Shown here: piece after piece, positions 1 through 64,000 of the stretch
Position numbering within the stretch: the first letter of the stretch is position 1
How the letters are laid out: each line of letters starts with the position of its first letter
Virus record (IMG/VR): IMGVR_UViG_3300031992_000022
Coordinates: 1 to 64,000 of that record
Direction: 5' to 3' (one strand)
Source: a virus
Lineage: Duplodnaviria > Caudoviricetes
DNA length: 64,000 nt
Position numbers and translations under genes: made by a program
Notes under the pieces: model-generated
Told to the model about the DNA's origin: nothing
The model's input: only the letters and a program-made list of their open reading frames with translations
The model's database searches: none

Positions 1-1
1 G

Positions 2-349
2 AAAAATGAAAAGTTAAGATATGTATTAAGAACGATAGACGATAAAGTAGAATTAAGAAAGAAGCACTTTACAGGTAAGAGAATAAAGAGAGGACTTTAT
101 AAGTCCAAGAATGGTATATTAATAAATTCAGATATGAATGGTGCTTTAAATATATTGAAGAAATATTTATTAAATGAAAAATATAAGCAGTTAAATAAAA
201 ATAAATGTAAGGTTGTAAGTAGAAAGATATCTTATGAAGACTTAATAAATAGTCGAGATATATATAATTTATATGAAGATATATCTACTTTATACTGTAG
301 AGGTGCGTTGGTAGCGCCGATACGAATTAGAGTTCGAGAATCAATATGA
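2..349 (+). CDS. tnpB: TnpB (IS200/IS605-family RNA-guided nuclease), C-terminal part; 5' end outside window
   Basis: Frame is open from base 2: ...HFTGKRIKRGLYKSKNGILINSDMNGALNILKK...RGALVAPIRI. This matches the TnpB C-terminal GKRIKRGLF...INADxNGAxNI (RuvC-III) signature. Confidence 0.85.
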   Translation, partial: KNEKLRYVLRTIDDKVELRKKHFTGKRIKRGLYKSKNGILINSDMNGALNILKKYLLNEKYKQLNKNKCKVVSRKISYEDLINSRDIYNLYEDISTLYCRGALVAPIRIRVRESI

Positions 350-487
350 AATTGATTATGATATATATAAAGGATAAGTATATATTGAATTGATTTTAGA
401 ATATACTGTGAAGTGTAGATTGATTTGATTATATATTAGTACATATATAATAACAAGAGAGCTTAATTGGTATAGATTTTTAAGATA

Positions 488-3004
488 TTGAGATATTTTA
501 AAAAATATCAGAATTCCGATGTGTCAGATACTAATCCGAATAGAGATTTTGGAAGATGGAAAAGTAATATTAAACGAGCAATTGAAAGAATAAAAGAAGC
601 TAAAGAAAAAGAAAAAAACGGTGGCGGTACTTTTGGAGCTATCGGTAATGTTATGGAAAAATTTAGTAACGGTTTTGGTGACATTTTTGGATTAGAAAAT
701 GATGAAGATGAAAAAGTACCAATACAAAATATAGATTATTCATATGCAGGTATTACTGATGAAGTTATACGCGATGTATTAGATAAAAATAATGACAATG
801 TTATTCAAATAGATGAATATAAAATTAAAATTAAAGTTTCTAATATTCATGATAATAAATATGGGTCTTTATATTCTATTGCTCGATATTGTTATGGTAG
901 TCCATATAAATGGCACATTATTGCAGAATTAAATAACATCTATGAACCGACTGAGATTAAAGAAGATCAGTGGTTAGAAATATATTCTAATGAGCCAATA
1001 TCAGATTTTATTGTTAATAGTTCTAGTATAGATAATTTAGAATTACAAGAATTAAAATATCTTAGAAAATTAAAATTACAAAATTTATATAAAATTAATG
1101 ATAACGAAATTACAGTTTGTAATCGTCCATTTATTAAAGGAGAATTTATTTCTTATCCTAAATCATTACGTAGTATCCAAAAGAAAATTAATTTTAGTAA
1201 AAAATATAAAACTACATTACCACGAAAAAAGAAATTTTTTATACCAAAAAATAAAATAAATAATAATAAATTTAATTTAGCGCAAAAGATTATTCACAGT
1301 AATGAAATAAATCTTGATAATATAATTAAAACTGCCGCTTATATTAACAATGGCTATTTGTTATCAGATTATAAAGAAGAATATGATGATAATACTAATA
1401 CATGGAAAATAACATTGACTATTCCGCAAATTACCGATGAAGATATACAAGATGATTATTTATTATCAGATTATCAATCTGATAATTTATATAATGTAAT
1501 ATTAACTATTAATGAAGATGAAGAAATTTCAGTAATTAATGATGATCAATACTTATTGTCTCAATATGAAGAACATAAAATGAACAATGGAGATACAGAA
1601 GTTATTCTTACTATTTTAGATAAAGAAAAGTCGAAAGATATACAAGAAAGAACTACTACTGTTGATATTACGCCAGTTCCTATTCATTATGCTAATGATG
1701 TAGATCATTCAATTGAAGACCAAGAACAAGATCCTCAAGATAAACGGCATCCAAAACATGGTATTTCTATTACTAATAAACGTGTAAAAAAGCAAGAACT
1801 GCCTAAAAATATTCCACATAGGCCACCGCGAGATAAAAGTGATGATACTAGTACTGATACTGGTACACCACAACATGATATCCCTCCTGTACCGCAACCG
1901 GAACAAGAAGGACAAGTTACAGATAATCTTGGACCAGATAATGATTATTATCGTAATACCGAACGCGCAGCAAAGGAAAAAGCTAGCCATGCTAAGGCTG
2001 TAGCTCAACGTATTAATGAACTAGGTCAAAGTACAATTATACCACAAGCAGAAGATATTACTGAAAGTGATTTAGAGCAAAAAACTTATGATAAAGCTAC
2101 ATTTAGATCACAACGTACAGATTTAGATATACCAGTAATACCTAATGAATATGTAATTTCATTTACTTTAACTGATTCAGATCAAGAAGTATATAATTAT
2201 ATTGAAGTAGGCGGATCGCAAGCATTTGCAATTCAGCAAGGTGCTGCTGGTAGTTTACCTAGTATTTGGAGAAATATTCCAGATTTTGAACATATATTTC
2301 AATTTGGATTACGTCCGCATCCAGTATTACAATGCTCCCCCTTAGTTCAAGATGCAAACGAAGCAGTATATTTAGGTGCGCTATTATTATATAAATCGCA
2401 ATTAAATAGATATAGTGGAGTATTAACATGTATAGAAGATTCAGCAATAAAAGTTGGCAATCCTATACGAATGTATTTATATGATGAACATCCATATCCG
2501 CTAGCTAGACGATTTGGATCTAATGGATCTTTAACAGAAGAACAATTAAGAAATACACCACCATATTTTGATGAAAAGTATTATAAAGAACAAGCTGTAT
2601 TTTATGTAGAAAGTATATCACGTAATATAGACATACAAAATGTATCTACTATGACTTTACAATTAAAAAATGGTAGAGTTATGGGAATGACTAATCCTGC
2701 AGATATTTTATCAATATTTTTTGATAGATATTATGAGAGTTATCAATCGCGTAATTATTATGTCAATCGCGGAAATAATACCGCAACAGTAGCTTTACAT
2801 AGTACAGATTTATCAGGAGAAATACAAGCGCATTTAGCTGCTAAAAAGGAATCTAATACTAAATGGTGGATTAATAAGAAAAAATATGATGAAGAAGTTG
2901 CAAAAGCTAAAGAAAGAAATAAAGCATTAGAAGAACAAGGCATTAATATTCCAACAGAATCGGGAGTACCGTCTCAGACTGATGATACTGAAAAAACGTT
3001 ATAA
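488..3004 (+). CDS. Baseplate hub / tail protein with LysM-like domain (possibly the 3' part of a longer gene)
   Basis: LysM-like GSLYSIARYCYGSPYKWHIIAELNNI; C-terminal hub-like FGLR...IKVGNPIR...FYVESISRNI...TMTLQL. It lies upstream of spike/wedge/J genes. The TTG start has no SD. Confidence 0.6.
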   Translation: MRYFKKYQNSDVSDTNPNRDFGRWKSNIKRAIERIKEAKEKEKNGGGTFGAIGNVMEKFSNGFGDIFGLENDEDEKVPIQNIDYSYAGITDEVIRDVLDKNNDNVIQIDEYKIKIKVSNIHDNKYGSLYSIARYCYGSPYKWHIIAELNNIYEPTEIKEDQWLEIYSNEPISDFIVNSSSIDNLELQELKYLRKLKLQNLYKINDNEITVCNRPFIKGEFISYPKSLRSIQKKINFSKKYKTTLPRKKKFFIPKNKINNNKFNLAQKIIHSNEINLDNIIKTAAYINNGYLLSDYKEEYDDNTNTWKITLTIPQITDEDIQDDYLLSDYQSDNLYNVILTINEDEEISVINDDQYLLSQYEEHKMNNGDTEVILTILDKEKSKDIQERTTTVDITPVPIHYANDVDHSIEDQEQDPQDKRHPKHGISITNKRVKKQELPKNIPHRPPRDKSDDTSTDTGTPQHDIPPVPQPEQEGQVTDNLGPDNDYYRNTERAAKEKASHAKAVAQRINELGQSTIIPQAEDITESDLEQKTYDKATFRSQRTDLDIPVIPNEYVISFTLTDSDQEVYNYIEVGGSQAFAIQQGAAGSLPSIWRNIPDFEHIFQFGLRPHPVLQCSPLVQDANEAVYLGALLLYKSQLNRYSGVLTCIEDSAIKVGNPIRMYLYDEHPYPLARRFGSNGSLTEEQLRNTPPYFDEKYYKEQAVFYVESISRNIDIQNVSTMTLQLKNGRVMGMTNPADILSIFFDRYYESYQSRNYYVNRGNNTATVALHSTDLSGEIQAHLAAKKESNTKWWINKKKYDEEVAKAKERNKALEEQGINIPTESGVPSQTDDTEKTL

Positions 3005-3028
3005 AAATTTTATATAAATAAAGGAGGT

Positions 3029-3184
3029 TAATCTTTAGCCTCGATATTATTAATTTCTAAAAAGTGATAATTAGAATATAAAATTATATATAATATAATT
3101 TTATATCAACGTATAATAACATAATATATTCTTATAAAGATATATACTAAACTATTTTGTTGAAAAATAGATAATAAATAATTG
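3029..3184 (+). ncRNA. Miniature group I intron (156 nt) between the RBS and start codon of the downstream gene
   Basis: P1 GAGGU|UAAUCUUUA-GCCUC with U.G; P4 UUCUAA/UUAGAA; P6 hairpin; P7 ACGUAUA / AAAGAUAUAUACU; P9 CUAUUUU/AAAAUAG; ends AAUUG. The core motifs are identical to those of intron 35877-36342. Confidence 0.8.
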
Positions 3185-3190
3185 TAAAAG

Positions 3191-5665
3191 TTGTCAGCAA
3201 AAGATCATATTAATTATATTCAACAGCAAAAATTATTAATGCTTCAACAACAGCATAAAGAATTTGATCAACATTTTAATATGTATAGATTGCAAGATGG
3301 ATATATTAAAGGTCAAGGCAATAAAAAATGTAATATTGGTAGATTAGATGTAGGAGTAAACCCACCTGATCCATTATATTTTGATAATGGTATTAATCCT
3401 AATTCAGGTATGGTAACAGCTTTACCTCAAAATGAAGCAGGATTTATTGGCGGTGCTCCTGGATATAGCACGCCACCATTACCTGTACCAAGAACATCAA
3501 ATGCTGGAGCAAATTCTTATGACGTATCTGCAAATGGTACTGAAGCTGATATTTTTTCATGTTCTAATGCCGGTGTTGATTATACTGATAATCGTGATTG
3601 TAAAGCAACTATAGCTCGCCATGGTTTAGGATGTTTTCGTACATCTAGTGGACAATTAAAATGGTTTGGTAATTGGACAGAACCTGTAGCAGGACAAGAA
3701 TTTAATACAGATATGATTAATGGTAAAACGAGATTAACTGAAGCTATTACTAGTGATTTTGATAAATTATCATTACATTTACGTCCTGGTATGCATGCAA
3801 CCGGAGGTATAGGTAATAGCACTGTTGTTCAAGGACAAGGAGGAACATGGGAAGCTCGGGTCGGAGCTAATGAAAAGGAAGTAGATCCTGAAGTTGACTA
3901 TATATCTGCTGGTGTAGCAAGTGGATCAGAAGAAAATGAAATAGAATTAAAGCAGAATGAATATAATGAATTTTGTTCTATAAAAATGGATGCTAATAAC
4001 GGTAAAATTACCTTAAATGTTACTGGTGGAGAAAATCAATATAGTTCAACAATAATTATGACAGGCGATGATATTACTTGTATTACTCATGTATTTAATG
4101 TTTTAGCAGAAGATGAAATTAATATGCTAGCTGGGCAGCAAAAATCATCTATTATTATGGATAAAGATCAAATAGCAATTACAAATAATGAAAAATCATC
4201 TATTGTATTAACAAAGCCATCTATTGATATACAATCATTAATGATCTTAGAAAATGCTAAAACATTATTAAAAATGGACGCAGCAATGATTATGGAAAAT
4301 TGTAAGTCAAAAAGTGGTGCAGGTGGAGCAGCAGGAATTGCAGGAAAACTAGCATCAGTAGGAGCTAAATTAACAGCTCTAGCTTCAAATATAACTTCTG
4401 CTATTGGCGGAGCTTTAGCTAGTTCCGGATTAGGTGGTGCTTTAGGCGGAGCATTAGGAAATATGAGTGGAGCGCTAAGTGGAGCATTAGGAAATATGAG
4501 TGGAGCGCTAGGTGGTGCTTTGAGTGGTATTACTAGTCAGCTTGGAGCAGCTACAGGTATGCTAGGTAATATACAAAATATGGCAGGGAATTTAGCAGGT
4601 AATTTAGGCGGATTATCTAGTTTAAGTAATTTGGGCGGACTAGGTAATATTACACAAGGATTAAGTGGAGCAGCTAATATATTAGGTAATTCTAATTTAG
4701 GCGGTATAGGCAACGCATTACAATCAGGATTAGGTAATATATCTGGTATGGCACAACAAATACAAAGCGGAATTGGACAACAAATTGGTAATATTACAGG
4801 ATCAATACAATCAAATATACAGCAAGGAATGCAAACAATTAGTAATGCTACGCAAATGGTAAATGGAGCAATTAATCAAGGTACGCAAGCATTAGGTTCT
4901 GTGATTAATGGAGCTACTACAGCAATATCTGGTGCTGTGCAAACAATACAAACTCAGGCAGGAAGTATCGTATCAGGTACAATGGGAAAAATACAATCAA
5001 CTGTAGGACAAGCATTAGGTGGAGCTCAACTTCCATCTATAAATGATATTCCTGTTCCAATTATGCATCTGAATTCAATTGTAAATGATAGTAATTCAAT
5101 AATTCATACAAATGATACAGCTGATGAAAATAATTATGAACAATATATTAAGCAGCAACAACAAATTATATATAATACAATATATAATATGGATATTAAT
5201 GAAGAAGAAAAACAAAATTTATACTTGTATTATATAACATTATATAATTATATAATATCTATAGAACAAATTTGTAATATTATATTAATAGATTTTTCAA
5301 TAAATTTATTTACTATCAATTTATTAAATATTTATATGATTGATGTACAAGATTATACTAATAATATTAATTTAATAGTACAGGATTATATAAATAATAG
5401 TAAACAAGTTACAATAAATCAAATCATACATGATCAAAATGATAAAAAAATACAATGTTTACAAATGAAAAAATTTTTCAATACTAATTTAAAAAATGAT
5501 ATTATAAAGCAAAAAATTATAAAATTACTTGATGAATATATTAATAATTATATAAATTTAACTAATAATTTGATTATATTAATTAATAAATTATCTAATA
5601 TAAAAATTGATTTAGGCGAAATAGAAACTATTAATGAAGATAATGAATTATATAATCTATTGTAA
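3191..5665 (+). CDS. Baseplate spike (gp5/gpV/VgrG-like) with Gly/Ala/Ser-rich low-complexity region
   Basis: Beta-helix-like repeats (SSTIIMTGDDIT, SSIIMDKDQIAIT, SSIVLTKPSIDI); position between the hub and gp25-like wedge genes. Confidence 0.6.
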   Translation: MSAKDHINYIQQQKLLMLQQQHKEFDQHFNMYRLQDGYIKGQGNKKCNIGRLDVGVNPPDPLYFDNGINPNSGMVTALPQNEAGFIGGAPGYSTPPLPVPRTSNAGANSYDVSANGTEADIFSCSNAGVDYTDNRDCKATIARHGLGCFRTSSGQLKWFGNWTEPVAGQEFNTDMINGKTRLTEAITSDFDKLSLHLRPGMHATGGIGNSTVVQGQGGTWEARVGANEKEVDPEVDYISAGVASGSEENEIELKQNEYNEFCSIKMDANNGKITLNVTGGENQYSSTIIMTGDDITCITHVFNVLAEDEINMLAGQQKSSIIMDKDQIAITNNEKSSIVLTKPSIDIQSLMILENAKTLLKMDAAMIMENCKSKSGAGGAAGIAGKLASVGAKLTALASNITSAIGGALASSGLGGALGGALGNMSGALSGALGNMSGALGGALSGITSQLGAATGMLGNIQNMAGNLAGNLGGLSSLSNLGGLGNITQGLSGAANILGNSNLGGIGNALQSGLGNISGMAQQIQSGIGQQIGNITGSIQSNIQQGMQTISNATQMVNGAINQGTQALGSVINGATTAISGAVQTIQTQAGSIVSGTMGKIQSTVGQALGGAQLPSINDIPVPIMHLNSIVNDSNSIIHTNDTADENNYEQYIKQQQQIIYNTIYNMDINEEEKQNLYLYYITLYNYIISIEQICNIILIDFSINLFTINLLNIYMIDVQDYTNNINLIVQDYINNSKQVTINQIIHDQNDKKIQCLQMKKFFNTNLKNDIIKQKIIKLLDEYINNYINLTNNLIILINKLSNIKIDLGEIETINEDNELYNLL

Positions 5666-5693
5666 TTCTCTTAATTTCTTAAGAGAATTTTTT
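5664..5693 (+). terminator. Rho-independent terminator
   Basis: AATTCTCTTAA-tttc-TTAAGAGAATT followed by a T-run. Confidence 0.7.
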
Positions 5694-5776
5694 ATTTTTT
5701 TTATAAATATTAATAAAAAATAATCTTATATATTCAAATTTAAAAAAATATTAACATAAGAGGTGATAAAAAATTA

Positions 5777-6271
5777 ATGGCTTTAGACGTAAAATTTTGT
5801 ACATTATGTTCTCATTGGGTTAATAATATACAATATTCAGTAGCTACTTGTCCTAGATGTAATGGCAGAGGCTGGTATATGGATATTATGTTTGATTCTG
5901 CTGGCGATGCAATAGTTACAGGTGGAGCTATAAAAATGCAACAGGAATGTATTAAAGTATTATTTGATCAAAAACGTAGTGATTTATTTTATCCTGATTG
6001 GGGTAGTGAGATTCATGATTTTATAGGTAAAAAAAATACTACAGCTATTAGATCCCGATTAGAGATGTGTATTCGTAGAGCAATTGAAAGATTAAAAGCT
6101 ATCCAAGAACACGAAGCTTTAACTAATGCAAGTGTTACTGATAGCGAAATTATTAAAGATATTGAATATATATATCTCGAACCAGTATCAGTAACAGATT
6201 GGCATTGTAAAATTGCTATTAGTAATAAAGTAGACGAAACTTTCGAATTTGCAGTAGATTTAACAATATAA
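5777..6271 (+). CDS. Baseplate wedge protein (gp25/GPW-like) with N-terminal CxxC motifs
   Basis: FYPDWGSEIHDFIGK motif typical of gp25-like proteins; directly upstream of baseplate J; SD GAGGTG. Confidence 0.7.
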   Translation: MALDVKFCTLCSHWVNNIQYSVATCPRCNGRGWYMDIMFDSAGDAIVTGGAIKMQQECIKVLFDQKRSDLFYPDWGSEIHDFIGKKNTTAIRSRLEMCIRRAIERLKAIQEHEALTNASVTDSEIIKDIEYIYLEPVSVTDWHCKIAISNKVDETFEFAVDLTI

Positions 6272-6288
6272 TGAGGTGATAAATATAT

Positions 6289-8202
6289 TTGGCATACTCA
6301 TATTATTATAAATCACTAGCTGAAGTTAGACAAAATTTAATTAATAGTATACACGAAACAATTCCAGAAGCTGATTTATCTGAAGGTAAATTTTTAGCTA
6401 ATGTTTTTGTTAATCCTGTTGCTGATGAATTTTCTGCTTTATATGGCGATATGCAATTATTAAAGCAATCTCAATCTATTCTTTTTGCTACTGATGAAGA
6501 TTTAGATATTCTTGCCGCTAATTATTTTGTATATCGTAAACAAGCTACCAAAGCGATTGGTAAAGTACGCTTTTATATTATTAATAGTGGTACAGTTCAA
6601 ACTACAATTACCGAAAATGGTATTCCAGATGTAGTACATGTTCCAATCGGAACTACATTAAGTACTACTGCTACATATTTAAGCGCTTCTATTACTGTTG
6701 AAACGACAGAATTAATACATATTACTAAAGCTAGTATTATGAGCCTTCCAATTGATAATGAAACTGGCTATCGTTATTTAGAATGCTATGCTCAAGCTAC
6801 TGTTGGTGGAGAAGCCGGCAATATTGCAGCTGGTACACTTACGCAAATGTCTGGCAATGATATTCAAGGAATTGCATTTGCTACTAATCCATTTGCATTT
6901 AATGGCGGCATTGATAGAGAAAAAGATGATGCGTTAATGTTTCGCTGTCAATTAGCTGTTACTGGTAATAATATCGGTACTAAAGACGGATATTTAAAAT
7001 ATGTTTTAGATTATAATAATGTTGCAGCAGCAAAAGTGGTAGGCGCAGGCGACGAAATTATGTTTCGTGACGGAGGATATATTGATGTATATAATGAATA
7101 TCATTGGGGCTCTGGCGGCTGTGTAGATATATATGTTAAAGGATTAGAAGTAGCTGATTCAACTTATACTTTTACTACTAATGCTAATTATTTACAATCT
7201 TTTCCCAATATAGTTTTACCTAATCAACCAGTTAAAAACATTTTATCTATTACTTCTGCTGTATCAGGAGAAACATTTATTAATGCAGATGTCTATGATG
7301 TAGAATATTATTCATATACTAATGGTACAGATATTATATATGATACTATATATTGTATTGATATTCCTTGGGATTTTTCTTTAACTGATACTTTTCCCGA
7401 TGAGGAATATTATTCATTGCCTATTGGTTATACTTCTCAACAAATTGAAAGATTAAAATTAGCTGTAGATAATGAATTATTATCGGCAATACAATATATG
7501 ACGAATATGAGCTATACAATTGATTGGTCTCAAGCTTCTACTAGAACTACTGAAGAAGGCAATACGGCATTATTTGAAAAAATATATATTAATGATCAAG
7601 TATATAAATTGCGTGCCAGAAATGATTCAAATTTAGATAATAGAATTTTTGTAATGAAAAATAATAATATTTATGTACGAGCTTATGTAGAACCAGATTA
7701 TAAATTAATTAAAGATACTTCTAATTATGGCGGTAGTATGGTCGGAAAAGATGCAATTCAATGGTTAAATACACGTAAATTATTAACTAATGATGTATTA
7801 ACAATAATATATAATTATGATAGTTTAGTAAATACTATACAATCAAATATTGAAGAACAAAAATGCATGACTGCAGATGTTTTAATAAAGCAAGCAGTAG
7901 AAGTGCCGATTGAAATTAGTTTAGATATGTCTATATATAATACAACTTCAACTACAAATGTAAAAAATATTATATCTTCAGATATAAGTACATATGTTCA
8001 CGGTAAATTTATTTTAGGCGGGTCTTTCGATGCTAGTGATATTGTATCTATTGTAAAACAATGTGAATATGTAGATTCTGTTGATTTAAATTCAGTTAAA
8101 TTATCTAAAAAAGGTCATGCTCCGACAAATGAATTAACTATAGCCTCTAATGAATATTTTTTATTAAGTAATTTAATTTTAAATATTAGTGTAAATTCAT
8201 AA
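6289..8202 (+). CDS. Baseplate J-like protein
   Basis: ATDEDLDILAANYFVYRKQATKAIG, GGEAGNIAAGTLT, NPFAFNGGIDREKDDAL and GGCVDIYV are baseplate J hallmarks. Confidence 0.85.
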   Translation: MAYSYYYKSLAEVRQNLINSIHETIPEADLSEGKFLANVFVNPVADEFSALYGDMQLLKQSQSILFATDEDLDILAANYFVYRKQATKAIGKVRFYIINSGTVQTTITENGIPDVVHVPIGTTLSTTATYLSASITVETTELIHITKASIMSLPIDNETGYRYLECYAQATVGGEAGNIAAGTLTQMSGNDIQGIAFATNPFAFNGGIDREKDDALMFRCQLAVTGNNIGTKDGYLKYVLDYNNVAAAKVVGAGDEIMFRDGGYIDVYNEYHWGSGGCVDIYVKGLEVADSTYTFTTNANYLQSFPNIVLPNQPVKNILSITSAVSGETFINADVYDVEYYSYTNGTDIIYDTIYCIDIPWDFSLTDTFPDEEYYSLPIGYTSQQIERLKLAVDNELLSAIQYMTNMSYTIDWSQASTRTTEEGNTALFEKIYINDQVYKLRARNDSNLDNRIFVMKNNNIYVRAYVEPDYKLIKDTSNYGGSMVGKDAIQWLNTRKLLTNDVLTIIYNYDSLVNTIQSNIEEQKCMTADVLIKQAVEVPIEISLDMSIYNTTSTTNVKNIISSDISTYVHGKFILGGSFDASDIVSIVKQCEYVDSVDLNSVKLSKKGHAPTNELTIASNEYFLLSNLILNISVNS

Positions 8203-8223
8203 AAATGGAGGTGAATAAATACT

Positions 8224-11200
8224 GTGTATACAGGTATTCGCCTTTCTAATTTAGCTTTAGGCGAGCCATTATTAAATCAAAATTATGAATATAACGGTAA
8301 AACAGGTAAAGATGCTATTACAGAAAGATTACACGATCAATTTTTTAAAATCTATAATTTAGGTATTAAATATGTAATTGATACTATTATAATTCAAAAT
8401 AATAATTCTATTTTGTCTTTATATCCTGGTATAGGTGGCGATATATGGACATTAGACGAACGTTTACAATTATATCAGAAATATGCCGAACAATATAATA
8501 TTAGTATTGTAGTCGAAATTGATATATCTAATATAACTGCAAGTAATGTTAATCAATATTGCAATACTATATTATATGATATAATTCTACAATATTCCTG
8601 GGTAAGGTATTGGATTATTGGTGTACAACCAGATTCGATAATAAATAATCAATATAAATGTGCTCCTGAATTATATACTTATATTTTACAACAAATATAT
8701 CCTAAAATTAAAATGTTTAATAGTAATATTTTAATTGGAGGACCTAATATTCATCAATCAATTAAACAATATATTATAAATAAAACAGGTTGGTTAAGTA
8801 TTGCATGTGGTGATCTATATAACCAAGATTATACATATAACAATTTAGGCAAAAATGGTATATTAGACTATATTGATATATTTGCTATTTTAGGTAAACA
8901 AGATAGTCAATATTGTCCTTATAATGAATACGCGAATATTGTAGACAATATTCGCGAACTACTTTATTCTAAATTAAGCACAAATAATATTTTAATTTTT
9001 GCTACTAATCAAGGACATACTGTAGCTTTAAATGATATAGATATATATAATTCTATTATTAATTCAATTACTAATACCGATATTATAGAAAACATGAACA
9101 ATATGCAGCTTAATCAATATACTCAAAATTTATTTAATGCTGCAAAAACTACCGAATTAAATAGACAAGCATATAATGATATTAAAGAAATTTGTAATGC
9201 TCTTAGATCTGGAGTAATATCATTTAAACGTGAATTATTAGATTCTAATACTTCAAAATATGGTATATATACATCTCCATCTAGTGTTGCTATTGCAAAG
9301 TCTTCTACTTATCCATTTATTTTCGATATATTAAAAAATTATACTACTATAGTTCGTGATTCTAGTATATATGAATCTAATGATAATATAGAATCTATTA
9401 CATTACAACAAGAAACTGATAATATAATAAATCGTGCAACAATTATTTGGCCGGTTTCAGAACAACCTGTACATATTATATTACAAGCAACATCTAATAT
9501 AAGACAATATTATATCAATAATGTTACTAAAAAAAATGTTGATTATACATATACAACCGAATTAACTATTACATATGATCAATTATTAGTTGTATATGAA
9601 CAAGTCAATCAATTCGTATTTGATGAAGCTGATATTAAATTAAATATTTCACGTCGATTAAGATATCAGCGAGAAATCCATGATCAAATGATGAAAGAAT
9701 TACCGTCATCATATAATAGTGATACTACTGATACTAATATTTATCGTATTATGAGAGCATTTGCTACAGAATTAGCTGATGCATCTATGCGATTAACAAT
9801 GCTAAAAGAAGACATTTCATTAGATACAGCAAGAGAAGAAGCTTTATATCATAATTTTGGTTCATTAATACGCTTACAAAAACAATCTACTTGGTCATAT
9901 GAAAAATATCGCAAATTAATTAAAGGAATATTATCTTCACTATTTCGAGGACCTACAACTAATTCAGTTGCTACAGCATTACAATTATTTACTGAATTTA
10001 AAGTATCTATTAATGAATTATATAAAGAAAAAGCGCAAAAAAAATATGCAGATTTATTACGGCATTATAATCCAGATTTTACTTTTATTATCGAAGTTGA
10101 AAAACCATTAGATAATAGTACTTATACACAAAAAGAATTAATTGAAGATAATGCTTATATATTACAATTAACTAAACCTGCACATACTATCGGAATTATC
10201 ATTATTATATTAGTCGGTAGCGAAGATTGGTATACTTTTTATAAAGACAAATACAATACTGACTGGAATACTTCTGATGAAACAAAAATTCATGCCGATT
10301 TTAGTAAGAAAATTAACGAAAATACTTATGGATGGAAAGCAATAGATTATCCTGGTACATTTACAATTTCTCCAACAGATAATGGTATATATAAGAATTC
10401 GTTATTAAATGGCAGTGCTATAATAGGGCCACAATATACTTTATTAGATACATCGCATTTAAGTAATACAGCATCATTAACTGATTTATATAATAATACT
10501 AAAATAAAAGAACAATTAATATATTCTATTGGCTTAGACGCTATCGAAGAATATAATAATTATACAAGTCAATTATGTGCAATTAGTACTGAATTAAATG
10601 AACCACGATTTGGGTTCATTGATAATAAGTATATGCAATTATCTGGAGATAATATAACAGATAAAGTATTAAATAAATATTTAGCATTTGGTAATCAATC
10701 TAAATTAAAAGATGAACTATTAGTATATCAGCAACAATTTTTTAGCGATAAATTTTTATTCTCATCTACAACTAATGCAATTAAATTTACTACACCAGAT
10801 GGAATTAGTTCACAATTTGCAGCATTAAATAATATTATCACTGAATGGCAAAATTATTTAAAAGAACATTCATTTAAAGAAAAATTAATTAACGGTCAAA
10901 TTATTGAACGTATTAGTGATAATATTAATTTATATTTAGAAGGATATAAAGAAAAATTTAAAAATATATATGAACAGCATAAATTAGCTGTAAATTTACA
11001 AGATAATGTCGATGTTACAGATGATATTACATTACCTATTAAATTAAATGAGCAATATAGTAATCATAAGTTTTTAAAACGTAAACGTGAAAAATTATTA
11101 TATAATCCATCATATAATGATTTATATAATATACCAGATGAAATATATCCATATGAATTATATTGGGATCGTATGAATAGTGAATATTTTAATCCCGTGC

Positions 11201-14200
11201 AAGATTATCATTTACATAACAATATAAATAGTTATATTTCTGATAAATTTTATCTTAAATATCATCAAAATCAAATTAGATTTAATCAATCTAATGGATA
11301 TTTATATACACAATTTGAAAAATTTAATTTAAGTTATACATATAATGATAAATATATATTCATTCCTGATGATACTTTAGGATTAAATATTATTAATTCA
11401 TATCAAGATAATTATAATTTTATAATTACAGATACAATGCCAGCATTACATAATGAATTATATGATCAATTTGGATTAAAATATAATCAAAATCGTTTAT
11501 GCTTTAATAAATTAAATGGTAAATTAATTAGTTATAATATTGAAAAATTTAATTTACATTATTGGCAAAAAGATAAATATACCTTTAATAAAGACGAAAT
11601 ATCATTAATAAATGCTTATAATACACATAAGGATGATTATAAATTTACAATTATTGAAGAAATACCAATATTACATACAGAATTAACTGATCAATTTGGA
11701 TTAAAATATCATCAAGATTATTTACGCTTTAATAACTCAAACGGCAAATTAATTAATTATCATATTGAAAAATTTAATTTACATTATTGGTATAATGATA
11801 AATATATCTTTGATAAAGATGAAATATCATTAATAAATATTTATAATGTATATAATGATAATTATAATTTTGCTATTACTGAAGAAATACCAATATTACA
11901 TACAGAATTAACTGATCAATTTGGATTAAAATATCATCAAGCAAAATTACAATTAAATAAAGATAACAAACGATTTATTAGTAATAATATTGAAAAATTT
12001 AATTTACATTACTATTTTAATGATATATTTGATAATTCTCATATACATGGATTATTAACATATCATATTGATTTTAAACCTAAAGAAATATATGATTTTT
12101 CTGTAAAAGAAACTAATACCTTAAGTACTTTATTATTCGATCGATATCAATTAAAATATCAACAAAATTATTTAAAACTAAATAAAAGTAATAATAAATT
12201 TATTAGTTATTTAATAGAAAAATATGATTTATATACATCAGCATTTGATAATTATAATTTTATTATTAAAGACGATTTATTAGCTAATATTAATTATTTT
12301 AATCAAGAAAAATATTTTCATGTTAAAGATAAATTATATAATGTATATCATGATTCTAATAATAAAGAACAATATCAATTAAAATATCAACAAAATTATT
12401 TAAAATTAAACAAAAGTAATAATAAATTTATTAATTATCTTGTAGATAAATATAATATTAATACATATTTAATAGATCAATATAATTTTTCTATTAATGA
12501 TAATTTTAATATAAACTTGAATTTTATTAATACAGATAAATATACTGTAAAAAATGAACTATATAATGTATATAATAATTTTAATGATCAGTATCAATTA
12601 AAATATCAACAAAATTATTTAAAATTAAACAAAAGTAATAATAAATTTATTAGTTATCTTGTAGATAAATATAATATTAATACATATTTAATAGATCAAT
12701 ATAATTTTCCTATTAATGATAATTTTAACATAAACTTGAATTTTATTAATACAGATAAATATACTATAAAAAATGAATTATATAATGTATATAACAATTT
12801 TAATGATCAGTATCAATTAAAATATCAACAAAATTATTTAAAACTAAACAAAAGTAATAATAAATTTATTAGTTATCTTGTAGATAAATATAATATTAAT
12901 ACATATTTAATAGATAAATATAATTTTTCTATTAATGATAGTTTTAACACATATTTATATACCACTAATATTGAAGATGAATATACTGTAGAAAATGAAC
13001 TATATAGTGTATATAACGATTTTGATGATCAATATCAATTAAAATATCAACAAAATTATTTAAAATTAAATAAAAATAATAATAAATTTATTAGTTATCT
13101 TGTAGATAAATATAATATTAATACATATTTAATAGATCAATATAAATTTTCTATTAATGATAGTTTTAATACATATTTATATACTGCTAATATTGAAGAT
13201 AAATATACTATAAAAAATGAACTATATAGTGTATATAACAATTTTAATGATCAGTATCAGTTAAAATATCAACAAAATTATTTAAAACTAAATAAAAATA
13301 ATAATAAATTCATTAGTTATCTTGTAGATAAATATAGTTTTAATACATATTTAATAGATAAATATAAATTTTCTATTAATGATAGTTTTAATACATATTT
13401 ATATACTGCTAATATTGAAGATGAATATACAGTAAAAAATGAACTATATAGTGTATATAATAATTTTGACGATCAGTATCAGTTAAAATATCAACAAAAT
13501 TATTTAAAATTAAATAAAAGTAATAATAAATTTATTAGTTATCTTGTAGATAAATATAATATTAATACATATTTAATAGATAAATATAATTTTTCTATTA
13601 ATGATAGTTTTAATACATATTTATATACCGCTAATATTGAAGATAAATATACTGTAAAGAATGAATTATATAATGTATATAACAATTTTGAAGATCAATA
13701 TTATATTTTTGATGAAGATGATAATAATTATTTAAAATTTATAACTAAAATATATAATATTGATATAAACAATAACAATATTCATACAAATGAAATTAAT
13801 ACAAATAATTTACGTTTATCATTATTTAAATTATATGGCATATTAAAATTTAATAGTATATCTCCTACATTAATATATCGAGATAAATATAATTGTTTTA
13901 TTGATGATACTATATTTTATAATATTAATTCTTTTAATAAAGAATTATATAAAATAAAAAATGAATTATATTTAATAAATAATAATTTTCAAGATCAATA
14001 TTCAATATATGATGAAGATAATGCTTTAATTTTAAATAAACATAATGGTGTATTTATTAGTAAATATGCAATAAAATATTATCTTAATCCTATATATAAT
14101 GATAAATATAACTCTAATATTAAAAATGAATATCTAACATATTATAATAATTCAGAATATGAATTATATAAAGTAAAAAATGAATTATATTCAATAAATA

Positions 14201-15996
14201 ATAATTTTCAAGATAAATATTCAATATATGATGAAGATAATGCTTTAATTTTAAATAAACATAATGGTGTATTTATTAGTAAATATGCGATAAAATATTA
14301 TCTTAATCCTATTTATAATGATAAATATAATTCTAATATTAAAAATGAATATCTAACACATTATAATAATTCAGAATATGAATTATATAATATAAAAAAT
14401 ACAAAATATGAATGGAATCCTGATTTAACTGATAAATATTCAATATATGATGAAGATAATGCTTTAATTCTAAATAAACATAATGGTATATTTATTAGTA
14501 AATATGCTACAAAATATCATTTTAATCCTATTTATAATGATAAATATATAGGATTAAAAAATTGTATTCCTACATTTACTACTAATACTCTTAGCGAAGA
14601 TCAATATTATACTAAAAATGATAATATTGCAGAATTACATCCAAATTATAGTGAACATTATATTTTAGACGAAAATATATATCGATTTAATAAATTTAAT
14701 GGAAGACTAATGAGTATTCCGGTAACAAAATATATGTTTAATTATAGATATAAAGAAAAAGATATCTTTCATATAAAAGAAAATTATTTTAATCATTTAC
14801 AATATTTTAATAAAGATCAGATTATTAAAAATATATTAGATAAATCTTCAATAAATATAACAAGTTCATATAATCAAATATATGATAAAGCATATGATAA
14901 CTTTTTAATTCATTATTATAAAAATAATTATGATAAATTTAACAAAATAAATGAAATTAATTTTAAGCATATATTTAGTTATTATAAAGAACAAGTCAAA
15001 GACATAGTAGAAAATTTATTCATAAATATAAATGCTACATATAATCAAATATATGATAAAGCTACTGAATGGAATTTAACGCATTATTATAATAACAATA
15101 ATGATATATTTAATCCTATACAAGAAGATAATTATTATAATCATTTATATAGTTATTATAATGAACAAATTAGCAATATAATTGATAATTCACATATACA
15201 TTATAAATATACATATTATCAAATTTATAATAAAGTAAAAGAATTTAGTATTCCTAATTTTATATCATTTGATAAATATAAGCTAGTAAATGAAATAAAT
15301 AATATATATAATCAAAGTAGTTATAATGAAATATTTAATACCCCGAAAAGTAAAATTAATTTAATACAATCAGATAATACTGATGAATATTTTAATTTAA
15401 ATATTGATATTAGAAATCCTTTACAATTTAATAAAATGCAATTAAATAAATGTAAATTTATTACTACGAGTAATGAAACATGTGATATTAATTTACTACC
15501 TGAAACTGATAATTTTAATTTACCGCAAGAATTAAATATAACGGATATATATAATACAGAAATTATAGAAAATCCAGAAGAAAATATAGAAGTAAATTGC
15601 GGTTTTAAAGAAGACAGCATATATAATAATGATATTCATCCTTTTCAATTTAATCTTTCACAATTTAATCAGCATAAATTTACATATAATAATATTATTG
15701 AGGATATATCATGTAATATTATTAATACTGAGTATATGATAAAGCCTATATTAATTTTAAATCATATAAATATTCAATATAAAGAATATATTAAAAAAGC
15801 ACAAAGTAAAATAACAATCAATACTGATATGGCATATAATGAAACTTATAAGAAATATATTACTTCTTATATTAGTGAAATAGTAAAAAATGAATATGAA
15901 AAAAAATATGAAATAGCATCTTCAGTTGCATATATGCAAGCAGAAAAAAGAATTAATAATCAATATATAATTATTAAGAAAAATAGTTATGTATAA
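8224..15996 (+). CDS. Giant baseplate/tail protein: glycoside-hydrolase-like N-terminus, wedge (gpI/gp7-like) middle, long tandem-repeat C-terminus
   Basis: RYWIIGVQPD...ILIGGP...YIDIFAI (GH-A-like); LYHNFGSLI...YRKLIK...GPT...TKPAHT (wedge-like); 73-75 aa repeats; follows baseplate J. Confidence 0.6.
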   Translation: MYTGIRLSNLALGEPLLNQNYEYNGKTGKDAITERLHDQFFKIYNLGIKYVIDTIIIQNNNSILSLYPGIGGDIWTLDERLQLYQKYAEQYNISIVVEIDISNITASNVNQYCNTILYDIILQYSWVRYWIIGVQPDSIINNQYKCAPELYTYILQQIYPKIKMFNSNILIGGPNIHQSIKQYIINKTGWLSIACGDLYNQDYTYNNLGKNGILDYIDIFAILGKQDSQYCPYNEYANIVDNIRELLYSKLSTNNILIFATNQGHTVALNDIDIYNSIINSITNTDIIENMNNMQLNQYTQNLFNAAKTTELNRQAYNDIKEICNALRSGVISFKRELLDSNTSKYGIYTSPSSVAIAKSSTYPFIFDILKNYTTIVRDSSIYESNDNIESITLQQETDNIINRATIIWPVSEQPVHIILQATSNIRQYYINNVTKKNVDYTYTTELTITYDQLLVVYEQVNQFVFDEADIKLNISRRLRYQREIHDQMMKELPSSYNSDTTDTNIYRIMRAFATELADASMRLTMLKEDISLDTAREEALYHNFGSLIRLQKQSTWSYEKYRKLIKGILSSLFRGPTTNSVATALQLFTEFKVSINELYKEKAQKKYADLLRHYNPDFTFIIEVEKPLDNSTYTQKELIEDNAYILQLTKPAHTIGIIIIILVGSEDWYTFYKDKYNTDWNTSDETKIHADFSKKINENTYGWKAIDYPGTFTISPTDNGIYKNSLLNGSAIIGPQYTLLDTSHLSNTASLTDLYNNTKIKEQLIYSIGLDAIEEYNNYTSQLCAISTELNEPRFGFIDNKYMQLSGDNITDKVLNKYLAFGNQSKLKDELLVYQQQFFSDKFLFSSTTNAIKFTTPDGISSQFAALNNIITEWQNYLKEHSFKEKLINGQIIERISDNINLYLEGYKEKFKNIYEQHKLAVNLQDNVDVTDDITLPIKLNEQYSNHKFLKRKREKLLYNPSYNDLYNIPDEIYPYELYWDRMNSEYFNPVQDYHLHNNINSYISDKFYLKYHQNQIRFNQSNGYLYTQFEKFNLSYTYNDKYIFIPDDTLGLNIINSYQDNYNFIITDTMPALHNELYDQFGLKYNQNRLCFNKLNGKLISYNIEKFNLHYWQKDKYTFNKDEISLINAYNTHKDDYKFTIIEEIPILHTELTDQFGLKYHQDYLRFNNSNGKLINYHIEKFNLHYWYNDKYIFDKDEISLINIYNVYNDNYNFAITEEIPILHTELTDQFGLKYHQAKLQLNKDNKRFISNNIEKFNLHYYFNDIFDNSHIHGLLTYHIDFKPKEIYDFSVKETNTLSTLLFDRYQLKYQQNYLKLNKSNNKFISYLIEKYDLYTSAFDNYNFIIKDDLLANINYFNQEKYFHVKDKLYNVYHDSNNKEQYQLKYQQNYLKLNKSNNKFINYLVDKYNINTYLIDQYNFSINDNFNINLNFINTDKYTVKNELYNVYNNFNDQYQLKYQQNYLKLNKSNNKFISYLVDKYNINTYLIDQYNFPINDNFNINLNFINTDKYTIKNELYNVYNNFNDQYQLKYQQNYLKLNKSNNKFISYLVDKYNINTYLIDKYNFSINDSFNTYLYTTNIEDEYTVENELYSVYNDFDDQYQLKYQQNYLKLNKNNNKFISYLVDKYNINTYLIDQYKFSINDSFNTYLYTANIEDKYTIKNELYSVYNNFNDQYQLKYQQNYLKLNKNNNKFISYLVDKYSFNTYLIDKYKFSINDSFNTYLYTANIEDEYTVKNELYSVYNNFDDQYQLKYQQNYLKLNKSNNKFISYLVDKYNINTYLIDKYNFSINDSFNTYLYTANIEDKYTVKNELYNVYNNFEDQYYIFDEDDNNYLKFITKIYNIDINNNNIHTNEINTNNLRLSLFKLYGILKFNSISPTLIYRDKYNCFIDDTIFYNINSFNKELYKIKNELYLINNNFQDQYSIYDEDNALILNKHNGVFISKYAIKYYLNPIYNDKYNSNIKNEYLTYYNNSEYELYKVKNELYSINNNFQDKYSIYDEDNALILNKHNGVFISKYAIKYYLNPIYNDKYNSNIKNEYLTHYNNSEYELYNIKNTKYEWNPDLTDKYSIYDEDNALILNKHNGIFISKYATKYHFNPIYNDKYIGLKNCIPTFTTNTLSEDQYYTKNDNIAELHPNYSEHYILDENIYRFNKFNGRLMSIPVTKYMFNYRYKEKDIFHIKENYFNHLQYFNKDQIIKNILDKSSINITSSYNQIYDKAYDNFLIHYYKNNYDKFNKINEINFKHIFSYYKEQVKDIVENLFININATYNQIYDKATEWNLTHYYNNNNDIFNPIQEDNYYNHLYSYYNEQISNIIDNSHIHYKYTYYQIYNKVKEFSIPNFISFDKYKLVNEINNIYNQSSYNEIFNTPKSKINLIQSDNTDEYFNLNIDIRNPLQFNKMQLNKCKFITTSNETCDINLLPETDNFNLPQELNITDIYNTEIIENPEENIEVNCGFKEDSIYNNDIHPFQFNLSQFNQHKFTYNNIIEDISCNIINTEYMIKPILILNHINIQYKEYIKKAQSKITINTDMAYNETYKKYITSYISEIVKNEYEKKYEIASSVAYMQAEKRINNQYIIIKKNSYV
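11250..14560 (+). repeat. Coding tandem repeats of about 219-225 bp in three sub-families
   Basis: DQFGLKY units (about 11464, 11689, 11914); QYQLKYQQNYLKLNK units (about 12370, 12589, 12808, 13030, 13252, 13474); YSIYDEDNALILNKHNG units (about 13998, 14217, 14436). Confidence 0.9.
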
Positions 15997-16030
15997 GCCT
16001 TTAGCAATAAAAAGCTAAAGGACCTTTTTT
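15997..16030 (+). terminator. Rho-independent terminator
   Basis: CCTTTAGC-aataaaa-GCTAAAGG followed by a T-run. Confidence 0.7.
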
Positions 16031-16066
16031 ATTTTTTTTTAGAAAATATTTTTTATAAAAATTGAG

Positions 16067-19000
16067 GTGCACATCAATTTGAATAAATATAATCCTAGAT
16101 TTGATCGCGGAGGCTACGGTAAATATAATAAAAATAAAAATTTTATTTCCATGGAAGCTGGAACTGATGCGTTTTATCTTGAAGATGAAGCAAATGAATC
16201 GCAGTGGATTCAAAACGAATTGCGCGCAGATATAATTAGAAAACATTATTATTCAGGAATTTTTCAAAAAGAAGATAATGATATTATATTATCATCTGAA
16301 ATTTTTAATGAAAATACTAATATACGTAATGCATTTTTTATTAAACCTATGATAGCCAATATTAATGGATATTTTATTAATGTTCATGGTAGTAATGGAC
16401 ATGGTATTCTACCTCAATCAGATTTAAATTATATAAAATTACCAGAACCTCCAGAAGAAGGAGAATATTATGATTTTATATATTTAGAAATGTGTTTCGC
16501 TGAAATAAAATTTAATAACGATATTTGGTATGATGGAAATTATAATAATTCTCATGGCACAGTTATTAATGACTTATTTGATAGGCGCTTACATGGTGAA
16601 TCTAATCGTCGTATTCAATTAAAATGGTCTATTCATACAGCTCGTATTCCAGTAAATTATGATAAATTATTTGATGAAAGTATAAATGCTGTATATGTTC
16701 CAGCTTATGGCGCATATCATAAACAATCTAAATTAGGTTTTTGGAATGCACCTACAGCATTAGATAATAAAACGATTAGTGATGATATTGGTTTATGGAT
16801 TGCAGGAACAGGATTACAAGAAAAAGAATTACCTTTATTATATACTACTGATGGATATTCATATGCAATACCTTTATTTAAAATTAAACGTAGAAATACA
16901 CAAGGATATTATTCAGCTAATTTATTTGGCGGAGATTTATTAACTAATAATACTAATCGTCCTGATGGCAAATTTGCAGATATTATTTATCAAGATGATA
17001 TAATTGATTTACGTAATTTAATTCGCATAGATAATATTAGCAAAATATTACATAATAATTTTGAAAATTTATTATTAAATAATTCTAATCGTGAAACTAA
17101 ATTATATTCTACATATTTTGGTGTGGACCCGATTATTACAGATGGTGATACTCTATTATATGAAGGATGTAACAAAAAAGATTTTAATACTAATTTATTA
17201 CAAGGTTCTAAAGAATACGAATTCACTTTAGGTGTAGAACAAGAAGGTATTATTTTAAAAAATAATACATATTTATCCCAATCTTTTAATATTAAAAATG
17301 TAAATCATCGCGGATTAACTATACAGTTTTTTATTAAAACCGAGTATAATGAATTAATAGGTTTATTAACTGTTAAGGATTCAATAAATAATATTTTATT
17401 AAAAGCTTCTATTAATGATGGTATTTTAAAAGTTAATAATATACAGTATGATTTTAAACAATATTTTAATAAATTTGTACATATTGCAATAGCATTTAAA
17501 AATACATTAATTGAATTAATTATTAATAATAAAATAGTTGCTTATATAGATAATGATATTAATTTAACTGATCAATTTGTTGTAGAAATTGGCAAAGCCG
17601 ATAATATATATGCTAATTGTATTTTTGATGAAATTGAAATTAGTAATGTATATGAAAATCAATTTAATAGAATACCTAAAGCATTAGGAAATAATAATGC
17701 CGATATCACTATCGATACACAGTTAGGCCGTAAAAACTATACATTAATTAATAATATTGATACTTATACTTTTCATGAACGATATACTACAGATATATAT
17801 GGCACAATTAATTTTGATTTAGAATTGCCTTCTAATTTATCTTTTACAGATGTACATCCTAATGTATATTTTGATAATGAATCAGATAATATTGCAGCTA
17901 ATATTACTTGGCAAAAAGAAAATAACATTTGGCACTGTAATATTATAGGATTAGGTAATAATATTCCATATAATTTAGTAATTATTGCAAATATACAATT
18001 TCCAGATAATCAAGGATTAAATCATTTACCTAAAAAAGCACATATCGCATTAGCAGAAAAAGCTATTGATAAAACATTTTTTGCTGTTATGGATTCCGTA
18101 GAATATCAATTACATAATATTAATTATATTAATAATGCTGCATTTAATAGTAAAGATAAAATATTCGCTATTAATCAATATACATGTCCATATGGATTTT
18201 GCGCAGGAATAAAATATTATTTACATGTAAATGGAAATAGCTTAACATTGAATAATAATATATATACATATATTTTAGGCATTTTTTCTATTATATATAA
18301 TGGTAAAAATATATTAAAAAATTATTATAAGCAAGATAATAAATTCATAATTATATTAACTGAAAATGTTGATGCTGAATTAGAATTTAATTTAATTATT
18401 AATGAATATTGTTGTTTATATTCATTAACTAAATCCGGAATATTAAATTTATATAAAATAGAAGAGATTAATGAAAAAGGTAATGGCACTAGAAAAGAAT
18501 TTATATATAGAAGCAATTCAAAAATAATTTCATCACTACAAAGTAAATTTGATCAACAAATATATCATTATGCTTATGTAAATAATATACCTACAAAAGT
18601 ACATATTAATATCACAGGTACTTTTATACATTATACTTTTGACATTGCACCAGCTAATAAAGCTGATATTTGTATGTATATAGTTAGTGAATATGATGTA
18701 TTACGTAGTGAAAGATTAGAATTTATATATGAAATTGATAATTATAAATCAGAAAATATTTATGATTATGATAATAACAATATTATATATTATGAAAATG
18801 AAATATTTGTTACTACTAATGGATATGGTGTATATCCGCATCAAAAAGATATTTTGCCTACTCAAGAATTAGCTTTAAAAGATGTTTCAACTTCTGCATA
18901 TGATACTATGGAACTTAATGAAAATGAAATATATTCGTTAGAAAATAATGAAGAATATACCGCGTATATGTTAAATAAAACTATGCCTACATTAGATTAT

Positions 19001-19468
19001 TTACCAATGACAGAATTATTAAAATTTAAATTAACACCAGTTGATATATTAAGCAGTAATCAATGTAAAATTATTTTTGATAAAGATAATTATGCTCATA
19101 TTTTAGTTAAAGATGCATTACCAATTTCTACAAATTTATCAGCTTATATAAATTATTGTATACCTAATAGTAATGGATCGTTTTTAAAAACATGTAATAA
19201 GTTATATACAAAATTCGCAAAAAAAACAGTACAAGGATATACTAATTGTTCTATTGATAATAAATCATTTTATTCATTAACAACATTAGATAAAGATAGT
19301 ACTCATATTAATGTATTTCCTTTTATTATTAAAGATAACAATACAAAACTTTTAAAAATGGGAATATTAACTCAATTAAAAAATGATAATCAAATATGTA
19401 TTGAAGCAAATAATTCCGCAATTATTATTTATTCTTTAAGTGAGAATTATTTACTTCGACATATATAA
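16067..19468 (+). CDS. Tail/baseplate structural protein with LamG/concanavalin-like domain
   Basis: N-terminal DEANESQWIQ, YAIPLFKIKRRN, RPDGKFADII; LamG-like FVHIAIAF...FDEIEISN. The likely start is the TTG at 16079 after GAGGTG. Confidence 0.6.
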   Translation: MHINLNKYNPRFDRGGYGKYNKNKNFISMEAGTDAFYLEDEANESQWIQNELRADIIRKHYYSGIFQKEDNDIILSSEIFNENTNIRNAFFIKPMIANINGYFINVHGSNGHGILPQSDLNYIKLPEPPEEGEYYDFIYLEMCFAEIKFNNDIWYDGNYNNSHGTVINDLFDRRLHGESNRRIQLKWSIHTARIPVNYDKLFDESINAVYVPAYGAYHKQSKLGFWNAPTALDNKTISDDIGLWIAGTGLQEKELPLLYTTDGYSYAIPLFKIKRRNTQGYYSANLFGGDLLTNNTNRPDGKFADIIYQDDIIDLRNLIRIDNISKILHNNFENLLLNNSNRETKLYSTYFGVDPIITDGDTLLYEGCNKKDFNTNLLQGSKEYEFTLGVEQEGIILKNNTYLSQSFNIKNVNHRGLTIQFFIKTEYNELIGLLTVKDSINNILLKASINDGILKVNNIQYDFKQYFNKFVHIAIAFKNTLIELIINNKIVAYIDNDINLTDQFVVEIGKADNIYANCIFDEIEISNVYENQFNRIPKALGNNNADITIDTQLGRKNYTLINNIDTYTFHERYTTDIYGTINFDLELPSNLSFTDVHPNVYFDNESDNIAANITWQKENNIWHCNIIGLGNNIPYNLVIIANIQFPDNQGLNHLPKKAHIALAEKAIDKTFFAVMDSVEYQLHNINYINNAAFNSKDKIFAINQYTCPYGFCAGIKYYLHVNGNSLTLNNNIYTYILGIFSIIYNGKNILKNYYKQDNKFIIILTENVDAELEFNLIINEYCCLYSLTKSGILNLYKIEEINEKGNGTRKEFIYRSNSKIISSLQSKFDQQIYHYAYVNNIPTKVHINITGTFIHYTFDIAPANKADICMYIVSEYDVLRSERLEFIYEIDNYKSENIYDYDNNNIIYYENEIFVTTNGYGVYPHQKDILPTQELALKDVSTSAYDTMELNENEIYSLENNEEYTAYMLNKTMPTLDYLPMTELLKFKLTPVDILSSNQCKIIFDKDNYAHILVKDALPISTNLSAYINYCIPNSNGSFLKTCNKLYTKFAKKTVQGYTNCSIDNKSFYSLTTLDKDSTHINVFPFIIKDNNTKLLKMGILTQLKNDNQICIEANNSAIIIYSLSENYLLRHI

Positions 19469-19501
19469 ATAAAAGGACTTAGCTAAATGAATATTTAAAA
19501 T

Positions 19502-19533
19502 AAAAAAGACTTAGATAATCTAAGTCCTTTTTT
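19502..19533. terminator. Bidirectional terminator between convergent genes
   Basis: AAAAAAGACTTAGA-taa-TCTAAGTC-cTTTTTT. Confidence 0.7.
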
Positions 19534-20111
19534 TAAGCATTAAGCATTGCATTAATGATACGATTATTAGATTTCTTAACAGGTTTAGCTGCAGTTTTTG
19601 TTTTAGCCTGTACAGAAGCAAGAGCTTTTTTCATGGTCGCCTGAGGGTCATAAGTAACACGATCAAAAGCGCAGAAAATACCAATTGAACGCATACGGTT
19701 TTCAATAATATTTTTTAATTTAGCTTCAATTTCTGGACGATCTTTAGCAGCAAAACGAGTAAGAACACGATTTGCAACTTCATTAGCATCTGCTAACATA
19801 TCTTCAAATTCATCAACAGTGGCTTTAGATACTGTTTTAATTGTTTCATGAAGTTCTTTAGGTGTTGCTTGAATAGAAGCAGTTTTCATACGAAGTTCAC
19901 GAGAAATTTCTTTTTCAAATTGAGCTTGAACGCCATGATTATCGAGTTCTTTTTCTACTTCAGTAAGAGCGGCTTTCGCATACTTAGCAGGAAAATAATT
20001 TTTTACTGTTTCTTCAGTATCTCTTAAAATTTCTTCGGTTTCTGCTTCCATAGCTGTAGTAATAGCTTTTGCAGCATTAATAATTTTTTGATTTAAAGCA
20101 ACTTTTGTCAT
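19533..20111 (-). CDS. Hypothetical Ala/Lys/Glu-rich helical protein (possible virion protein)
   Basis: Strong SD GGAGG; codon usage looks like a highly expressed gene. Confidence 0.6.
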   Translation of the reverse strand: MTKVALNQKIINAAKAITTAMEAETEEILRDTEETVKNYFPAKYAKAALTEVEKELDNHGVQAQFEKEISRELRMKTASIQATPKELHETIKTVSKATVDEFEDMLADANEVANRVLTRFAAKDRPEIEAKLKNIIENRMRSIGIFCAFDRVTYDPQATMKKALASVQAKTKTAAKPVKKSNNRIINAMLNA

Positions 20112-20134
20112 TATATATTTGCCTCCAATTTTTT

Positions 20135-21424
20135 TTATTGATTTTTAAATGCTAAACGCGAAAGTTGTTTTGTTTTTGACTGTTTATTAGCCATTTTGGG
20201 TTCTTCTTCTTCTTCACTAGGAATATCTAAATCTTCATCATTCATAGAAAAATTTTCATCTTTATCTGTTTCAAAATCTTCTGACGAAAAATCTTCAGGA
20301 ATATCATTATTTTCATCTTCTTCAGCAGGTAATTCTTCATTATTCATAGAAAAATCTTCATCATCTGGTAAGTCTAAATCTTCTTCATTATTAAAATCAA
20401 TAGTATCTTCATCAGTATCAGTATCAACGTTTTCTTCAGTATCATCGAAATTAAGCATACTATCAACTGCACTATCAACAGCATCGTCGTCAGTATCTGT
20501 ATCAATATCGGCGTCAGTATCAATATCAGCGTTAGCTTCAGACTCTGATTCTTCCATATCTAAATCTGTATTTTCATTATCATTTAAATTTGTTTCATTA
20601 TCATTTACATCAGGAATTTCGGCATCAGTCATAATTAAAGTTTCTGCAGGATCTTCATTAAGAATAGCATCAATATATTGATTCCAAGTATAATGTCCCT
20701 CAACAGTAGTACGATCTTGAGCATCTTCCTGCTGAATAGCTGATGCAGTACGGTCTGCTGCATCTTGCCATTCATCTTGACTTTCAAGAGCATATTGTTC
20801 ACCTGGATCATATGTAGGATGATATGGCGCATCAGTAACATGCTTTTTGCCCGGACCTTCAATATCAGCACTAGGAATAGGCTTAACGCCACCAGGACGA
20901 GTAATAATATCTGGATATTCACTGCTACCACTATTACCGGGCAATTCATTAACGGCTTCAGTTGCAGAAAAATCAGTTTCCGTATTTGCTTCATTACTAT
21001 CAGTATTTGCATCTATATCTGAAGAATTAAATTTAGAGTCATCAAAATCTGCAAGAGCATCAAAATCTAAGTCAAAATTTTTCTTTGCTGCAATTTTTGA
21101 AGTAGTCGGATTTTTAACTTCAGTCGTCGCAGGAACAACTCCATTATTAGTTTGAACTTCACCAGTAGTAGTAGGACCACAATTACCACCGCAAGCCGTT
21201 ACTTCTTCAAGAAGAAGGCCGGGACCAGATTTATCACGGTATTTAGTATCAACAATTTTATATTTTGTATTATCATAATCAACTAAAGTACCTACTTTAG
21301 CATTAGGATATGTTGAGCAATCAACAATAATTTGATTAGCGACTTTTTTATGGGAAGCTGTCTTTGTCATTTTTGAATATTGGTCATTTGCAAATTGATC
21401 TAACCATTCAATTTTTTTTGCCAT
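20135..21424 (-). CDS. Hypothetical protein with very acidic C-terminal half
   Basis: SD GGAGG; D/E-rich low-complexity region. Confidence 0.7.
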   Translation of the reverse strand: MAKKIEWLDQFANDQYSKMTKTASHKKVANQIIVDCSTYPNAKVGTLVDYDNTKYKIVDTKYRDKSGPGLLLEEVTACGGNCGPTTTGEVQTNNGVVPATTEVKNPTTSKIAAKKNFDLDFDALADFDDSKFNSSDIDANTDSNEANTETDFSATEAVNELPGNSGSSEYPDIITRPGGVKPIPSADIEGPGKKHVTDAPYHPTYDPGEQYALESQDEWQDAADRTASAIQQEDAQDRTTVEGHYTWNQYIDAILNEDPAETLIMTDAEIPDVNDNETNLNDNENTDLDMEESESEANADIDTDADIDTDTDDDAVDSAVDSMLNFDDTEENVDTDTDEDTIDFNNEEDLDLPDDEDFSMNNEELPAEEDENNDIPEDFSSEDFETDKDENFSMNDEDLDIPSEEEEEPKMANKQSKTKQLSRLAFKNQ

Positions 21425-21621
21425 ATATGTTAGGCCTCCATTTTACTTATACATTTAAAATAAAAAGTTATATATACAAAAATATTACAATTCTTCATTT
21501 ACAAAAAAATATAAACAATATTTATATTTTATTTTTCTCATTAAATAAATTTTATATAATAAAAATACTTTTTATTATAATTATATTTTTTATTTTATAA
21601 TAAAAAAATTAATATTATATT

Positions 21622-22230
21622 TTATTCATTTTTATTTTGATCTTTTTTATTTATTTCTTCAACTTTATTATTTTTATTTTCTTTTTTATCAGCTTTTGCT
21701 TTTTTTGTTAACTGTTTAGAATTATTATCTATACTATCAATTTTTTCTGAATTCATTGTAGCAGTACCATTTTTAGAAGGTTCTGCTTTGGAAATTTCAG
21801 TATTGGTCTGCTTTGTATCAATTACTTTTATTGAATTAGTTTCTTCTACTTTATTATTTTTTTCTGCTTGAATTACAGTTGTCGTATCATTTAATTTCGT
21901 TACTTTTTTAACCGATTGCTGTACAACATTATCAGGATCCATTAAAACAGCATTTTCAATAGTTTGCTGATTAGAACCTATAACAAACGCTTGATCTGCT
22001 ACTTTATTAGCAGTTAAATTGTTAATTGCTGATACAGTATTATCAGCAATTTGATTATTTTCATTAACAATTTCAATAAATTTACTTAATTGCTTGGCAT
22101 CTATAGAAGTATTAAATTGTTCTTTGTCAACTTCTACTATTTTTCCATTAGATGATAAGGCAATTTTTAAATCGTTAAGAACGATATTATAACCTTTTTT
22201 TGCTTTTATTTTCATTATTGAAAAATTCAC
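21622..22230 (-). CDS. Hypothetical protein
   Basis: Long ORF in the minus-strand block. Confidence 0.6.
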   Translation of the reverse strand: MNFSIMKIKAKKGYNIVLNDLKIALSSNGKIVEVDKEQFNTSIDAKQLSKFIEIVNENNQIADNTVSAINNLTANKVADQAFVIGSNQQTIENAVLMDPDNVVQQSVKKVTKLNDTTTVIQAEKNNKVEETNSIKVIDTKQTNTEISKAEPSKNGTATMNSEKIDSIDNNSKQLTKKAKADKKENKNNKVEEINKKDQNKNE

Positions 22231-22244
22231 TCCCTGAAAATTGT

Positions 22245-22583
22245 TTATATTAAATTATTTTTCTCTGTAAGAATATTTTTTTCAGATAATATAATTTTAG
22301 ATCCGCCAATAATTGGCTGTATTTCATATATTATTGATTTAGATAATTTTATTTTACGTTCATTAAAAGATAAAATACGCTTTAATGATGCGGGTTTAGT
22401 TATATCTTCTTCTCTATTAAGATTAATAATTGCCATTATACGACCGGAATAAAGCTTATTCTTATCATCTAAATAATAATAAATTTTTCGACCAATATAT
22501 AATTTATTTTTATTATTAAAATATTCTTGTATAATAGCAATTATTGCGCCAATTAATCCGCCTATAATAATTTGCAATGTCAT
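22245..22583 (-). CDS. Hypothetical protein with N-terminal membrane anchor
   Basis: IIIGGLIGAIIAII hydrophobic N-terminus. Confidence 0.55.
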   Translation of the reverse strand: MTLQIIIGGLIGAIIAIIQEYFNNKNKLYIGRKIYYYLDDKNKLYSGRIMAIINLNREEDITKPASLKRILSFNERKIKLSKSIIYEIQPIIGGSKIILSEKNILTEKNNLI

Positions 22584-22610
22584 ATAATAATCACATTCTT
22601 TATATATATT

Positions 22611-23033
22611 TTAAAATATATTAGATTGCGGCTGCTTATCATATAATCTTTCATTAAATTGTTCATTTAATGTATTAATATTATTATTAATTTCTTGTAA
22701 TTTATCATCTATATAAGAAATATTTAATATATTATCATTTAATCGTGCATTTACAGTATCTATATTTAATTTTATTACTTGAGTATTATTTATTTCTTGT
22801 TCAATTAAATTTTTAATATTTATTAATTCTTTAGTATTATATGTATTTATTAAATTTATATTAGTTAATTCATCTTTTATAGTATTAATTTGAGTATTTA
22901 AATTGTTTATTTGTTGCAAATAATAATCTATTTTATTAGATAAAGTAATAAACCAATTAATATCAATATTAATTTTATCATTAATATTACTATCAATATT
23001 AATATTATTCATAATAATAAAATTTCCACTCAC
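22611..23033 (-). CDS. Hypothetical coiled-coil protein
   Basis: Heptad-like I/L/N pattern. Confidence 0.5.
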   Translation of the reverse strand: MSGNFIIMNNINIDSNINDKINIDINWFITLSNKIDYYLQQINNLNTQINTIKDELTNINLINTYNTKELINIKNLIEQEINNTQVIKLNIDTVNARLNDNILNISYIDDKLQEINNNINTLNEQFNERLYDKQPQSNIF

Positions 23034-23222
23034 TTTTTCTTATAAAAATAAAAAAAGAACTTATTGTAATAATAAGTTCTTAATATTATTTATATTATTA
23101 ATTAAAATTTTCTTATCAAGAATTATATAATATTATTAATATATAATTGAAAAATTTATATAATTCTTTCATTAACTATTAAAAATTACATAATTTCTTT
23201 AATTATTTATCAAAGAAATAAA

Positions 23223-23441
23223 TTACATTATTTCTTTGATTGTTACTTGCGCTTCAATTTCACCATTTTTATTAATTTTAACAATACCTTTATAGCCATT
23301 ACCAACATCAACTAATATTTTACTTAAATTATAAGTTTGTAAAAAAGAAATTACTTTACTTTTTACAAATGCATCAAATTCATCATGATTCATTAATGCA
23401 GTATTAGTTTTTTCTTGTACTGTTTGTTTATCATTATCCAT
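23223..23441 (-). CDS. Hypothetical protein
   Basis: SD AAAGGA and ATG start. Confidence 0.55.
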   Translation of the reverse strand: MDNDKQTVQEKTNTALMNHDEFDAFVKSKVISFLQTYNLSKILVDVGNGYKGIVKINKNGEIEAQVTIKEIM

Positions 23442-23567
23442 TTTTAATAGTATCCTTTCTATATTATAAAATTAATAATATAATAAATACAAAACTTATA
23501 CATAAATTATCTATTATTAATGGATTTAATAATAAATAATTTATAAAATTATAAATTGTATTCATCA

Positions 23568-23849
23568 TTAATTTATTTTATTAAACTCAGAATTTTCGTA
23601 AGCATCTCCATAATACTCCTTAGGATCCACTTCTTTTTTTCCAAGTTCATCCTTAAATGGATTATATATTTTATAACCTTTATATTCAAAAAAGCGGCAT
23701 TTATCTTTTTTACCTTCATTAAACAATCGTTTGTTTTTTTCTACCATTTGACGTGTATTATAATAATAATCACCTAATGGTTTCTTTTTTTCTTTTTGTT
23801 CATCATTAGCAATCCTTTGTAAAATTCTATTCATATTTAAATTTTCCAC
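23568..23849 (-). CDS. Hypothetical protein
   Basis: ORF with an MNRILQRIA motif shared with 36692-37606. Confidence 0.55.
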   Translation of the reverse strand: MENLNMNRILQRIANDEQKEKKKPLGDYYYNTRQMVEKNKRLFNEGKKDKCRFFEYKGYKIYNPFKDELGKKEVDPKEYYGDAYENSEFNKIN

Positions 23850-23996
23850 CTTAAAATTTATTTTTTATTTTAAAATTACAATTCAATAAAAAAATAAATT
23901 TTAAATAAAGAAGAGACTAATATATTTAATTAATTTTTATATATTAATCTCTTCTTTAAATACTTTAAATTAACTTCTTTTTATAAATTTAAATAT

Positions 23997-24349
23997 TTAT
24001 AAACTTTCCCATTCTTCTAAAGCTGAACTTTTACGCTGTTCAGGCGTCGCATTATTATAATCTTCTGCTGAATTAAATTTTGATGATTGAGTATTATATT
24101 GTCCTGGACGATTATAATTACCCCGCTGTGGATCACTAAAATCATCATTTTCAGCATCCAATGCAACTAAACCTAAATTAAGAATTTGTTCTTTTGTTAA
24201 TTCTTTATTAATATCTTGAATATCTGGTAATTGTTCAATTAATAATTTTTCTCTATCGGTTAAAGGACGTTTTTTTGGAGAAGCAGTTACAGAATAACGT
24301 GTTTCGCGTCCAATACCTTCTTTTTGAATTTTAATATCATATTCTAACG
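23997..24349 (-). CDS. gp32-like single-stranded DNA-binding protein, exon 2
   Basis: The join gives YGN-P-LEYDIKIQKEGIGRETRYSV, followed by an acidic/aromatic C-terminal tail. Spliced length 237 aa. Confidence 0.75.
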
Positions 24350-26625
24350 ATAATGATAGGTAAAAGCTATTAACTTTTTTCCCCCATTCCACACCGTACG
24401 AGTAGTTTTCACTACATACGGCGTTCCATCAATTATATATAATTTATAACATTAAATTATTTTAATTTAATATATTAATTATTTTGTTTCATATATTGAA
24501 TTAAATTTTTTTAATAAAGGCTTACGAAATTTAATATATCCTATAGGATATATATTAATACCAGCTAAATATCTTACTTGCTTACTATATTTATATTTTT
24601 CTGATTTACATTGACCACATTTATTCACATGTAATCGATTAATAATTATATTATTTATTATATTATTTATTTTATGAAAACTAATATTAACACAAGTTGC
24701 AATTTCATAATAATTATGAATACATTCAACTAATTGATTATATTTATTAATCATTAATAATCTATTATTACCTGAAGAATGTTGAATTTCTATTATCTGT
24801 TTTTTTAATTTATTAATTATAAATTTTATATTTTCATCAGATACGTATACTTGTATTACTCGTTTCATATTTTTACGCAATATTTTATATTTAAATCCTA
24901 AAAATATATCACATTTATGATTTAAATTTATTACTTGCGTTTGCTCTTCATTTATTTCTAATTTTAATCGTTTTTGTATCCATTCTATTACTGCTATTTT
25001 TATTCGTTTGGCTTGGTCTAAATTCCTACAGAATATTCTAATATTATCCATATAACGAATAATATATATTTCTTTTAAATTAGTTTGTTTTAAAGCACGA
25101 ATTTTATTACCATGATCGGAATATTGATGTTTTGTAGAAAAATTATTCCATTGACTTTCAATCCATTGATCTAATTCATTTAAAACTATATTTGTAAATG
25201 TAGCTGTTAAAAGTCCACACTGAAATATACCAGATTTTAATTGTTGTATTGAATTATTTACTTGTAAATTACTCTGCAATATTTTTTTTAATCTATACAA
25301 AAATTTAGTATCTTGTATTCCTAACGTCCATAATTGCCGTATTAATTTACTATGATTAACATTAGTATAAAAATCATTAATATTAATTTGTACTACATAA
25401 TATAAATCATTAATATTAATTTTTTGATATAATTCAGCAATTGCATTCTCTACAGATCTACCTGGACGAAATCCATAACTATGTGGACTAAATTTAGCTT
25501 CACAAATCGGTTCAAGAATTTGCTTAAAACATTGTTGTATAATTTTATCATAAATATTAGATATACTAATAGGAATTATTTGACCATTAATTTTTTGTAT
25601 TTCTGTTTTATATATTATATTAGATTTATAATAAATTATTTTCTGCCGTATTGTTTGTATTAATTCTTCTTCAGATAAATTTTTTATATCATTAGAATTT
25701 ATACAAAATTTAAATAAATTTTTTTGAATATTCTTATAAGCAAGTCTAATATTTTCATCCGTAATTACTCTATTTAATAATTTAGTAAATATTCGGCCTA
25801 TTTTAGTTTGTTCATAAAGATCATAATTAATATTATTAAACACAAGGTATCACCAATCTTTTAATATTATAAAAGTGTGCATTTTTTATCATACTCGAAT
25901 CCTTGTTAATAATTATATTTTTAAATTATATATAATTAACTTGTGTCCATTCCTATAATCTTCATTATAAAGATTTTTAAAACGGTTCGAACACTACTTT
26001 TCAGTACCAATTCAATTGCTTATTTTTCTTCGTCAATTTACATTATTTAAATAATGTTTGATACCTTTCCTTGTTCCATTATCTCTATCTTTTTATATAG
26101 CCTTAGATCAGCACTCTAAGCCTGTAAGCTGGATATAACCCGCCACATTTTTTATAAAATGTTTCGTTATATATAGTTTTTCATAGTTCACCATTTTTAC
26201 TCAACTACACTTACAATTCACTAAGAATCTATTACATTTCTGTAATATCTACGTTTAGACCTGTACATTCGTGCTTTCGTCAATTTCTTAACTAAGAAAT
26301 ATTCTAATCATAGCTATTTTCATTAACTTTTTAAAATTAAACAGACTCCCGGCATTCCATTACACGTTTATATTAAAACGATTGCCTCATCAACATAATG
26401 TCATGTTAGGATAACTGATGCCGACTTTCGCGAGCTCTCTTACATTTTTTGGACTAATGAACAATAAAATTGTTAAAATGCAAGTCGCAGTTTTAGAGAG
26501 AGTATTTCAGAACGTTACTTCTTTCATTCTACTCTTCGAGATAATAGTTCATATTTATAATAAATATGTATCAGTTTTAATATATTCTTCGCAGAATATA
26601 CATTAAGCTGATAAACAAGTCGCCC
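24350..26625 (-). mobile_element. Group II intron (2276 nt) in the SSB gene
   Basis: 5' end GGGCGACTTG (variant of GUGCG); domain V GAACGCCGTATGTAGTGAAAACTACTCGTACGGTG; domain VI ending ACCTATCATTAT. Removal restores the frame. Confidence 0.9.
24479..25843 (-). CDS. Group II intron RT/maturase with degenerate catalytic motifs and no endonuclease domain
   Basis: FSPHSYGFRPGRSVENAI and ILEPICEAKF; YMDN replaces YADD; GIFQCG replaces GTPQGG. Confidence 0.9.
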   Translation of the reverse strand: MFNNINYDLYEQTKIGRIFTKLLNRVITDENIRLAYKNIQKNLFKFCINSNDIKNLSEEELIQTIRQKIIYYKSNIIYKTEIQKINGQIIPISISNIYDKIIQQCFKQILEPICEAKFSPHSYGFRPGRSVENAIAELYQKININDLYYVVQININDFYTNVNHSKLIRQLWTLGIQDTKFLYRLKKILQSNLQVNNSIQQLKSGIFQCGLLTATFTNIVLNELDQWIESQWNNFSTKHQYSDHGNKIRALKQTNLKEIYIIRYMDNIRIFCRNLDQAKRIKIAVIEWIQKRLKLEINEEQTQVINLNHKCDIFLGFKYKILRKNMKRVIQVYVSDENIKFIINKLKKQIIEIQHSSGNNRLLMINKYNQLVECIHNYYEIATCVNISFHKINNIINNIIINRLHVNKCGQCKSEKYKYSKQVRYLAGINIYPIGYIKFRKPLLKKFNSIYETK

Positions 26626-26986
26626 GGTTGCCATAATCCTCGTCATTTGCATAATTAGAAATTTGTCTAATTACTGCTGCACCAGTTTCTAAAACTTTCG
26701 CCTGAGGATCTTCTGGATCTAATTTATCCAATACTTTTAATTGATAACGAGCTGATGGTGCATGCCCGATATTACATAAAGGACAATCTTTACCAATACA
26801 TGTAATTTTTCTTAATTTACCATCAAATGTTTTTTCCCAATGCTGATATATTTTTGAAGGATTGGAGGCTACTCTAATAACATTTTTACCGGGCTGTAAT
26901 TTCATAAAAGGTACTCTTGGGCCACTTTCATTTTCGAATGAATCATTAAGTTCTTGCCAACTGGAATCATACATATTTTCTGCCAT
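26626..26986 (-). CDS. gp32-like single-stranded DNA-binding protein, exon 1
   Basis: FMKLQPGKNVIR...HW...ITC..KDCPLC...RY: Zn-binding gp32/Enc34-type SSB pattern; SD GAGGT. Confidence 0.75.
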
Positions 26987-27152
26987 TTTATTTTACCTCA
27001 TTTTTTAATTATAGAATTTTTTTATTAAAAATAATTTTTAAAATATAAAATATAACACAATCATATATACCATCAACTCATTTCTTATTTTTATAAATAA
27101 ATTATAAATTTTAGCTTATACTTTATAATATTAATTAGATTTTTAAAATCTA

Positions 27153-27776
27153 TTACCATTCCATTTCTTTTATTCCATTTTGTTCCATTAAATTTTTTTC
27201 TGCAGTAATATAATTATCTTTTTTCCTAACTTCACCTAATGTAATTTGGGCTTGCAATACACTAGCTTGTCGTGAAATAGTTTCAGATGTCGCTCGCATA
27301 TTATCTAAATGCGTTTTTACTTCATTTCGAAAAGTTTCTGCAGCTTCTAATTGAATATATTGTGTTACATATTTTACCATTGCTTCACCTTTTCGTTTAT
27401 CTGCTGAAGTAGCCTTAGATACTACATTATGCGCCATTGTTAACATTTCAAATATTTTTGTGCGTGTATTATATTCTCTATCTGCTAATGCTAATATTCC
27501 AGATAATCGTTCTCTATAAGCTTGTGCTTTTGCTAAGCCTTCATTAATATTGAACGTAGTAGGATCTAAGTAAATATCAACATGCATTGACATCATTTCT
27601 TCGCGAAGCTTATTACGATCCAATTTAGGTATTGTAAATAACATATCTTGTGCAATATTTTCAATATCTGTTATTGAACCTGTACCTTTACCTTTACCGT
27701 ATTTATTACTAATATTATTTAATTGCTGTTCATAATCAATTTGTGCTTTTTGATTAATATCTGTTGAATTAATCAT
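27153..27776 (-). CDS. Hypothetical helical protein (possible UvsY-like recombination mediator)
   Basis: All-helical protein next to SSB; the function is a guess from context. Confidence 0.45.
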   Translation of the reverse strand: MINSTDINQKAQIDYEQQLNNISNKYGKGKGTGSITDIENIAQDMLFTIPKLDRNKLREEMMSMHVDIYLDPTTFNINEGLAKAQAYRERLSGILALADREYNTRTKIFEMLTMAHNVVSKATSADKRKGEAMVKYVTQYIQLEAAETFRNEVKTHLDNMRATSETISRQASVLQAQITLGEVRKKDNYITAEKNLMEQNGIKEMEW

Positions 27777-27852
27777 TATTTTTTACTCTCTTTCATTTAT
27801 TAATTAATATATATTTTATTATATTAATAATTTTTAATTTAGATTTTTATAT

Positions 27853-28395
27853 CTACAGAATTGTATAATGTGTTGGTTTTTTTGATTGATCAGGCTTAAA
27901 TGGATTATATGTAAATTTACCAAGATTCAAATCTTTTGGATCTAATTTAGTAGTATTAATATCCATATATGTACCTTGCCAGCTTTGTAAATTACGATAA
28001 GTTTTTATATGACTAAGATAATAATTTTCTTTTTCTTCAGTATTAGCAGAAGTTATATCACTAGTACCATTAATAAGTTCCCAAGTTACAGATAACCAAT
28101 CTCGGCCTTTTATATAAATTTCTTCAAATAAATATTTTAATATATCTAAGAAGATTTCGCATTCTTCTTGAGTATTAAAATAAGTACATAAATTTCTTGG
28201 TCCAACAGCACCATAATATTTTAAAAAATCAGAATATAATTTAGCAATAGTACCCAATAATACTGCTACTAATTTATCATTATTATAATGAGTTGTACTA
28301 CTATCATCAGGAGCGTTATAAAACCAAATATCTGGTATATAACCTCCTACATCATTTATTCTCCACGAAAACTGCGGATTATTATATAAAGTCAT
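27853..28395 (-). CDS. Hypothetical protein
   Basis: ORF track; operon-like packing. Confidence 0.55.
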   Translation of the reverse strand: MTLYNNPQFSWRINDVGGYIPDIWFYNAPDDSSTTHYNNDKLVAVLLGTIAKLYSDFLKYYGAVGPRNLCTYFNTQEECEIFLDILKYLFEEIYIKGRDWLSVTWELINGTSDITSANTEEKENYYLSHIKTYRNLQSWQGTYMDINTTKLDPKDLNLGKFTYNPFKPDQSKKPTHYTIL

Positions 28396-28407
28396 ATTAA
28401 ATCACAT

Positions 28408-28692
28408 TTATAATTTTAATAAATTTTCTTCTTGCTTTTGTAATTGTTGTATACGCATTTCTAAAGCATATGCAACTATTTTATGGCATAGTATTTTTTG
28501 CATTTGCCATTCATCATCTATAGGATATAATTGAGGAAAAACTTTATGATAATAATAATCTTTAATTTTATTATCATTATTAATTACATCTTTTAATAAT
28601 CGAATTTCTTTTTTTAAAGAATCAATTTTATACTTAATATCTTTAGCTTGTAAATATTTTTGTTCTAATTGATTAAATTCTTCAGATGTCAT
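28408..28692 (-). CDS. Hypothetical protein
   Basis: Overlapping stop/start with its neighbour. Confidence 0.55.
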   Translation of the reverse strand: MTSEEFNQLEQKYLQAKDIKYKIDSLKKEIRLLKDVINNDNKIKDYYYHKVFPQLYPIDDEWQMQKILCHKIVAYALEMRIQQLQKQEENLLKL

Positions 28693-29219
28693 TATTCCAT
28701 TTTCCTCTCATAAAATAAATTTCTTATTAATTTACCATTATCATAGATATTATTCAAAAAATTATCAGGCAATACTTTATTGATTAATTTATATATATAA
28801 ATTTTATAATTTATACGAAAATATTTATCATATTCTTTATCACTAAAAAATTTATACAGGTAATCATCTAACATTTCTTCTTCATTATTATATTCGTATA
28901 TTCCACAATACTTTTTCCATGCAGATTCAAAGACATATGTTTTATTATCTTTAAAATAACAAAACCAAGTATGATTAGACTTGTCTTCAGCTTGTAAAAA
29001 ATATAATCTTATGGGGTGTGAAAAATGTCGAGGAAAATAAAATTGAAGAAAATTACAAAAATCCCAACAGCAACCCGTTTTTAAAGTAATAAATTGTTTA
29101 GGCGTTAATACTCGATATTTTTCCCAATTCTTTTTTGTTGGTTTAACTATTTTATTTTTTACAACACAATTCCATTCAAATGTATTTAATAAATTATTTA
29201 ATTTTTCAATAGTAATCAT
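28692..29219 (-). CDS. Transglutaminase/papain-like fold protein
   Basis: GCCWD...HT...FE putative Cys-His-Glu triad. Confidence 0.5.
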   Translation of the reverse strand: MITIEKLNNLLNTFEWNCVVKNKIVKPTKKNWEKYRVLTPKQFITLKTGCCWDFCNFLQFYFPRHFSHPIRLYFLQAEDKSNHTWFCYFKDNKTYVFESAWKKYCGIYEYNNEEEMLDDYLYKFFSDKEYDKYFRINYKIYIYKLINKVLPDNFLNNIYDNGKLIRNLFYERKME

Positions 29220-29488
29220 TTTATAATTGGTTCACTTTTACTTCTAGTAAATATCCATTTTAAACAATCTAATAATGAAATTTGTCCTTTTAACATTTCT
29301 TGTAATACATACTTACCATTTTCTTTTTTATTATAATATACATCTAAAAACGGACCAATTTGTATTACTGAAAATCTTTTTACGCCGCGAGATAAATAAA
29401 ATCCTAATTTATCTTTCCAATATATATATCCGCTATCTTTTAAAAATTTAAAATATTGATTAATTAATTTTTGATCAGCTTGAATCAA
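29216..29488 (-). CDS. Hypothetical protein
   Basis: SD GGTGA; translationally coupled to the next gene. Confidence 0.5.
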   Translation of the reverse strand: MIQADQKLINQYFKFLKDSGYIYWKDKLGFYLSRGVKRFSVIQIGPFLDVYYNKKENGKYVLQEMLKGQISLLDCLKWIFTRSKSEPIIK

Positions 29489-29699
29489 TGATTAATCACC
29501 CTAAAAAAAATAATTATTTATTTTTTTAAATAAATAATATCTCCTAATTTATGTTATTCAATATAATCAATTTCAGTATTTAATAAATTATCATCAATAT
29601 TCGAAGATTCGTTAATAGATATATATTTTATTATATCATCAATACAAAGTGAAAAATAAAATTAATAATATAATGATAAAAATTCTTTTAATTTCATAA

Positions 29700-30212
29700 T
29701 TAAATCTCCTGACAATATTTTTCGCGCATTAATCTTTGATAAATATGATCAGAATAGGTAAAAATAATTAACTGTTTACACTGTTTACTAATTAATTTTA
29801 ATAAAGGAATATGTACTAATGCATGTAAATGAGTTTCAGGTAAATCAATTTTTATTATCTTATATTTATTTTTATATATAGTATATAAATAGTTAATTCC
29901 TTCTAAAAATCCACAATCAATTATTTGATCATTAATTAATTCTTGATAATTAATATGCTTAGGTAAGCCTAATGATTCACATTGTTGAAAAATATCCAAT
30001 GAATTATTAACTCGTAATAATAAATTTAATGAATTAAATTCATCTATAGTAAAATTTATTTTTCGATTTCGAGTAAAAAAATAATTGCTCTTTTCTTTTA
30101 AAAATAAAGGATATAATGATTCTATTTCTTCAACTTCTCTAGGATAATAGGTTTTTATATTTTTTACAATAAAAATATGGTTATTAGTTAACATTTTATA
30201 TATCCTTTCCAA
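29700..30212 (-). CDS. Hypothetical protein
   Basis: ORF track. Confidence 0.5.
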   Translation of the reverse strand: MERIYKMLTNNHIFIVKNIKTYYPREVEEIESLYPLFLKEKSNYFFTRNRKINFTIDEFNSLNLLLRVNNSLDIFQQCESLGLPKHINYQELINDQIIDCGFLEGINYLYTIYKNKYKIIKIDLPETHLHALVHIPLLKLISKQCKQLIIFTYSDHIYQRLMREKYCQEI

Positions 30213-30217
30213 TAATA

Positions 30218-30901
30218 TTAGTTATAATTATTCCAATAGTTTTTATATTCGTTGTCTGTTACAGTAAAATTAATTATATTGGTTATATCATTTTTCTTTA
30301 ATTCCCAAGTCAATCCAAAAATTGTTTTATCCGAGCAACTAATCCAATCATTTTTAGGTAAATAAATATTAAATATTCTTTTCCAAGACCGATAAATTTT
30401 TTGTAAATATATTTTAGCTAAATTTTGCTGCCAAATATTTAATTTATAAAAATAATCTTCATCAAACACTTTATACAAATTAATACCCAATTTAGGCAAA
30501 CATTTACAATATCGATCAAATTCATTATCTTCTTGCTCAGTTAATGATAAATATCCTCTATTTAAGCATATAATAAATAAATCATCATCGTATAATAATA
30601 CTTGATTATCAGGAATATTAAATACAACAATTATATAATTTCCTGGTGAATGAGCATAAAATAATTTATTATACAATGGATCCATTGAACCTTCTACCAT
30701 ATAATGTAAGTGCCAAGGAAACATATAATTATTAGGATTTGATACTTTGTATTGACATTTTAACCATTTATAAGCTTGACTAGTAAATGCATCGTTTTCC
30801 TCATAAAATGAATAATATTTAGAATTATATGTAATAATATTATTTTTCATTAAATCAATATATTCTAAATCTGTATTTTGAAATACTTTCCATAATTTCA
30901 T
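30218..30901 (-). CDS. DUF3841-like protein
   Basis: AYKWL...FPW...IPDNQVLLYD...SWKRIF...WELKKNDI resembles DUF3841. Confidence 0.55.
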   Translation of the reverse strand: MKLWKVFQNTDLEYIDLMKNNIITYNSKYYSFYEENDAFTSQAYKWLKCQYKVSNPNNYMFPWHLHYMVEGSMDPLYNKLFYAHSPGNYIIVVFNIPDNQVLLYDDDLFIICLNRGYLSLTEQEDNEFDRYCKCLPKLGINLYKVFDEDYFYKLNIWQQNLAKIYLQKIYRSWKRIFNIYLPKNDWISCSDKTIFGLTWELKKNDITNIINFTVTDNEYKNYWNNYN

Positions 30902-30928
30902 AATTAATTTCCTTTTATATATTTTTTA

Positions 30929-31066
30929 TTAATAATAAAGCATAATTTTATCTATTAACATTTCTAATTTTATATCAAAACTACAAGTAAATGAATTATG
31001 ACATTTTGAACAATTATATTTACAGCCTCGAAATCAAATAATAATACAAATACCATCAACTATAGA
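30929..31066 (-). pseudogene. Decayed copy of the nrdG 5' end
   Basis: Translates SIVDGICIII*FRGCKYNCSKCHNSFTCSF, versus nrdG SIVDGEGVRTVIWFQGCNHNCYNCHNPQTHSF. Confidence 0.75.
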
Positions 31067-31067
31067 A

Positions 31068-31856
31068 TTAATTTAAGGATAAATTACTAAATTCATTAAA
31101 TATTTCTTCTCTTTGTCTACTAAAAAGATAAAAGAAAAATAATTGTATGAAAGCATATCCGCCATCAGAACAGCTAAATGCAAAATAATTATCATTATGA
31201 ATATAATCAATAATACTTTTATAATTATCTTGATATATCATAAAATCTGTTACTGGATTCACAATAAATTCTATTATACCTTCTTCTATAATATATGGAA
31301 AATCTGTAATAGAATATTGGCGAAATAATAAATGTAATAATTCATGTAACGTAACAATTTGTAAAGTCTGTTTAAAAGTTCGTGCATATTCTTTTTTTAA
31401 TAACGGTAAATTTAATTTAATTAAATTTGCATATGGAGTTACAGTAAATTTACCTTTTCCCGGAATAGATGAATCAATATCAATTGATATAACGTTATCT
31501 TCTGTATGCAACTCAAAATTGAATAAATGTTTATAAAGATTTAATCCGTAATTAAAAGCATCAATAATTATTAAAGATTCTTCATTACGCGGGTTCATAA
31601 TATTAATTAATTGTGATTTATATTGACAATGATGATATTTAGGTACTGGTTTAAATTGAATAAATTGCGAAATATTTAAAGACATAAATTCTGGCTGTAA
31701 ATTTAAAAACAATTTATAATCTTTTACAAATTGTTCAAACGCTTGTTTCCAAGAAATAAATCCATACCTTTTATTCAAGTAATTAAATCGATAAGTCTGT
31801 AAATCAGTTATCAATTGACACATTTGTGGTAAATTTTTATAAAAAAATTTTTTCAT
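31068..31856 (-). CDS. Putative zincin-like metallopeptidase
   Basis: TLHELLH followed by IIEEGI (gluzincin pattern). Confidence 0.5.
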   Translation of the reverse strand: MKKFFYKNLPQMCQLITDLQTYRFNYLNKRYGFISWKQAFEQFVKDYKLFLNLQPEFMSLNISQFIQFKPVPKYHHCQYKSQLINIMNPRNEESLIIIDAFNYGLNLYKHLFNFELHTEDNVISIDIDSSIPGKGKFTVTPYANLIKLNLPLLKKEYARTFKQTLQIVTLHELLHLLFRQYSITDFPYIIEEGIIEFIVNPVTDFMIYQDNYKSIIDYIHNDNYFAFSCSDGGYAFIQLFFFYLFSRQREEIFNEFSNLSLN

Positions 31857-31902
31857 TATAAACCTTCTTTTATATAAATTTAAAAAATATTTATATTCTT
31901 TT

Positions 31903-32799
31903 TTATATATTTTTTAATAATATCTCTGCACTTAATTTATTAAATAAATCTTTTAATTTTTGTTTATACTGTATATTATCTTCTTTATTAAGTATTTGAT
32001 TATTCCAATTATACCATCGTGTCTCATATCGTTTCATTTGTTTATAAACAGTTAATGCAAATGTAATTATATCATCAATATATAATGAGTAGAGACATTG
32101 ATGAGGAATATGTAAAACGACTTTATTTTTATAAGCAAAAATTGTATTATATGTTCGTTCGTCATCAAATCCTAAACATAATGGAGCATTATTATTTAAT
32201 GTAAAATATATTGCTCTTAACCATTTATATGGTATTTCACATATATGACTACCATATAGATAAAATTTATCAAAACGGATTTGAATTAAATGCGCTTTAA
32301 TAAATCTTATTGTAAAAGGTATTAAATTTGAATTTCTTATTGTAAAAGGTATTGAATTTGAAATTCTTCTCATATTTATCATTTCCTTATTACAATAAAC
32401 ATTAATTTTTGCTAATAGATTATCAATAATTGTAATATATTTCTTTATATTTTGATTATTTAATTCTACTTTAAATGATTTATAAAATTTTTCTTTATTT
32501 TCTTCTATTGCTTTGCTTAACTGTAAAGCAAAAAAGAAGCCTTCTATACTAATTTTATAAAATATAGCATTTGATCTATAAATAATAACTTCATAATCTG
32601 AAGTAACTATAACATTATCTTTAAATTTATCAGGCATATATAAACAAAATGGCAGATTATATTGTAATGCATAATTAATACTTTTTAACCATTCTATAAT
32701 TAAATGAGGCGTACAATCACTGTTAAAAGTAATATTGTTAATTTGTAATTGACATCGCATATAATTTATATTTGATATTTTTATTACATTATTATCCAT
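31903..32799 (-). CDS. Hypothetical protein with two copies of a domain shared with 32813-33271
   Basis: EWLKS...NLPFCL and KWLRA...NAPLCL. Confidence 0.6.
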   Translation of the reverse strand: MDNNVIKISNINYMRCQLQINNITFNSDCTPHLIIEWLKSINYALQYNLPFCLYMPDKFKDNVIVTSDYEVIIYRSNAIFYKISIEGFFFALQLSKAIEENKEKFYKSFKVELNNQNIKKYITIIDNLLAKINVYCNKEMINMRRISNSIPFTIRNSNLIPFTIRFIKAHLIQIRFDKFYLYGSHICEIPYKWLRAIYFTLNNNAPLCLGFDDERTYNTIFAYKNKVVLHIPHQCLYSLYIDDIITFALTVYKQMKRYETRWYNWNNQILNKEDNIQYKQKLKDLFNKLSAEILLKNI

Positions 32800-32812
32800 A
32801 ATAAAAATCCTT

Positions 32813-33271
32813 TTATATTTTATTAATTAATAATAAAGCATTAATTTCATCAATTAATTTATCAATTTTATTTTTACGTATTATATATTCTTCTGGCGTA
32901 ATATGCTCTTCAAACCAATTATACATTTCATTTTTAAATTTTAATAACTGTTCATATATATGCTTTGCTAATAGTTGATATCCAAAATCATCTATTATAT
33001 AAAAAAATTTATTAATATTATATATATATGTATCATGCTTTCCAGCAGATATTACAGTATATTGATCTTCACCATCTAAAGTTAAACAAAATGGTAAATT
33101 TTCACTAATAGCAAATTTTAATGTTTTTAACCATTCAAGCGGAATATCTTGATCAAGATAGCTACCAAATATTTTTAAATCATCAATCTTAATAGTTATC
33201 CATCCATTTTGAATAGACTTAATCCATATTGGCAGTTCTCGCATTGCTGACATAATTATTCTCCTTGCCAT
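32813..33271 (-). CDS. Hypothetical protein, paralog of 31903-32799
   Basis: IPLEWLKT...NLPFCLTLDGE. Confidence 0.6.
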   Translation of the reverse strand: MARRIIMSAMRELPIWIKSIQNGWITIKIDDLKIFGSYLDQDIPLEWLKTLKFAISENLPFCLTLDGEDQYTVISAGKHDTYIYNINKFFYIIDDFGYQLLAKHIYEQLLKFKNEMYNWFEEHITPEEYIIRKNKIDKLIDEINALLLINKI

Positions 33272-33744
33272 AAAATTGTTTTATTTTGCCGCAACGATTC
33301 TAATGCACATATTAGCCGTTGGTTAGAAGATCCTCTAAAAGCTAAAGAAGTATCTCTTAATTTATCAATATATAATCCATCTATTAACACATCAATATAT
33401 TGCAAATGCTCTTTATATTCTTGTAATAAATATTCATAAATAAATCCGGTATATACCCAAATATTAATATTATGTTCTTTTAATTTTTTTAATAAATTTA
33501 AAAGTTCTTCTGACTGATAAAAAGGATCTCCTCCTGATAAAGTAATTCCATTTTGTAATTTTTGCTTTAAATAAAAATTAACTATATTATCTACAGGCAT
33601 TAATATATTATTATGAAAAGAATGCGTTTGCGGATTATGGCAATTATAACAATTATGATTACATCCTTGAAACCAAATAACTGTACGTACACCTTCTCCA
33701 TCTACAATAGAATCAATTTGAGGATAAGCTGCCAAATTAATCAT
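33256..33744 (-). CDS. nrdG: Anaerobic ribonucleotide reductase activase (radical SAM)
   Basis: SIVDGEGVR, CxxxCxxC (CNHNCYNC), GITLSGGDP, DVLIDG, FRGSSNQR. Confidence 0.95.
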   Translation of the reverse strand: MINLAAYPQIDSIVDGEGVRTVIWFQGCNHNCYNCHNPQTHSFHNNILMPVDNIVNFYLKQKLQNGITLSGGDPFYQSEELLNLLKKLKEHNINIWVYTGFIYEYLLQEYKEHLQYIDVLIDGLYIDKLRDTSLAFRGSSNQRLICALESLRQNKTILWQGE

Positions 33745-34011
33745 TGAATATGCTCCTTAAACTGTTTTTATAATATTTTTAATTTACCTTTTTGATATTG
33801 CAAAACAAAATCAATTATTTTTTTAAATAAAGATTTTCGTATCTACCACTTATGCTTATTAAGAATATAACTAAATAAAACATAAAAATATAAATTTTTT
33901 AATCTTACATCATCAATATTTATTAAATTATTAATTTTTTTTCAGTAATATTAATAATGTAGAAGCTAAATTATATTTTTTTATAATTATTATTCATTTT
34001 TTTTAATATTT

Positions 34012-34509
34012 TTATAAAATAGTTAATAAATATAAAGATCCCAATTTATTTAATAAATTATCGCAATATGTTAAAAAATTATTATCAGATGAATATTCAA
34101 TACAATTACTTAATATTGATTTTTTAAGTTCAATAAATGAAGTATCAGGTTCATATAATATATTACATTCCCATTTTATATTATATAAACATATTTCAGC
34201 CAATATATTTTTATTAAATTCTAATTCTAACATACAATATTCAGTTATAGGAATTATTAATCGCTTTATATAAATATCATTAATATCAACAATATTTTCG
34301 TCAATACGAAATATTTGATTAGTTAAATAATATGAATAAAAAAATACATTCTCATCTTTTTTAATATTATTAAAACTTAAAGAATAACAAACTTTATAAT
34401 AATAAATATGAAAATATTTATCTCGCTCAGCATATTGATTCAATTCGTCATATGTATTAATCAAATGATAATTATTATTAATTAATTTTTCATATGAAAT
34501 ATATAACAT
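34012..34509 (-). CDS. Hypothetical protein
   Basis: ORF track; SD AAAGGT. Confidence 0.5.
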   Translation of the reverse strand: MLYISYEKLINNNYHLINTYDELNQYAERDKYFHIYYYKVCYSLSFNNIKKDENVFFYSYYLTNQIFRIDENIVDINDIYIKRLIIPITEYCMLELEFNKNILAEICLYNIKWECNILYEPDTSFIELKKSILSNCIEYSSDNNFLTYCDNLLNKLGSLYLLTIL

Positions 34510-34536
34510 ATTTTTTATACCTTTCTTAATTAAAAT

Positions 34537-34992
34537 TTATACTTTACTTAATAAAATTTGAGAATTAATATAATTAATTATATCATTTAGCCAGCATTTA
34601 TTTATATTAATATATTTATCAATTAATAAATTATAAATTTTTTCTATATTAAATTTATTATAGTCATTAATAAATATATTACAGCCAATTTTATTATATT
34701 CTTTGATATTAAATATATAACAATTATCTTTGATAAATTGTAAATAATATTTATCTAAATTATATATATATAAATATTTATATATTTTTACTGAATTATT
34801 ATTAAGTAAATATTTTCCTTGAACTCGGTGTAAAATATTATACTTATTACCTATCCATTGATTATTAATATAATCATAAATTTCATAATGCCAAACTCGA
34901 TTATCACTTCTAATCCAAGGATTTTTTAAAAATTCATTATATTCATTTATATTAATTAATTTTTTAATATCTTCAAAATCATATATAGTCAT
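34537..34992 (-). CDS. Hypothetical protein
   Basis: SD GAGGTG. Confidence 0.5.
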   Translation of the reverse strand: MTIYDFEDIKKLININEYNEFLKNPWIRSDNRVWHYEIYDYINNQWIGNKYNILHRVQGKYLLNNNSVKIYKYLYIYNLDKYYLQFIKDNCYIFNIKEYNKIGCNIFINDYNKFNIEKIYNLLIDKYININKCWLNDIINYINSQILLSKV

Positions 34993-35033
34993 TACTACAC
35001 CTCATAAAAAAGGAAAAAAGACTTAAACATTAT

Positions 35034-35696
35034 TTAAGTCTTATGCAATAATCGTTTAGCAATGCGTTGTAATTTTTTTAAATCTTTAAAATTGTCTTCA
35101 TCAGCAACTAAATCGCCAACATATATTTTAATAAATCCGGCTTGTTTTAAGGCATCTTTTACAAGAGTACTATTTATTCTATTAGAAACAGCATTTAAAT
35201 CAATAATTGCTACTTTTCCTGCGCAAATATGGCCAAAAGCTAATGCGCCTACAGATTTTATTGTACGTTTACTTGGTATATCATATGATTCTCCCCGAAA
35301 ACCTTTGATTTTTGCTAACAATTTAGGATCACTCGTAACAGCATAAGCTAAATGATTATGAGTTACCCACCATTCTTGCCCAGGTGGATTGTATAAAGTA
35401 TATACTTTACCATTATAATAAATCCATACACCATCTCTTTCATTTTCAGGTGTTTCACCCATATTTATTTTATCTTTTACTTCATCATGTAAAGACTGTA
35501 ATTCACTAGGTTTTACATCATTAAATTTAGCATCAGTATATAATTTATTATAATTTTCATCATTTTCATTAGCATATTCGGGCCTATACATTTTAAATCG
35601 ATTAACACCGGTATCTGTAACTTGAACATTTTCTTTTGCATAATTAGTATATTTCTTTAAAAGTTCATCATTATTTGCATATAATAAACGTGACAA
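35034..35696 (-). CDS. Hypothetical protein (distant paralog of 36692-37606)
   Basis: IYYNGKV...H...ALAFGH resembles LLINNEI...H...IALGH; the two genes share an upstream cassette. Confidence 0.6.
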   Translation of the reverse strand: MSRLLYANNDELLKKYTNYAKENVQVTDTGVNRFKMYRPEYANENDENYNKLYTDAKFNDVKPSELQSLHDEVKDKINMGETPENERDGVWIYYNGKVYTLYNPPGQEWWVTHNHLAYAVTSDPKLLAKIKGFRGESYDIPSKRTIKSVGALAFGHICAGKVAIIDLNAVSNRINSTLVKDALKQAGFIKIYVGDLVADEDNFKDLKKLQRIAKRLLHKT

Positions 35697-35712
35697 ATAT
35701 TTTTCACCTTCT

Positions 35713-35780
35713 TTATAAAAAAATAATATAATAATAAATAAAAAATAAAGGCTTAGGTTTTTATTTTAAGCCTTTATTTT
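35713..35780 (-). repeat. Terminator plus putative promoter cassette, copy 1 (copy 2 at 37628-37693)
   Basis: TAAAAAATAATATA..AATAAATAAAAAATAAAGGCT..G.TTTTTATT.TAAGCCTTTAT occurs at both loci. Confidence 0.75.
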
Positions 35781-35801
35781 AAAGGTTTTTATATATAAAT
35801 A

Positions 35802-35876
35802 TTAAGCATGTGTTACACGATCTTTTAATTCACAACGCTTAGCATTATTCCATCTGTCTACCGTACCTGTTAAATA
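35802..35876 (-). CDS. nrdD: Stand-alone NrdD glycyl-radical subunit, exon 2
   Basis: YLTGTVDRWNNAKRCELKDRVTHA*, the canonical NrdD C-terminus; missed by the ORF track. Confidence 0.9.
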   Translation of the reverse strand, partial: YLTGTVDRWNNAKRCELKDRVTHA

Positions 35877-36342
35877 CAAATTTATTAATTTAATATTAGA
35901 TATTAACTATTTATTTCTAAATAGTTTAGTATATATCTTTTATTTAGATAACATATAATTTTTTATTTTGACTGAATATCAATACAAATTTTTCCATTAG
36001 CAATATATTGATTATCTATCCACCAATGTTCGTCAAATATTGCTAATTTTTCTAATGCTTGTTCTAATGAATAATCTGTTATAATCAGTAACATTAATTG
36101 ATCATCTATATATTCTAAACGTAAATATGCATAATCAAAATAATCATTAATTTTATTAATTATAATATTTAATATTTCATTTAAACAATTATCATTTAAA
36201 TATTGCTGAATGCTTTTATTAATAATCATGAATTATTATCCTTTAATTATATTAATATACGTTGATATATTTATTAATAAATATATTCTAATTAACTATT
36301 ATAGTTTTCTTAGAAAAAAATATAATACCAAGCTAATTATTA
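35877..36342 (-). ncRNA. Group I intron (466 nt) directly after the radical glycine codon, carrying an 88-aa ORF
   Basis: CAGGU|UAAUAAUUA-GCUUG P1; P4 UUCUAA/UUAGAA; P7 ACGUAUA/UAUACU; ends AAUUUG. The join gives RRITG|YLTG. Confidence 0.9.
35963..36229 (-). CDS. Intron-encoded 88-aa protein with no recognisable nuclease motif
   Basis: SD AAAGGA; lies between the two P7 strands; EQALEKLAIFDEHWW motif. Confidence 0.65.
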   Translation of the reverse strand: MIINKSIQQYLNDNCLNEILNIIINKINDYFDYAYLRLEYIDDQLMLLIITDYSLEQALEKLAIFDEHWWIDNQYIANGKICIDIQSK

Positions 36343-36579
36343 ACCTGTAATACGACGAATTCTACCAATTTTAGGTTGATCTTCATCATTATATTCTACA
36401 TCAAAAGTCGTACCTTGTTCAGTTTTCGTTACAATAATTTTACTAATTACAGCTACATCAATATCTTTATGTTCTTCAGCATAATTAATTGCAGCTTTAG
36501 CCATAACATCTGTAATTGTATCTTCTTCATTAAAATCTTTAAATACTACAGTAATATGGTCAATGGTAAATTTTTTCAT
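36343..36579 (-). CDS. nrdD: Stand-alone NrdD glycyl-radical subunit, exon 1
   Basis: SD GGAGG, ATG at 36579; ends RIRRITG. Spliced length 103 aa. Confidence 0.85.
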
Positions 36580-36691
36580 ATAAAATATAACCTCCACAAA
36601 AAATTTTTATTTTAATATAAAATAAAAATTAAAATAAACAAAAAATAATAATTAGATAATTAATCTAATCAATATTATAATGTATATTTAA

Positions 36692-37606
36692 TTAATATTG
36701 TAATGTATATCTATCGTTTAATTGTAAATAATTATTTATATTATTTTCTTGAAAATATTCATTAGTCGCTAATATTGCATCTTGTATTGCGTAATAAATA
36801 TTTTTTGCTACATCTTCATCTGCAATATTAGTATTAGTTAATATTAAATTTATTTTTAATACAAATGAATTATAATTAGTAATATAATCAATATTGCAAT
36901 CTTGAAAACCACGTATAAATGCTAATTCTGTAAGTAAATTAGCATTAAAAATACTTGTTTTTAAGGGTGTTAAATATGAAAAATTTAATACATTAATATT
37001 AGTAACCAACCATGAATGTTCAATATCCATTTTTAAATTTTTATTAGGTGTATATAAAACTTGATCTGTTTCATCATCAATAACAATTGCATTAGGAAAT
37101 TTATTAACAATACATTGCATTACATTATTAAATGTCATATTAGTAATAGATGGCATTATTAATGCGACTTTTTCTTTTCCCTGAATATTTTTTATATAAT
37201 GTCCTAATGCTATTGGTATTTTCGTAAATGTTAAATTTCTTGTGCCATATTCCCATATAGCTTCTTTCAATTGTGTATTAAAATATTCATGTTTTTCCAT
37301 TAATCTAACTTGTTGTAAAGCCATTCGCTCAATTCGCTCATTAGATAATTTATCTTTATAATAAGTAAAATAATATTCAAAAACGAATTGTTTTAATAAA
37401 TTATGTTTTTTTAAATATTTAAATAATGCTGCAGGATGATTATCTGCTAAAATAATTTCATTATTAATTAATAATATAGCTTGATTTCGATTATTTACAC
37501 CATGTAAAGCAATATGCTTTAATAAAGCTATTTTCTGTACTGCTGCTATTCTCTGAGTATTTATACTTTTTTGTATTAATGCAATACGTTTTAAAATTCT
37601 ATTCAT
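36692..37606 (-). CDS. Hypothetical protein lying between the nrdD body and the glycyl-radical subunit gene
   Basis: 304-aa ORF with its own upstream cassette. Confidence 0.7.
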   Translation of the reverse strand: MNRILKRIALIQKSINTQRIAAVQKIALLKHIALHGVNNRNQAILLINNEIILADNHPAALFKYLKKHNLLKQFVFEYYFTYYKDKLSNERIERMALQQVRLMEKHEYFNTQLKEAIWEYGTRNLTFTKIPIALGHYIKNIQGKEKVALIMPSITNMTFNNVMQCIVNKFPNAIVIDDETDQVLYTPNKNLKMDIEHSWLVTNINVLNFSYLTPLKTSIFNANLLTELAFIRGFQDCNIDYITNYNSFVLKINLILTNTNIADEDVAKNIYYAIQDAILATNEYFQENNINNYLQLNDRYTLQY

Positions 37607-37627
37607 GCCAACACTTCCATTTTTATT

Positions 37628-37693
37628 ATATAAAAAAAATAATATAGTAATAAATAAAAAAATAAAGGCTAGATTTTTATTGTAAGCCTTTAT
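37628..37693 (-). repeat. Terminator plus putative promoter cassette, copy 2
   Basis: Near-identical to 35713-35780. Confidence 0.75.
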
Positions 37694-37705
37694 AAAAAAT
37701 ATATA

Positions 37706-38122
37706 TTATTTTATATCTAAGTTAAAATCTACTTCATAATGTTGATTATCTACATGTTCATGATATCCACAAATTGGACAAGCTTTATTAATAAAAGATG
37801 CTTGTTTACACGCTGGACAATAATCAGCAGACTTAGTATTAATAGCAAAATAATTCATTTGACTATCATGCATAGCTCTGATTATTTGTTCAAAAGCTTT
37901 TAAATTTTTTGTAGCGTCGCCATCAAATTCTATATATGAAATTATACCAGCATTACATAATGCATGATATGGAGCTTCTATTTTTATTTTATCAGCAAAA
38001 GAAATTTGATAATTAACAGGAACATGAGAAGAATTAGTAAAATATTCTTTATCAGTTACGCCTATAATATTACCATATTTCTTTCGCGTTAATTTACATA
38101 ATCGTCCAGCACAACTTTCTGC
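37706..38122 (-). CDS. nrdD: Class III RNR large subunit, exon 7
   Basis: AESCAGRL...YFTNSSHVPV...CPAC...CPICG Zn site; stops before the glycyl-radical motif. Confidence 0.9.
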   Translation of the reverse strand, partial: AESCAGRLCKLTRKKYGNIIGVTDKEYFTNSSHVPVNYQISFADKIKIEAPYHALCNAGIISYIEFDGDATKNLKAFEQIIRAMHDSQMNYFAINTKSADYCPACKQASFINKACPICGYHEHVDNQHYEVDFNLDIK

Positions 38123-38456
38123 CATATATACCGCTATTTTCATAGTATTTATCTAAAAAATTCTTATTTAATAAATTTATGGCGGATTAGACTATCTCTT
38201 TACCTATAAAAGTAATTAATATTTCATATATAATATTTCAATTATATATTACTTAATTAGTCGTTACACTTTAATATATATATTAAAGCACGGTATTACC
38301 AGCTATCTTTATATCAAAGACCTTAGGTTCTCTTAGAAAGCTTATTCATCTATATAACATATATAAATTTATTCACTTTTACCGTTAGCATATATTATTT
38401 ATAATTAATATATACACCTTAGATTTCTAAGTTAATTAATTTAAGTCCCACATTTT
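38123..38456 (-). ncRNA. Group I intron nrdD-I6 (334 nt)
   Basis: P1 AGUCCU|AAAAUGU-GGGACU; P4 AACGGUA/UACCGUG; P7 ACGACUA/UAGUCU; join SSP|AES. Confidence 0.9.
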
Positions 38457-38933
38457 AGGACTCGAAAAAGTAGACCAATTTAATTTTTCCTCATTAATAT
38501 ATTTATCAGTCATTGCACGTAAATGACTAATAATTAAATATCCTAATTGTTGCGCTTTTTGAGACTGTCCGTGATGTTCGCCTATTAATGCAGTTAAACA
38601 TTCAGCCAATCCAACAAAGCCAATAGATAATGATGCATGTTTTAATACTGATTCAATTGTATCACTTGGTTTTAATTTATCACTATCCATATAAACATGT
38701 TGTTCCATTAAAAACGGAAAATTATATACATGTTTTTGACAAATAACATAAAATCTATCTAATAAATAATCATGTGCTAATTGAATATATTTATCAAATA
38801 ATTCAAAAAATTTACTAACATCTTTATTAGCTTCTATAGCTAGCATAGGTAAATTAATTGTAGTAAAAGCAAAATTTCCTCGAGATCCACTTTCTTCTGG
38901 ACCATTAACATTACCCATAACTCTTGTTCTACA
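38457..38933 (-). CDS. nrdD: Class III RNR large subunit, exon 6
   Basis: CRTRV...GRGNF-like SRGNFAFTTINLP, SIGFVGLAECL. Confidence 0.92.
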
Positions 38934-39253
38934 CAATTATATATTTAATTGGACTATATATTATATATTGTGAATAAATATATAATTTTATTCAATTTGT
39001 ATAAAATTTACATAAATTAGCCTCTAAATTAATTTTTGTAAAAATTCATAAAATTGAATTTCCATATTATTACCATATCCATATATATGATGAAATTTTT
39101 TATAACATATTTTACATAATACGTTTTTTTCAATTTTATAATTTCATTACAAAAATTAATAATTAATCATTTATAATTAATTATATAAAATTATTAATTA
39201 TAAATTTTCTAATTAATTATAATTTTTTATATGGGCTATAGATTCTATAGTTA
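38934..39253 (-). ncRNA. Group I intron nrdD-I5 (320 nt)
   Basis: P1 AUGGGU|UAA...GCCCAU; P7 GAGGCUA/UAGUCC; ends AAUUG; join MG|CR. Confidence 0.9.
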
Positions 39254-39439
39254 ACCCATTGTAGCACATAAAGATTGAATATTCCCGGGATGATAATATT
39301 GTGCATTATATGGAGCATCTTCATTCATATAAGTTGGAAATAATCTTTTTGCCGAGCATTTTAAAGCTAATTGAAATAAATCATAATTTTTATCTTGCTG
39401 ATTATAATTAAATCCAGATTTTAATTGGAACACAACTAT
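39254..39439 (-). CDS. nrdD: Class III RNR large subunit, exon 5
   Basis: IVVFQLKSGFNY...NYDLFQLALKCSAKRLFPTY...ATMG. Confidence 0.9.
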
Positions 39440-39818
39440 CTTTTATACCGTCATTTTCATGATATTTATTTAAGAAAAAATTTTCTTAACGGAATAGACT
39501 ATCTCTTTATCCTTATTATTAATTTTAAAGATATTTAGTATTTCATATATAATATCTCAATTATATATTACTTAATTAGTCGTTACATTATATATTTATT
39601 ATATTAATTAAATATTTATAAATTTCCATCCTTTATATAATAAATTAAACACGGTATTACCAGCTATCTTTATATCAAAGACCTTAGGCTCTCTTAGAAA
39701 GCTTATTCATCTATATAACATATATAGATTTATTCACTTTTACCGTTAGCATATATATTGAAAATATATACACACCTTAGATTTCTAAGTTAACTAAATT
39801 TATAATTTTCCCCAATTA
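39440..39818 (-). ncRNA. Group I intron nrdD-I4 (379 nt)
   Basis: P1 UUUCCU|UAAUUG-GGGAAA; P7 ACGACUA/UAGUCU; join IFP|IVVF. Confidence 0.9.
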
Positions 39819-39936
39819 AGGAAAGATACTCGTTTCATGTCTACCTAAACCATCATATATAGCATTTAATAAGCATCTTGTGACTAATCTACCTTCTTCA
39901 GATGTATCACATCCAAGATTTATGGAAGAAAATGGT
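39819..39936 (-). CDS. nrdD: Class III RNR large subunit, exon 4
   Basis: PFSSINLGCDTSEEGRLV...GLGRHETSIFP; missed by the ORF track. Confidence 0.9.
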
Positions 39937-40150
39937 CAATTATATTATTTATAAATTTGTAATTTTATATTTAAATATTACTATTCAAATTGGTATATCT
40001 CTTTATCATTATATAAAATTTATATACTCTATAATTTAATCAATATTTAATTAATTAAATTTTGATATTCATATATGCTAAATATTGCTAATAATAATTT
40101 TAGACATACATTATTCACCAAATTAATTTTAATATCAAGCATAATTATTT
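39937..40150 (-). ncRNA. Group I intron nrdD-I3 (214 nt, variant P7)
   Basis: P1 UCAAGU|AAAUAAUUAU-GCUUGA; P7 GAGUAUA/UAUACC; ends AAUUG; the join GT|A gives QVPFSS. Confidence 0.85.
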
Positions 40151-40174
40151 ACTTGACTACCAGCTCTGCTATTT
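40151..40174 (-). CDS. nrdD: Class III RNR large subunit, exon 3 (24-nt micro-exon)
   Basis: Encodes (L)NSRAGSQ(V), the conserved SRAGxQ motif. Confidence 0.9.
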
Positions 40175-41160
40175 CTATCGAGTTTATAATTTCTTATAAT
40201 ATTTTACTCGATATAGACTATATTATATTTTTCAATTTTAGTATTTCATATATAATATCTCAATTATATATTACTAAATTAGTCGTTACACATTTATTAT
40301 TTTTTAATATTTATTTATTATTTATCTCCTATAATTAATCTTTTTTCCATTTCCATAAAAAACCATATACCGGTCTATTATTATTTGCAGCTTTTGTTAA
40401 TGTCGCACTAGAATATCCATATTTTTTTACTACCGCATTTTTAGATAAAAATGATTCTAAATATTCATTAGATAATGAATATTTATATATAGGTTGACCT
40501 TGCGTTAATATATTATGTAATGCTGTTTTTTGCCAACCCTTACGCTTATTATCAGTAACCTTCATTAATCCTAATTTATAAGCATGTTTATAATTTTCTG
40601 AACATGTTACCATTTCTAAATTAGTTACAGCATTATTTAATTTATTACCATCAATATGATTAACCTGTAATTTCTCTGAATAATTATCTAAAAAGCTTTC
40701 TGCAACTAATCGATGTACTAATTTACTATAACGTATATCATTTACTATAAGATCCACTTTTAAATAACCTTTATTATTTTTACCGGGTTGTAATATTTTT
40801 TCACGTATTGAATAATTATTTTTACCATAACGTTGATTAGAACGTATATTACCATAATTAGATACTGAATAACAATTATTTGTATTAGGTATAAATTTCC
40901 AAATTTCCATTTTTACTTTTTATTTCAAATTATAATAAATAATATTAAAAAATAAACTTAGCACGGTATTACCAGCTAACCTGTTATACAGGTCCTTAGG
41001 CTCTCTTAGAAAGCTTATTCATCTATATAACATATATAGATTTATTCACTTTTACCGTTAGCATATATTATTTTATAATTAATATACACACCTTAGATTT
41101 CTAAGTTAGCTAAATTTTCATAATAAACTATTTTATTAATTTATTATGCTTCCAAATTCG
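40175..41160 (-). ncRNA. Group I intron nrdD-I2 (986 nt) with HNH ORF
   Basis: P1 CUUU|CGAAUUUG-GAAG; P4 AACGGUA/UACCGUG; P7 ACGACUA/UAGUCU; frame restored. Confidence 0.88.
40335..40910 (-). CDS. Intron-encoded NUMOD4-HNH homing endonuclease (I-HmuI-like)
   Basis: EIWKFI...[11 protein letters not shown] (NUMOD4); VHRLVA...[11 protein letters not shown]...NLE (HNH); C-terminal YGFLWKW (NUMOD1-like). Confidence 0.92.
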
Positions 41161-41513
41161 AAAGAATTCATATTATGCACGAAACCTTCCATTGCTTGAT
41201 AAGTTTCATCTTCTACATCTTCCATAGATTGTTGGTATGCAAATATTAATGCTTTTTTTACTGCTTTAGGTGACATTAAATCATCATCATTATGAGTTAT
41301 AAATTCATCAATAAACTCATCTAAGCTTTCTTGATTATTATATTTTGGCAATTTATCTTTTACATCATATCCAATATATTCAATTAATTCATTAAATATA
41401 TCAGAATCTTTTAACATTATTTTTTGTGCAATTTTTAAATTCTTTTTAAATGCTTTTAAAAATGATTTTTGTACACCTGGAGCCATATAAAAATCAAATA
41501 AATTAATTGATTG
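41161..41513 (-). CDS. nrdD: Class III RNR large subunit, exon 2
   Basis: QSINLFDFYMAPGVQKSF...TYQAMEGFVHNMNS. Confidence 0.9.
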
Positions 41514-42470
41514 CTTTTTTATAGACTATATATTATTAATATGTATTTATGACAATAGTACCATCTATTACTGTATCTGGTAAATTTGCATCTTCTAATA
41601 CATTGTCAAATTCCATATTATTTTCAATTTCTGGAAGATCCGTTTTATCTAAATTAATTTTATATTCCATACTAGGACAAATATAACGGCCAATAATACG
41701 TATAAATTCTTTTGCTGTATTTAATCCGCAACATACTATATATTTACCATAATATTTTTTTTGATAAAAATCTAATTTCCATTCGTCTTTTAAATATTCA
41801 ATTAATACTTGATTATATTCTGGAGTAGTTTTTGTTTTTAATATTAAATTAACTGTTGTAATTTTTCCATTATCTTTTTTGTAAATTAATGATCCAATTT
41901 CCATATATAATATAGCTAAATGTAAAGAAGTAAAACGATTAAACCAACGTCTACGTAATTTACCACCATATGTCATTTTTCTATATACAGATAAAAAAGT
42001 ATGTTTATAAGTTCTTATAGCATATCTAGGAAATTGAGTAAAATCATTATTTCGCATTAATTCTAATTCATGTTCATCAACAGCAAAATCTTCAAATGTT
42101 GAATGTTTTAATTGCTGATTTTTATCTTGAAAATCTACTACTTCAGAAGTATTAATATTATATTTCTTTAATAAAATACGAATATGATTTAAATATTCTT
42201 TATCATTATGTTTAAGAACTAAATAATTATCAATAACTCTAGCATGCCCAAGTAATAAAGCAATAGTTAATGTTCTAGCTTCTTTTATAATTTTTGCCAT
42301 TATATTTTCATCCTTTTCTATACACATTAAGTGATAATCTTTTATTCTTAATTAGTCGTTAAGCTATAATCTATTATTTAATAAATTATAGTATGATATT
42401 AATCTAAGTATATTTTTTATTAAAAAATATTTTTCATCATATTATTGAAATTAAGTAGCCAATATTAATA
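41514..42470 (-). ncRNA. Group I intron nrdD-I1 (957 nt) with degenerate LAGLIDADG ORF
   Basis: P1 GGUGGU|...GCUACU; P7 ACGACUA/UAGUCU; join FGG|QSIN. Confidence 0.9.
41536..42327 (-). CDS. Intron-encoded double-motif LAGLIDADG-like protein with catalytic Asp residues altered
   Basis: IALLLGHARV (canonical LLGDG) and LAILYMEIGSL (canonical LAxWYMDDGS); C-terminal PSMEYKI typical of the LAGLIDADG_2 family. Confidence 0.75.
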   Translation of the reverse strand: MCIEKDENIMAKIIKEARTLTIALLLGHARVIDNYLVLKHNDKEYLNHIRILLKKYNINTSEVVDFQDKNQQLKHSTFEDFAVDEHELELMRNNDFTQFPRYAIRTYKHTFLSVYRKMTYGGKLRRRWFNRFTSLHLAILYMEIGSLIYKKDNGKITTVNLILKTKTTPEYNQVLIEYLKDEWKLDFYQKKYYGKYIVCCGLNTAKEFIRIIGRYICPSMEYKINLDKTDLPEIENNMEFDNVLEDANLPDTVIDGTIVINTY

Positions 42471-43178
42471 ACCACCGAATTGTTCATTTTGATTTGACTG
42501 AATTACAATAGCTGCTAATGCAGCATAAGATCTAATTGAATTTGGAGTACGAATATATCCATGACCTGTAGAAAATCCGTTTTTAAATAATTTTTCTAGA
42601 TTTATTTGGAGACAATTGCTTGTGATTAACGAGAAATCAAGATCATGTAAATGAAGATAACCTTCTTTATGCGCTTGAGCATATTCAGGTTTAAGAAAAT
42701 GATTAAGAATAAAATGCTTATTACCTTCTGAACCAACTTTAAGCATAATGCCCATTGCACTATTTCCATTTATATTAGCATTATCTCTTTTCAATTCAAG
42801 GTCTTCTGCGCTTTTAAAATATATATCATTATAAAGTTTCATTAAATCATTATTTGCATCTCTAATTTGTGTACGCTTTGCTCTATAACGAATATATTCT
42901 TTTGCTACTTCATTTTCTTTATTTTTTAATAAATCATCTTCAACTATATCTTGAATTTTTTCTACTGTAATTGTATTATTTTTTACTGCTTTTTTAATAT
43001 GTCTAAGAATTTTCCCAGTTAAATTCATTATTTCTTCATCATCATCAATATTATTGCCTTTTACAGAAGCAAAAGCTTGTTTCAAAGCATTAAATATTTT
43101 TTCTGATGAAAATAATATTTGTCTACCATCACGTTTTTGTACATAAATTTCTTTTTTCTTAGCCAAAATATATTTCAC
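42471..43178 (-). CDS. nrdD: Class III (anaerobic) RNR large subunit, exon 1 with ATP cone
   Basis: VQKRDGR ATP cone; DNAN; AHKEGYLHLHDLDF..NC; QSNQNEQFGG. Seven exons total 2283 nt (760 aa); the start may be the TTG at 43166. Confidence 0.95.
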
Positions 43179-43185
43179 CTGACTT

Positions 43186-43665
43186 TTATATTAATTTGCT
43201 TTTTTTTCTATCAATACGATGTCCATTATAAATATATGTCCTTCCATTATTTTTGTTTTCTTTCATATTATTTGCTGATACTGAACTCCATTCTAAATTC
43301 TCTACTCTATTATCATCTCTGTTTCCATTTTTATGATTAACAATAGGTAAATTTTTAGGATTAGGAATCCAAGCATCTGCAACTAACCTATGAACAGTTT
43401 TAGATACTGTTTCATCTCCATCCATCATTGTTACTTCTCGATAACCATCTTTATCCCAGCGTGGAGATAAATGAATTCCCCGCCGCTCAGAATAAATATC
43501 ACCTTTTTTATTAACCCAATAACCAGTATATGGCGTTGGCTTATAATCTTTTTTTAAATTAGGTGTTATTTTTCTAGATGCTAATAATTTTTTAGTATAA
43601 TCAAAATCTATTAAACTTTGATCTACTATAAATTGTAAATATTCACGAAATTGTATACTAATCAT
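43186..43665 (-). CDS. Free-standing HNH endonuclease
   Basis: VHRLVADAWIPNPKNLPIVNHKNGNRDDNRVENLEW. Confidence 0.9.
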   Translation of the reverse strand: MISIQFREYLQFIVDQSLIDFDYTKKLLASRKITPNLKKDYKPTPYTGYWVNKKGDIYSERRGIHLSPRWDKDGYREVTMMDGDETVSKTVHRLVADAWIPNPKNLPIVNHKNGNRDDNRVENLEWSSVSANNMKENKNNGRTYIYNGHRIDRKKSKLI

Positions 43666-43722
43666 AACTCACCTCTATTAGTATCAAAAAAATAAATTTA
43701 TTTTCTTTAATTTATACTAAAG

Positions 43723-43750
43723 AAAAAAGTCTTTATTATATAAAGACTTT
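43723..43750 (-). terminator. Terminator right after the predicted spliced HD-GYP-like gene
   Basis: AAAGTCTTTAT-ata-ATAAAGACTTTTTT on the minus strand. Confidence 0.65.
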
Positions 43751-43815
43751 AAAACCTTTCGTCATCCGTTAATTGTCCTATCGTAAAATTCCGTTCTGGA
43801 ATATAATCATTTTGT
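43749..43815 (-). CDS. HD-GYP-like protein, predicted exon 2
   Basis: The join AT|A gives NNDIQNDYIPERNFTIGQLTDDERF*. Confidence 0.6.
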
Positions 43816-44027
43816 CTAATATTAAATAAATATCGATATATTTATAAAATGTTATCATCTTCTTTAAGAAGATGTAAAGATCAAATAATTATATAATATA
43901 TAATATTTTTACATAAAATTTCGTATACTTTATTGATCGTTAAATAAATAACTAATTATCTATAATTATCTATTACTAATTAATTTAGAAAAATTATACT
44001 AGTACATATGAATATTGTGATACATGC
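43816..44027 (-). ncRNA. Cryptic group I intron (212 nt, variant P7)
   Basis: P1 UGAUAU|GCAU-GUAUCA; P7 ACGAUCAA/UUGAUCU; P9 CAUCUUCUU/AAGAAGAUG; terminal G restores the frame. Confidence 0.65.
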
Positions 44028-44599
44028 ATATCATTATTTACAACTGATTTTATAAACGGAGCTATAATTTTAGCCGGAAAATATTTATTTCCTAAAGATT
44101 TAATATTTTTACAAGTTTCTTCATGAGACATATGATTTAATCTACAATTATCATAATAAGCAGCTATACGTAATACCTTAGATAAAGTATCTATATTATC
44201 AGCATGTAAGTGTCGAGGATATCCACTACCATCTACATTTTCTTCCGCTTGATCTATAATTGTTATAGCTGGACTGAAATCAATATCTTTTTCTACAGAT
44301 TCTAAACTCTTTAATAATGCTTGTGTATATAATGTATAATTTGCCATTTTTTCTTTACGATTAATGATATCAAAATCATCTTCGAATGAAATATCAATTT
44401 CATTAGATAATTTATTCATTATCCATAATTTTCCGGATTCTAATAATAATCCTGAAAACCATAATGCTTCTAATTCATCTGCTGGACAATTAATTGCTTG
44501 TCCCATTGCATAACAAAGACAAGCTGTATTATTACTATGTCGCAATTGATTTTCATCCATTTTATCTAAAATAAATTGAATATCTTGAACTCTCATCAT
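44028..44599 (-). CDS. HD-GYP-like protein lacking metal-binding residues, exon 1
   Basis: RHS...LLLESGK (HD replaced)...QAEENVDGSGYP...IAAYYD. Confidence 0.75.
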
Positions 44600-44655
44600 A
44601 CTTTTAAATCAATCCTTTATTATTTATATATATAATTTTTTATGAAACGAGGTAA

Positions 44656-45486
44656 TTGCAAATGAACATACCTAAAAATTTTAAAGTAATTACCAACACT
44701 ACTACAAAAGATAATATATTAAATATATATAAATATAACGATATTCAGTATAAAACACCTAAAATAATTAATAATACTAAATCAAAAAAATCAATATATA
44801 ATTGGTCCACTGTACAGTTTCCAGTATTTACTTATAAGCATATTACAGAAGATTTAAAAATTACATTAAATAATATATATTTAATTCTTGAGCATATAAA
44901 TAAATTACAAGATATATTAAATCAATTAGATAAAAAAATAAGTATTGCTGGAACGTCAATGAATATATTTATAAATAATTCATTTGATTTACAAAATGCA
45001 TTTAATTATTCGCAGCAATTTATTATAATTCGTAATCATAAATTAGAAATTCATAATAATATTGAATTAGATACTGCTTTAGTACAAAATGAAATACAAT
45101 TATTACATCTTGAAGATGATGAATTATTGCAATTAGTTCCAAAAAATACTAATTCTTATTCTATTACAAATAAACAATTAAAAACATTTAATCAACTATA
45201 TAATCAATATATTGAATATATAGATAATTATAATATGGTAAGTTTTGATCATGAATCAGCATGTAATACATATGAATATTTATTAGAATCATTACAAGCT
45301 AATTTACCAAATATTCAAACAATTAATTTAACAACTAATAATAAAAATGAAACTTTTAATATTAATAAACATGATTTATTATTAGTTAATCAAAATGCTA
45401 ATATTGGATTTTTTTATGTAAAAAAGCAATATTCAAAAAAATTACAGCAATTCTTAGCTACAAAAAATAAGAGAAAACAATCTTAA
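44656..45486 (+). CDS. Hypothetical protein
   Basis: SD GAGGT; 276-aa ORF. Confidence 0.55.
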   Translation: MQMNIPKNFKVITNTTTKDNILNIYKYNDIQYKTPKIINNTKSKKSIYNWSTVQFPVFTYKHITEDLKITLNNIYLILEHINKLQDILNQLDKKISIAGTSMNIFINNSFDLQNAFNYSQQFIIIRNHKLEIHNNIELDTALVQNEIQLLHLEDDELLQLVPKNTNSYSITNKQLKTFNQLYNQYIEYIDNYNMVSFDHESACNTYEYLLESLQANLPNIQTINLTTNNKNETFNINKHDLLLVNQNANIGFFYVKKQYSKKLQQFLATKNKRKQS

Positions 45487-45806
45487 TTGTTATTTTCTCT
45501 TATTTTTTTTAATTGCTGTTTATTTGATAAATGTAGAAATTCGTCATTTTCTTCATCTGAATTATTAATTTTTTCTGATTTATTATAGTCCTGTAATAAT
45601 TCTTCATAAATATTTTTATTACCTAATAATGCTAATTCTATACTATGTATAGTCTGTTTTAATGTATTAATATCACTTTGTAATTTATTAATTTTTTTCT
45701 TTAACATATTATTTTCATTAACTAATTCTGTTTGCTGTTCCAATATAAAATTAACATAATTACGAATTGCAGAATCTAATTTAATAATTTTACCTTCAAT
45801 ATTCAT
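45483..45806 (-). CDS. Hypothetical coiled-coil protein
   Basis: Likely start MNIEGK after SD AAAGGA, inside the 45483-45911 ORF. Confidence 0.5.
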   Translation of the reverse strand: MNIEGKIIKLDSAIRNYVNFILEQQTELVNENNMLKKKINKLQSDINTLKQTIHSIELALLGNKNIYEELLQDYNKSEKINNSDEENDEFLHLSNKQQLKKIRENNN

Positions 45807-45828
45807 TATAAAATATCCTTTTCTGATA

Positions 45829-46392
45829 TTATTTTGTAAACAGATCATAAGTATCATGATTTTGCGTCCATACATCATAATTATCGCGTTTCCATATAAT
45901 ATAATTATCATATAATGAATGTATATAAACTGCCCAGCTATTAACAGGATCTACAGATAATTCCTTAGCGTTTTCTAAATATGATATATTCATATATGCT
46001 AAATTAGCAATAGTGTTGCTGTAACAATTTAACCAAAAAGCTGAATAAATATCATAAACATCCCAAATATGTCTTTTATCATCAGGATATTTAAATTTTA
46101 ATTCAGTATCAACAGACATATAAATATTATTTCGCATAAAATTACCAATTAATGATTTAATATTAACAAAAGTTAAATAATTAATATTACCTTTTCGATC
46201 ATATCGTTTTGTCTTTAAATCCATAGTTAATCCACTAGTTTGTGCCGATGCTACAACGCTAGATGCTGATAATCTAGCAATTGGCACCTCCCAATTTTGT
46301 AAAGCTTCTGTTCGATATAAAAAAATTAACAAATCCATTGTGTCATCAAAATAAAAATTAGTAATAGTAGTATTCGAAGATTCTATTAACAT
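45829..46392 (-). CDS. Hypothetical protein
   Basis: SD GGAG; 187-aa ORF. Confidence 0.6.
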   Translation of the reverse strand: MLIESSNTTITNFYFDDTMDLLIFLYRTEALQNWEVPIARLSASSVVASAQTSGLTMDLKTKRYDRKGNINYLTFVNIKSLIGNFMRNNIYMSVDTELKFKYPDDKRHIWDVYDIYSAFWLNCYSNTIANLAYMNISYLENAKELSVDPVNSWAVYIHSLYDNYIIWKRDNYDVWTQNHDTYDLFTK

Positions 46393-46423
46393 ATATTAAT
46401 ACTCAACTCCATATATAAATATT

Positions 46424-46696
46424 TTATTTCCATTTATATCGTTTATAATAACTACGCACTGCTGTTCGACAAGTATATGAATTATGCCATATAGATAATT
46501 TAGTTATATAATTAATTATGTATTCATGAAAAAAATATATTGATTTATAATCACAAATTTCCCATGATTGAAAAATTTTTTTATAATAACTATAATTGCC
46601 AATATATTTCGTTCTACGAACTTTATGATTTGCAATTTTTTTAAAACCAAATCGTTTATATGCTATGCAAGGAAAATGTTTATATGATCGACTCAT
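46424..46696 (-). CDS. Small basic hypothetical protein (MSRSYK type)
   Basis: MSRSYK...KKIANHKVRR...YKK...SWEICDY; SD AAGGAG. Confidence 0.6.
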   Translation of the reverse strand: MSRSYKHFPCIAYKRFGFKKIANHKVRRTKYIGNYSYYKKIFQSWEICDYKSIYFFHEYIINYITKLSIWHNSYTCRTAVRSYYKRYKWK

Positions 46697-46807
46697 TTAT
46701 TAATCACTCTCCTTTAATCTATTTTTAATATTTATTATAAATATTAAAAATAAAATAAAAAAATATAATTAGATTTTAATAAAATCTAATTATATTAAAT
46801 TTTACTA

Positions 46808-46917
46808 TTAATAATTATATTTTTGTCGACGAATATTTTCGATATTCTTTTTAATATAAAATTGCGCTAATTCATTAGCATCATCAAATATAAATGCAGC
46901 TAATAACATATAATGAT
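46808..46917 (-). CDS. Dimeric dUTPase/dCTPase, exon 2
   Basis: (Y)HYMLLAAFIFDDANELAQFYIKKNIENIRRQKYNY*, the YxxKNxxNxxRQxxxY motif. Confidence 0.85.
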
Positions 46918-47203
46918 CTGGTATATTTATTAAATTTTATACATTTAATAAACTTTATATATAATTAATATATTAATATAAAATATTTATATTAGTCTAT
47001 TAAAATAAAATCTAATAAAATTATTAATCAATTATAATTAATAATTGCATATGACTATATTTTTAAATGTTATTTCAATATATATTATATATTTACTTAT
47101 AATTAGTCGTTAAATAAATACTTATTAATTAATAAATATTTATTATTGATATAATATTAAAATATTTATACCAATAAAGTTAATAAATATTAATGGCAAT
47201 ATT
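46918..47203 (-). ncRNA. Group I intron (286 nt) in the dUTPase/dCTPase gene
   Basis: P1 AUGGU|AAUAUU-GCCAU; P7 ACGACUA/UAGUC; terminal G restores the frame. Confidence 0.88.
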
Positions 47204-47939
47204 ACCATAAGTCTGTACATATTTGATATAATTTATCATAATTAATTGTTTTAAACGGTTTTCTCCAATGTTTCCAACTAATTTGCTGTCTAATTTCGCG
47301 ATTAATAAATAATAAACGTAAAGCTAATGTTTTTAATACATTATTCCATTTATTATTATTTCCAGCACAATTCCACATATTAGTATAATTACTATATTCG
47401 TTATTACGTTTTATATTAAATATATATTCAATTTGTTGAATAGAATAATTAAATATATCTATTAACGGGTCATTATTAATATTATTATAATATTTATGTT
47501 GAAAATTTTGTAATATAATATTAGTAGTACATTCTGCAGCAATCATTTGATCTAATACAAAATGTAAAACATCAACAATTTCCTTTTTTAATTCTTTAAT
47601 ATCTGCTTTTATTGAATTATTATCTTCTAATATAATATAATCAAATAATTCTTCTATTTCATCTTCCATACATATACAATATTCTTTACACCAATAATCA
47701 GTTACTTCTTTTGGAATATTATTAACAATATGAAATCGCGAAGCAAAATGCTTTTGTATATTATATATTTTTTCAAATAAGTTCATATTATCAGGAATAT
47801 TTAAATCATTTAATACATTGTTTATGATTTGAGGATTTTGTACATCTAAATATGCTTTATATTTAGCACATGGACATTCTATATCATTACATTTCGTTTC
47901 ATAATATGGACATTTATTAATATCAAATTTATTATTCAT
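47204..47939 (-). CDS. Dimeric all-alpha dUTPase/dCTPase (T4 gp56-like), exon 1
   Basis: CMEDEIEEL, KEIVDVLHF, SWKHWRK motifs. Confidence 0.8.
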
Positions 47940-48088
47940 TTATATTAAAATCCTTTCTTTTTATTTATTAATAAATACAAAATAATTTTATTTCTTTTTT
48001 AAATTTAGATTTTTATTTTCTTAAAATAAATGATCATTATTAAAAAATAATTATTTTATATAATATTTTTTAAAACATCTTCCAGAAA

Positions 48089-48859
48089 TTATTCATTTAT
48101 TTCTTTCAAAAATTGAGGCACATCATTTATAATTAATTTAGTCATAGTTTTTAAACAATTAACTTTTTTTACTGCTGGATCATATATTAATAAATGTTTA
48201 TTTATATTACCTTTAAAATTATTATAAATATTTAATTGTAAATTATTATTAAACCAATTAGGTAAAAATGTAATTTTCGCTAGCATTTTTTTTGATAAGA
48301 TATCAATATGATCATCATATGTAATAATTTTTAACTGATCATTATATATATTTTTTAATTTATTAATAATATCATTTGCTAATAATTTTTGAACATAATT
48401 AATAGTAATATTTTTCTTTTTAGGTATATATAATGTTTGATCATTAATATATGAATTTGGAAAAAATCTTAAATATATAATTTGATTATGTTTATTATCA
48501 TAATCTAATTGTATTAATTTCGTTGGGATTTCATTATATAAAATAAAGTTTCGATCAAATTCAGGAGCAATAATAATTATTTCTGGAGTATTATCAATTT
48601 CATAATTATCGATAGTTTTATATTTTATTTCTGTATAATACTTCATTGCTTGTAATAATACTTTATCTGTAGTTAATACATTTTTTAATTCAACAACTAC
48701 TAATCTATGTTCTTCTTTATTATACGCTAATATATCAATAATTCCAGAATTAATTACAAATTGTTCTTTTATAATTTCATAATTATTACCTAATAAATTA
48801 AAATTATTACGTACAAATGTTTGATATACATGTACTTCATCTTCAAATGAATTAAACAT
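48089..48859 (-). CDS. PD-(D/E)XK endonuclease, NucS/EndoMS-like C-terminal type
   Basis: EQF...GIIDILAY...LVVVELK...QAMKY...IIIIAP. Confidence 0.7.
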   Translation of the reverse strand: MFNSFEDEVHVYQTFVRNNFNLLGNNYEIIKEQFVINSGIIDILAYNKEEHRLVVVELKNVLTTDKVLLQAMKYYTEIKYKTIDNYEIDNTPEIIIIAPEFDRNFILYNEIPTKLIQLDYDNKHNQIIYLRFFPNSYINDQTLYIPKKKNITINYVQKLLANDIINKLKNIYNDQLKIITYDDHIDILSKKMLAKITFLPNWFNNNLQLNIYNNFKGNINKHLLIYDPAVKKVNCLKTMTKLIINDVPQFLKEINE

Positions 48860-48873
48860 ATATAAATCCTTCT

Positions 48874-49359
48874 TTATATACTAAATATTTTTTTTAATGA
48901 GAATTTTTTAGTATTTGCTGTATCTATATTTTTCGCACTTACAATCATTTCACTTTTTTCGCCTTTATTATTAATACTATTAACTATAGAACTTGTAATA
49001 TTGACACCTGCAATAGCATAAATTAAAGTAATTATGATATTAGTTAAATTCGCTGTAATATCTCCTACTAACACATAATTTACTCCCCCGAAAATGATAG
49101 TTAATAATAAACATAAGATTAATACCGATATTCTCGCTTCATCTATAGAAAATGCTGATAATAAAAATCCTTTTCTAGTGTTTACTTTTTCATATGGAAT
49201 ATCTTCTGATACTTCATATATATTATTATTTTCATCAGTATATATATTATTAATATTATTATTTATTCCATCTTTTACTTTTTGTATTAATATATTATTA
49301 TTTTCTATTTGTTCTTCTACCGGAGTATTATTAATTATCTCTTGTTTTTTTTTAATCAT
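48874..49359 (-). CDS. Membrane protein with two predicted TM helices (possible holin)
   Basis: ISVLILCLLLTIIFGGV and IIITLIYAIAGV segments. Confidence 0.55.
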   Translation of the reverse strand: MIKKKQEIINNTPVEEQIENNNILIQKVKDGINNNINNIYTDENNNIYEVSEDIPYEKVNTRKGFLLSAFSIDEARISVLILCLLLTIIFGGVNYVLVGDITANLTNIIITLIYAIAGVNITSSIVNSINNKGEKSEMIVSAKNIDTANTKKFSLKKIFSI

Positions 49360-49649
49360 TATTTATCGCCTCGACAAATTAATCTAGCCTTATTTTTTTT
49401 AGCTAATAAATCTTTATTATTTTGTATAGATAATAAAGGCCCTTGTTGATGATAATAGCCTTTATCTTCTTGTAAAAAAGATTTATAATTATACATAGGT
49501 ATTGCAACAATTGTAGCTAAATCTTCATATTGTTGCCAGTTAATATAATTATTATTATACAAGAAAAAAATGTCAATAAGATTTAATATATTTTTATTAT
49601 CTTCAATATACTTTTTTAATACATTATAATTAATAGTAAAATAATTCAT
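49359..49649 (-). CDS. Hypothetical protein
   Basis: SD GGAGG. Confidence 0.5.
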   Translation of the reverse strand: MNYFTINYNVLKKYIEDNKNILNLIDIFFLYNNNYINWQQYEDLATIVAIPMYNYKSFLQEDKGYYHQQGPLLSIQNNKDLLAKKNKARLICRGDK

Positions 49650-49708
49650 AATTTTTCCTCCATATTTTATATTAAAAAAATATTTTTCTGAAAAAGAGGT
49701 TATTTTAA

Positions 49709-50863
49709 TTGAATAAAATTATTGATAGATTACAAATGAATACTACAGTTCATCCATTAGATAATACACCTAAAAATATTATTAGTTCAATTTTTTTAGC
49801 CGGGCCAGTTCCTAGAACACAAACAATTTCATGGCGTACATATGCAGAACAATATTTAAGAGAACATAATTATAATGGAACTATTTATAATCCAGAAGTT
49901 TCAACAGCTAATTATGAAAATTATTATAATGAACAATTTGCTTGGGAACACGATAAATTAGATAAAAGTGATATAATAGTATTTTGGATTCCTCGTAAAT
50001 TAAAAAATCAAGAAGCTCTAGGATTAACAACTAATATAGAATTCGGATTATATGCAAAAAGTAATAAATTAATTGTTGGCTGTCCATCAGATGCAGATGA
50101 AGTAAAATATATAGAAAAATGCTGTGAAGAAAATAATATACCTTATTATAATACATTAGAAGAAGTATTAGATGCAACAATATTAATGATAAAAAATAAA
50201 ATGCGCTCAGGTAGTGAATGCGATATACCTACTTTTATTTGGGAAAATGAACAATTTCAAAATTGGTATCAGGCGCAATTAAATGCAGGAAATAGATTAT
50301 TATCTTTAAAATGCTTATATAATTTTTTCATGCCTAAAGCAAAAAAATTATTTTTATGGATTTGTTATGCAAAAATATACATTTCAGCAGAAGATAGAAT
50401 AAAAGATAATGAATTTATTATTAGTCGCACTGATATGTCTTCAGTAGTTTTATATTATAAAGATAATATAGTATTAATAAAAGAATATCGTACACCCTGT
50501 TGCAATAAAGAATGTTATGTATATGAATTGCCTGGTGGTTCATCAATTAATTCATTATCAGCTATTAATACAGCAAAAAATGAAGTATTAGAAGAAACCG
50601 GAATTAATATTCCTATTGAACGATTTGAATTAATAAACAGTCGGCAATCAATGGCTACTTTATCTGCACATTTTATTCATGCTTATAAAGTACAATTAAC
50701 TGTCGAAGAATTTAATCAAATAAAAAAAATAGAAAATAGTATTCATGGATTACATTCAGATGGCGAATATACTAAATTAATTATTAAAAATATAAATGAA
50801 ATACTAAATGAATCATTAGTAGATTGGAATAATATTGGTATTATTCTTTCTGCATTAAAATAA
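49709..50863 (+). CDS. Nucleoside 2-deoxyribosyltransferase-like plus NUDIX hydrolase fusion
   Basis: IFLAGP...WR...WE...DIIVFW...TTNIEFG (NDT-like); ELPGGS...AKNEVLEETG (Nudix box). Confidence 0.8.
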   Translation: MNKIIDRLQMNTTVHPLDNTPKNIISSIFLAGPVPRTQTISWRTYAEQYLREHNYNGTIYNPEVSTANYENYYNEQFAWEHDKLDKSDIIVFWIPRKLKNQEALGLTTNIEFGLYAKSNKLIVGCPSDADEVKYIEKCCEENNIPYYNTLEEVLDATILMIKNKMRSGSECDIPTFIWENEQFQNWYQAQLNAGNRLLSLKCLYNFFMPKAKKLFLWICYAKIYISAEDRIKDNEFIISRTDMSSVVLYYKDNIVLIKEYRTPCCNKECYVYELPGGSSINSLSAINTAKNEVLEETGINIPIERFELINSRQSMATLSAHFIHAYKVQLTVEEFNQIKKIENSIHGLHSDGEYTKLIIKNINEILNESLVDWNNIGIILSALK

Positions 50864-50897
50864 ATAAAATTATATAATATAAAAAGGAATAAAGACT

Positions 50898-51296
50898 ATG
50901 AATATAAATTACACATTATTACATTTATCGACATATACTAGTATTCAGGATTTAAATATAAAATTAAAAACTGTATTTAAATCATATTATAATACAATAT
51001 ATAATAATCATTTTTCTACTGGTGTAATTGATTTAAATTATACAAGAAATCCTATTATATTTAAAATATCAAATATTAATAATAAAAATTACTTTTCATT
51101 ATATACTTTATTTAATAAAAATAATTTTAATAATATTTATTATGGATCTTTAACTAATTGTATTTATAATTTTAATGATATGATGCTAAAAAATTTTTAT
51201 TCTTATCAAAAAATAAATATATTTAATAAACTTCTAATGAAATTAAAAGCATTCATTTTATTAAAATTATATAATAAAGGACTAATATCATTATAA
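50898..51296 (+). CDS. Hypothetical protein
   Basis: SD AAAGGA. Confidence 0.5.
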   Translation: MNINYTLLHLSTYTSIQDLNIKLKTVFKSYYNTIYNNHFSTGVIDLNYTRNPIIFKISNINNKNYFSLYTLFNKNNFNNIYYGSLTNCIYNFNDMMLKNFYSYQKINIFNKLLMKLKAFILLKLYNKGLISL

Positions 51297-51345
51297 TATA
51301 AAAAATTAGCAATCTTATAATAACAAGAAATGATTGTGATCTAAA

Positions 51346-52047
51346 ATGATACCTAATTTTTTACCAGAATTAGAAGAATATCAATATATATTATTTCATA
51401 CAAAGGAAGGTAAGCCTGGTCGTGATTATTTACAAGTTAGAAATATATCTCCTACTACTGCAAAAATATGGAATTTGGGATATTGTCCCATGGATTATGA
51501 TGCTAGGTGTTATAAATCTTTTTTAAAAGAAAATATTACATATTTTTGGCGTAGAATGAATAATCGATTAATTATACCTATATATAATTCTAACGGTAAA
51601 TTAATTTCTTTATCCGGTAGAGAAATTAATAATAAATGGCCTAAATATATTCATTATCCATTTCAGGCAAAACAAAATTTATTCGGATTAAATATTAATA
51701 AAGACGAAATAAGAAATGAAAATTATGCAGTAATTACAGAAGGCCAAATTGATGTAATTTCAGCTTGGCAAAAAAATATAAAAACAATTACTTGCTCATT
51801 CGGTGCACATTCATCAAAAGATCATTTAGCACTATTAGCACGTTATACGAATAATATTTATTATATATATGACAATGATATAGCTGGACAAAAAGGAATT
51901 AATTTTTTAAAAAAAATTAAACATGCAGATTTAAATATAAAATATTGTATTAATATCTTTAATGAAAAAGAAGATCTTGATAATTATTGTCAAAATCATA
52001 CAAAAGAAGATTTTAAAAAATTATTATCTAAAGGTATTAATATATAA
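51346..52047 (+). CDS. dnaG: DnaG-type primase catalytic core (no zinc-binding domain)
   Basis: YLQVRNI...LGYCP...NRLIIPI...SGR...PKY; TOPRIM ITEGQIDV...YDNDIAG...DLD. Confidence 0.8.
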   Translation: MIPNFLPELEEYQYILFHTKEGKPGRDYLQVRNISPTTAKIWNLGYCPMDYDARCYKSFLKENITYFWRRMNNRLIIPIYNSNGKLISLSGREINNKWPKYIHYPFQAKQNLFGLNINKDEIRNENYAVITEGQIDVISAWQKNIKTITCSFGAHSSKDHLALLARYTNNIYYIYDNDIAGQKGINFLKKIKHADLNIKYCINIFNEKEDLDNYCQNHTKEDFKKLLSKGINI

Positions 52048-52060
52048 AAGGAGATTATAT

Positions 52061-52237
52061 ATGAAAAAAAATAATAATAAAGAAGTACATATTAATGCTA
52101 CATCAAATAGTAAAAAAGGAAATATGTTTATTCAACTATCAGATGAAAGTAAAAGAGAATTGCAAAATGCTGGTATTAAAGTAAATAATGATGGTACTAT
52201 TAGACTAAATTCATCATTACAATTACAACCAAATTAA
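52061..52237 (+). CDS. Small hypothetical protein
   Basis: SD AGGAG before MKKNNNKEV. Confidence 0.45.
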   Translation: MKKNNNKEVHINATSNSKKGNMFIQLSDESKRELQNAGIKVNNDGTIRLNSSLQLQPN

Positions 52238-52255
52238 TAAATAGCATAACAAACT

Positions 52256-52287
52256 AAAAAAGAGTAGAAATAAAATCTACTCTTTTT
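52256..52287. terminator. Bidirectional terminator (similar to 53711-53736)
   Basis: AAAAAGAGTAGA-aataaaa-TCTACTCTTTTT. Confidence 0.7.
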
Positions 52288-52295
52288 ATTTTATA

Positions 52296-52412
52296 TTAAG
52301 AATAAATGTCACTAATTCCGCGCGCTATAGATTTTGCAAAATCATCATATTTTTCGCGAAGTAAATTAGCATCATAAGTATTAGTAATAAAAGCCATTTC
52401 TACTAATACTGC
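52296..52412 (-). pseudogene. Orphan duplicate of the amidase 3' end
   Basis: AVLVEMAFITNTYDANLLREKYDDFAKSIARGISDIYS*, versus amidase ACLVETAFITNAYDANLLRNNYDDFAKCIARGISDYFVK*. Confidence 0.85.
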
Positions 52413-52512
52413 ATACTTTGCATCTGCATTATTAAAATTAAAAAATATTTTCAATAATATTTACCTAATTTTTTTTATTTTTTTATAAAGAATAAAAGGA
52501 AATGAAATATAA

Positions 52513-53712
52513 ATGTCTATAATAACAAAAAATATAACTAATTATAAAATTCACGCATGGCAAACATGGAAACGCTGTAAAGAATTAAATTTAAATTTTA
52601 AATTTGATGAAATAATAGATATAAATATTCATACATTAAAATTAATTAGTCCTAATAATTCAAAAATAAAAATTGATTTTATATGTGATCAATGTCATAA
52701 GCAATTTAATAAATTATTACGTAATATATCCATGAATGAAATCAATAATGATTATATAATTTGTAAATATTGTAAGCGAGAACAAACTTTATTAGAACAC
52801 TATAATGTTATAAATCCTTCACAAAATCCTTTAATACAATTAAAGATACAAAATACAAAGGCTAATAAAACAGAAGAAGAAAAAATAAAAATTCAAAATA
52901 AAATTGTACAAACTAATTTACAACGTTATGGATGTATTAATCCATCGCATAATGATCAAATAAAAAATAAAATTAGTCAAGCACATTTAAATAAAACTAT
53001 TGATGAAAAACAACAAATTATTGACAAACGAAAGCAGACTAATTTAGAAAAATATGGTGTAGAAAGCGTATCGCAAATTCCTGCCATACAAGAAAAACGA
53101 AAACAAACCTTTTTAAAAAGATTTGGAGTAAATAATCCACAAAAAAGTAAAACTATTCAAGAAAAAACTAAAAAAACTAATTTATTAAGATATAATGCTG
53201 AATATACATTACAAAATCCAGAAATTAGAGCTAAAGGTAAGCTTAGTATGTATAAAAATAATAATATTCCGACTAGTAAACAGCAAAATTATTTTTATAA
53301 TATATTAAAAGACAATGAATTAAATAAAGAAAATATAAAATTAAATTATCCATTACATCATATTGCATTAGACATAGCATTATTAAATGAAAAAATTAAT
53401 ATTGAATATAATGGTGGCGGACATGACCTTGATGTTAAATTACGAGGTTCTACACATGAACAATTTTTACAAAAAGAAATTAGACGTAATAAATTTATAA
53501 GGCAACAAGGATGGAAACAAATTTTTATTATTTCTCCTAATGATAAAATTAATAATTATACAGATAATGAATATATAAGAATTATATATATAGCAAAACA
53601 ATATTTATTAAATACAAATCATCATTGGGTAAATATCTATATTGAAGAAAATAAATTTGAAACAAATATATATACTCAAAGTATTACAAATATATTAAAT
53701 ATAATAAAATAA
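52513..53712 (+). CDS. Free-standing putative homing endonuclease (Zn-finger, KxTNLxRYG repeats, Vsr/DUF559-like nuclease)
   Basis: CDQC...CKYC; repeated TNLEKYGV-type units; LDIA...INIEYNGGGH...GWK. Confidence 0.75.
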   Translation: MSIITKNITNYKIHAWQTWKRCKELNLNFKFDEIIDINIHTLKLISPNNSKIKIDFICDQCHKQFNKLLRNISMNEINNDYIICKYCKREQTLLEHYNVINPSQNPLIQLKIQNTKANKTEEEKIKIQNKIVQTNLQRYGCINPSHNDQIKNKISQAHLNKTIDEKQQIIDKRKQTNLEKYGVESVSQIPAIQEKRKQTFLKRFGVNNPQKSKTIQEKTKKTNLLRYNAEYTLQNPEIRAKGKLSMYKNNNIPTSKQQNYFYNILKDNELNKENIKLNYPLHHIALDIALLNEKINIEYNGGGHDLDVKLRGSTHEQFLQKEIRRNKFIRQQGWKQIFIISPNDKINNYTDNEYIRIIYIAKQYLLNTNHHWVNIYIEENKFETNIYTQSITNILNIIK

Positions 53713-53736
53713 AAGGTAGAGTAAAATCTACCTTTT
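53711..53736. terminator. Bidirectional terminator
   Basis: AAAAGGTAGA-gtaaaa-TCTACCTTTT. Confidence 0.7.
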
Positions 53737-53737
53737 A

Positions 53738-54343
53738 TTATTTAACAAAATAATCGCTAATACCTCGAGCTATGCATTTAGCAAAATCATCATAATTATT
53801 ACGTAATAAATTTGCATCATATGCATTAGTAATAAATGCAGTTTCTACTAAACATGCAGGTGCATGTGTATTTTTTATCACAGCAAAATTTGCCTCTCGA
53901 ACACCGCGTCTAGTAATATCAATATTATTAACAATTTGATTATAAATTGTTGTAGCTAATTTTTTACCTGCAGTTGCATTATAATAATGATATGTTTCAG
54001 TACCTTGAGCTTGAATACTTTCTGCTGCATTACAATGAATAGATACAAATACATCTGGATTAAGACTATTTTCCTTATAACAAATAGTACCTAATCCATC
54101 ATATTGGAATAGAATACAGTCATAACCTACAGCAGTTAAGTATTTAGCAACTAACTTGCCAATAATTAAGCAACGTTCGGCTTCTTGTAATCCGTTACTA
54201 CAGGCACCGGGATCATCCCACTGATCTGGAATTTGAATATTTTGTATATCATTACCTTCGGCATAAAGGCCATAAGGATATTTACTATCTGAATTATATT
54301 CATATGAGCAACCGTGGCCGGGATTAATAAAAATGCGTGGCAT
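53738..54343 (-). CDS. N-acetylmuramoyl-L-alanine amidase (Amidase_3), endolysin
   Basis: IFINPGHG, DPGA...E, FVSIHCNA, LVETAFITN. Confidence 0.92.
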   Translation of the reverse strand: MPRIFINPGHGCSYEYNSDSKYPYGLYAEGNDIQNIQIPDQWDDPGACSNGLQEAERCLIIGKLVAKYLTAVGYDCILFQYDGLGTICYKENSLNPDVFVSIHCNAAESIQAQGTETYHYYNATAGKKLATTIYNQIVNNIDITRRGVREANFAVIKNTHAPACLVETAFITNAYDANLLRNNYDDFAKCIARGISDYFVK

Positions 54344-54389
54344 AAATAAATCACCTCATATATATAGCTATATATAAAAAAAATAAACA

Positions 54390-54827
54390 TTAACCTTCCC
54401 AGTAATAAGTATTTATTTCATTGCCATTGGATCGTAAATCTACATGAATCCATCCATATCGTGAATCTTCATATCCATAAGATCCATCATATTCACGAGG
54501 ATAATAACCTATGCCATCAAATAATTGACAATTTCTTACATACCATAAAAATTCTCCAATAGTTAATCCGACAGGAACTGCAATATCTGCTGCGCACCAA
54601 TGACAATGTTGGCTATCTTCAGCTCCGCCTACATAAGACGAGTTATTCCATTCATAGCATCGACACCCTGAATTTATCGATAACGGCAATCCTCCTATAT
54701 TATACCTTAATTGTTCTAATCGTTTAATAAATTCTGGATTCATTTTTTCGCCTTGCCCGCCACAATTACAATATGATCCACCGTGACAATCAAATTCTGA
54801 AGAATCAAAATGCTCACTTAATTGCAT
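54390..54827 (-). CDS. Peptidase M15A (D-Ala-D-Ala metallopeptidase), lysin
   Basis: LSEHF..SEF.C, INSGCRC...N...VGGA..SQH....AADI...WIHVD. Confidence 0.9.
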   Translation of the reverse strand: MQLSEHFDSSEFDCHGGSYCNCGGQGEKMNPEFIKRLEQLRYNIGGLPLSINSGCRCYEWNNSSYVGGAEDSQHCHWCAADIAVPVGLTIGEFLWYVRNCQLFDGIGYYPREYDGSYGYEDSRYGWIHVDLRSNGNEINTYYWEG

Positions 54828-54907
54828 ATTTATAGCCTCCTTTTTTTATAAAAAAAATAAGAACTGATAAATTAATATCAGTTCTTTTAATAAAAAGAAT
54901 ATTTATT

Positions 54908-56146
54908 CTATTCATTATTTATATTATCATTTGTATTTATTTCATTAATATTATCTTTCATAAATTCCTCACGTTCTTCAGAAGAATTATCAATATATTG
55001 TAAATCTTCTCTTTTACGTGAATAAAATAATAATTCTGGATGTTCTTCTTCAAATTGTAATTTATCTAATTTAGTTAAATTAAGAGGATTTAATTTACTT
55101 TCATCATACGGCAAGCCTTTACGTTTTTGTCTATCATGATAATTCATTATTCTTAATTTCCAATATGGAATTGGTTTAAAATGTTCTAAATCTAAAAATA
55201 AATTTGACATTGTACAATAACGTATAATTGGCTTCCATTCTTGCGTTTTTCGTATTTTACCTGCAATAATTACATAATGATCAGAATCATGATAATAATA
55301 ACTATGATCTTTCATATATCTACGTACAAAAAGCGTTAAATCTCCCCAGTTATCTGACTGAAACAAAGTCTTTTCTGGTTCATCAATATCATATATTCTA
55401 AAATCATCCATATAATGGCCATCGTAATATGGCCTACCAGTCCATTTACCCGCTTGACTTTGCCATAAATCTCCTATATGTACTGCTTTACCAGATGGAA
55501 AAAAATATTTTTTATGCTGTCTTTTAAATTCTTTTCTGCCTCGATACCATTCGCGTTGGAATATTTGCTTATGAGTATCAACATTAAATTTTTCACTTTC
55601 CCATAAAGAAATTCTAGACTGACACACATTTTCAAACCATTCATATGAACGATCCATTTCATAACGTTCTCTTGTATAATTAGCATTTTCCGATGTAATT
55701 AAATATAATTTATTTGTTGGATCATCAATATGATTATTTCTAAAATTTTGAATTTTTTGTAATAATTCTTCAGAAGGATTAGCATCAACAATTATAATAG
55801 AATTACGATGATTAAATAATTTACCATTTATATCAATTAAAACAATTTCATTAAGTTCTTCATTAAATTGAGTATAATAATCTCCACGATATAATAAAAT
55901 TGCTCTAATAATATTAGCTGTATGAAAGTTTTTACAATAATCATTTATATCTACACGAATTTTATAAGTTGTACCATGCCAGACAAATGGTTCATACTGT
56001 CTAGCATTATGTAAAATTTTTCTTGGTCTAATTTTTTGTGTTATTGGATCAATTTCAGCTGTAACACCATAAGGTAATAATGAACCTTCAATTTTATTAA
56101 TTGACATTTGTGTACTAGACGTACTAATCTTCTTCATTAAATTCAT
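54908..56146 (-). CDS. Hypothetical protein
   Basis: 412-aa ORF; SD GAGG. Confidence 0.65.
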   Translation of the reverse strand: MNLMKKISTSSTQMSINKIEGSLLPYGVTAEIDPITQKIRPRKILHNARQYEPFVWHGTTYKIRVDINDYCKNFHTANIIRAILLYRGDYYTQFNEELNEIVLIDINGKLFNHRNSIIIVDANPSEELLQKIQNFRNNHIDDPTNKLYLITSENANYTRERYEMDRSYEWFENVCQSRISLWESEKFNVDTHKQIFQREWYRGRKEFKRQHKKYFFPSGKAVHIGDLWQSQAGKWTGRPYYDGHYMDDFRIYDIDEPEKTLFQSDNWGDLTLFVRRYMKDHSYYYHDSDHYVIIAGKIRKTQEWKPIIRYCTMSNLFLDLEHFKPIPYWKLRIMNYHDRQKRKGLPYDESKLNPLNLTKLDKLQFEEEHPELLFYSRKREDLQYIDNSSEEREEFMKDNINEINTNDNINNE

Positions 56147-57059
56147 CCTCTACTAAAAAATGTCTATTAACTAAATAAGTATCATCAAATACAAATATAG
56201 CAAAAAATAAATTAGCATTTTTAAACAAAATATTAATATGTCGCTTTATAAATTTATGTACTGAAGTAATATTATATATATAATTATCGATTAAACTAAA
56301 ATCACTCATTAATTCTTCATTATATATACTTTCATTAAATGTTTGCATTAATAAATTCTTAAAATGATTTTTATGATATATTACATCTTGTGCATAATAA
56401 AAAGGTAATAAAATTATAAAATGTGCATCATCAATCAATTCAGAATCATCAGGTTCTATAGCAATAATTGTTTGTAAATCATCTAATACAATTTCATTTA
56501 TATTCATTATATTCGTACTATTAGTATTTTGTAATCTAAATTGACAAATAAATAAATTATCTAACCATAAATAAAAATTGCATAAACAATAATTATAATG
56601 TACTCTATTTATTTCACAATTTATTGGAAAACCAATTATATAATCTACATTATCAATATTTAATAAAATAAACATATTATCTTGTAATTTTAAACGTTTC
56701 CTAACAAATTGATAATATTTTAATAACTCAAAAATTATAATATCGATTGTATTTAAAAACTTTTGAATTATTTCTAATGTAAAATTAGAATCAAATTGAC
56801 AATTAATATTCTCTTGACATAATTTTTTAAATTTTTTAATATTATTAAATTTATTAATTATAAATGATATATTTAAAGTAATTGTTTTTATCGTTTCTGA
56901 ATCTTTAACAATATTTAATTCAATTTTATTTTCAGTAATTAAAATATTAATTTGATTAACAAAACAATTATTAAAATCAGCAAAAGGATTGCAATATAAA
57001 ATTGATTGTAATATATATTTATCTATATAAATATCACTTATATTAAATACACATTTCAT
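56124..57059 (-). CDS. Hypothetical protein
   Basis: SD AGGAG. Confidence 0.6.
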   Translation of the reverse strand: MKCVFNISDIYIDKYILQSILYCNPFADFNNCFVNQINILITENKIELNIVKDSETIKTITLNISFIINKFNNIKKFKKLCQENINCQFDSNFTLEIIQKFLNTIDIIIFELLKYYQFVRKRLKLQDNMFILLNIDNVDYIIGFPINCEINRVHYNYCLCNFYLWLDNLFICQFRLQNTNSTNIMNINEIVLDDLQTIIAIEPDDSELIDDAHFIILLPFYYAQDVIYHKNHFKNLLMQTFNESIYNEELMSDFSLIDNYIYNITSVHKFIKRHINILFKNANLFFAIFVFDDTYLVNRHFLVEDEFNEED

Positions 57060-57569
57060 TTATATACTACTCCTATGAAAATATAAAAATTCTTTTATCA
57101 TTAAACTTTTATCTTCTTCTAAATTTACTCGTTCAAAATCATTTTTATATTGTTCTGTTTCTTTATATCCGCCATTTTCTTTATCTTCCTCATAATATTG
57201 TTTTGGCATTCTAGTAATACTTTTTAGTGAAGAATATGCATCATATATACTTTCATTACCAAAATGGGAACCGGTCCATGGATTATATAAATTACCATGT
57301 TTAGGAATATAAGCACGTAATCTATATTTTTCATCTATATATGCAATAAAATATACTTTATATTTACTAAAATTATCTTGTAAAGATATTAATGCAAAAA
57401 TATTATTATCTTTTTCTATTATTTCAGTATTTATTGCATTATCATTTTCAATATATTCATTAATATTAATATTCCAATTTAAATCTTTAGAAGAAATAAT
57501 AGAAAAAATTTTTTTATGTTTAATGATATTATAAAATTCATCATAATTTAGATTTTTTATATATCGCAT
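57060..57569 (-). CDS. Hypothetical protein
   Basis: SD AAGGAG; LRAYIPKHGN motif. Confidence 0.6.
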   Translation of the reverse strand: MRYIKNLNYDEFYNIIKHKKIFSIISSKDLNWNININEYIENDNAINTEIIEKDNNIFALISLQDNFSKYKVYFIAYIDEKYRLRAYIPKHGNLYNPWTGSHFGNESIYDAYSSLKSITRMPKQYYEEDKENGGYKETEQYKNDFERVNLEEDKSLMIKEFLYFHRSSI

Positions 57570-57695
57570 TATTTATCATAACTCCTTTATATTTTTTATA
57601 TAATAATTTAAAAATATAAAAAATAAAAAGATTAGGTTTATTTTATTGTTTAGATAAAAAGATACATATAATTTTTTTTATAGAGAGGATTTATA

Positions 57696-57962
57696 ATGAG
57701 AGATCGTTTTAAAAATATCTTAGCAAATGAAGAATATGTTGTTCGTGGAGACACTATTGGACGCGAAGGCCATACAGAAGTATCAGGTAATGTCGATTCT
57801 ACTATTATCGATCATCGTAACTTATTAACAGAAGATCAAGCATGCATTGAAACTACTTTAGATATGAAAAATCTAGATAGTTCTAATGATGCAACTTGTA
57901 GTTGCGAACAATGTAGTAAGCATGCTTCATCTAATAAAATTATTCAGCGTATTTTTGGATAA
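57696..57962 (+). CDS. Small hypothetical protein with CxCxxC motif
   Basis: SD GAGGA. Confidence 0.55.
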   Translation: MRDRFKNILANEEYVVRGDTIGREGHTEVSGNVDSTIIDHRNLLTEDQACIETTLDMKNLDSSNDATCSCEQCSKHASSNKIIQRIFG

Positions 57963-57965
57963 AAT

Positions 57966-57992
57966 AAAAAGACTATTATAATAGTCTTTTTT
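57966..57992. terminator. Bidirectional terminator
   Basis: AAAAAGACTATT-at-AATAGTCTTTTT. Confidence 0.7.
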
Positions 57993-60900
57993 TATTGCTC
58001 TTGCAAATATGCATCTACAGTTTCTTTAGACGGTCTATAAGCTGGATTACGAATAGATGCCGGATTTTTGATATATTTATCCATCCATTTTTTAGCATCA
58101 GATTTATCGATATCAAATAATAAATCTCCTAATTGTTCCGGATTTTCCCAATACAATTTCATTATTTTATCATAATCTTGATTATTCTCAGAACCAAAAT
58201 TATCTTGTTCGGGATTATCTAAATGCATAAATGAATGCTGATAATCGCCTTCGCGATTATTAAATGATAATTCATCATTCATATTTTCATCATTTTCTTC
58301 ATTAGCACGTCGTTGTTCGTATTTAGTTTTACTTTTACTATTATTAGTTAATTCAAAAATTGAATCAATAGGTTGCATATGTGCTCGCTGATTTTGTTCT
58401 TGCTCGTTTATATCTTGTTGAATTTTTGCAGCCGAATCATTATGTGCTTGAATATCTACTAATGTAGTATATAATGATACTAAATACCTTTCTCGATCGT
58501 TTAATTTATTACTATTTAAATCTCCAATTCCTTCTGCATCATCATATGTATTAATAGTAGTTATTAATTTCGAACTAGTTTTTTCTAACATTTCAATTCT
58601 TTTTTGAATTGGCTGTATTGTATTATTAAATAAATTTTTACGATCTTCTTCATAGCCTTTTATAAGTGCTGAATTATCTTTATTCAATTTTTCTAAATCA
58701 TTAATTGCTTTTTCAACTCGATTAATTTCTTCTTGATTATTAGTCTGTTCATAATTAGCTTTTTCTACATTTAATTTTGCTATTTTATTTAAATTTTCTT
58801 CTATTTTCTTTAGCGTTTCTTCTTTCTTCCTATCGTATGCCACTAATTGACCGTATAATCCTGCGCCTTGAATATTTTTTTCAGTTGATAGCATATTAAT
58901 GAATTTTTTCATATCAAATGATTGCATATACCGTCTTGTTACATCTGGATCATTTAAATGATACAGTAATTGTTGCTGAGCATCTGTAAGTTCTTCATTA
59001 TTTTCAGAACGTACTCGTAATTGTTCTTTCTTTAATAATTGTGCTAATGGATTATATTTAGCTCCATATAATTTAGTATATAATGCTTGTAATTCTATTA
59101 ATAAACTATTTTGTTCCGCTTGCATTTTTTGTTCTTTAGCTTCACTTGCAATATAACCTTCTTCATGTTTTTTACTTTTTAATAATTCTTTATATTCTTG
59201 ATATTGCTGTCTATATTCTTTAATTCTACGAGATAAATCCGTTGTTTGTAAAGCTTTTAATATATTAATAGTGCTTTCTTTTTGCCTTTGAATATCTGTA
59301 GACAACTGACGAGTTTTTGTTGGTGTTTTATAATTAATTGTAGCTAATTGATTATTTATATATTCATCAATATTATCATTACCACGAATTAATTTTATTA
59401 TAAGATTATCAAAAAGTTTTTTAATCATTGTATTATCGATTGTGCTAAATTTATCTTGTACTGTTCTTACTAATGTACTGTATAATTCAGTTTCGCACTC
59501 TTGCAATTTATGTTCAAGAGTGTGAATTTGTGAAATTAATCCAAATACTTGCTTACCATTTTCATCAATATATCCATTTAATATATCAAAATGTTCTTGC
59601 ATTTTTTCAGACATATCTTGCGAAGTTAGCATTTTATATTTTTCGCTATCTCGTATTTGTAATTCTTTTTTACATAATGAAATATGTTTTTTAATTATAG
59701 ATTCTAATTCAGCTTTAAATATATTAAAAGACTTACCATATGTTTTCTTTAAACGTTCATAATAATCAGTATTAGATTCTTCCTTACTTTTATTCATATC
59801 ATCATTTTGAACATTATATAATTGTAAAAACTGTACAAACATATAATATTCATTATCAGTATTAAAATTTTTACATAATTGTTTTATAACTTCATCAATA
59901 AATTTATCAACAGTTTGACTAAAATACGCTTTGTTTAATGTTTTAATATTATTTTTATTTGATTTAGTTGAAGTAAGAAATTGTTCTAATGTATTAATAT
60001 TAATGCTATCAGCGATATCATCTTGAATCGCTTGCGCAAGCATAACACTATAAAAATTATTACCTGGATTATTACAAATTTCGAATGATTTATATTGTAA
60101 TTCATTTCTAATATATTCTTGAATTTCAATTTTTACTTTATCAAATATTTTTTTAATTTCTTGCTGATCATCATTTTTTAATAAATTATAAATTTGATCA
60201 CCAGTTAATTTATCTTCAATAATTTTAAATTTTTGTTCTTTGCCCTTTACAACTCGTGTTATAACATCATCAATATTAGGATTTTTATCAAGTAATAGCT
60301 CAGCTTTAATTTCTGAACTAGTATATGGGCCCATACGTTCTTGAGTATCTTGATTCACAATAAATAACTTTGTATTATCGACTGTAGATAAATTATAACT
60401 TTTATAAATTTCATTAAAATCATTTTTTAATATCGATATAAAAATTGCCATAATATTATCTTTTGATTCTTTCATTAATACAGATGTTATTGCTTGTAAT
60501 AATTCTAAATTTTTATCAGAATCTTGAAAATCTTTTAAATCTTGTAATCTAACATTTTTATCAGGTGCTCCATCTGCCATATAATAATGTAATAATCGCA
60601 TTTTCGCAGATAAATCAGGCGCTTGATAATTATTATTTGCTAAATAATAAGATACAAACTTATTAATTGATTGTGTTAATAAAATGCCTAATAATGATTG
60701 TTTAGATGTTAATCGTTGAATAATTTTATCCGCAATTTTTTTATAATCAATTTTTGCTGCATTTACTGCATCTAATTTTTCAGTATTAGTACGCTGTAAA
60801 TTATGTAATTTCATACGGTTTCGATCTAATTCTTTCTGTGCTTTTTCATAATTCTGAATTATCAGATTCTCTTTTATAGTTCTACTACCGGAATTAACAG

Positions 60901-62422
60901 CTAAAGCATTTTCATAATCTACTTGCGTAGCACCAATTGCTTGCTCTGCAGCTTTAATAGATTCAATTAATTGATCAATTTTAGTTTGTTCATCTGGAAT
61001 CTTTTTATTTTCTTTACTGCCTTTTGCTAATATATTATATGCTCGTTGTAACGTTCCTAAGTATTCTCTATGTTCAATATATTCAGTTACCATTTTCTGC
61101 CGGTCTTTATAATCTTGTGTTCTTGTCATATCTTCAGCTTTCATATATTGTTCTTCATTATTTTGTAACTGCTTTTCATAATTTTTATTATCGTGAGTTA
61201 ATCGATTAATATTGTTATTTAAACTAATCTGTTCCTCATTTAAATTTTTAATTCTCTTTCGACCATTTTGTAAAGTATCAATATATACTTTTATTTTATA
61301 TATTTCTGGCATCTGTTCTTTAATATCATTCCAAGGCCAATTTTTACTATTGCTTTTATCTATATGCGGTAATAGATCTATAGTTTTATTAATTAGTCGC
61401 TTAGTTAAATCCTTTAATTCTTGATTATACTCAATTGCATCAATATAATCGTATAAATCAAAGCCATCTTCATCTTGATAAATATTTTTAGAATCCTGTT
61501 TTACAATTGCATCTGCTATCAAATATTGTTGCCGTGCTATTGGTAAATCAATATTTTCCAATCTACTTTTTTTATCTTTAATATTTTCATAATCTTGCGT
61601 TTGATTTGATGCTGTATCTTCCATAGTTCTAAGAAAATCTTCCATCTCAGTTATTCGATCAGTTATACTATTATATAAGTTTTCGTATTTTGATTTTTTT
61701 ATACCGACATTATATAAATCAAGTAACGCAATATTATCATTTATTACTTGATTATAATAATCACGATAAGTATATGTTTCTCCAGTTTCATCTTGCTGCG
61801 GCGCATCTAAATCTTTATCTGCACTGTCACACTTCTTACTTAATTGTTGTATTTCATTATCATTATCAGCAATTTGCTGTCTAGATTGTTCTATATCACT
61901 TTGATTATCATTTATTGTTTTTTGTAAATAATCATTATAACGTATAATTGAATTTATTTTTTCTAAATATGCTTGATAACGTTCAAAGGTATCTTTATTT
62001 TCTTTAAGATATTTTTCTATTCTTTCAATTTCACTTTTAGCATTTTGATCATTAAATGTATTGCGTTCAACTCGCGAACGCAATACATATGGAAATAATG
62101 GATTTTCAATTAATTCATTAACTATATCATCCATAGGCTTATGCGATTGTTGAATTACACGATCATATTTATTAAATGATGTACTACGAGTATCAGGTAA
62201 ATTATAATCTGTAGTATCTTCTTCTTTTGCAGCTTGATTTAATAAATTTTCAAAATCTTCAATAAATTTATTATCTTCATCTGATAAAGTTTCAAAATTA
62301 TCTCGCAATTGTAAAAGTTTCTTATATCGGGGATATTTTTCATGAATTTGCTGATCAATATTATTTTTTGCTGCTAATTTACGGAATTTTAATATAGTAT
62401 TCATAATTTTATTAAAACCCAT
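57992..62422 (-). CDS. Large coiled-coil-rich hypothetical protein (1476 aa)
   Basis: Long ORF with extensive heptad regions; no enzyme motif recognised. Confidence 0.75.
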   Translation of the reverse strand: MGFNKIMNTILKFRKLAAKNNIDQQIHEKYPRYKKLLQLRDNFETLSDEDNKFIEDFENLLNQAAKEEDTTDYNLPDTRSTSFNKYDRVIQQSHKPMDDIVNELIENPLFPYVLRSRVERNTFNDQNAKSEIERIEKYLKENKDTFERYQAYLEKINSIIRYNDYLQKTINDNQSDIEQSRQQIADNDNEIQQLSKKCDSADKDLDAPQQDETGETYTYRDYYNQVINDNIALLDLYNVGIKKSKYENLYNSITDRITEMEDFLRTMEDTASNQTQDYENIKDKKSRLENIDLPIARQQYLIADAIVKQDSKNIYQDEDGFDLYDYIDAIEYNQELKDLTKRLINKTIDLLPHIDKSNSKNWPWNDIKEQMPEIYKIKVYIDTLQNGRKRIKNLNEEQISLNNNINRLTHDNKNYEKQLQNNEEQYMKAEDMTRTQDYKDRQKMVTEYIEHREYLGTLQRAYNILAKGSKENKKIPDEQTKIDQLIESIKAAEQAIGATQVDYENALAVNSGSRTIKENLIIQNYEKAQKELDRNRMKLHNLQRTNTEKLDAVNAAKIDYKKIADKIIQRLTSKQSLLGILLTQSINKFVSYYLANNNYQAPDLSAKMRLLHYYMADGAPDKNVRLQDLKDFQDSDKNLELLQAITSVLMKESKDNIMAIFISILKNDFNEIYKSYNLSTVDNTKLFIVNQDTQERMGPYTSSEIKAELLLDKNPNIDDVITRVVKGKEQKFKIIEDKLTGDQIYNLLKNDDQQEIKKIFDKVKIEIQEYIRNELQYKSFEICNNPGNNFYSVMLAQAIQDDIADSININTLEQFLTSTKSNKNNIKTLNKAYFSQTVDKFIDEVIKQLCKNFNTDNEYYMFVQFLQLYNVQNDDMNKSKEESNTDYYERLKKTYGKSFNIFKAELESIIKKHISLCKKELQIRDSEKYKMLTSQDMSEKMQEHFDILNGYIDENGKQVFGLISQIHTLEHKLQECETELYSTLVRTVQDKFSTIDNTMIKKLFDNLIIKLIRGNDNIDEYINNQLATINYKTPTKTRQLSTDIQRQKESTINILKALQTTDLSRRIKEYRQQYQEYKELLKSKKHEEGYIASEAKEQKMQAEQNSLLIELQALYTKLYGAKYNPLAQLLKKEQLRVRSENNEELTDAQQQLLYHLNDPDVTRRYMQSFDMKKFINMLSTEKNIQGAGLYGQLVAYDRKKEETLKKIEENLNKIAKLNVEKANYEQTNNQEEINRVEKAINDLEKLNKDNSALIKGYEEDRKNLFNNTIQPIQKRIEMLEKTSSKLITTINTYDDAEGIGDLNSNKLNDRERYLVSLYTTLVDIQAHNDSAAKIQQDINEQEQNQRAHMQPIDSIFELTNNSKSKTKYEQRRANEENDENMNDELSFNNREGDYQHSFMHLDNPEQDNFGSENNQDYDKIMKLYWENPEQLGDLLFDIDKSDAKKWMDKYIKNPASIRNPAYRPSKETVDAYLQEQ

Positions 62423-62548
62423 ATTTATATTTCACTTCCTACTATTATTATATATATAAACTTTAAAAAATATTGTTTTTTATATAAGAATATTTTTGTA
62501 TTTCTTTAAAAAAATAGTATTTATAAAGGAGGCTTATATTATAATATA

Positions 62549-64000
62549 ATGAAATTTATAAATAAATACAATAATAATAATTTTAATAATAAATTAGCGT
62601 CCTTAATTAATTTTGATAATAATATAAATAAAAATATTACTGCTATATCTCGACCACGAAGGCCTATTAAAGTACCTTCTAATATACCTTCTGATGACAA
62701 AGAATCAAAGCCCGCTTTTCAAAATGATATAGAAGAGCAAAAGCCCATGTTAATTAACAAACCTAGTATAATTGAAGAGCCTAATGTAATTAATGAACCT
62801 AGTATAATTGAAGAGCCTAATGTAATTGAAGAACCAGCTAAAAATAAATTACAAGATCAGCCAATGTCTAAATCCGATTTAGATAAAATTCAACCTAATC
62901 CTAATTCATCTTCTATAATTAATCCTTCTACAACAAATATGCCTATAACAAATCCACCAACAAATAATCAGCATACAAATAATTCATCTACAAATAATCA
63001 ATTACCGAAAATAAAACCCAGCTTCAGACAACGATTAAAAAGCTTGCATAAGCAAGATTCGCAATTAGACCAAGCAATTCCTAATATACAAAATACATCT
63101 AATACAGACAATGCCTCTAAGCCTAATGACTTTAATTTTAATGAACCCACTACATTAAATTTAAATAATAATACTCTTAATAAATCTAATACTGATATTC
63201 CAAATACAAATAAATCTATCGACGATAAATCAAGTACTGATGAATCTAAGTTAAAGACAAATGCTATTGACCCATTTAATTTTACTGAACCTAATATTAT
63301 AGAAACTGAAATAAAAAATGATGCAAATAACAATAATGACAATGATAATAATAATAATGATAAAGAAATAAAAGTTAAATTGACCGAACAAGAAACACAT
63401 GGATTAGCTGAATTATTTGAAGAATCTCGTAAATCTGACAAACAAACAGATCAGATTATACAATCTTTTGATACAATACTTAATAATTCAGATAATAATA
63501 ATTCAGATAATAATAATGCTAATAATAATGCTGATAATAATACTAACAATATACAACAACAGATAGCAGATACTCAAAAAAATTTATATAGTATAACAGA
63601 TGCATTACAAAAAATTACACAAAAACCAGAAGAATATATCATTCCTATAAATGATATACTTAATAATATAATATCAGAAGAAGAATCTTCAAATGACGTA
63701 TTAATTAAAGCAAATGAAGAAATAGATAAAATTGATAATGAAAAGCTTGACATGCAAGATGAGCAATCTCCTGCTTCAGTATTATTAGATAAAGGCATTG
63801 GAGCTATAACAACAGATAAAGATCAACAGATATTAACTGATTTACAAGGAGAAATACAAATTCCAGATACTCGTGATGAAATTAATAACACTATTAAACA
63901 TACAGATATTACTCAAGTAGTAGAAACCACTATTAATAATATACAAGATATAAATTTAGTACCAGAAACAATAGATGAAGCTGAACAAAATGAATCTGGA
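62549..64000 (+). CDS. Low-complexity N/D/E/P-rich protein running off the window end
   Basis: The frame appears open from the ATG at 62549 to 64000 (spot-checked); EPSIIEEPNVI repeats; AAGGAGG upstream. Confidence 0.7.
   Translation, partial: MKFINKYNNNNFNNKLASLINFDNNINKNITAISRPRRPIKVPSNIPSDDKESKPAFQNDIEEQKPMLINKPSIIEEPNVINEPSIIEEPNVIEEPAKNKLQDQPMSKSDLDKIQPNPNSSSIINPSTTNMPITNPPTNNQHTNNSSTNNQLPKIKPSFRQRLKSLHKQDSQLDQAIPNIQNTSNTDNASKPNDFNFNEPTTLNLNNNTLNKSNTDIPNTNKSIDDKSSTDESKLKTNAIDPFNFTEPNIIETEIKNDANNNNDNDNNNNDKEIKVKLTEQETHGLAELFEESRKSDKQTDQIIQSFDTILNNSDNNNSDNNNANNNADNNTNNIQQQIADTQKNLYSITDALQKITQKPEEYIIPINDILNNIISEEESSNDVLIKANEEIDKIDNEKLDMQDEQSPASVLLDKGIGAITTDKDQQILTDLQGEIQIPDTRDEINNTIKHTDITQVVETTINNIQDINLVPETIDEAEQNESG

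Follow-up and report, generated by a model that had tools for sequence, protein, structure and literature searches.

A candidate 156-nt group I-type intron between the Shine-Dalgarno sequence and the start codon of a phage tail-module gene

Genes and signals at the locus

The window analysed here, a stretch of 64,000 nt, is part of a 158.8-kb phage genome from sheep gut with a G+C content of 22.5%. Two tail-module open reading frames (ORFs) follow each other on its plus strand. The upstream ORF (488-3004, 838 aa, stop codon at 3002-3004) falls into phrog_14367, of unknown function, and the downstream ORF (3191-5665, 824 aa, TTG start) belongs to the tail/baseplate module; its downstream neighbours are a sheath-initiator-like gene and Baseplate_J. 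For the 824-aa protein, no Pfam or NCBIfam family was found, nor any relative in the viral_contigs, metagenome_contigs and genome_contigs sets, the phages collection or contig G001; its matches to tape-measure, central-fibre and coiled-coil proteins were weak. The name "spike" gene, given in the first-pass annotation, goes beyond these weak matches.

The TTG at 3191 is confirmed as the start of the 824-aa ORF by two full-length homologues (P0002 and P0003), which align from residue 1 and begin within one residue of it. As had been noted at first, this codon has no Shine-Dalgarno (SD) sequence nearby, and none of the six earliest candidate starts in the ORF is preceded by an SD-like match. An SD, AAGGAGGT, does lie at 3021-3028 on the plus strand, with no ATG, GTG or TTG at a usable distance behind it in the DNA; it is separated from the TTG by 163 nt in the unspliced precursor. 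GAGGT occurs 54 times in the genome (22 sites before a start codon, 15 inside long ORFs and 17 elsewhere). Of these last 17, the site at 3024 is the single one with its complement, GCCTC, just downstream.

At the level of sequence, excision of 3029-3184 yields GGAGGT-TAAAAG-TTG, in which the 5' exon closes with the 8 nt of AAGGAGGT, the 3' exon opens with the 6-nt spacer TAAAAG (3185-3190, plus strand), and GGAGG stands 7 nt ahead of the TTG. At GGAGG-led starts elsewhere in the genome, the spacing was found to be 4-12 nt, and exactly 7 nt in 4 of 19 cases, a range that accommodates the earlier proposal that removal of an intron builds a strong ribosome-binding site here. The segment 3029-3184 is not an assembly error, since a DNA contig of run X1, which may be the run that this DNA came from, spans the whole region examined (1500-5500) with zero differences.

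A family of reduced group I-like elements

The 156-nt segment at 3029-3184 (plus strand) is ORF-less, with no ORF of 40 aa or longer inside it, and is the best match to a family covariance model, R1 (86.8 bits, E 3e-13, the top score among copies), of which it is also one of the 11 seed sequences. Positions 3039-3180 align end to end with this structured model. Searched against 208,236 bases, R1 gave 18 matches at E <= 1, including its 11 seeds; nine family copies lie in the phage genome and further ones on two other metagenome contigs. The family is AT-rich, very reduced and group I-like, with 8-18% G+C and lengths of 156-257 nt for most ORF-less copies. The element itself has 13% G+C, a composition at which many alternative pairings are possible, and keeps all invariant core positions of the family (34 invariant columns). 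The first-pass annotation had placed an intron at 3029-3184 partly on the basis of a core like that of a copy at 35877-36342 (minus strand). The two do share sequence, with 100% identity over 22 nt and 91.7% over 24 nt, and all coordinates were correct. That copy carries a small ORF of 88 aa at the place of P8.

The group I model of Rfam, RF00028, gave no match at its gathering score in the window or the rest of the genome, and none at E <= 10 in 2800-3400, 35600-45000 or L001 2900-7400; no family member was matched. As a positive control, RF00028 scored the three orf142 introns of phage Twort at 63.6-100.9 bits, and the real introns of Twort gave no match when searched with R1. In addition, a blastn search of 3000-3200 against phages returned a single match, a chance AT-rich one in Corynebacterium phage P1201 gp89. 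A motif-pair pattern had no matches in genome_contigs and at least 144 in the viral and metagenome contigs, almost all of them due to chance; among the matches listed, true family members were confined to a single IMG/VR contig and to two contigs from the same metagenome. For comparison of junctions, 12 members were tabulated. Left out of the table, because both junctions could not be fixed, were L147 and L148, two capsid-gene copies (D and D3) and five of the seven covariance-model matches that were new. The proposed membership of the element at 3029-3184 in a genuine intron family bearing the hallmarks of group I is supported.

Predicted structure and splice junctions

At the 5' end, a P1 hairpin (3024-3042, plus strand) is formed by exon GAGGU and intron UAA, which pair with UUA and the guide sequence GCCUC. 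The SD lies inside this 8-bp helix, and a U3028.G3038 wobble marks the predicted 5' splice site, 24 nt past the upstream stop codon, with TAATCTTTAGCCTC occupying 3029-3042. Folding predicts the hairpin GAGGUUAA/UUAGCCUC at -8.8 kcal/mol (z -3.4), a value equalled by 0 of 200 shuffles, so that fold and coordinates agree with the P1 helix described at first, including its U.G at the junction and the enclosed SD. The geometry of P1 was identical in all four members folded, namely the element and three relatives. Furthermore, in 12 of 12 junction-assigned members the last exon base before the intron is a U that faces a G in the guide sequence, where the junctions of the ribosome-binding-site cases were picked partly by P1 pairing. 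The guide sequences pair over 4-7 bp with their own, differing exons (GAGGT, CAGGT, TGGGT, AGTAGT, CAGCT and others); between 1.3 and 12.4% of random T-ending 10-mers pair as well, depending on the member (86 of 2000 for the element at 3029-3184). The predicted 3' splice site follows a terminal G at 3184 (plus strand), after ..AAUUG. All 12 tabulated members end in G, and their 3' ends are U-rich, reading ..UUG or ..AUG before the exon.

The same hairpin is open to a different explanation, in which the upstream gene has its intrinsic terminator at 3024-3042 and what follows is unremarkable AT-rich DNA between genes, sharing a repeat with other places. The hairpin and its tail, GATATTATTA, were indeed flagged as terminator-like (8 pairs, 3 of them G-C; one found against 0.1 expected in shuffles), and an RNA contig ends at 3026. 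This contig, however, stops ahead of the hairpin and not past it, the T tract is broken, and a promoter-like site is absent between 3043 and 3190. In addition, the same hairpin layout begins family members inside reading frames, where termination would be harmful, and 3039-3180 fits the structured family model throughout. Taken together, a terminator without an intron is very improbable.

The RNA data come from two sheep-gut metatranscriptomes (X4 and X5), which were compared as contigs over 1500-5500 along with two DNA runs (X3 and X1). Among the X4 RNA contigs listed, one covers 2805-3026 and the next 3204-3354; since cover in X4 is about 4x with other holes, the gap from 3026 to 3204 carries no information. 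No contig in the four runs contains the junction 3028>3185, which neither supports nor refutes splicing because the RNA runs give only patchy cover of about 4x.

The core of the element was examined through covariation. In the R1 alignment, 84.8% of cells pair. The figure for shuffles is 67.5%, with 0 of 500 reaching the observed value, and sliding the partners gives 40-49%; the A4 alignment of the family was fitted to the model. P4, P6 and P7 are strongly supported by covariation, and P3, P8 and P9 fall short of statistical support. In P4 (3055-3076, plus strand, as are all helices below), UUCUAA (3055-3060) pairs with UUAGAA (3071-3076), with 97% of cells paired and four of six pairs changed on both sides; a 10-nt A-rich loop within it replaces J4/5 and P5, the latter being absent in this copy. 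The P6 hairpin (3077-3105), obtained with RNAalifold, is 90% paired, and all eight of its pairs have changed on both sides.

P7 is paired in 100% of cells, with three of five pairs compensatory. Its 5' strand, GUAUA (3111-3115), is preceded by J6/7 UCAAC, and the two together (3106-3115) have UUCAaAGACUA as their counterpart in the group I consensus of Rfam. The 3' strand of P7, UAUAC (3143-3147), is preceded by J8/7 AAAGAUA, and the counterpart of this segment (3136-3147) is AAGAUAUAGUCu. The longer motifs ATATCAACGTATA and AAAGATATATACTAAACTATT are located at 3103-3115 and 3136-3156, respectively. UCAACG-P7 and AAGAUAUA-P7' thus agree with the Rfam consensus, from which AUCAACGUAUA and AAGAUAUAUACU differ by two compensatory pairs, and the canonical P7, GACUA/UAGUC, is present in some family members. 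The remaining helices are more tentative: a P3 in which AUUAU (3046-3050) pairs with AUAAU (3121-3125) was read by eye, without statistics; a minimal P8 (3126-3135) has 3 bp and a UUCU loop and is 69% paired; and the P9 hairpin CUAUUUU/AAAAUAG (3152-3170) is 63% paired in a poorly aligned region.

Relatives at other translation starts

Three relatives on other contigs, L122 6968-7198, L091 11028-11284 and L091 4891-5279, also stand directly after GAGGT and are followed by G, then 10, 11 and 10 nt, respectively, and then ATG. A spacing of 10-11 nt after GAGGTG is also seen at neighbouring genes of this genome, and the ATG behind L122 6968-7198 opens a tail-fibre-like ORF of 1786 aa. The recurrence of GAGGT | G with 10-11 nt before an ATG makes it much stronger that the element at 3029-3184 splits a ribosome-binding site. 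Altogether, four of the 12 tabulated copies are placed in ribosome-binding sites, outside coding sequence, and judged by these predicted junctions the splitting of such sites is recurrent in the family. Two further members lie within the first five codons, so that half of the table (6 of 12) lies at a translation start or no more than five codons from one. One of these, at 71266-71041, splits an SD, an ATG and 4.3 codons from a 165-aa frame without a start of its own, and the copy at 130287-130102 makes a similar split after 3.7 codons.

Other copies interrupt open frames. The copy at 36342-35877 does so and starts with an in-frame stop; the small gene holding it contains RRITG|YL, which may be a glycyl-radical motif, and a PDB and Pfam search of the exon before the copy returned nothing that would confirm the label nrdD for this gene. 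L006 3203-3020, which is as reduced as the element studied here (184 nt, no P5), also interrupts an open frame. As read from the frames, some other copies of the family must be removed for their gene to be read.

Proposed splicing-dependent translation and its alternatives

From these features, we infer that 3029-3184 is a splicing-competent, ORF-less group I-type intron that has inserted into the ribosome-binding site of a late gene in the tail module, and that translation of this gene depends on splicing, a reading that we consider likely while leaving appreciable room for doubt. In the precursor RNA, the SD at the 3' end of the 5' exon would be paired to the guide sequence in P1, and, being both sequestered and distant, would support only poor initiation at the TTG at 3191. 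Splicing would cut after U3028 and join it to U3185, and the joined exons would present GGAGG at its 7-nt spacing, released from P1. As the spliced exons would thereby bring a free SD to the start codon, production of the 824-aa protein would depend on splicing, and its gene is probably translated well only after this step.

The guide sequence GCCUC resembles an anti-SD, which would explain why the ribosome-binding sites of other genes have received relatives at GAGGT | G. Most simply, the element is read as a selfish insertion, tolerated because splicing rebuilds the ribosome-binding site, and not as a dedicated switch. In a broader and more doubtful proposal, for which we see only a modest chance, guides that mimic the anti-SD let mini-ribozymes home to ribosome-binding sites, where they would vie with the 30S subunit for the same five bases; translation of late genes would then be conditional on splicing, and the phage could time or dose its virion parts.

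A regulated switch would require more, namely that the intron was kept because the splicing rate, governed by the GTP level, by a phage or host cofactor or by rivalry of guide and 30S subunit over the SD, sets the timing or dose of the tail protein. Such a switch is rather unlikely, even if the layout would work like that of the c-di-GMP-II ribozyme of Clostridioides difficile, whose splicing puts the ribosome-binding site ahead of the start codon (PMC3984707), and even if six of 12 members near translation starts far exceed what random insertion into transcribed DNA would give. The guides match GAGGT, so target preference alone accounts for these positions; the genes concerned (tail-module, tail-fibre-like and others) are not related to one another, and the genome holds many other introns. 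The timing or GTP-sensing switch suggested in the first-pass annotation was likewise not borne out: neither an aptamer nor another RNA family was detected in 2800-3400 (E <= 10), and only 24 nt separate the upstream stop codon from the 5' splice site.

The element might instead be an inactive or rarely spliced relic, with translation from unspliced RNA at an SD-free UUG in the A/U-rich leader or by means of the folded element bridging SD and start codon. In this genome, the first start of 41 of 127 long ORFs lacks an SD-like site, so that SD-independent initiation may occur in the host; moreover, P5 is missing, no group I intron is known to us to be smaller, and the patchy RNA contigs, at about 4x, contain no junction. 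Against this stand the intact features of the element (all 34 invariant columns, P1 with its U.G and the terminal G) and its R1 score, the highest of all copies, as well as the equally reduced L006 3203-3020, which also does without P5 in its 184 nt and interrupts an open frame. In the folded precursor, furthermore, the SD is paired in P1 and not free, and an SD-less UUG is a weak site for a structural protein. A relic is quite improbable.

Comparison with known systems

Bacterial and phage group I introns are described, in a review, as located in tRNA, rRNA and protein-coding sequence. No published phage intron between an SD and its start codon was found in the literature searched. The sole published case found of a ribosome-binding site assembled by splicing is the riboswitch-ribozyme of C. 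difficile, where, according to a review, a c-di-GMP-II riboswitch and a group I ribozyme share a 5' UTR and splicing sets the ribosome-binding site at a working distance from the start codon (PMC3984707). The element at 3029-3184 would resemble this ribozyme as a group I-type intron in a 5' leader whose removal brings a ribosome-binding site to the start. It appears to differ in having no aptamer (E <= 10, 2800-3400) and no known alternative attack site, in placing the 5' splice site at the end of the SD, and in occurring in a phage, where the layout recurs at several genes, in intercistronic or promoter-proximal leaders of structural genes. The same assembly layout would thus be present without a riboswitch, four times, at unrelated structural genes of phages, and with a guide that reads the SD itself.

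With the Twort orf142 introns, the family shares a P1 with U.G and guide, a terminal G, and the J6/7-P7 and J8/7-P7' motifs. The P4/P6 layout and, tentatively, that of P3/P8 are those of conventional phage group I introns, as are the in-frame stop just inside copies that split coding sequences and the ORF in a peripheral loop of one copy. Unlike conventional phage introns, the family has P2 and P5 absent or tiny, a P7 that is mostly GUAUA/UAUAC, and four of 12 copies in ribosome-binding sites, and it is missed by RF00028. In genes 38 and 25 of phage T4, a hairpin bridges a split ribosome-binding site, so that SD and start codon are also far apart in the primary sequence. In T4, however, the RNA stays intact and the hairpin is small, whereas here 156 nt with intron features intervene and the SD is inside a helix.

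An IStron, in which a group I intron and an IS200/IS605 element are fused (PMC4227781), was considered and rejected: the 156-nt element has neither IS ends nor TnpB, and the window has no omega-RNA match. As a separate observation, a HEARO RNA is present elsewhere in the genome.

If these introns splice, ribosome-binding sites would be a natural target class for them, and gene callers would miss or mis-start the genes behind them. With 156 nt, no P5 and a P8 of 3 bp, a splicing element at 3029-3184 would be among the smallest natural group I ribozymes; the Azoarcus model intron has about 205 nt. Such a mini-intron could serve as a minimal scaffold, and would offer a naturally occurring part for gating translation by splicing.

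Architecture of the split ribosome-binding site

The phage contig is a single sequence of 158,834 bases with 22.5% G+C, of which the window forms the first 64 kb, and the public runs containing it carry a sheep gut label. On re-reading the sequence, all coordinates that the first-pass annotation assigned between 3004 and 3191 were found to be correct. On the + strand, the upstream ORF (488..3004, stop codon at 3002-3004) is followed by the Shine-Dalgarno (SD) sequence AAGGAGGT (3021-3028), an AT-rich, ORF-less stretch ending in AATTG (3029-3184) and, 6 bases past AATTG, the TTG start of an 824-aa frame (3191). In the DNA, no ATG, GTG or TTG lies at a usable distance downstream of this SD, and the six most upstream candidate starts of the 824-aa ORF all lack a preceding SD-like site. 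Taking out 3029-3184 would set GGAGG 7 nt from TTG, within the 4-12 nt range of the GGAGG-led ORFs of this genome (exactly 7 in 4 of 19); at the sequence level, the proposal that removal creates a well-spaced ribosome-binding site (RBS) is therefore upheld. In addition, GAGGT occurs at 54 sites in the genome (22 before starts, 15 within long ORFs and 17 others), and GCCTC lies just downstream of only one of the 17 others, namely the SD before the element.

The encoded protein has two homologues over its full length, P0002 and P0003 (33% identity, 97% query coverage), whose first residues align to the TTG at 3191; this start is therefore well placed, with no 5' extension of the ORF. The 824-aa product was previously called a spike, a name not borne out by its weak matches, which are limited to tape-measure, central-fibre and coiled-coil proteins; it is termed here a tail/baseplate-module protein. 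The genes that follow encode sheath-initiator-like and Baseplate_J products. ARAGORN detected no tRNA or tmRNA genes across the whole 158.8-kb genome (the window and L001-L005).

A family of reduced group I-type introns

Two motifs noticed earlier in the element have further copies on the - strand of the same genome (36342-35877, 67296-67055 and 71266-71041) and also occur on three other contigs, one from IMG/VR and two from a single metagenome. A covariance model, R1, was seeded with 11 ORF-less copies and gave 18 matches at E <= 1 in the 208 kb searched, nine of them in this genome; the element, itself among the seeds, was the top match (86.8 bits). In the alignment of these matches, whose fitting to R1 favours the pairing statistics, standard pairs filled 84.8% of cells vs 67.5% in shuffles (0/500 as high) and 40-49% when partners were slid. 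Pairing reached 97% in P4, 90% in P6 and 100% in P7, where GUAUA/UAUAC varies to GCAUA/UAUGC, GUGCA/UGUAC and the canonical GACUA/UAGUC. Support for P8 and P9 was weak, and P3 was assigned by eye alone.

Both junctions could be assigned in 12 members, with P1 pairing used in placing those of the RBS-splitting ones. Each of the 12 has a 5' exon terminal U opposite a G at the start of the guide sequence, a guide pairing over 4-7 bp with its own exon, the exons differing between members, and a terminal intron G. Individually, these P1 helices are only somewhat improbable (equally good pairing arises in 1.3-12.4% of random 10-mers); jointly, and given their constant position immediately 5' to P3, chance does not account for them. 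A terminator scan flagged the P1 hairpin of the element as terminator-like, a function to which we assign low probability, and the P1 hairpins of four members are alike when folded. Furthermore, the strings around P7 have counterparts in the Rfam group I consensus, as shown in its matches to the Twort introns, and the loop closing P4 carries As at both ends, at the place expected for J4/5.

The Rfam group I model matched no family copy, even at E <= 10, while scoring the three Twort introns at 63-101 bits; conversely, R1 run on Twort did not find its three introns. This mutual failure points to a strongly reduced, divergent branch. The group I identity originally proposed is thus retained on anatomy (P1, core motifs, terminal G and covarying P4, P6 and P7), without a match to the curated model, and the family is filed as group I-type on that basis.

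Members at and near translation starts

Of the 12 tabulated members, four split an RBS and another two are located no more than five codons from a start. The RBS-splitting members, besides the element, are L122 6968-7198 (5' exon ..TGAGGT; 3' exon G + 10 nt + ATG), L091 11028-11284 (..CGAGGT; G + 11 nt + ATG) and L091 4891-5279 (..AGAGGT; G + 10 nt + ATG), on two contigs outside this genome. Their guides (GCCUU, GCCUCG and GCCUUUU) match their own exons, and splicing would join GAGGT to G + 10-11 nt, a spacing shared with window genes 5777, 6289 and 8224. The ATG of the L122 copy starts a 1786-aa tail-fibre-like ORF, in whose leader a 19-codon upstream ORF (L122 6920-6979, ATG at 6920) crosses the 5' splice site and ends within the intron.

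Other copies interrupt frames. A 226-nt copy (genome 71266-71041, - strand; L001 7041-7266) follows an SD, ATG and 4.3 codons; downstream of it, the 165-aa frame of a minor-capsid- or scaffold-like gene lacks its own start codon, and its match to a minor-capsid family is weak and begins at profile position 7. A 186-nt copy (genome 130287-130102, - strand; L004 6102-6287) follows GAGGTG + 9 nt + ATG + 3.7 codons; the frame stays open only when spliced, as an ATG two bases past the intron reaches a stop after 16 codons. The copy at 36342-35877 (- strand) splits an open frame and begins with an in-frame stop. Together with a 184-nt copy on L006, a contig outside this genome, which, like the element, lacks P5 and which splits a reading frame, these copies indicate that the reduced architecture is kept where a gene would be lost if splicing failed. 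The P8 region of the 35877-36342 copy holds an 88-aa ORF (35963-36229, - strand) with no Pfam or PHROG match, hence no recognisable homing endonuclease.

Proposed working and relation to known systems

In the precursor RNA, the SD would be held in P1 and distant from the start, so that poor initiation is expected; after two transesterifications, it would be freed and correctly spaced. This splicing-dependent freeing and spacing is inferred from intron anatomy. Target choice is the simplest explanation for clustering at initiation regions: with a genome at 22% G+C, few sites besides GAGGU could form a stable P1. Moreover, translating ribosomes would never enter an intron located ahead of the start codon. 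The further suggestion of a timing or GTP sensor finds no indication, there being no aptamer (no RNA family matched at E <= 10 in 2800-3400) and only 24 nt between the upstream stop and the 5' splice site. No 3028/3185 junction was seen in contigs of two RNA and two DNA runs (RNA cover ~4x, patchy), and a search for an intron-less allele found no relative of the 824-aa protein in viral, metagenome, genome contig and phage collections.

The case described in a review (PMC3984707) for splicing that positions the RBS is the Clostridioides difficile riboswitch-ribozyme. No phage intron between an SD and its start was found in the literature searched, and the accessible portions of an IStron survey (PMC4227781) and an IStron preprint do not mention the RBS.

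Other features of the genome

A group II intron, complete by Rfam, occupies window 24350-26552 (- strand), with D1-D4 at 26338-26552 (100.5 bits), domain V/VI at 24350-24426 (56.1 bits) and a 454-aa ORF between them (24479..25843); the phage thus has both intron classes. Two tandem family introns, with a G+C-rich mini-exon of 45 nt (67342-67296) between them, are closely followed downstream by a HEARO (IscB-type omega) RNA (99.2 bits; genome 66508-66734, L001 2508-2734, - strand). On the nrdD side, window 38215-41116 contains 45-125-nt repeats in three to four copies, 76-93% alike and ~1.3 kb apart, which resemble a second intron family used repeatedly in a single gene. The 2590-aa ORF at 8224..15996 carries long tandem arrays of 219-225-nt repeats, 63-97% alike, at 11315-15244. 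Finally, the ORF beginning at 62549 has AAAGGAGG 16 nt ahead of its ATG (window 62523-62551), a spacing unusually long for this genome.

What the first reader, a model, noticed from the sequence alone, without database searches (positions are those of the whole stretch)
3029..47203. Family of reduced, AT-rich group I introns with covarying non-canonical P7 helices
Seen: ten elements share the P1 (U.G) ... P7 ... terminal G layout, but P7 varies with compensatory changes. Variants: ACGACUA/UAGUCU (I1, I2, I4, I6; UAGUCA in the dUTPase intron), GAGGCUA/UAGUCC (I5), GAGUAUA/UAUACC (I3), ACGUAUA/UAUACU (3029-3184 and 35877-36342), ACGAUCAA/UUGAUCU (43816-44027). The G-C pair of the guanosine-binding site and the bulged base are kept in all. 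Sizes go down to 156, 212 and 214 nt. Established: GACUA/UAGUC is the most conserved group I element, and the smallest well-studied self-splicing intron (Azoarcus) is about 205 nt. Inference: this is a divergent minimal subgroup that standard covariance models would probably miss and that may need protein help.
Basis: partly seen in the sequence, partly recalled or inferred. Interest (0 to 1): 0.82.

Follow-up and report, generated by a model that had tools for sequence, protein, structure and literature searches.

The report
Small AT-rich group I introns in a phage
Ten real group I-type introns, some far smaller than usual, interrupt genes of a huge gut phage, and the smallest sits between a gene's ribosome-binding site and its start codon.

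Summary
All ten elements exist with the stated P7 strings and the sizes 156, 212 and 214 nt.

- **Splice-site layout:** every 5' exon ends in U, which pairs with a G of a matching internal guide, and every intron ends in G.
- **Junctions:** joining the exons restores a gap-free NrdD, an HD-domain protein, a dUTPase-like protein and the glycyl-radical motif.
- **Helices:** P1, P4, P6 and P7 covary well beyond controls.

- **What they are:** group I-type introns that Rfam RF00028 misses completely, although it finds all three T4 introns.
- **Not one family:** they fall into at least four sequence subfamilies. Three are not reduced (334-379 nt cores).
- **P7:** the architecture is canonical, with only the sequence varying.
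- **Protein help:** not tested.

Abundant small group I introns in huge gut phages, with fragmented nrdD, are already published (PMC12880540).

The freshest point is the 156-nt intron. It lies between a Shine-Dalgarno sequence and a TTG start, and its guide pairs with the Shine-Dalgarno itself. A relative repeats this layout. This scan has noted comparable placements on other DNA.

The parts
3029..3184 (+). 156-nt group I-type intron (subfamily B1). It lies between a Shine-Dalgarno sequence and the TTG start of a tail-region gene. No P2; the P5 position is a 10-nt loop; only 27 nt separate the two P7 strands.
   Evidence: Homologous to the 36342..35877 intron. Best-scoring window hit of model R1, 93.6 bits. 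The guide GCCUC pairs with exon GAGGU. The free fold predicts P1 (8 bp), P6 and P9 at -27 kcal/mol, z = -2.09.
3020..3028 (+). Shine-Dalgarno sequence AAAGGAGGT, which forms the 5' exon strand of P1.
   Evidence: Read directly from the sequence. P1 pairing.
3191..5665 (+). Downstream ORF of 824 aa with a weak tape-measure-like match. Its TTG start would lie 7 nt after GGAGG once the intron is removed.
   Evidence: The N-terminus of homologue P0003 aligns from residue 7 to our residue 6. phrog_1272, E = 1.4e-6. No Shine-Dalgarno-like tetramer lies in the 20 nt upstream in unspliced RNA.
35877..36342 (-). 466-nt intron (B1) with an 88-aa ORF in P8. It splits a small glycyl-radical protein gene at RRITG|YL.
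   Evidence: Exon 2 matches Pfam NRDD positions 542-562 of 562. The joined product aligns with the T4 NrdD C-terminus. R1 hits its 5' half, E = 0.0053 with filters off.
38123..38456 (-). nrdD intron I6, 334 nt, full-size subfamily A.
   Evidence: Junction SSP|AES is gap-free against Selenomonas NrdD. P1 is 7 bp. 74-90% identical to I4 and I2.
38934..39253 (-). nrdD intron I5, 320 nt. P7 is GAGGCUA/UAGUCC.
   Evidence: Junction ATMG|CRTRV. P1 is 6 bp, GCCCAU. P7.
39440..39818 (-). nrdD intron I4, 379 nt, subfamily A.
   Evidence: Junction IFP|IVVF. P1 is 6 bp.
39937..40150 (-). nrdD intron I3, 214 nt. P7 is GAGUAUA/UAUACC (GAG type).
   Evidence: Junction V|PFSS. P1 is 7 bp. Relatives with GAG-type P7 show compensatory changes.
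40151..40174 (-). 24-nt micro-exon of nrdD between I2 and I3.
   Evidence: Supplies (L)NSRAGSQ(V), which aligns without a gap to LHSRAGAQV of Selenomonas NrdD.
40175..41160 (-). nrdD intron I2, 986 nt, subfamily A, with a NUMOD4 + HNH_3 endonuclease ORF at 40335-40910.
   Evidence: Pfam E = 1.8e-11 and 5.7e-10. Junction in frame. P1 is only 4 bp.
41514..42470 (-). nrdD intron I1, 957 nt, with a LAGLIDADG_2 ORF (41536-42327) between the P7 strands. Only 9 nt separate P7' from the terminal G.
   Evidence: Pfam E = 1.9e-10. Junction FGG|QSIN. Tail length.
43816..44027 (-). 212-nt intron in an HD_5-domain gene (subfamily C). P7 is ACGAUCAA/UUGAUCU.
   Evidence: Uninterrupted homologue P0007 (80% identical) reads ...VND|IQNDYVPERNFTIGELTDDERL across the predicted junction. 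P4 and P6 align with subfamily C.
46918..47203 (-). 286-nt intron in a dUTPase_2-like gene (subfamily C). P7 is ACGACUA/UAGUCA.
   Evidence: Uninterrupted homologue P0021 (72% identical) spans the junction with no indel. Both exons match Pfam dUTPase_2 in colinear order.

Best explanation
These are genuine group I-type introns of a very AT-rich (about 22% GC) huge phage from a ruminant gut. They are removed from the mRNA by the usual two-step guanosine-initiated splicing.

Shown:
- Exact restoration of five reading frames.
- A U.G pair at every 5' splice site, in a helix with a guide matched to each exon.
- A terminal G.
- A P7 helix with the bulge and the invariant G-C pair.
- Covarying P4, P6 and P7.

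Inferred: catalysis itself, and whether it is autonomous.

The ten belong to several lineages:
- A full-size type: I2, I4, I6.
- A minimal type of about 150-185 nt: the 156-nt element and its ORF-bearing relative in the glycyl-radical gene.
- A type related to TnpB-carrying introns elsewhere in the contig: the HD-gene and dUTPase-like-gene introns, perhaps I1.
- A GAG-type-P7 type: I3, I5.

In the minimal type P2 is missing, P5 shrinks to a loop or a few pairs, and P8 is 0-4 bp or holds an ORF.

The 156-nt intron sits in the untranslated spacer of a tail-gene operon. Before splicing its guide sequesters GGAGG and the start lies 163 nt away. After splicing GGAGG lies 7 nt before TTG. Efficient translation of that gene should therefore depend on splicing.
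For: Junctions:
- The seven nrdD exons sum to 2283 nt and give 760 aa with no internal stop. 418 of 752 residues match Selenomonas NrdD P0090, with no gap at any of the 6 junctions.
- The HD junction is matched by intron-less homologues.
- The dUTPase-like junction is matched by P0021.
- The glycyl-radical motif is restored.

P1: own pairs average 5.7 bp against 2.9 bp for cross pairs, 0 of 20000 permutations.

P7: 10 of 10 have their own complement exactly once downstream.

Covariation:
- Consensus folding of 7 minimal-type members gives P4, P6 and P7, with 12 of 23 pairs compensatory.
- Model R1 finds 18 members at E<0.1 in 341,581 bases. On them the P7 G-C pair is 18 of 18, the next pair is UA 9, AU 6, CG 3, and the third is AU 12, CG 5, UA 1.
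- Subfamily C: 22 pairs, 9 compensatory.
- GAG type: P7 shows 2 compensatory pairs.

Endonuclease ORFs typical of group I introns sit in I1 and I2.

Untranslated-region intron:
- A homologue's N-terminus supports the TTG start.
- Unspliced RNA has no Shine-Dalgarno-like tetramer upstream of that start.
- The guide differs from that of its closest relative in step with the exon: GAGGU/GCCUC against CAGGU/GCUUG.
- A second minimal-type intron in a related contig follows CGAGGT with guide GCCTCG and ends 12 nt before an ATG.

Precedent: splicing of small group I introns in huge gut phages was confirmed for 37 of 76 by metatranscriptomes (PMC12880540, passage read).
Against: - No RNA evidence was obtained for this phage.
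- RF00028 matches none of the ten. In the rest of the contig it gives only two 33-nt pieces.
- The P3 pseudoknot is only weakly supported: own pairs 6.89 bp against cross pairs 6.26 bp, 541 of 20000 permutations.
- P8 is vestigial in the minimal type, and almost all helices are A-U only. Chance pairing is therefore easy, and stability of a 14% GC ribozyme is doubtful.
- The P4-P6 layout of I3, I5 and I1 was not established.
- No near-identical spliced NrdD product exists in the protein collection; the best match over exon 5 is 75% identical.
Confidence: 0.85

Rival explanations
1. The small elements are degenerate group I cores that can no longer fold alone. They would splice only with help from a phage or host protein, such as a maturase-like LAGLIDADG protein or an RNA chaperone.
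For: - GC content is 10-16% in the small introns (script outputs).
- P5 and P8 are reduced and P2 is absent in the 156-nt type.
- The free fold is only modestly better than shuffles: z = -2.09, with 6 of 200 shuffles as good.
- An intact LAGLIDADG ORF sits in I1.
Against: - Nothing here tests protein dependence.
- The core helices are under clear compensatory selection. That is equally expected for an autonomous ribozyme.
- From recall, engineered derivatives of the T4 nrdD intron of about 180 nt remain active. No call checked this.
Confidence: 0.35
2. The 3029-3184 element is a dead copy that landed in an intergenic spacer and is not spliced. The downstream gene would be translated without the upstream Shine-Dalgarno, or by coupling to the upstream gene.
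For: - It lies outside coding sequence, so no reading frame demands its removal.
- It is the most reduced of the ten.
- The upstream ORF ends only 24 nt before it.
Against: - All core motifs are kept.
- It scores 93.6 bits, fourth of 18 family members, though it was one of the model's seeds.
- Its guide has changed to match the new exon.
- Unspliced RNA leaves the TTG without any Shine-Dalgarno-like tetramer.
- A relative shows the same placement.
Confidence: 0.12
3. The elements are not introns. The genes would be genuinely fragmented or decaying, and the shared motifs would be AT-rich repeats.
For: No hit to any Rfam intron model for these ten.
Against: - Removing exactly these segments gives gap-free alignments to intact homologues at 8 coding junctions, plus the restored radical motif at a ninth.
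- A 24-nt exon cannot function as a separate gene.
- Guides match each exon.
Confidence: 0.02

Closest known systems
Group I introns of phage T4 (td, nrdB, nrdD/sunY; subgroup IA2)
   Same: Phage group I introns in nucleotide-metabolism genes, including nrdD. They share the U.G 5' splice site, the terminal G, the P7 bulge with a G-C pair, and endonuclease ORFs in peripheral loops.
   Different: RF00028 finds all three T4 introns at 105.3, 40.3 and 35.7 bits and none of ours. Here there are six introns in one nrdD gene and a 24-nt exon. The cores are smaller and far more AT-rich.
Small group I introns of Jug huge gut phages (PMC12880540; passages read, supplements closed)
   Same: Huge gut phages with many introns: 2513 in 136 of 139 genomes, mean about 206 nt. 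nrdD is fragmented in 95 of 104 genomes. Many HNH and LAGLIDADG genes are present, and splicing was seen for 37 of 76 introns in metatranscriptomes.
   Different: This contig is not a Jug phage by what was tested. It has 22% GC against 27-30%, and its baseplate protein is closest to Bacillus phage G. The passages read give no account of P7 covariation, of the reduced architecture, or of introns in translation-initiation regions. The supplementary tables could hold relevant detail.
Azoarcus pre-tRNA-Ile intron (about 205 nt; size recalled, not from a call)
   Same: A compact group I core without large peripheral domains.
   Different: Azoarcus is GC-rich, has P2, P5 and P8 with tetraloop-receptor contacts, and sits in a tRNA. 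The minimal type here is 156 nt at 14% GC, without P2 and with vestigial P5 and P8. Its catalysis is untested.
c-di-GMP-dependent group I ribozyme in a Clostridium difficile 5' untranslated region (described in PMC3984707, passage read)
   Same: A group I intron in a 5' untranslated region. Splicing brings the ribosome-binding site next to the start codon.
   Different: No aptamer or alternative 5' splice site was seen here. The intron is about 156 nt, and its guide pairs with the Shine-Dalgarno itself. Nothing shows regulation.
IStrons (group I intron plus IS200/IS605 or IS607 genes; PMC4227781, passages read)
   Same: The cores of the HD-gene and dUTPase-like-gene introns align with cores elsewhere in the contig. 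One of those lies next to a 502-aa TnpB ORF with OrfB_IS605 and Cas12f1-like TNB domains. IStron hosts include Selenomonas and relatives. Those genera also hold the closest cellular NrdD homologues.
   Different: The ten window elements carry no tnpA or tnpB. The published target pentanucleotides and the TCAG end were not seen at these sites.

Membership tests
Group I intron | The 5' splice site follows a U that forms a U.G pair within P1. | tested here: met
   10 of 10.
Group I intron | An internal guide sequence is complementary to the end of the 5' exon. | tested here: met
   4-7 contiguous bp, mean 5.7, against 2.9 for 90 cross pairs. 0 of 20000 permutations reached the observed sum. I2 has only 4 bp.
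Group I intron | The last intron base is a G. | tested here: met
   10 of 10. The positions were fixed by protein alignments.
Group I intron | P7 helix with a bulged base and a conserved G-C pair, the guanosine-binding site. | tested here: met
   10 of 10 keep the bulge and the G-C pair. The G-C pair is 18 of 18 among relatives, and the neighbouring pairs covary. That this pair binds guanosine is inferred from the family, not tested.
Group I intron | A P4-P6 domain. | tested here: met
   P4 and P6 are recovered with compensatory changes for the minimal type and for subfamily C, which includes the HD and dUTPase-like introns. For I2, I4 and I6 they were judged by inspection only. They were not established for I1, I3 and I5.
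Group I intron | The P3-P8 pseudoknot domain. | tested here: inconclusive
   P3 own pairs 6.89 bp against cross pairs 6.26 bp, 541 of 20000 permutations. P8 is 0-4 bp in most minimal members (by inspection).
Group I intron | A match to the Rfam model Intron_gpI (RF00028). | tested here: not met
   No hit at E<=10 in the window, in a 5-kb slice or in a 381-nt slice. Positive control: 3 of 3 T4 introns were found. The model also misses an annotated Enterococcus phage intron, so a miss is weak evidence against membership.
Group I intron | A match to subgroup-specific covariance models (GISSD-derived, PMC11835236). | not testable with these tools
Group I intron | Guanosine-dependent self-splicing, or spliced RNA in vivo. 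| not testable with these tools
IStron | A group I intron fused to IS200/IS605 or IS607 genes (tnpA and/or tnpB). | tested here: not met
   None of the ten window elements holds such an ORF. A related core outside the window lies next to a TnpB ORF.

The most novel reading that the evidence does not exclude
The 156-nt type would be a natural minimal class of group I ribozyme, about 150-185 nt, with no P2 and with P5 and P8 reduced to loops. That is smaller than any characterised self-splicing group I intron. One of its sub-lineages carries a guide (GCCUC) that mimics the anti-Shine-Dalgarno of 16S rRNA. It would therefore colonise ribosome-binding sites and make translation of virion genes depend on splicing.
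Probability: 0.3. Interest if true: 0.8.

Novelty: new variant of a known kind. Interest (0 to 1): 0.58.

Why it matters
If the 150-215-nt introns splice, they mark how far a natural group I core can be pared down, and at 10-16% GC. That bears on ribozyme folding, on minimal-ribozyme engineering and on intron annotation. Rfam's model misses all of them, so such phage genes are called as fragments. One example is the 201-aa unspliced reading P0006.

The intron between the Shine-Dalgarno and the start codon offers a simple, testable case of translation gated by self-splicing in a phage structural operon.

Tried and rejected
- **Rfam.** At gathering and at E<=10 it gave only a group II intron and noise in the window.
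- **Relatives of the gene after the 156-nt intron.** The search for related loci found none in viral contigs. No intron-less allele of that spacer was therefore seen.
- **Host-gene exons against the related contig G001.** tblastn gave nothing.
- **Motif-plus-helix descriptor scans.** These were far too permissive: 355 and 403 raw hits, and 199. They served only as pointers.
- **Model R1.** It does not detect I1-I6 or the HD and dUTPase-like introns, even with filters off. The best is a local, non-significant hit to the P7 region of I3, E = 0.63. A single-family reading was therefore dropped.
- **blastn of I6 against phages.** It gave only 55-65-nt matches at 81-84% in 12 records: Enterococcus phages EF1 and EF5, and Lak phages.
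- **A seventh nrdD intron before the glycyl-radical ORF.** This was considered and dropped. Selenomonas and Eggerthella-phage NrdD end at the same point.
- **A near-identical spliced NrdD in the protein collection.** None was found; the best is 75% over exon 5.
- **The gene after the second untranslated-region intron (L022).** It has no match in the phage collection or in G000 or G001, so its start is unverified.
- **Sequencing runs.** An RNA run holds 0.32 of the sampled words of 35800-45799.
- **Literature.** Searches for a stated smallest group I intron gave nothing usable. The Azoarcus size is recalled.

Full report
**Context.** The window is the first 64 kb of a 158,834-bp viral contig. 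It has about 22% GC. Its tail and baseplate genes are most like those of Bacillus phage G: baseplate J-like protein, 33% identity. DNA runs holding it come from sheep and goat gut samples.

**Are the elements there?** Yes.

- On the minus strand, nrdD (class III ribonucleotide reductase) is in seven pieces.
- Joining 43178-42471, 41513-41161, 40174-40151, 39936-39819, 39439-39254, 38933-38457 and 38122-37706 gives 2283 nt and 760 aa without an internal stop.
- That product aligns to an uninterrupted Selenomonas NrdD (P0090, 752 aa) with 418 identical residues. There is no gap at any of the six junctions, including both sides of the 24-nt micro-exon.
- The HD-domain gene's predicted junction is matched residue for residue by intron-less homologues, for example P0007 at 80% identity.
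- The dUTPase-like gene's junction is matched by P0021 at 72% identity. This fixes that intron at 47203..46918, 286 nt.
- The 36342..35877 element splits a small ORF at RRITG|YL. Its second exon matches the last 21 positions of Pfam NRDD, and the joined product aligns with the T4 NrdD C-terminus.
- In all ten, the exon ends in U and the intron ends in G.

**More than chance?**

- Each intron's guide pairs with its own exon over 4-7 contiguous bp, mean 5.7. The 90 mismatched exon-intron pairs average 2.9, and no permutation of 20000 reached the observed sum.
- Each intron holds its own P7 complement exactly once downstream.
- For the 156-nt type, seven ORF-less homologues were collected from this contig and a related one. 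RNAalifold returned P4, P6 and P7, with 12 of 23 pairs compensatory.
- A covariance model built from them found 18 members at E<0.1 in 341,581 bases.
- On that alignment 97.8% of cells pair against 70.8% in shuffles. 18 of 23 pairs change on both sides, and slid controls pair at only 28-46%.
- Within P7 the G-C pair is invariant (18 of 18), while the next two pairs take three types each.
- The alignment was fitted to the model, which favours the structure.
- Subfamily C (the HD and dUTPase-like introns plus relatives) gives P4 and P6 with 9 of 22 pairs compensatory.
- The GAG-type relatives of I3 give P7 with two compensatory pairs.

**What they are.**

- The layout is that of group I introns: P1 with U.G, a guide, P4-P6, J6/7, P7 with a bulge and G-C, an A-rich J8/7, P7', a P9 hairpin and a terminal G.
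- I1 and I2 carry LAGLIDADG and NUMOD4/HNH ORFs.
- The conserved stretches around P7 resemble the classical R and S elements. That resemblance is recalled, not tested.
- P3 is only weakly supported: own pairs 6.89 bp against cross pairs 6.26 bp, 541 of 20000 permutations.
- P8 is vestigial in the minimal type.

**Standard models.**

- RF00028 gives no hit to any of the ten at E<=10, even on a 381-nt slice holding only I6.
- Over the whole contig it returns two 33-nt pieces outside the window.
- The same model finds all three T4 introns at 105.3, 40.3 and 35.7 bits.
- It misses an annotated Enterococcus phage intron.
- Subgroup models could not be run.

**One family?** No.

- I2, I4 and I6 share 74-90% identical segments and are full-size.
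- Model R1 detects only the 156-nt element and the 5' half of the glycyl-radical-gene intron among the ten.
- The HD and dUTPase-like introns align with cores elsewhere in the contig, one of which lies next to a TnpB ORF. This group is therefore IStron-like.

**The 156-nt intron.**

- It lies after the stop of an 838-aa ORF and immediately after AAAGGAGGT. It ends 6 nt before the TTG that opens an 824-aa tail-region ORF.
- A homologue's N-terminus supports that start.
- The unspliced upstream 20 nt hold no Shine-Dalgarno-like tetramer. Neighbouring structural genes use GAGGTGA ahead of their starts.
- The guide GCCUC pairs with GAGGU. With three further pairs beyond the splice site, this makes an 8-bp P1 in the free fold.
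- Its closest relative has CAGGU/GCUUG, so the guide changed with the exon.
- In a related metagenome contig, another member follows CGAGGT, has guide GCCTCG and ends 12 nt before an ATG. That gene's start is unverified.
- Splicing should therefore free the Shine-Dalgarno and bring it next to the start. A comparable outcome is described for the c-di-GMP ribozyme of Clostridium difficile (PMC3984707, passage read).
- Earlier notes of this scan report comparable placements on other DNA: an IStron remnant in another jumbo phage and a group II lineage. Those are unchecked AI notes, and I did not test them.

**Novelty.**

- Many small group I introns in huge gut phages have been published. The paper reports fragmented nrdD and metatranscriptome support for splicing (PMC12880540, passages read; supplements closed).
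- New here are a different, more AT-rich phage and the documented covariation.
- Also new are a minimal architecture below the size of characterised self-splicing introns (size limit recalled) and the placement in a translation-initiation region.

Noticed in passing
window 24350-26552 (-): A group II intron. The D1-D4 region scores 100.5 bits and domain V/VI 56.1 bits. It holds a reverse-transcriptase ORF at 24479-25843.
   Followed up: no
window 37706-38122 and 35802-36606 (-): The nrdD reading frame ends just after the zinc ribbon. So do Selenomonas NrdD P0090 and Eggerthella phage NrdD. The glycyl-radical motif lies on a separate 112-aa ORF about 1.1 kb downstream, interrupted by an intron exactly at the radical glycine codon.
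   Followed up: partly
window 38457-38933 (-): Among the hits that carry a source's name, the closest NrdD homologues are from Selenomonas and Selenomonadaceae, about 70% identity over exon 5. This hints at the host or gene donor.
   Followed up: no
window 43186-43665 (-): A free-standing HNH endonuclease ORF lies directly downstream of the HD-gene's second exon (phrog_59, E = 9.4e-31).
   Followed up: no
window 8224-15996 (+), especially 12300-14200: A 2590-aa ORF falls to 13.6% GC and shows motif hits spaced 219-222 nt apart, suggesting a long tandem repeat.
   Followed up: no
L022 11038-11284 (+): In a related metagenome contig, a second minimal-type intron starts right after CGAGGT, has guide GCCTCG and ends 12 nt before an ATG. 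Further model hits lie in the same locus at 6490-6655, 11559-11711 and, more weakly, 12957-13111.
   Followed up: partly
L008 3836-5344 (-) = contig 107236-108744: A 502-aa TnpB ORF (OrfB_IS605 and Cas12f1-like TNB domains) lies next to an intron core. That core aligns with the HD and dUTPase-like introns.
   Followed up: partly
window 36692-37606 (-) and 35963-36229 (-): A 304-aa ORF lies between nrdD and the glycyl-radical ORF. An 88-aa ORF lies inside the glycyl-radical-gene intron. The 304-aa ORF has no Pfam or PHROGs match and the 88-aa ORF, searched in PHROGs only, has no match there.
   Followed up: no

Follow-up and report, generated by a model that had tools for sequence, protein, structure and literature searches.

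Near-identical group I introns at three separate sites of a gut phage nrdD gene, consistent with spread from a homing site

Sister group I introns within a single gene have a precedent in Staphylococcus phage Twort, where introns I2 and I3 of orf142 are so described and exon skipping has been shown (PMC10136302, PMC11878797). In phage T4, group I introns interrupt the nucleotide-metabolism genes td, nrdB and nrdD, as outlined in PMC1865063. For eukaryotic rRNA genes, the occurrence of related group I introns at more than one rDNA site is presented as the best circumstantial case for reverse splicing, and the same 2014 review describes this route to non-allelic sites as lacking direct experimental support (PMC3984707). 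Gut 'Jug' jumbo phages are reported to average 18.5 small group I introns per genome and to have a fragmented nrdD in 95 of 104 genomes (PMC12880540).

Here, we describe an nrdD gene from a gut phage, located within a 64,000-nt window (hereafter, the window) of a metagenomic viral record, in which three of six introns (I2, I4 and I6; the trio) are probably paralogues that descend from one group I lineage and occupy three non-allelic sites. The Twort orf142 introns, as described, are adjacent, whereas unrelated introns and normal exons lie between the trio copies; unlike orf142, this nrdD also contains six introns and a nameable donor at a conserved homing site. The T4 introns resemble the trio in being related group I introns, nrdD included, with endonuclease ORFs in a peripheral loop, but they are spread over three different genes. 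Their cores are related but far less alike than the 92-96% found here. The rDNA introns, as the review presents them, share with the trio the occupation of non-allelic sites of one gene, each with a fitting guide; they differ in residing in eukaryotic rRNA genes, whereas the gene that hosts the trio is a phage gene coding for protein, one of the copies is an endonuclease-bearing putative donor, and a reverse transcriptase gene is found elsewhere in the genome. The Jug phages, likened here by description only, are gut-associated large phages with an intron-rich nrdD, as is the source of the trio, and near-identical paralogous cores within one gene are not known to be among their reported traits. 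A literature search of article texts turned up neither a description of this locus nor another nrdD with three near-identical cores. The trio is a clear natural case of intron spread to new sites, and similar cases are already known (Twort, gut jumbo phages). As a compact example in a phage gene that codes for protein, it combines a putative donor, which has its own endonuclease and sits at a conserved homing site, with two derivatives that lack an ORF and occupy sites found empty elsewhere.

The spliced nrdD coding sequence comprises 2283 nt, encodes 760 aa and is colinear at every junction with two uninterrupted homologues (L007, L008; coordinates in Table 1). The pieces of the TIGR02487 profile found over nrdD have boundaries that agree with the predicted exon ends: one piece begins at 39439, abutting the 3' end of I4, and the two flanks of I6, 38457 and 38122, correspond to profile positions 430 and 431. 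The product of exon 1 matches NrdD from the Protein Data Bank (E 1.9e-29). The third exon (40174-40151) is a 24-nt mini exon situated between I2 and I3. I2 is inserted within the Leu codon of ...NSL/NSRAG. All six introns end in G (omega-G), and their removal restores the reading frame, from which, together with the predicted structures, we deduce that they are excised. The intron numbering and group I nature proposed in a preliminary description of this DNA hold up, given the splice model, P1 helices with a U.G pair and a covarying structure.

Table 1. Coordinates of nrdD, its introns and the intron elements discussed in the text (window positions; a slash in protein motifs marks the insertion point).
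Feature	Position	Strand	Description
nrdD (class III / anaerobic ribonucleotide reductase)	37706..43178	minus	7 exons, six group I introns; gut phage
nrdD exons	43178-42471, 41513-41161, 40174-40151, 39936-39819, 39439-39254, 38933-38457, 38122-37706	minus	
I1	41514..42470	minus	957 nt; outside trio; P1 GGUGGU/GCUACU; terminal G
LAGLIDADG_2 ORF inside I1	41536-42327	minus	Pfam PF03161, E 1.9e-10
I2	40175..41160	minus	986 nt; trio, site 2; P1 CUUU/GAAG with U.G; terminal G at 40175
I2 internal guide GGAAG	41149..41153	minus	Candidate pairing with exon CUUU + first intron C
I2 core block A	40962..41108	minus	R1 161.8 bits; hpA, hpB, P4, extended P5, P4'
HNH homing-endonuclease gene	40335..40910	minus	191 aa; P6 loop of I2, between P4' and J6/7
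I2 block B	40242..40289	minus	J6/7, P7 5' strand GACUA, P7.1-like hairpin; 46-47/48 same as I6, I4
I3	39937..40150	minus	214 nt, GC 13%; no kinship with trio; P1 GUCAAGU/GCUUGAU; terminal G; excision restores ...SQV/PFSS
I4	39440..39818	minus	379 nt, without ORF; trio, site 4 (...SIFP/IVVF); P1 UUUCCU/GGGGAA; terminal G at 39440
I4 internal guide GGGGAAA	39807..39813	minus	Pairing with own 5' exon
I4 P3 5' strand AUUUAGU	39793..39799	minus	Provisional partner ACUAAAU 39533-39539; seven Watson-Crick pairs
I4 core block A	39650..39792	minus	R1 159.7 bits
I4 block B	39539..39586	minus	47/48 same as I6 and as I2
I5	38934..39253	minus	320 nt, GC 12%; no kinship with trio; ATMG/CRT; P1 AUGGGU/GCCCAU; terminal G
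I6	38123..38456	minus	334 nt, without ORF; trio, site 6 (...FSSP/AESC); P1 GAGUCCU/GGGACUU; terminal G at 38123
I6 internal guide GGGACUU	38443..38449	minus	Pairing with own 5' exon
I6 P3 5' strand AAUUAAU	38435..38441	minus	Provisional partner AUUAAUU 38214-38220; seven pairs
I6 core block A	38289..38434	minus	R1 154.1 bits
I6 block B	38220..38267	minus	46-47/48 same as other copies

A repeat search recovered three 125-nt copies at 38271-38395, 39632-39756 (93%) and 40944-41068 (83% ungapped), along with a second three-copy family of 83 nt at 38215-38297, 39534-39616 and 40237-40319. When I6 was compared by BLASTN with the whole 158,834-bp record (G000), strong E-values were obtained only for the other two copies (8e-68 and 5.7e-57); weaker matches elsewhere in the record were dismissed as AT-rich noise. 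Searching with an nhmmer profile that covered the R-to-S segment likewise gave the three copies alone. The covariance model R1 was run over the same record and matched exactly the three A blocks of Table 1, all on the minus strand at 154-162 bits, and nothing else; as CheckV estimates the record to be 32% complete, "three copies" refers to these 158.8 kb. The model and the repeat search together bear out the positions of the three repeats in the preliminary description. An exact 23-mer of the core gave 0 matches in viral_contigs. Among sequencing runs, 0.96-0.97 of the words occur in two runs of a single sample, possibly the source, 0.44 in a different study and 0.36 in an RNA run; no weight is placed on these shares here.

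On the model alignment, block A (~145 nt) is identical at 138/143 positions between I4 and I6, 132/143 between I2 and I4, and 134/146 between I2 and I6, or ~92-96.5% within the trio overall. A segment comparison across I2, I4 and I6 gave 90-94% for block A and 96-98% for block B. The latter accounts for the "P7/P8 segment" that had been described as shared: the sharing is genuine (46-47 of 48 nt), but the P8 label is not retained, the segment being assigned to J6/7, the P7 5' strand and a P7.1-like hairpin. The periphery is far less alike, with values of 36-64% for the leader/IGS, 30% for P6, 50-61% for P3'-P8 and 57-67% for the 3' end/P9, all near those of shuffled sequences.

Covariation supports the core structure, with its conserved P4-P6 domain. 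Across 41 pairs, 95.2% were paired compared with 79.1% after shuffling (0/500 shuffles reached 95.2%), on an alignment fitted to the R1 model, which favours the structure; 20 pairs had changed on both sides versus 10.3 in shuffles, and slid controls gave 30-45%. The minimum free energy fold of I6 (z = -2.62) recovers P1, hpA, hpB, P4-P5, P6, P7, P7.1 and P9. P7 reads GACUA/UAGUC in all three copies, is part of the I6 fold and is invariant, hence without covariation within the trio; we take its strands to resemble the group I R and S consensus. Two hairpins sit between the P3 5' strand and P4, which is an unusual order. Between P7 and P3', the trio has one hairpin and larger family members, by eye, have two; a P7.1/P7.2 insertion at this position is a feature of subgroup IA2-like phage introns of the Twort/T4 type. 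The provisional placement of the P3 strands follows from position: the 5' strand immediately precedes hpA, and its partner immediately precedes P8. A G-C pair of I4 is replaced by A-U on both strands in I6. Complementarity of the P3 type, 5-7 bp at consistent positions, can be read in 9/9 family members, although an automatic search chose another 3' strand in 4/9. The longest cognate P3 helix averaged 6.2 bp versus 5.1-5.2 bp for non-cognate combinations in a test of low power, with two candidate 3' strands in several members. No Rfam group I model matched, whether the gathering score or a limit as loose as E 10 was applied, and a search confined to 381 nt fared no better. This counts against the group I assignment, although we take it to reflect the limited reach of these models for phage introns of 20-25% GC.

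P1 with a U.G pair is present in all six introns, and the cognate helices span 4-7 bp. Within the trio, P1 measures 4, 6 and 7 bp in I2, I4 and I6, respectively, each ending in U.G; that of I2 is the weakest of the introns. Each guide pairs with its own 5' exon, in agreement with the earlier claim that P1/IGS differs per copy and fits the local exon. The I4 guide can additionally form 6 bp with site 2, wobble-rich and as long as the helix at its own site, and 4 bp with site 6. A candidate P10 exists in I2, where AUUU just upstream of GGAAG is complementary to AAAU at the start of the 3' exon, and a short candidate is also found in I6. The copies differ mainly in the guide and a few long-range helices, making retargeting directly testable at nrdD.

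Introns of the same family, identified by R1 at 68-142 bits, occur in other phages: at nrdD sites 1 and 5 in G001, at nrdD site 1 in L033, at nrdD site 2 in L034, in recA and gyrB of G002, and between the dnaE pieces of a Staphylococcus phage SPbeta-like. Their core order follows that of the trio (hpA, GUGU, hpB, GCUAACGG..., extended P5, AAUACCGUG). The preliminary description had raised the concern that equal identity might be general among such introns. This is not so: members elsewhere are 60-82% alike to each other and to the trio (62.7-75.9% for the trio versus six other members, 59.9-82.4% among those six), unlike the 92-96.5% inside nrdD. Pairwise alignment and a core phylogeny, both proposed there as checks, gave 91.8-96.5% within the trio and a trio clade with 99/99 support (stem 0.34, tips 0.006-0.066); L034 was not placed beside it. 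Across 52 columns that vary among the six other members (mean identity 20.1%), the trio remains 76.9-86.5% identical. Because its members are alike even at these family-variable columns, the likeness of their cores is not mere constraint. A gapped P4 pattern also retrieved 22 loci from genome_contigs, 0/22 of which matched R1 at E up to 0.001 and which we regard as chance or as introns of other types, and the viral_contigs locus L011, likewise with no R1 match.

Within the trio, I2 is distinguished by its ORF, whose product has Pfam matches to NUMOD4 (1.8e-11) and HNH_3 (5.7e-10), both above the curated cut-offs. Over 194 aa, it shares 40% identity (E 1e-40) with the product of an ORF in the L034 family intron, and that intron interrupts the same Leu codon as I2, between the second and third bases, at the same site and in the same phase. 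Judged by sequence, I2 and its HNH gene have their orthologue in the L034 intron, and I2 may be regarded as the resident copy, and the putative donor, at a homing site also used in this distant relative. A free-standing HNH_3 gene (43186-43665) lies immediately upstream of nrdD.

Sites 4 and 6 present a different picture. Of 54 loci from relatives, 47 run through site 4 without interruption and the remaining seven do not cover it; for site 6, the corresponding counts are 52 and two. None of the 54 loci, which include overlapping or duplicate records (L009/L019; L007/L035) and are not independent, has an HSP break near either site. Presence or absence across related phages, which the preliminary description had suggested surveying, came out as unsplit for sites 4 and 6 wherever covered and as occupied for site 2 in L034. 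As the closest relatives found are just 72-73% identical in the exon 6 protein, the insertions at sites 4 and 6 are only loosely dated. Intron loss in other lineages may also be compatible with the empty sites.

In our best reading, a single intron lineage spread within nrdD, from the homing site to two sites it had not occupied before. I2 would be the resident with its NUMOD4-HNH gene, and I4 and I6 would be ORF-less derivatives at sites that are intron-free in relatives, each copy keeping a private guide that is predicted to pair with the adjoining 5' exon, giving a P1 with the canonical U.G pair. The colonisation of new sites by one ribozyme core, as first suggested in the preliminary description, is supported by the family identities, the L034 orthologue and the empty sites 4 and 6. 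The near-identical modules (hpA to P4', and J6/7-P7-P7.1) and the diverged leader/IGS, P3, P6, P8 and P9 form a mosaic for which either of two histories could account: gene conversion within nrdD made the cores alike once the introns had spread, or the copying was recent and the periphery has since changed very fast. A very recent whole-intron copy explains such near-identical blocks with a diverged periphery no better than gene conversion does, an alternative that the preliminary description had also named, and we lean slightly towards conversion over fast peripheral change. The introns may have spread through illegitimate repair of off-target cuts made by an HNH enzyme, or through reverse splicing with later recombination of the cDNA. 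That the repeats might promote exon deletion, as suggested in the preliminary description, is a reasonable conjecture.

If conversion is taken further, the introns could be long-resident products of an earlier spread, with blocks A and B homogenised by non-allelic conversion between copies 1.3 kb apart and the periphery left free, a plausible account to which we give somewhat less than an even chance. It suits the sharpness of the mosaic, with blocks A and B 90-98% identical and all other segments near shuffled values, and the family-variable columns of block A, which at 77-87% identity exceed the periphery. The P5c hairpin of I2, with four double (compensatory) substitutions amid ~130 flanking nt that hold ~3 changes, looks like a patch, and I4 and I6 show compensatory differences in the provisional P3 and, by reading, in P9 (CCGU/ACGG versus CCGC/GCGG). 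Long residence is nevertheless unsupported by sites 4 and 6, which are unsplit in every covering relative; a formal recombination signal is impossible with three sequences, as every 2:1 site fits a star tree; and the peripheral loops of AT-rich introns are indel-prone and could diverge fast. The alternative of a very recent duplication through DNA is possible but on the unlikely side. The I2 or the upstream HNH enzyme would have nicked or cut a look-alike site, illegitimate repair would have copied the intron, the ORF would have been lost, and a few point mutations would have fixed the guide. HNH_3 genes are located in I2 and directly upstream of nrdD, and reviews name relaxed endonuclease specificity and illegitimate double-strand-break repair as ectopic routes (PMC3984707, PMC2988022). 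Short matches exist between the sites (TCTTT upstream and ATAG downstream for 2 and 4; TCCT at the junction for 4 and 6), but they extend over just 4-5 nt and were noticed after the fact. The I4 and I6 leaders are 64% alike, compared with 52% when shuffled; the periphery as a whole, however, is far more diverged than the core, and no significant remnant of the HNH gene was detected in P6 of I4 or I6 (358 and 158 of 1000 shuffles, respectively, score as well).

A route through RNA appears quite improbable to us: an excised intron would have reverse-spliced into nrdD mRNA at short guide matches, been reverse-transcribed, perhaps by a group II reverse transcriptase, and recombined into DNA. According to one review, reverse splicing needs only 4-6 complementary bases (PMC3984707). 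The P1 5' strand of I2 plus the first intron base (CUUUC) recurs in the exon end of site 4 (UCUUUCCU), the I4 guide has the pairing with sites 2 and 6 given above, and an RVT_1 ORF is located in a group II intron at 24350-26552 of the same genome. The present sites, however, are offset from the best I2-guide match, and we estimate that a 5-nt motif is expected about once by chance at this gene size and composition. Group II intron reverse transcriptases are, moreover, normally specific for their own intron. An elaboration, which we consider very unlikely, treats the intron as a modular cassette with an exchangeable address: I2 RNA would have reverse-spliced into nrdD mRNA (at short pyrimidine-rich stretches fitting its guide, CUUUC, then ..CCU), the group II enzyme would have copied the product, point mutation would have tuned the guide, and gene conversion would have kept the catalytic blocks. 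Extremely improbable, in our judgement, is an assembly artefact in which the assembler set a single intron at three places or joined sequences from different strains. The contig is metagenomic, and identical runs between the copies exceed a typical k-mer; yet each copy has a private guide fitting its own exon, private and mutually fitting putative P3 strands flank both sides of each repeat, and the exon order is as in intact homologues with the frame restored exactly. Because a swap at the repeat would break both exon colinearity and the fit of the putative P3 strands, the sequence argues against misassembly.

Outside the trio, the site of I5 is also intron-split in L006, L022, L034 and G001. 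The intron load of a gut phage nrdD can reach six introns plus a 24-nt exon.

The host gene of introns I2, I4 and I6 is nrdD (class III ribonucleotide reductase), on the minus strand of the window (bases 1-64000 of the 158,834-bp virus record; GC 22.5%, estimated completeness 32%). Pieces of the NCBIfam NrdD profile occur in order at 42462-42785, 39816-39971, 39254-39439, 38457-39047 and 37751-38122, and exon 1 matches solved NrdD structures (8p23_A, E 1.9e-29). From profile boundaries, intact homologues and the splice-site rules of group I introns, we built a seven-exon model whose predicted spliced product (2283 nt, 760 codons) is colinear at every junction with the uninterrupted NrdD of related loci L007 and L008; the gene thus has six introns, and the numbering I2, I4 and I6 in the preliminary description is correct. 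Restored junctions read FGG/QSI, NSL/NSRAGSQV/PFSSIN, SIFP/IVVFQLK, ATMG/CRTRV and FSSP/AESCAG. A 24-nt mini exon (…N SRAGSQ V…) separates I2 from the unrelated I3. Downstream of the stop of the main reading frame at 37706 (-) lies a terminator-like hairpin. A separate 85-aa ORF ends in the glycyl-radical motif (…RIRRITG, then stop), and a 304-aa ORF lacking a Pfam match comes in between. The residues normally following the radical Gly were not found. Related locus L006 has a similar split.

Coordinates of nrdD exons (each with the intron that follows it), hairpin pairs and other features in the window
Feature	Coordinates	Strand	Details
nrdD exon 1	43178-42471	-	exon model; I1, 957 nt
nrdD exon 2	41513-41161	-	exon model; I2, 986 nt
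nrdD exon 3 (mini exon)	40174-40151	-	exon model; I3, 214 nt
nrdD exon 4	39936-39819	-	exon model; I4, 379 nt
nrdD exon 5	39439-39254	-	exon model; I5, 320 nt (38934-39253)
nrdD exon 6	38933-38457	-	exon model; I6, 334 nt
nrdD exon 7	38122-37706	-	exon model
Hairpin pair 5′ of P4, trio copy	38409-38431	-	
Hairpin pair 5′ of P4, trio copy	39767-39789	-	
Hairpin pair 5′ of P4, trio copy	41083-41105	-	
304-aa ORF	36692-37606	-	no Pfam match
85-aa ORF	36340-36597	-	glycyl-radical motif
Free-standing HNH_3 gene	43186-43665	-	immediately upstream of nrdD
Group II intron	24350-26552	-	RF02004, 100.5 bits; RF00029, 56.1 bits
RVT_1 ORF of group II intron	24479-25843		454 aa

A core of about 145 nt, which the preliminary description had reported to recur in I2, I4 and I6, was recovered in all three copies by a repeat search of the window and confirmed by BLASTN and segment alignment. 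Searched against the whole record, I6 returned the other two copies (E 8e-68 and 5.7e-57) and no further match of similar strength. This block A begins with the first conserved hairpin, ends with the P4 3′ strand and is 90-94% identical in the trio with gaps counted (138/143, 132/143 and 134/146 on the covariance-model alignment). The second shared segment described earlier is also present, as a 48-nt block B that spans J6/7, the P7 5′ strand and a hairpin; its copies agree at 46-47 of 48 positions. Outside both blocks, likeness is close to that of shuffled sequence: 36-64% in the 5′ leader (shuffled 36-52%), 30% in P6 of I4 and I6 (shuffled 30%), 50-61% in P3′-P8 (shuffled 46-52%) and 57-67% from P7′ to the 3′ end (shuffled 48-53%).

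Searching with a gapped P4 pattern uncovered family members in two further large phage contigs (G001 and G002), and a covariance model, R1, was built from these and the trio. R1 matches exactly three copies in the whole record, a genome of estimated completeness 32%. Elsewhere, it matches two strong copies and one weak in G001, two in G002, and one each in loci L033 and L034 and an SPbeta-like Staphylococcus phage. Core identity is 91.8-96.5% within the trio, 62.7-75.9% between the trio and six other members, and 59.9-82.4% among those six, where the maximum belongs to two copies in one nrdD gene of another phage; equal identity is thus not general among these introns. In a maximum-likelihood tree, the trio forms a clade at 99/99 (stem 0.34, tips 0.006-0.066), the remainder being unresolved. 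Constraint does not explain this likeness, because the trio stays alike at columns that vary in other members: 76.9-86.5% identical at 52 columns variable or gapped among the six (mean identity 20.1%), and 91.7-95.8% versus 44.3% at 24 intermediate columns.

The R1 lineage has changed sites repeatedly, since its members occupy nrdD sites 1 and 5 in G001, nrdD site 1 in L033, the RecA and gyrase-B genes in G002, and a split dnaE in the Staphylococcus phage. The G002 introns (locus L010, 5588-8574 and 11556-13166) interrupt gyrase-B inside its Toprim domain, as well as RecA, and the gyrase gene has a second interruption with a 106-aa ORF (7882-8202). The Staphylococcus phage core (KT429160.1, L091 2504-2671, 83 bits) lies between two CDS annotated DNA polymerase III alpha, with no intron annotated there.

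Rfam returned no group I family, also when 381 nt were searched with the E cut-off relaxed to 10, and its only match above threshold in the window is a group II intron elsewhere; the group I assignment rests on other evidence. In all six introns, the preceding U can pair with a G of a guide a few bases inside the intron, and the last base is G. That P1 differs per copy and fits the local exon holds for all three: CUUU/GAAG plus one pair inside the intron (I2), UUUCCU/GGGGAA (I4) and GAGUCCU/GGGACUU (I6). The I6 guide is site-specific (7 bp at its own site versus 3-4 bp at the other two). The I2 guide pairs over 4 bp with its own site and over 2 bp with the others. The I4 guide pairs over 6 bp at its own site and also over a wobble-rich 6 bp at site 2.

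Across eight distinct family sequences, the 41 R1 pairs are 95.2% paired versus 79.1% in shuffles (0/500 reach 95.2%), 20 change on both sides against 10.3 expected, and slid controls reach 30-45%; these figures come from an alignment fitted to R1, a bias in favour of the structure. Folded together with 8 exon bases, I6 has a minimum-energy structure that contains P1, both hairpins, P4-P5, P6, P7 (GACUA/UAGUC), a P7.1-like hairpin and P9 (z = -2.62). For P3, a candidate was read by eye in 9/9 members, in which 5-7 nt just 5′ of the first hairpin complement a strand just 5′ of P8. Its strands vary from member to member (AUUUAGU/ACUAAAU in I4, AAUUAAU/AUUAAUU in I6, CCUCGU/GCGAGG and AGCUACU/AGUAGCU in the two G002 copies). 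This assignment is less secure than the other helices: a generic cognate versus non-cognate test was weak, the automatic pick agreed with the strand read by eye in only 5/9 members, and several have a second candidate strand. Between the presumed P3 5′ strand and P4, the trio and family members carry two covariation-supported hairpins joined by an invariant GUGU, an order that we could not match to a named or described subgroup.

As read from the sequence, the locus shows what are probably three sister ribozymes with private guides. I2 holds a 191-aa NUMOD4-HNH_3 ORF in P6; I4 and I6 have no ORF. L034, a metagenomic relative (GC 49%; nrdD segments 30-63% identical in amino acids), carries an intron of the R1 family that interrupts the same Leu codon as I2, also after its second base (…NSL/HSRAG), with its own P1 (CCUU/GAGG) and an HNH ORF 40% identical to that of I2 over 194 aa (E 1e-40), so I2 is probably resident at a conserved homing site. 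A free-standing HNH_3 gene upstream of nrdD is 36% identical to the I2 endonuclease over 103 aa. We compared 54 related nrdD loci, some redundant (3 viral-contig, 49 metagenomic and 2 overlapping G001 loci). Site 4 is uninterrupted in 47 and site 6 in 52, the remaining 7 and 2 not covering the site, and no HSP boundary falls near either site in the 54 loci. These empty sites date the I4 and I6 insertions only loosely, because the exon 6 protein of the closest relatives is just 72-73% identical.

The trio clade, the orthologue of the putative donor I2 and the uninterrupted sites 4 and 6 of the relatives agree with the initial proposal that one core colonised new sites; the spread itself, from site 2 to sites 4 and 6, we infer. 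The mosaic of shared blocks and diverged periphery has two readings, which three sequences cannot separate. The copies may be older, with gene conversion homogenising the blocks across repeats spaced 1.3 kb, as suggested by compensatory changes that distinguish I4 from I6 in P3 and P9, by four double substitutions in I2 confined to one P5 hairpin amid ~130 nearly unchanged bases, and by variable columns inside the block being more alike than the periphery. Alternatively, copying may be recent and the periphery fast-changing, including parts needing to be re-fitted to a new site.

Two routes would fit a spread from site 2. Off-target HNH cleavage with illegitimate repair, discussed in reviews PMC3984707 and PMC2988022, is consistent with the presence of one HNH gene inside I2 and another immediately upstream of nrdD. 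Reverse splicing would fit the site matches, which are short and were identified post hoc (CUUUC shared by sites 2 and 4, CCU by sites 4 and 6); the genome also encodes a group II intron RT. According to PMC3984707, direct evidence for the full RNA pathway is lacking.

Recombination between the 145- and 48-nt direct repeats could delete exons. In RNA, halves of different copies could fold together, a 5′ half from one with a 3′ half from another. By their presumed P3 strands, I2 and I4 are compatible with each other, and I6 is not. Splicing through such an I2-I4 hybrid would place exon 5 directly after exon 2, creating a stop codon. Such exon skipping is reported for Twort orf142, and engineered tandem introns with differing P1 and P10 escape it (PMC10136302). 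In the same source, orf142 likewise has three introns in one phage gene, two highly similar, and a skippable 23-nt exon that the nrdD mini exon recalls. In gut 'Jug' jumbo phages, genomes average ~18.5 small group I introns, and nrdD is fragmented in 95/104 of them (PMC12880540). The nrdD locus is an unusually clear case of a phenomenon known from Twort and 'Jug' phages, not a new kind; it is distinguished by an identifiable putative donor, by three sister copies and by six introns within a single gene.

The phage genome appears intron-dense. The I5 site (ATMG/CRT) is also split in L006, L022, L034 and G001, and holds very different introns in different phages, an R1-family member in G001 among them; in L006 (5837-6000), the insertion is 164 nt long and includes R- and S-like elements. 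We counted 8 exact copies of the 10-mer AACGACTAAT in the record, on the minus strand only, with 4/8 in nrdD introns; the others (window ~46940-47210; whole record ~67700, 92100 and 108900; all -) lie in further AT-rich, group-I-like small elements that have P1-like pairings of their own.
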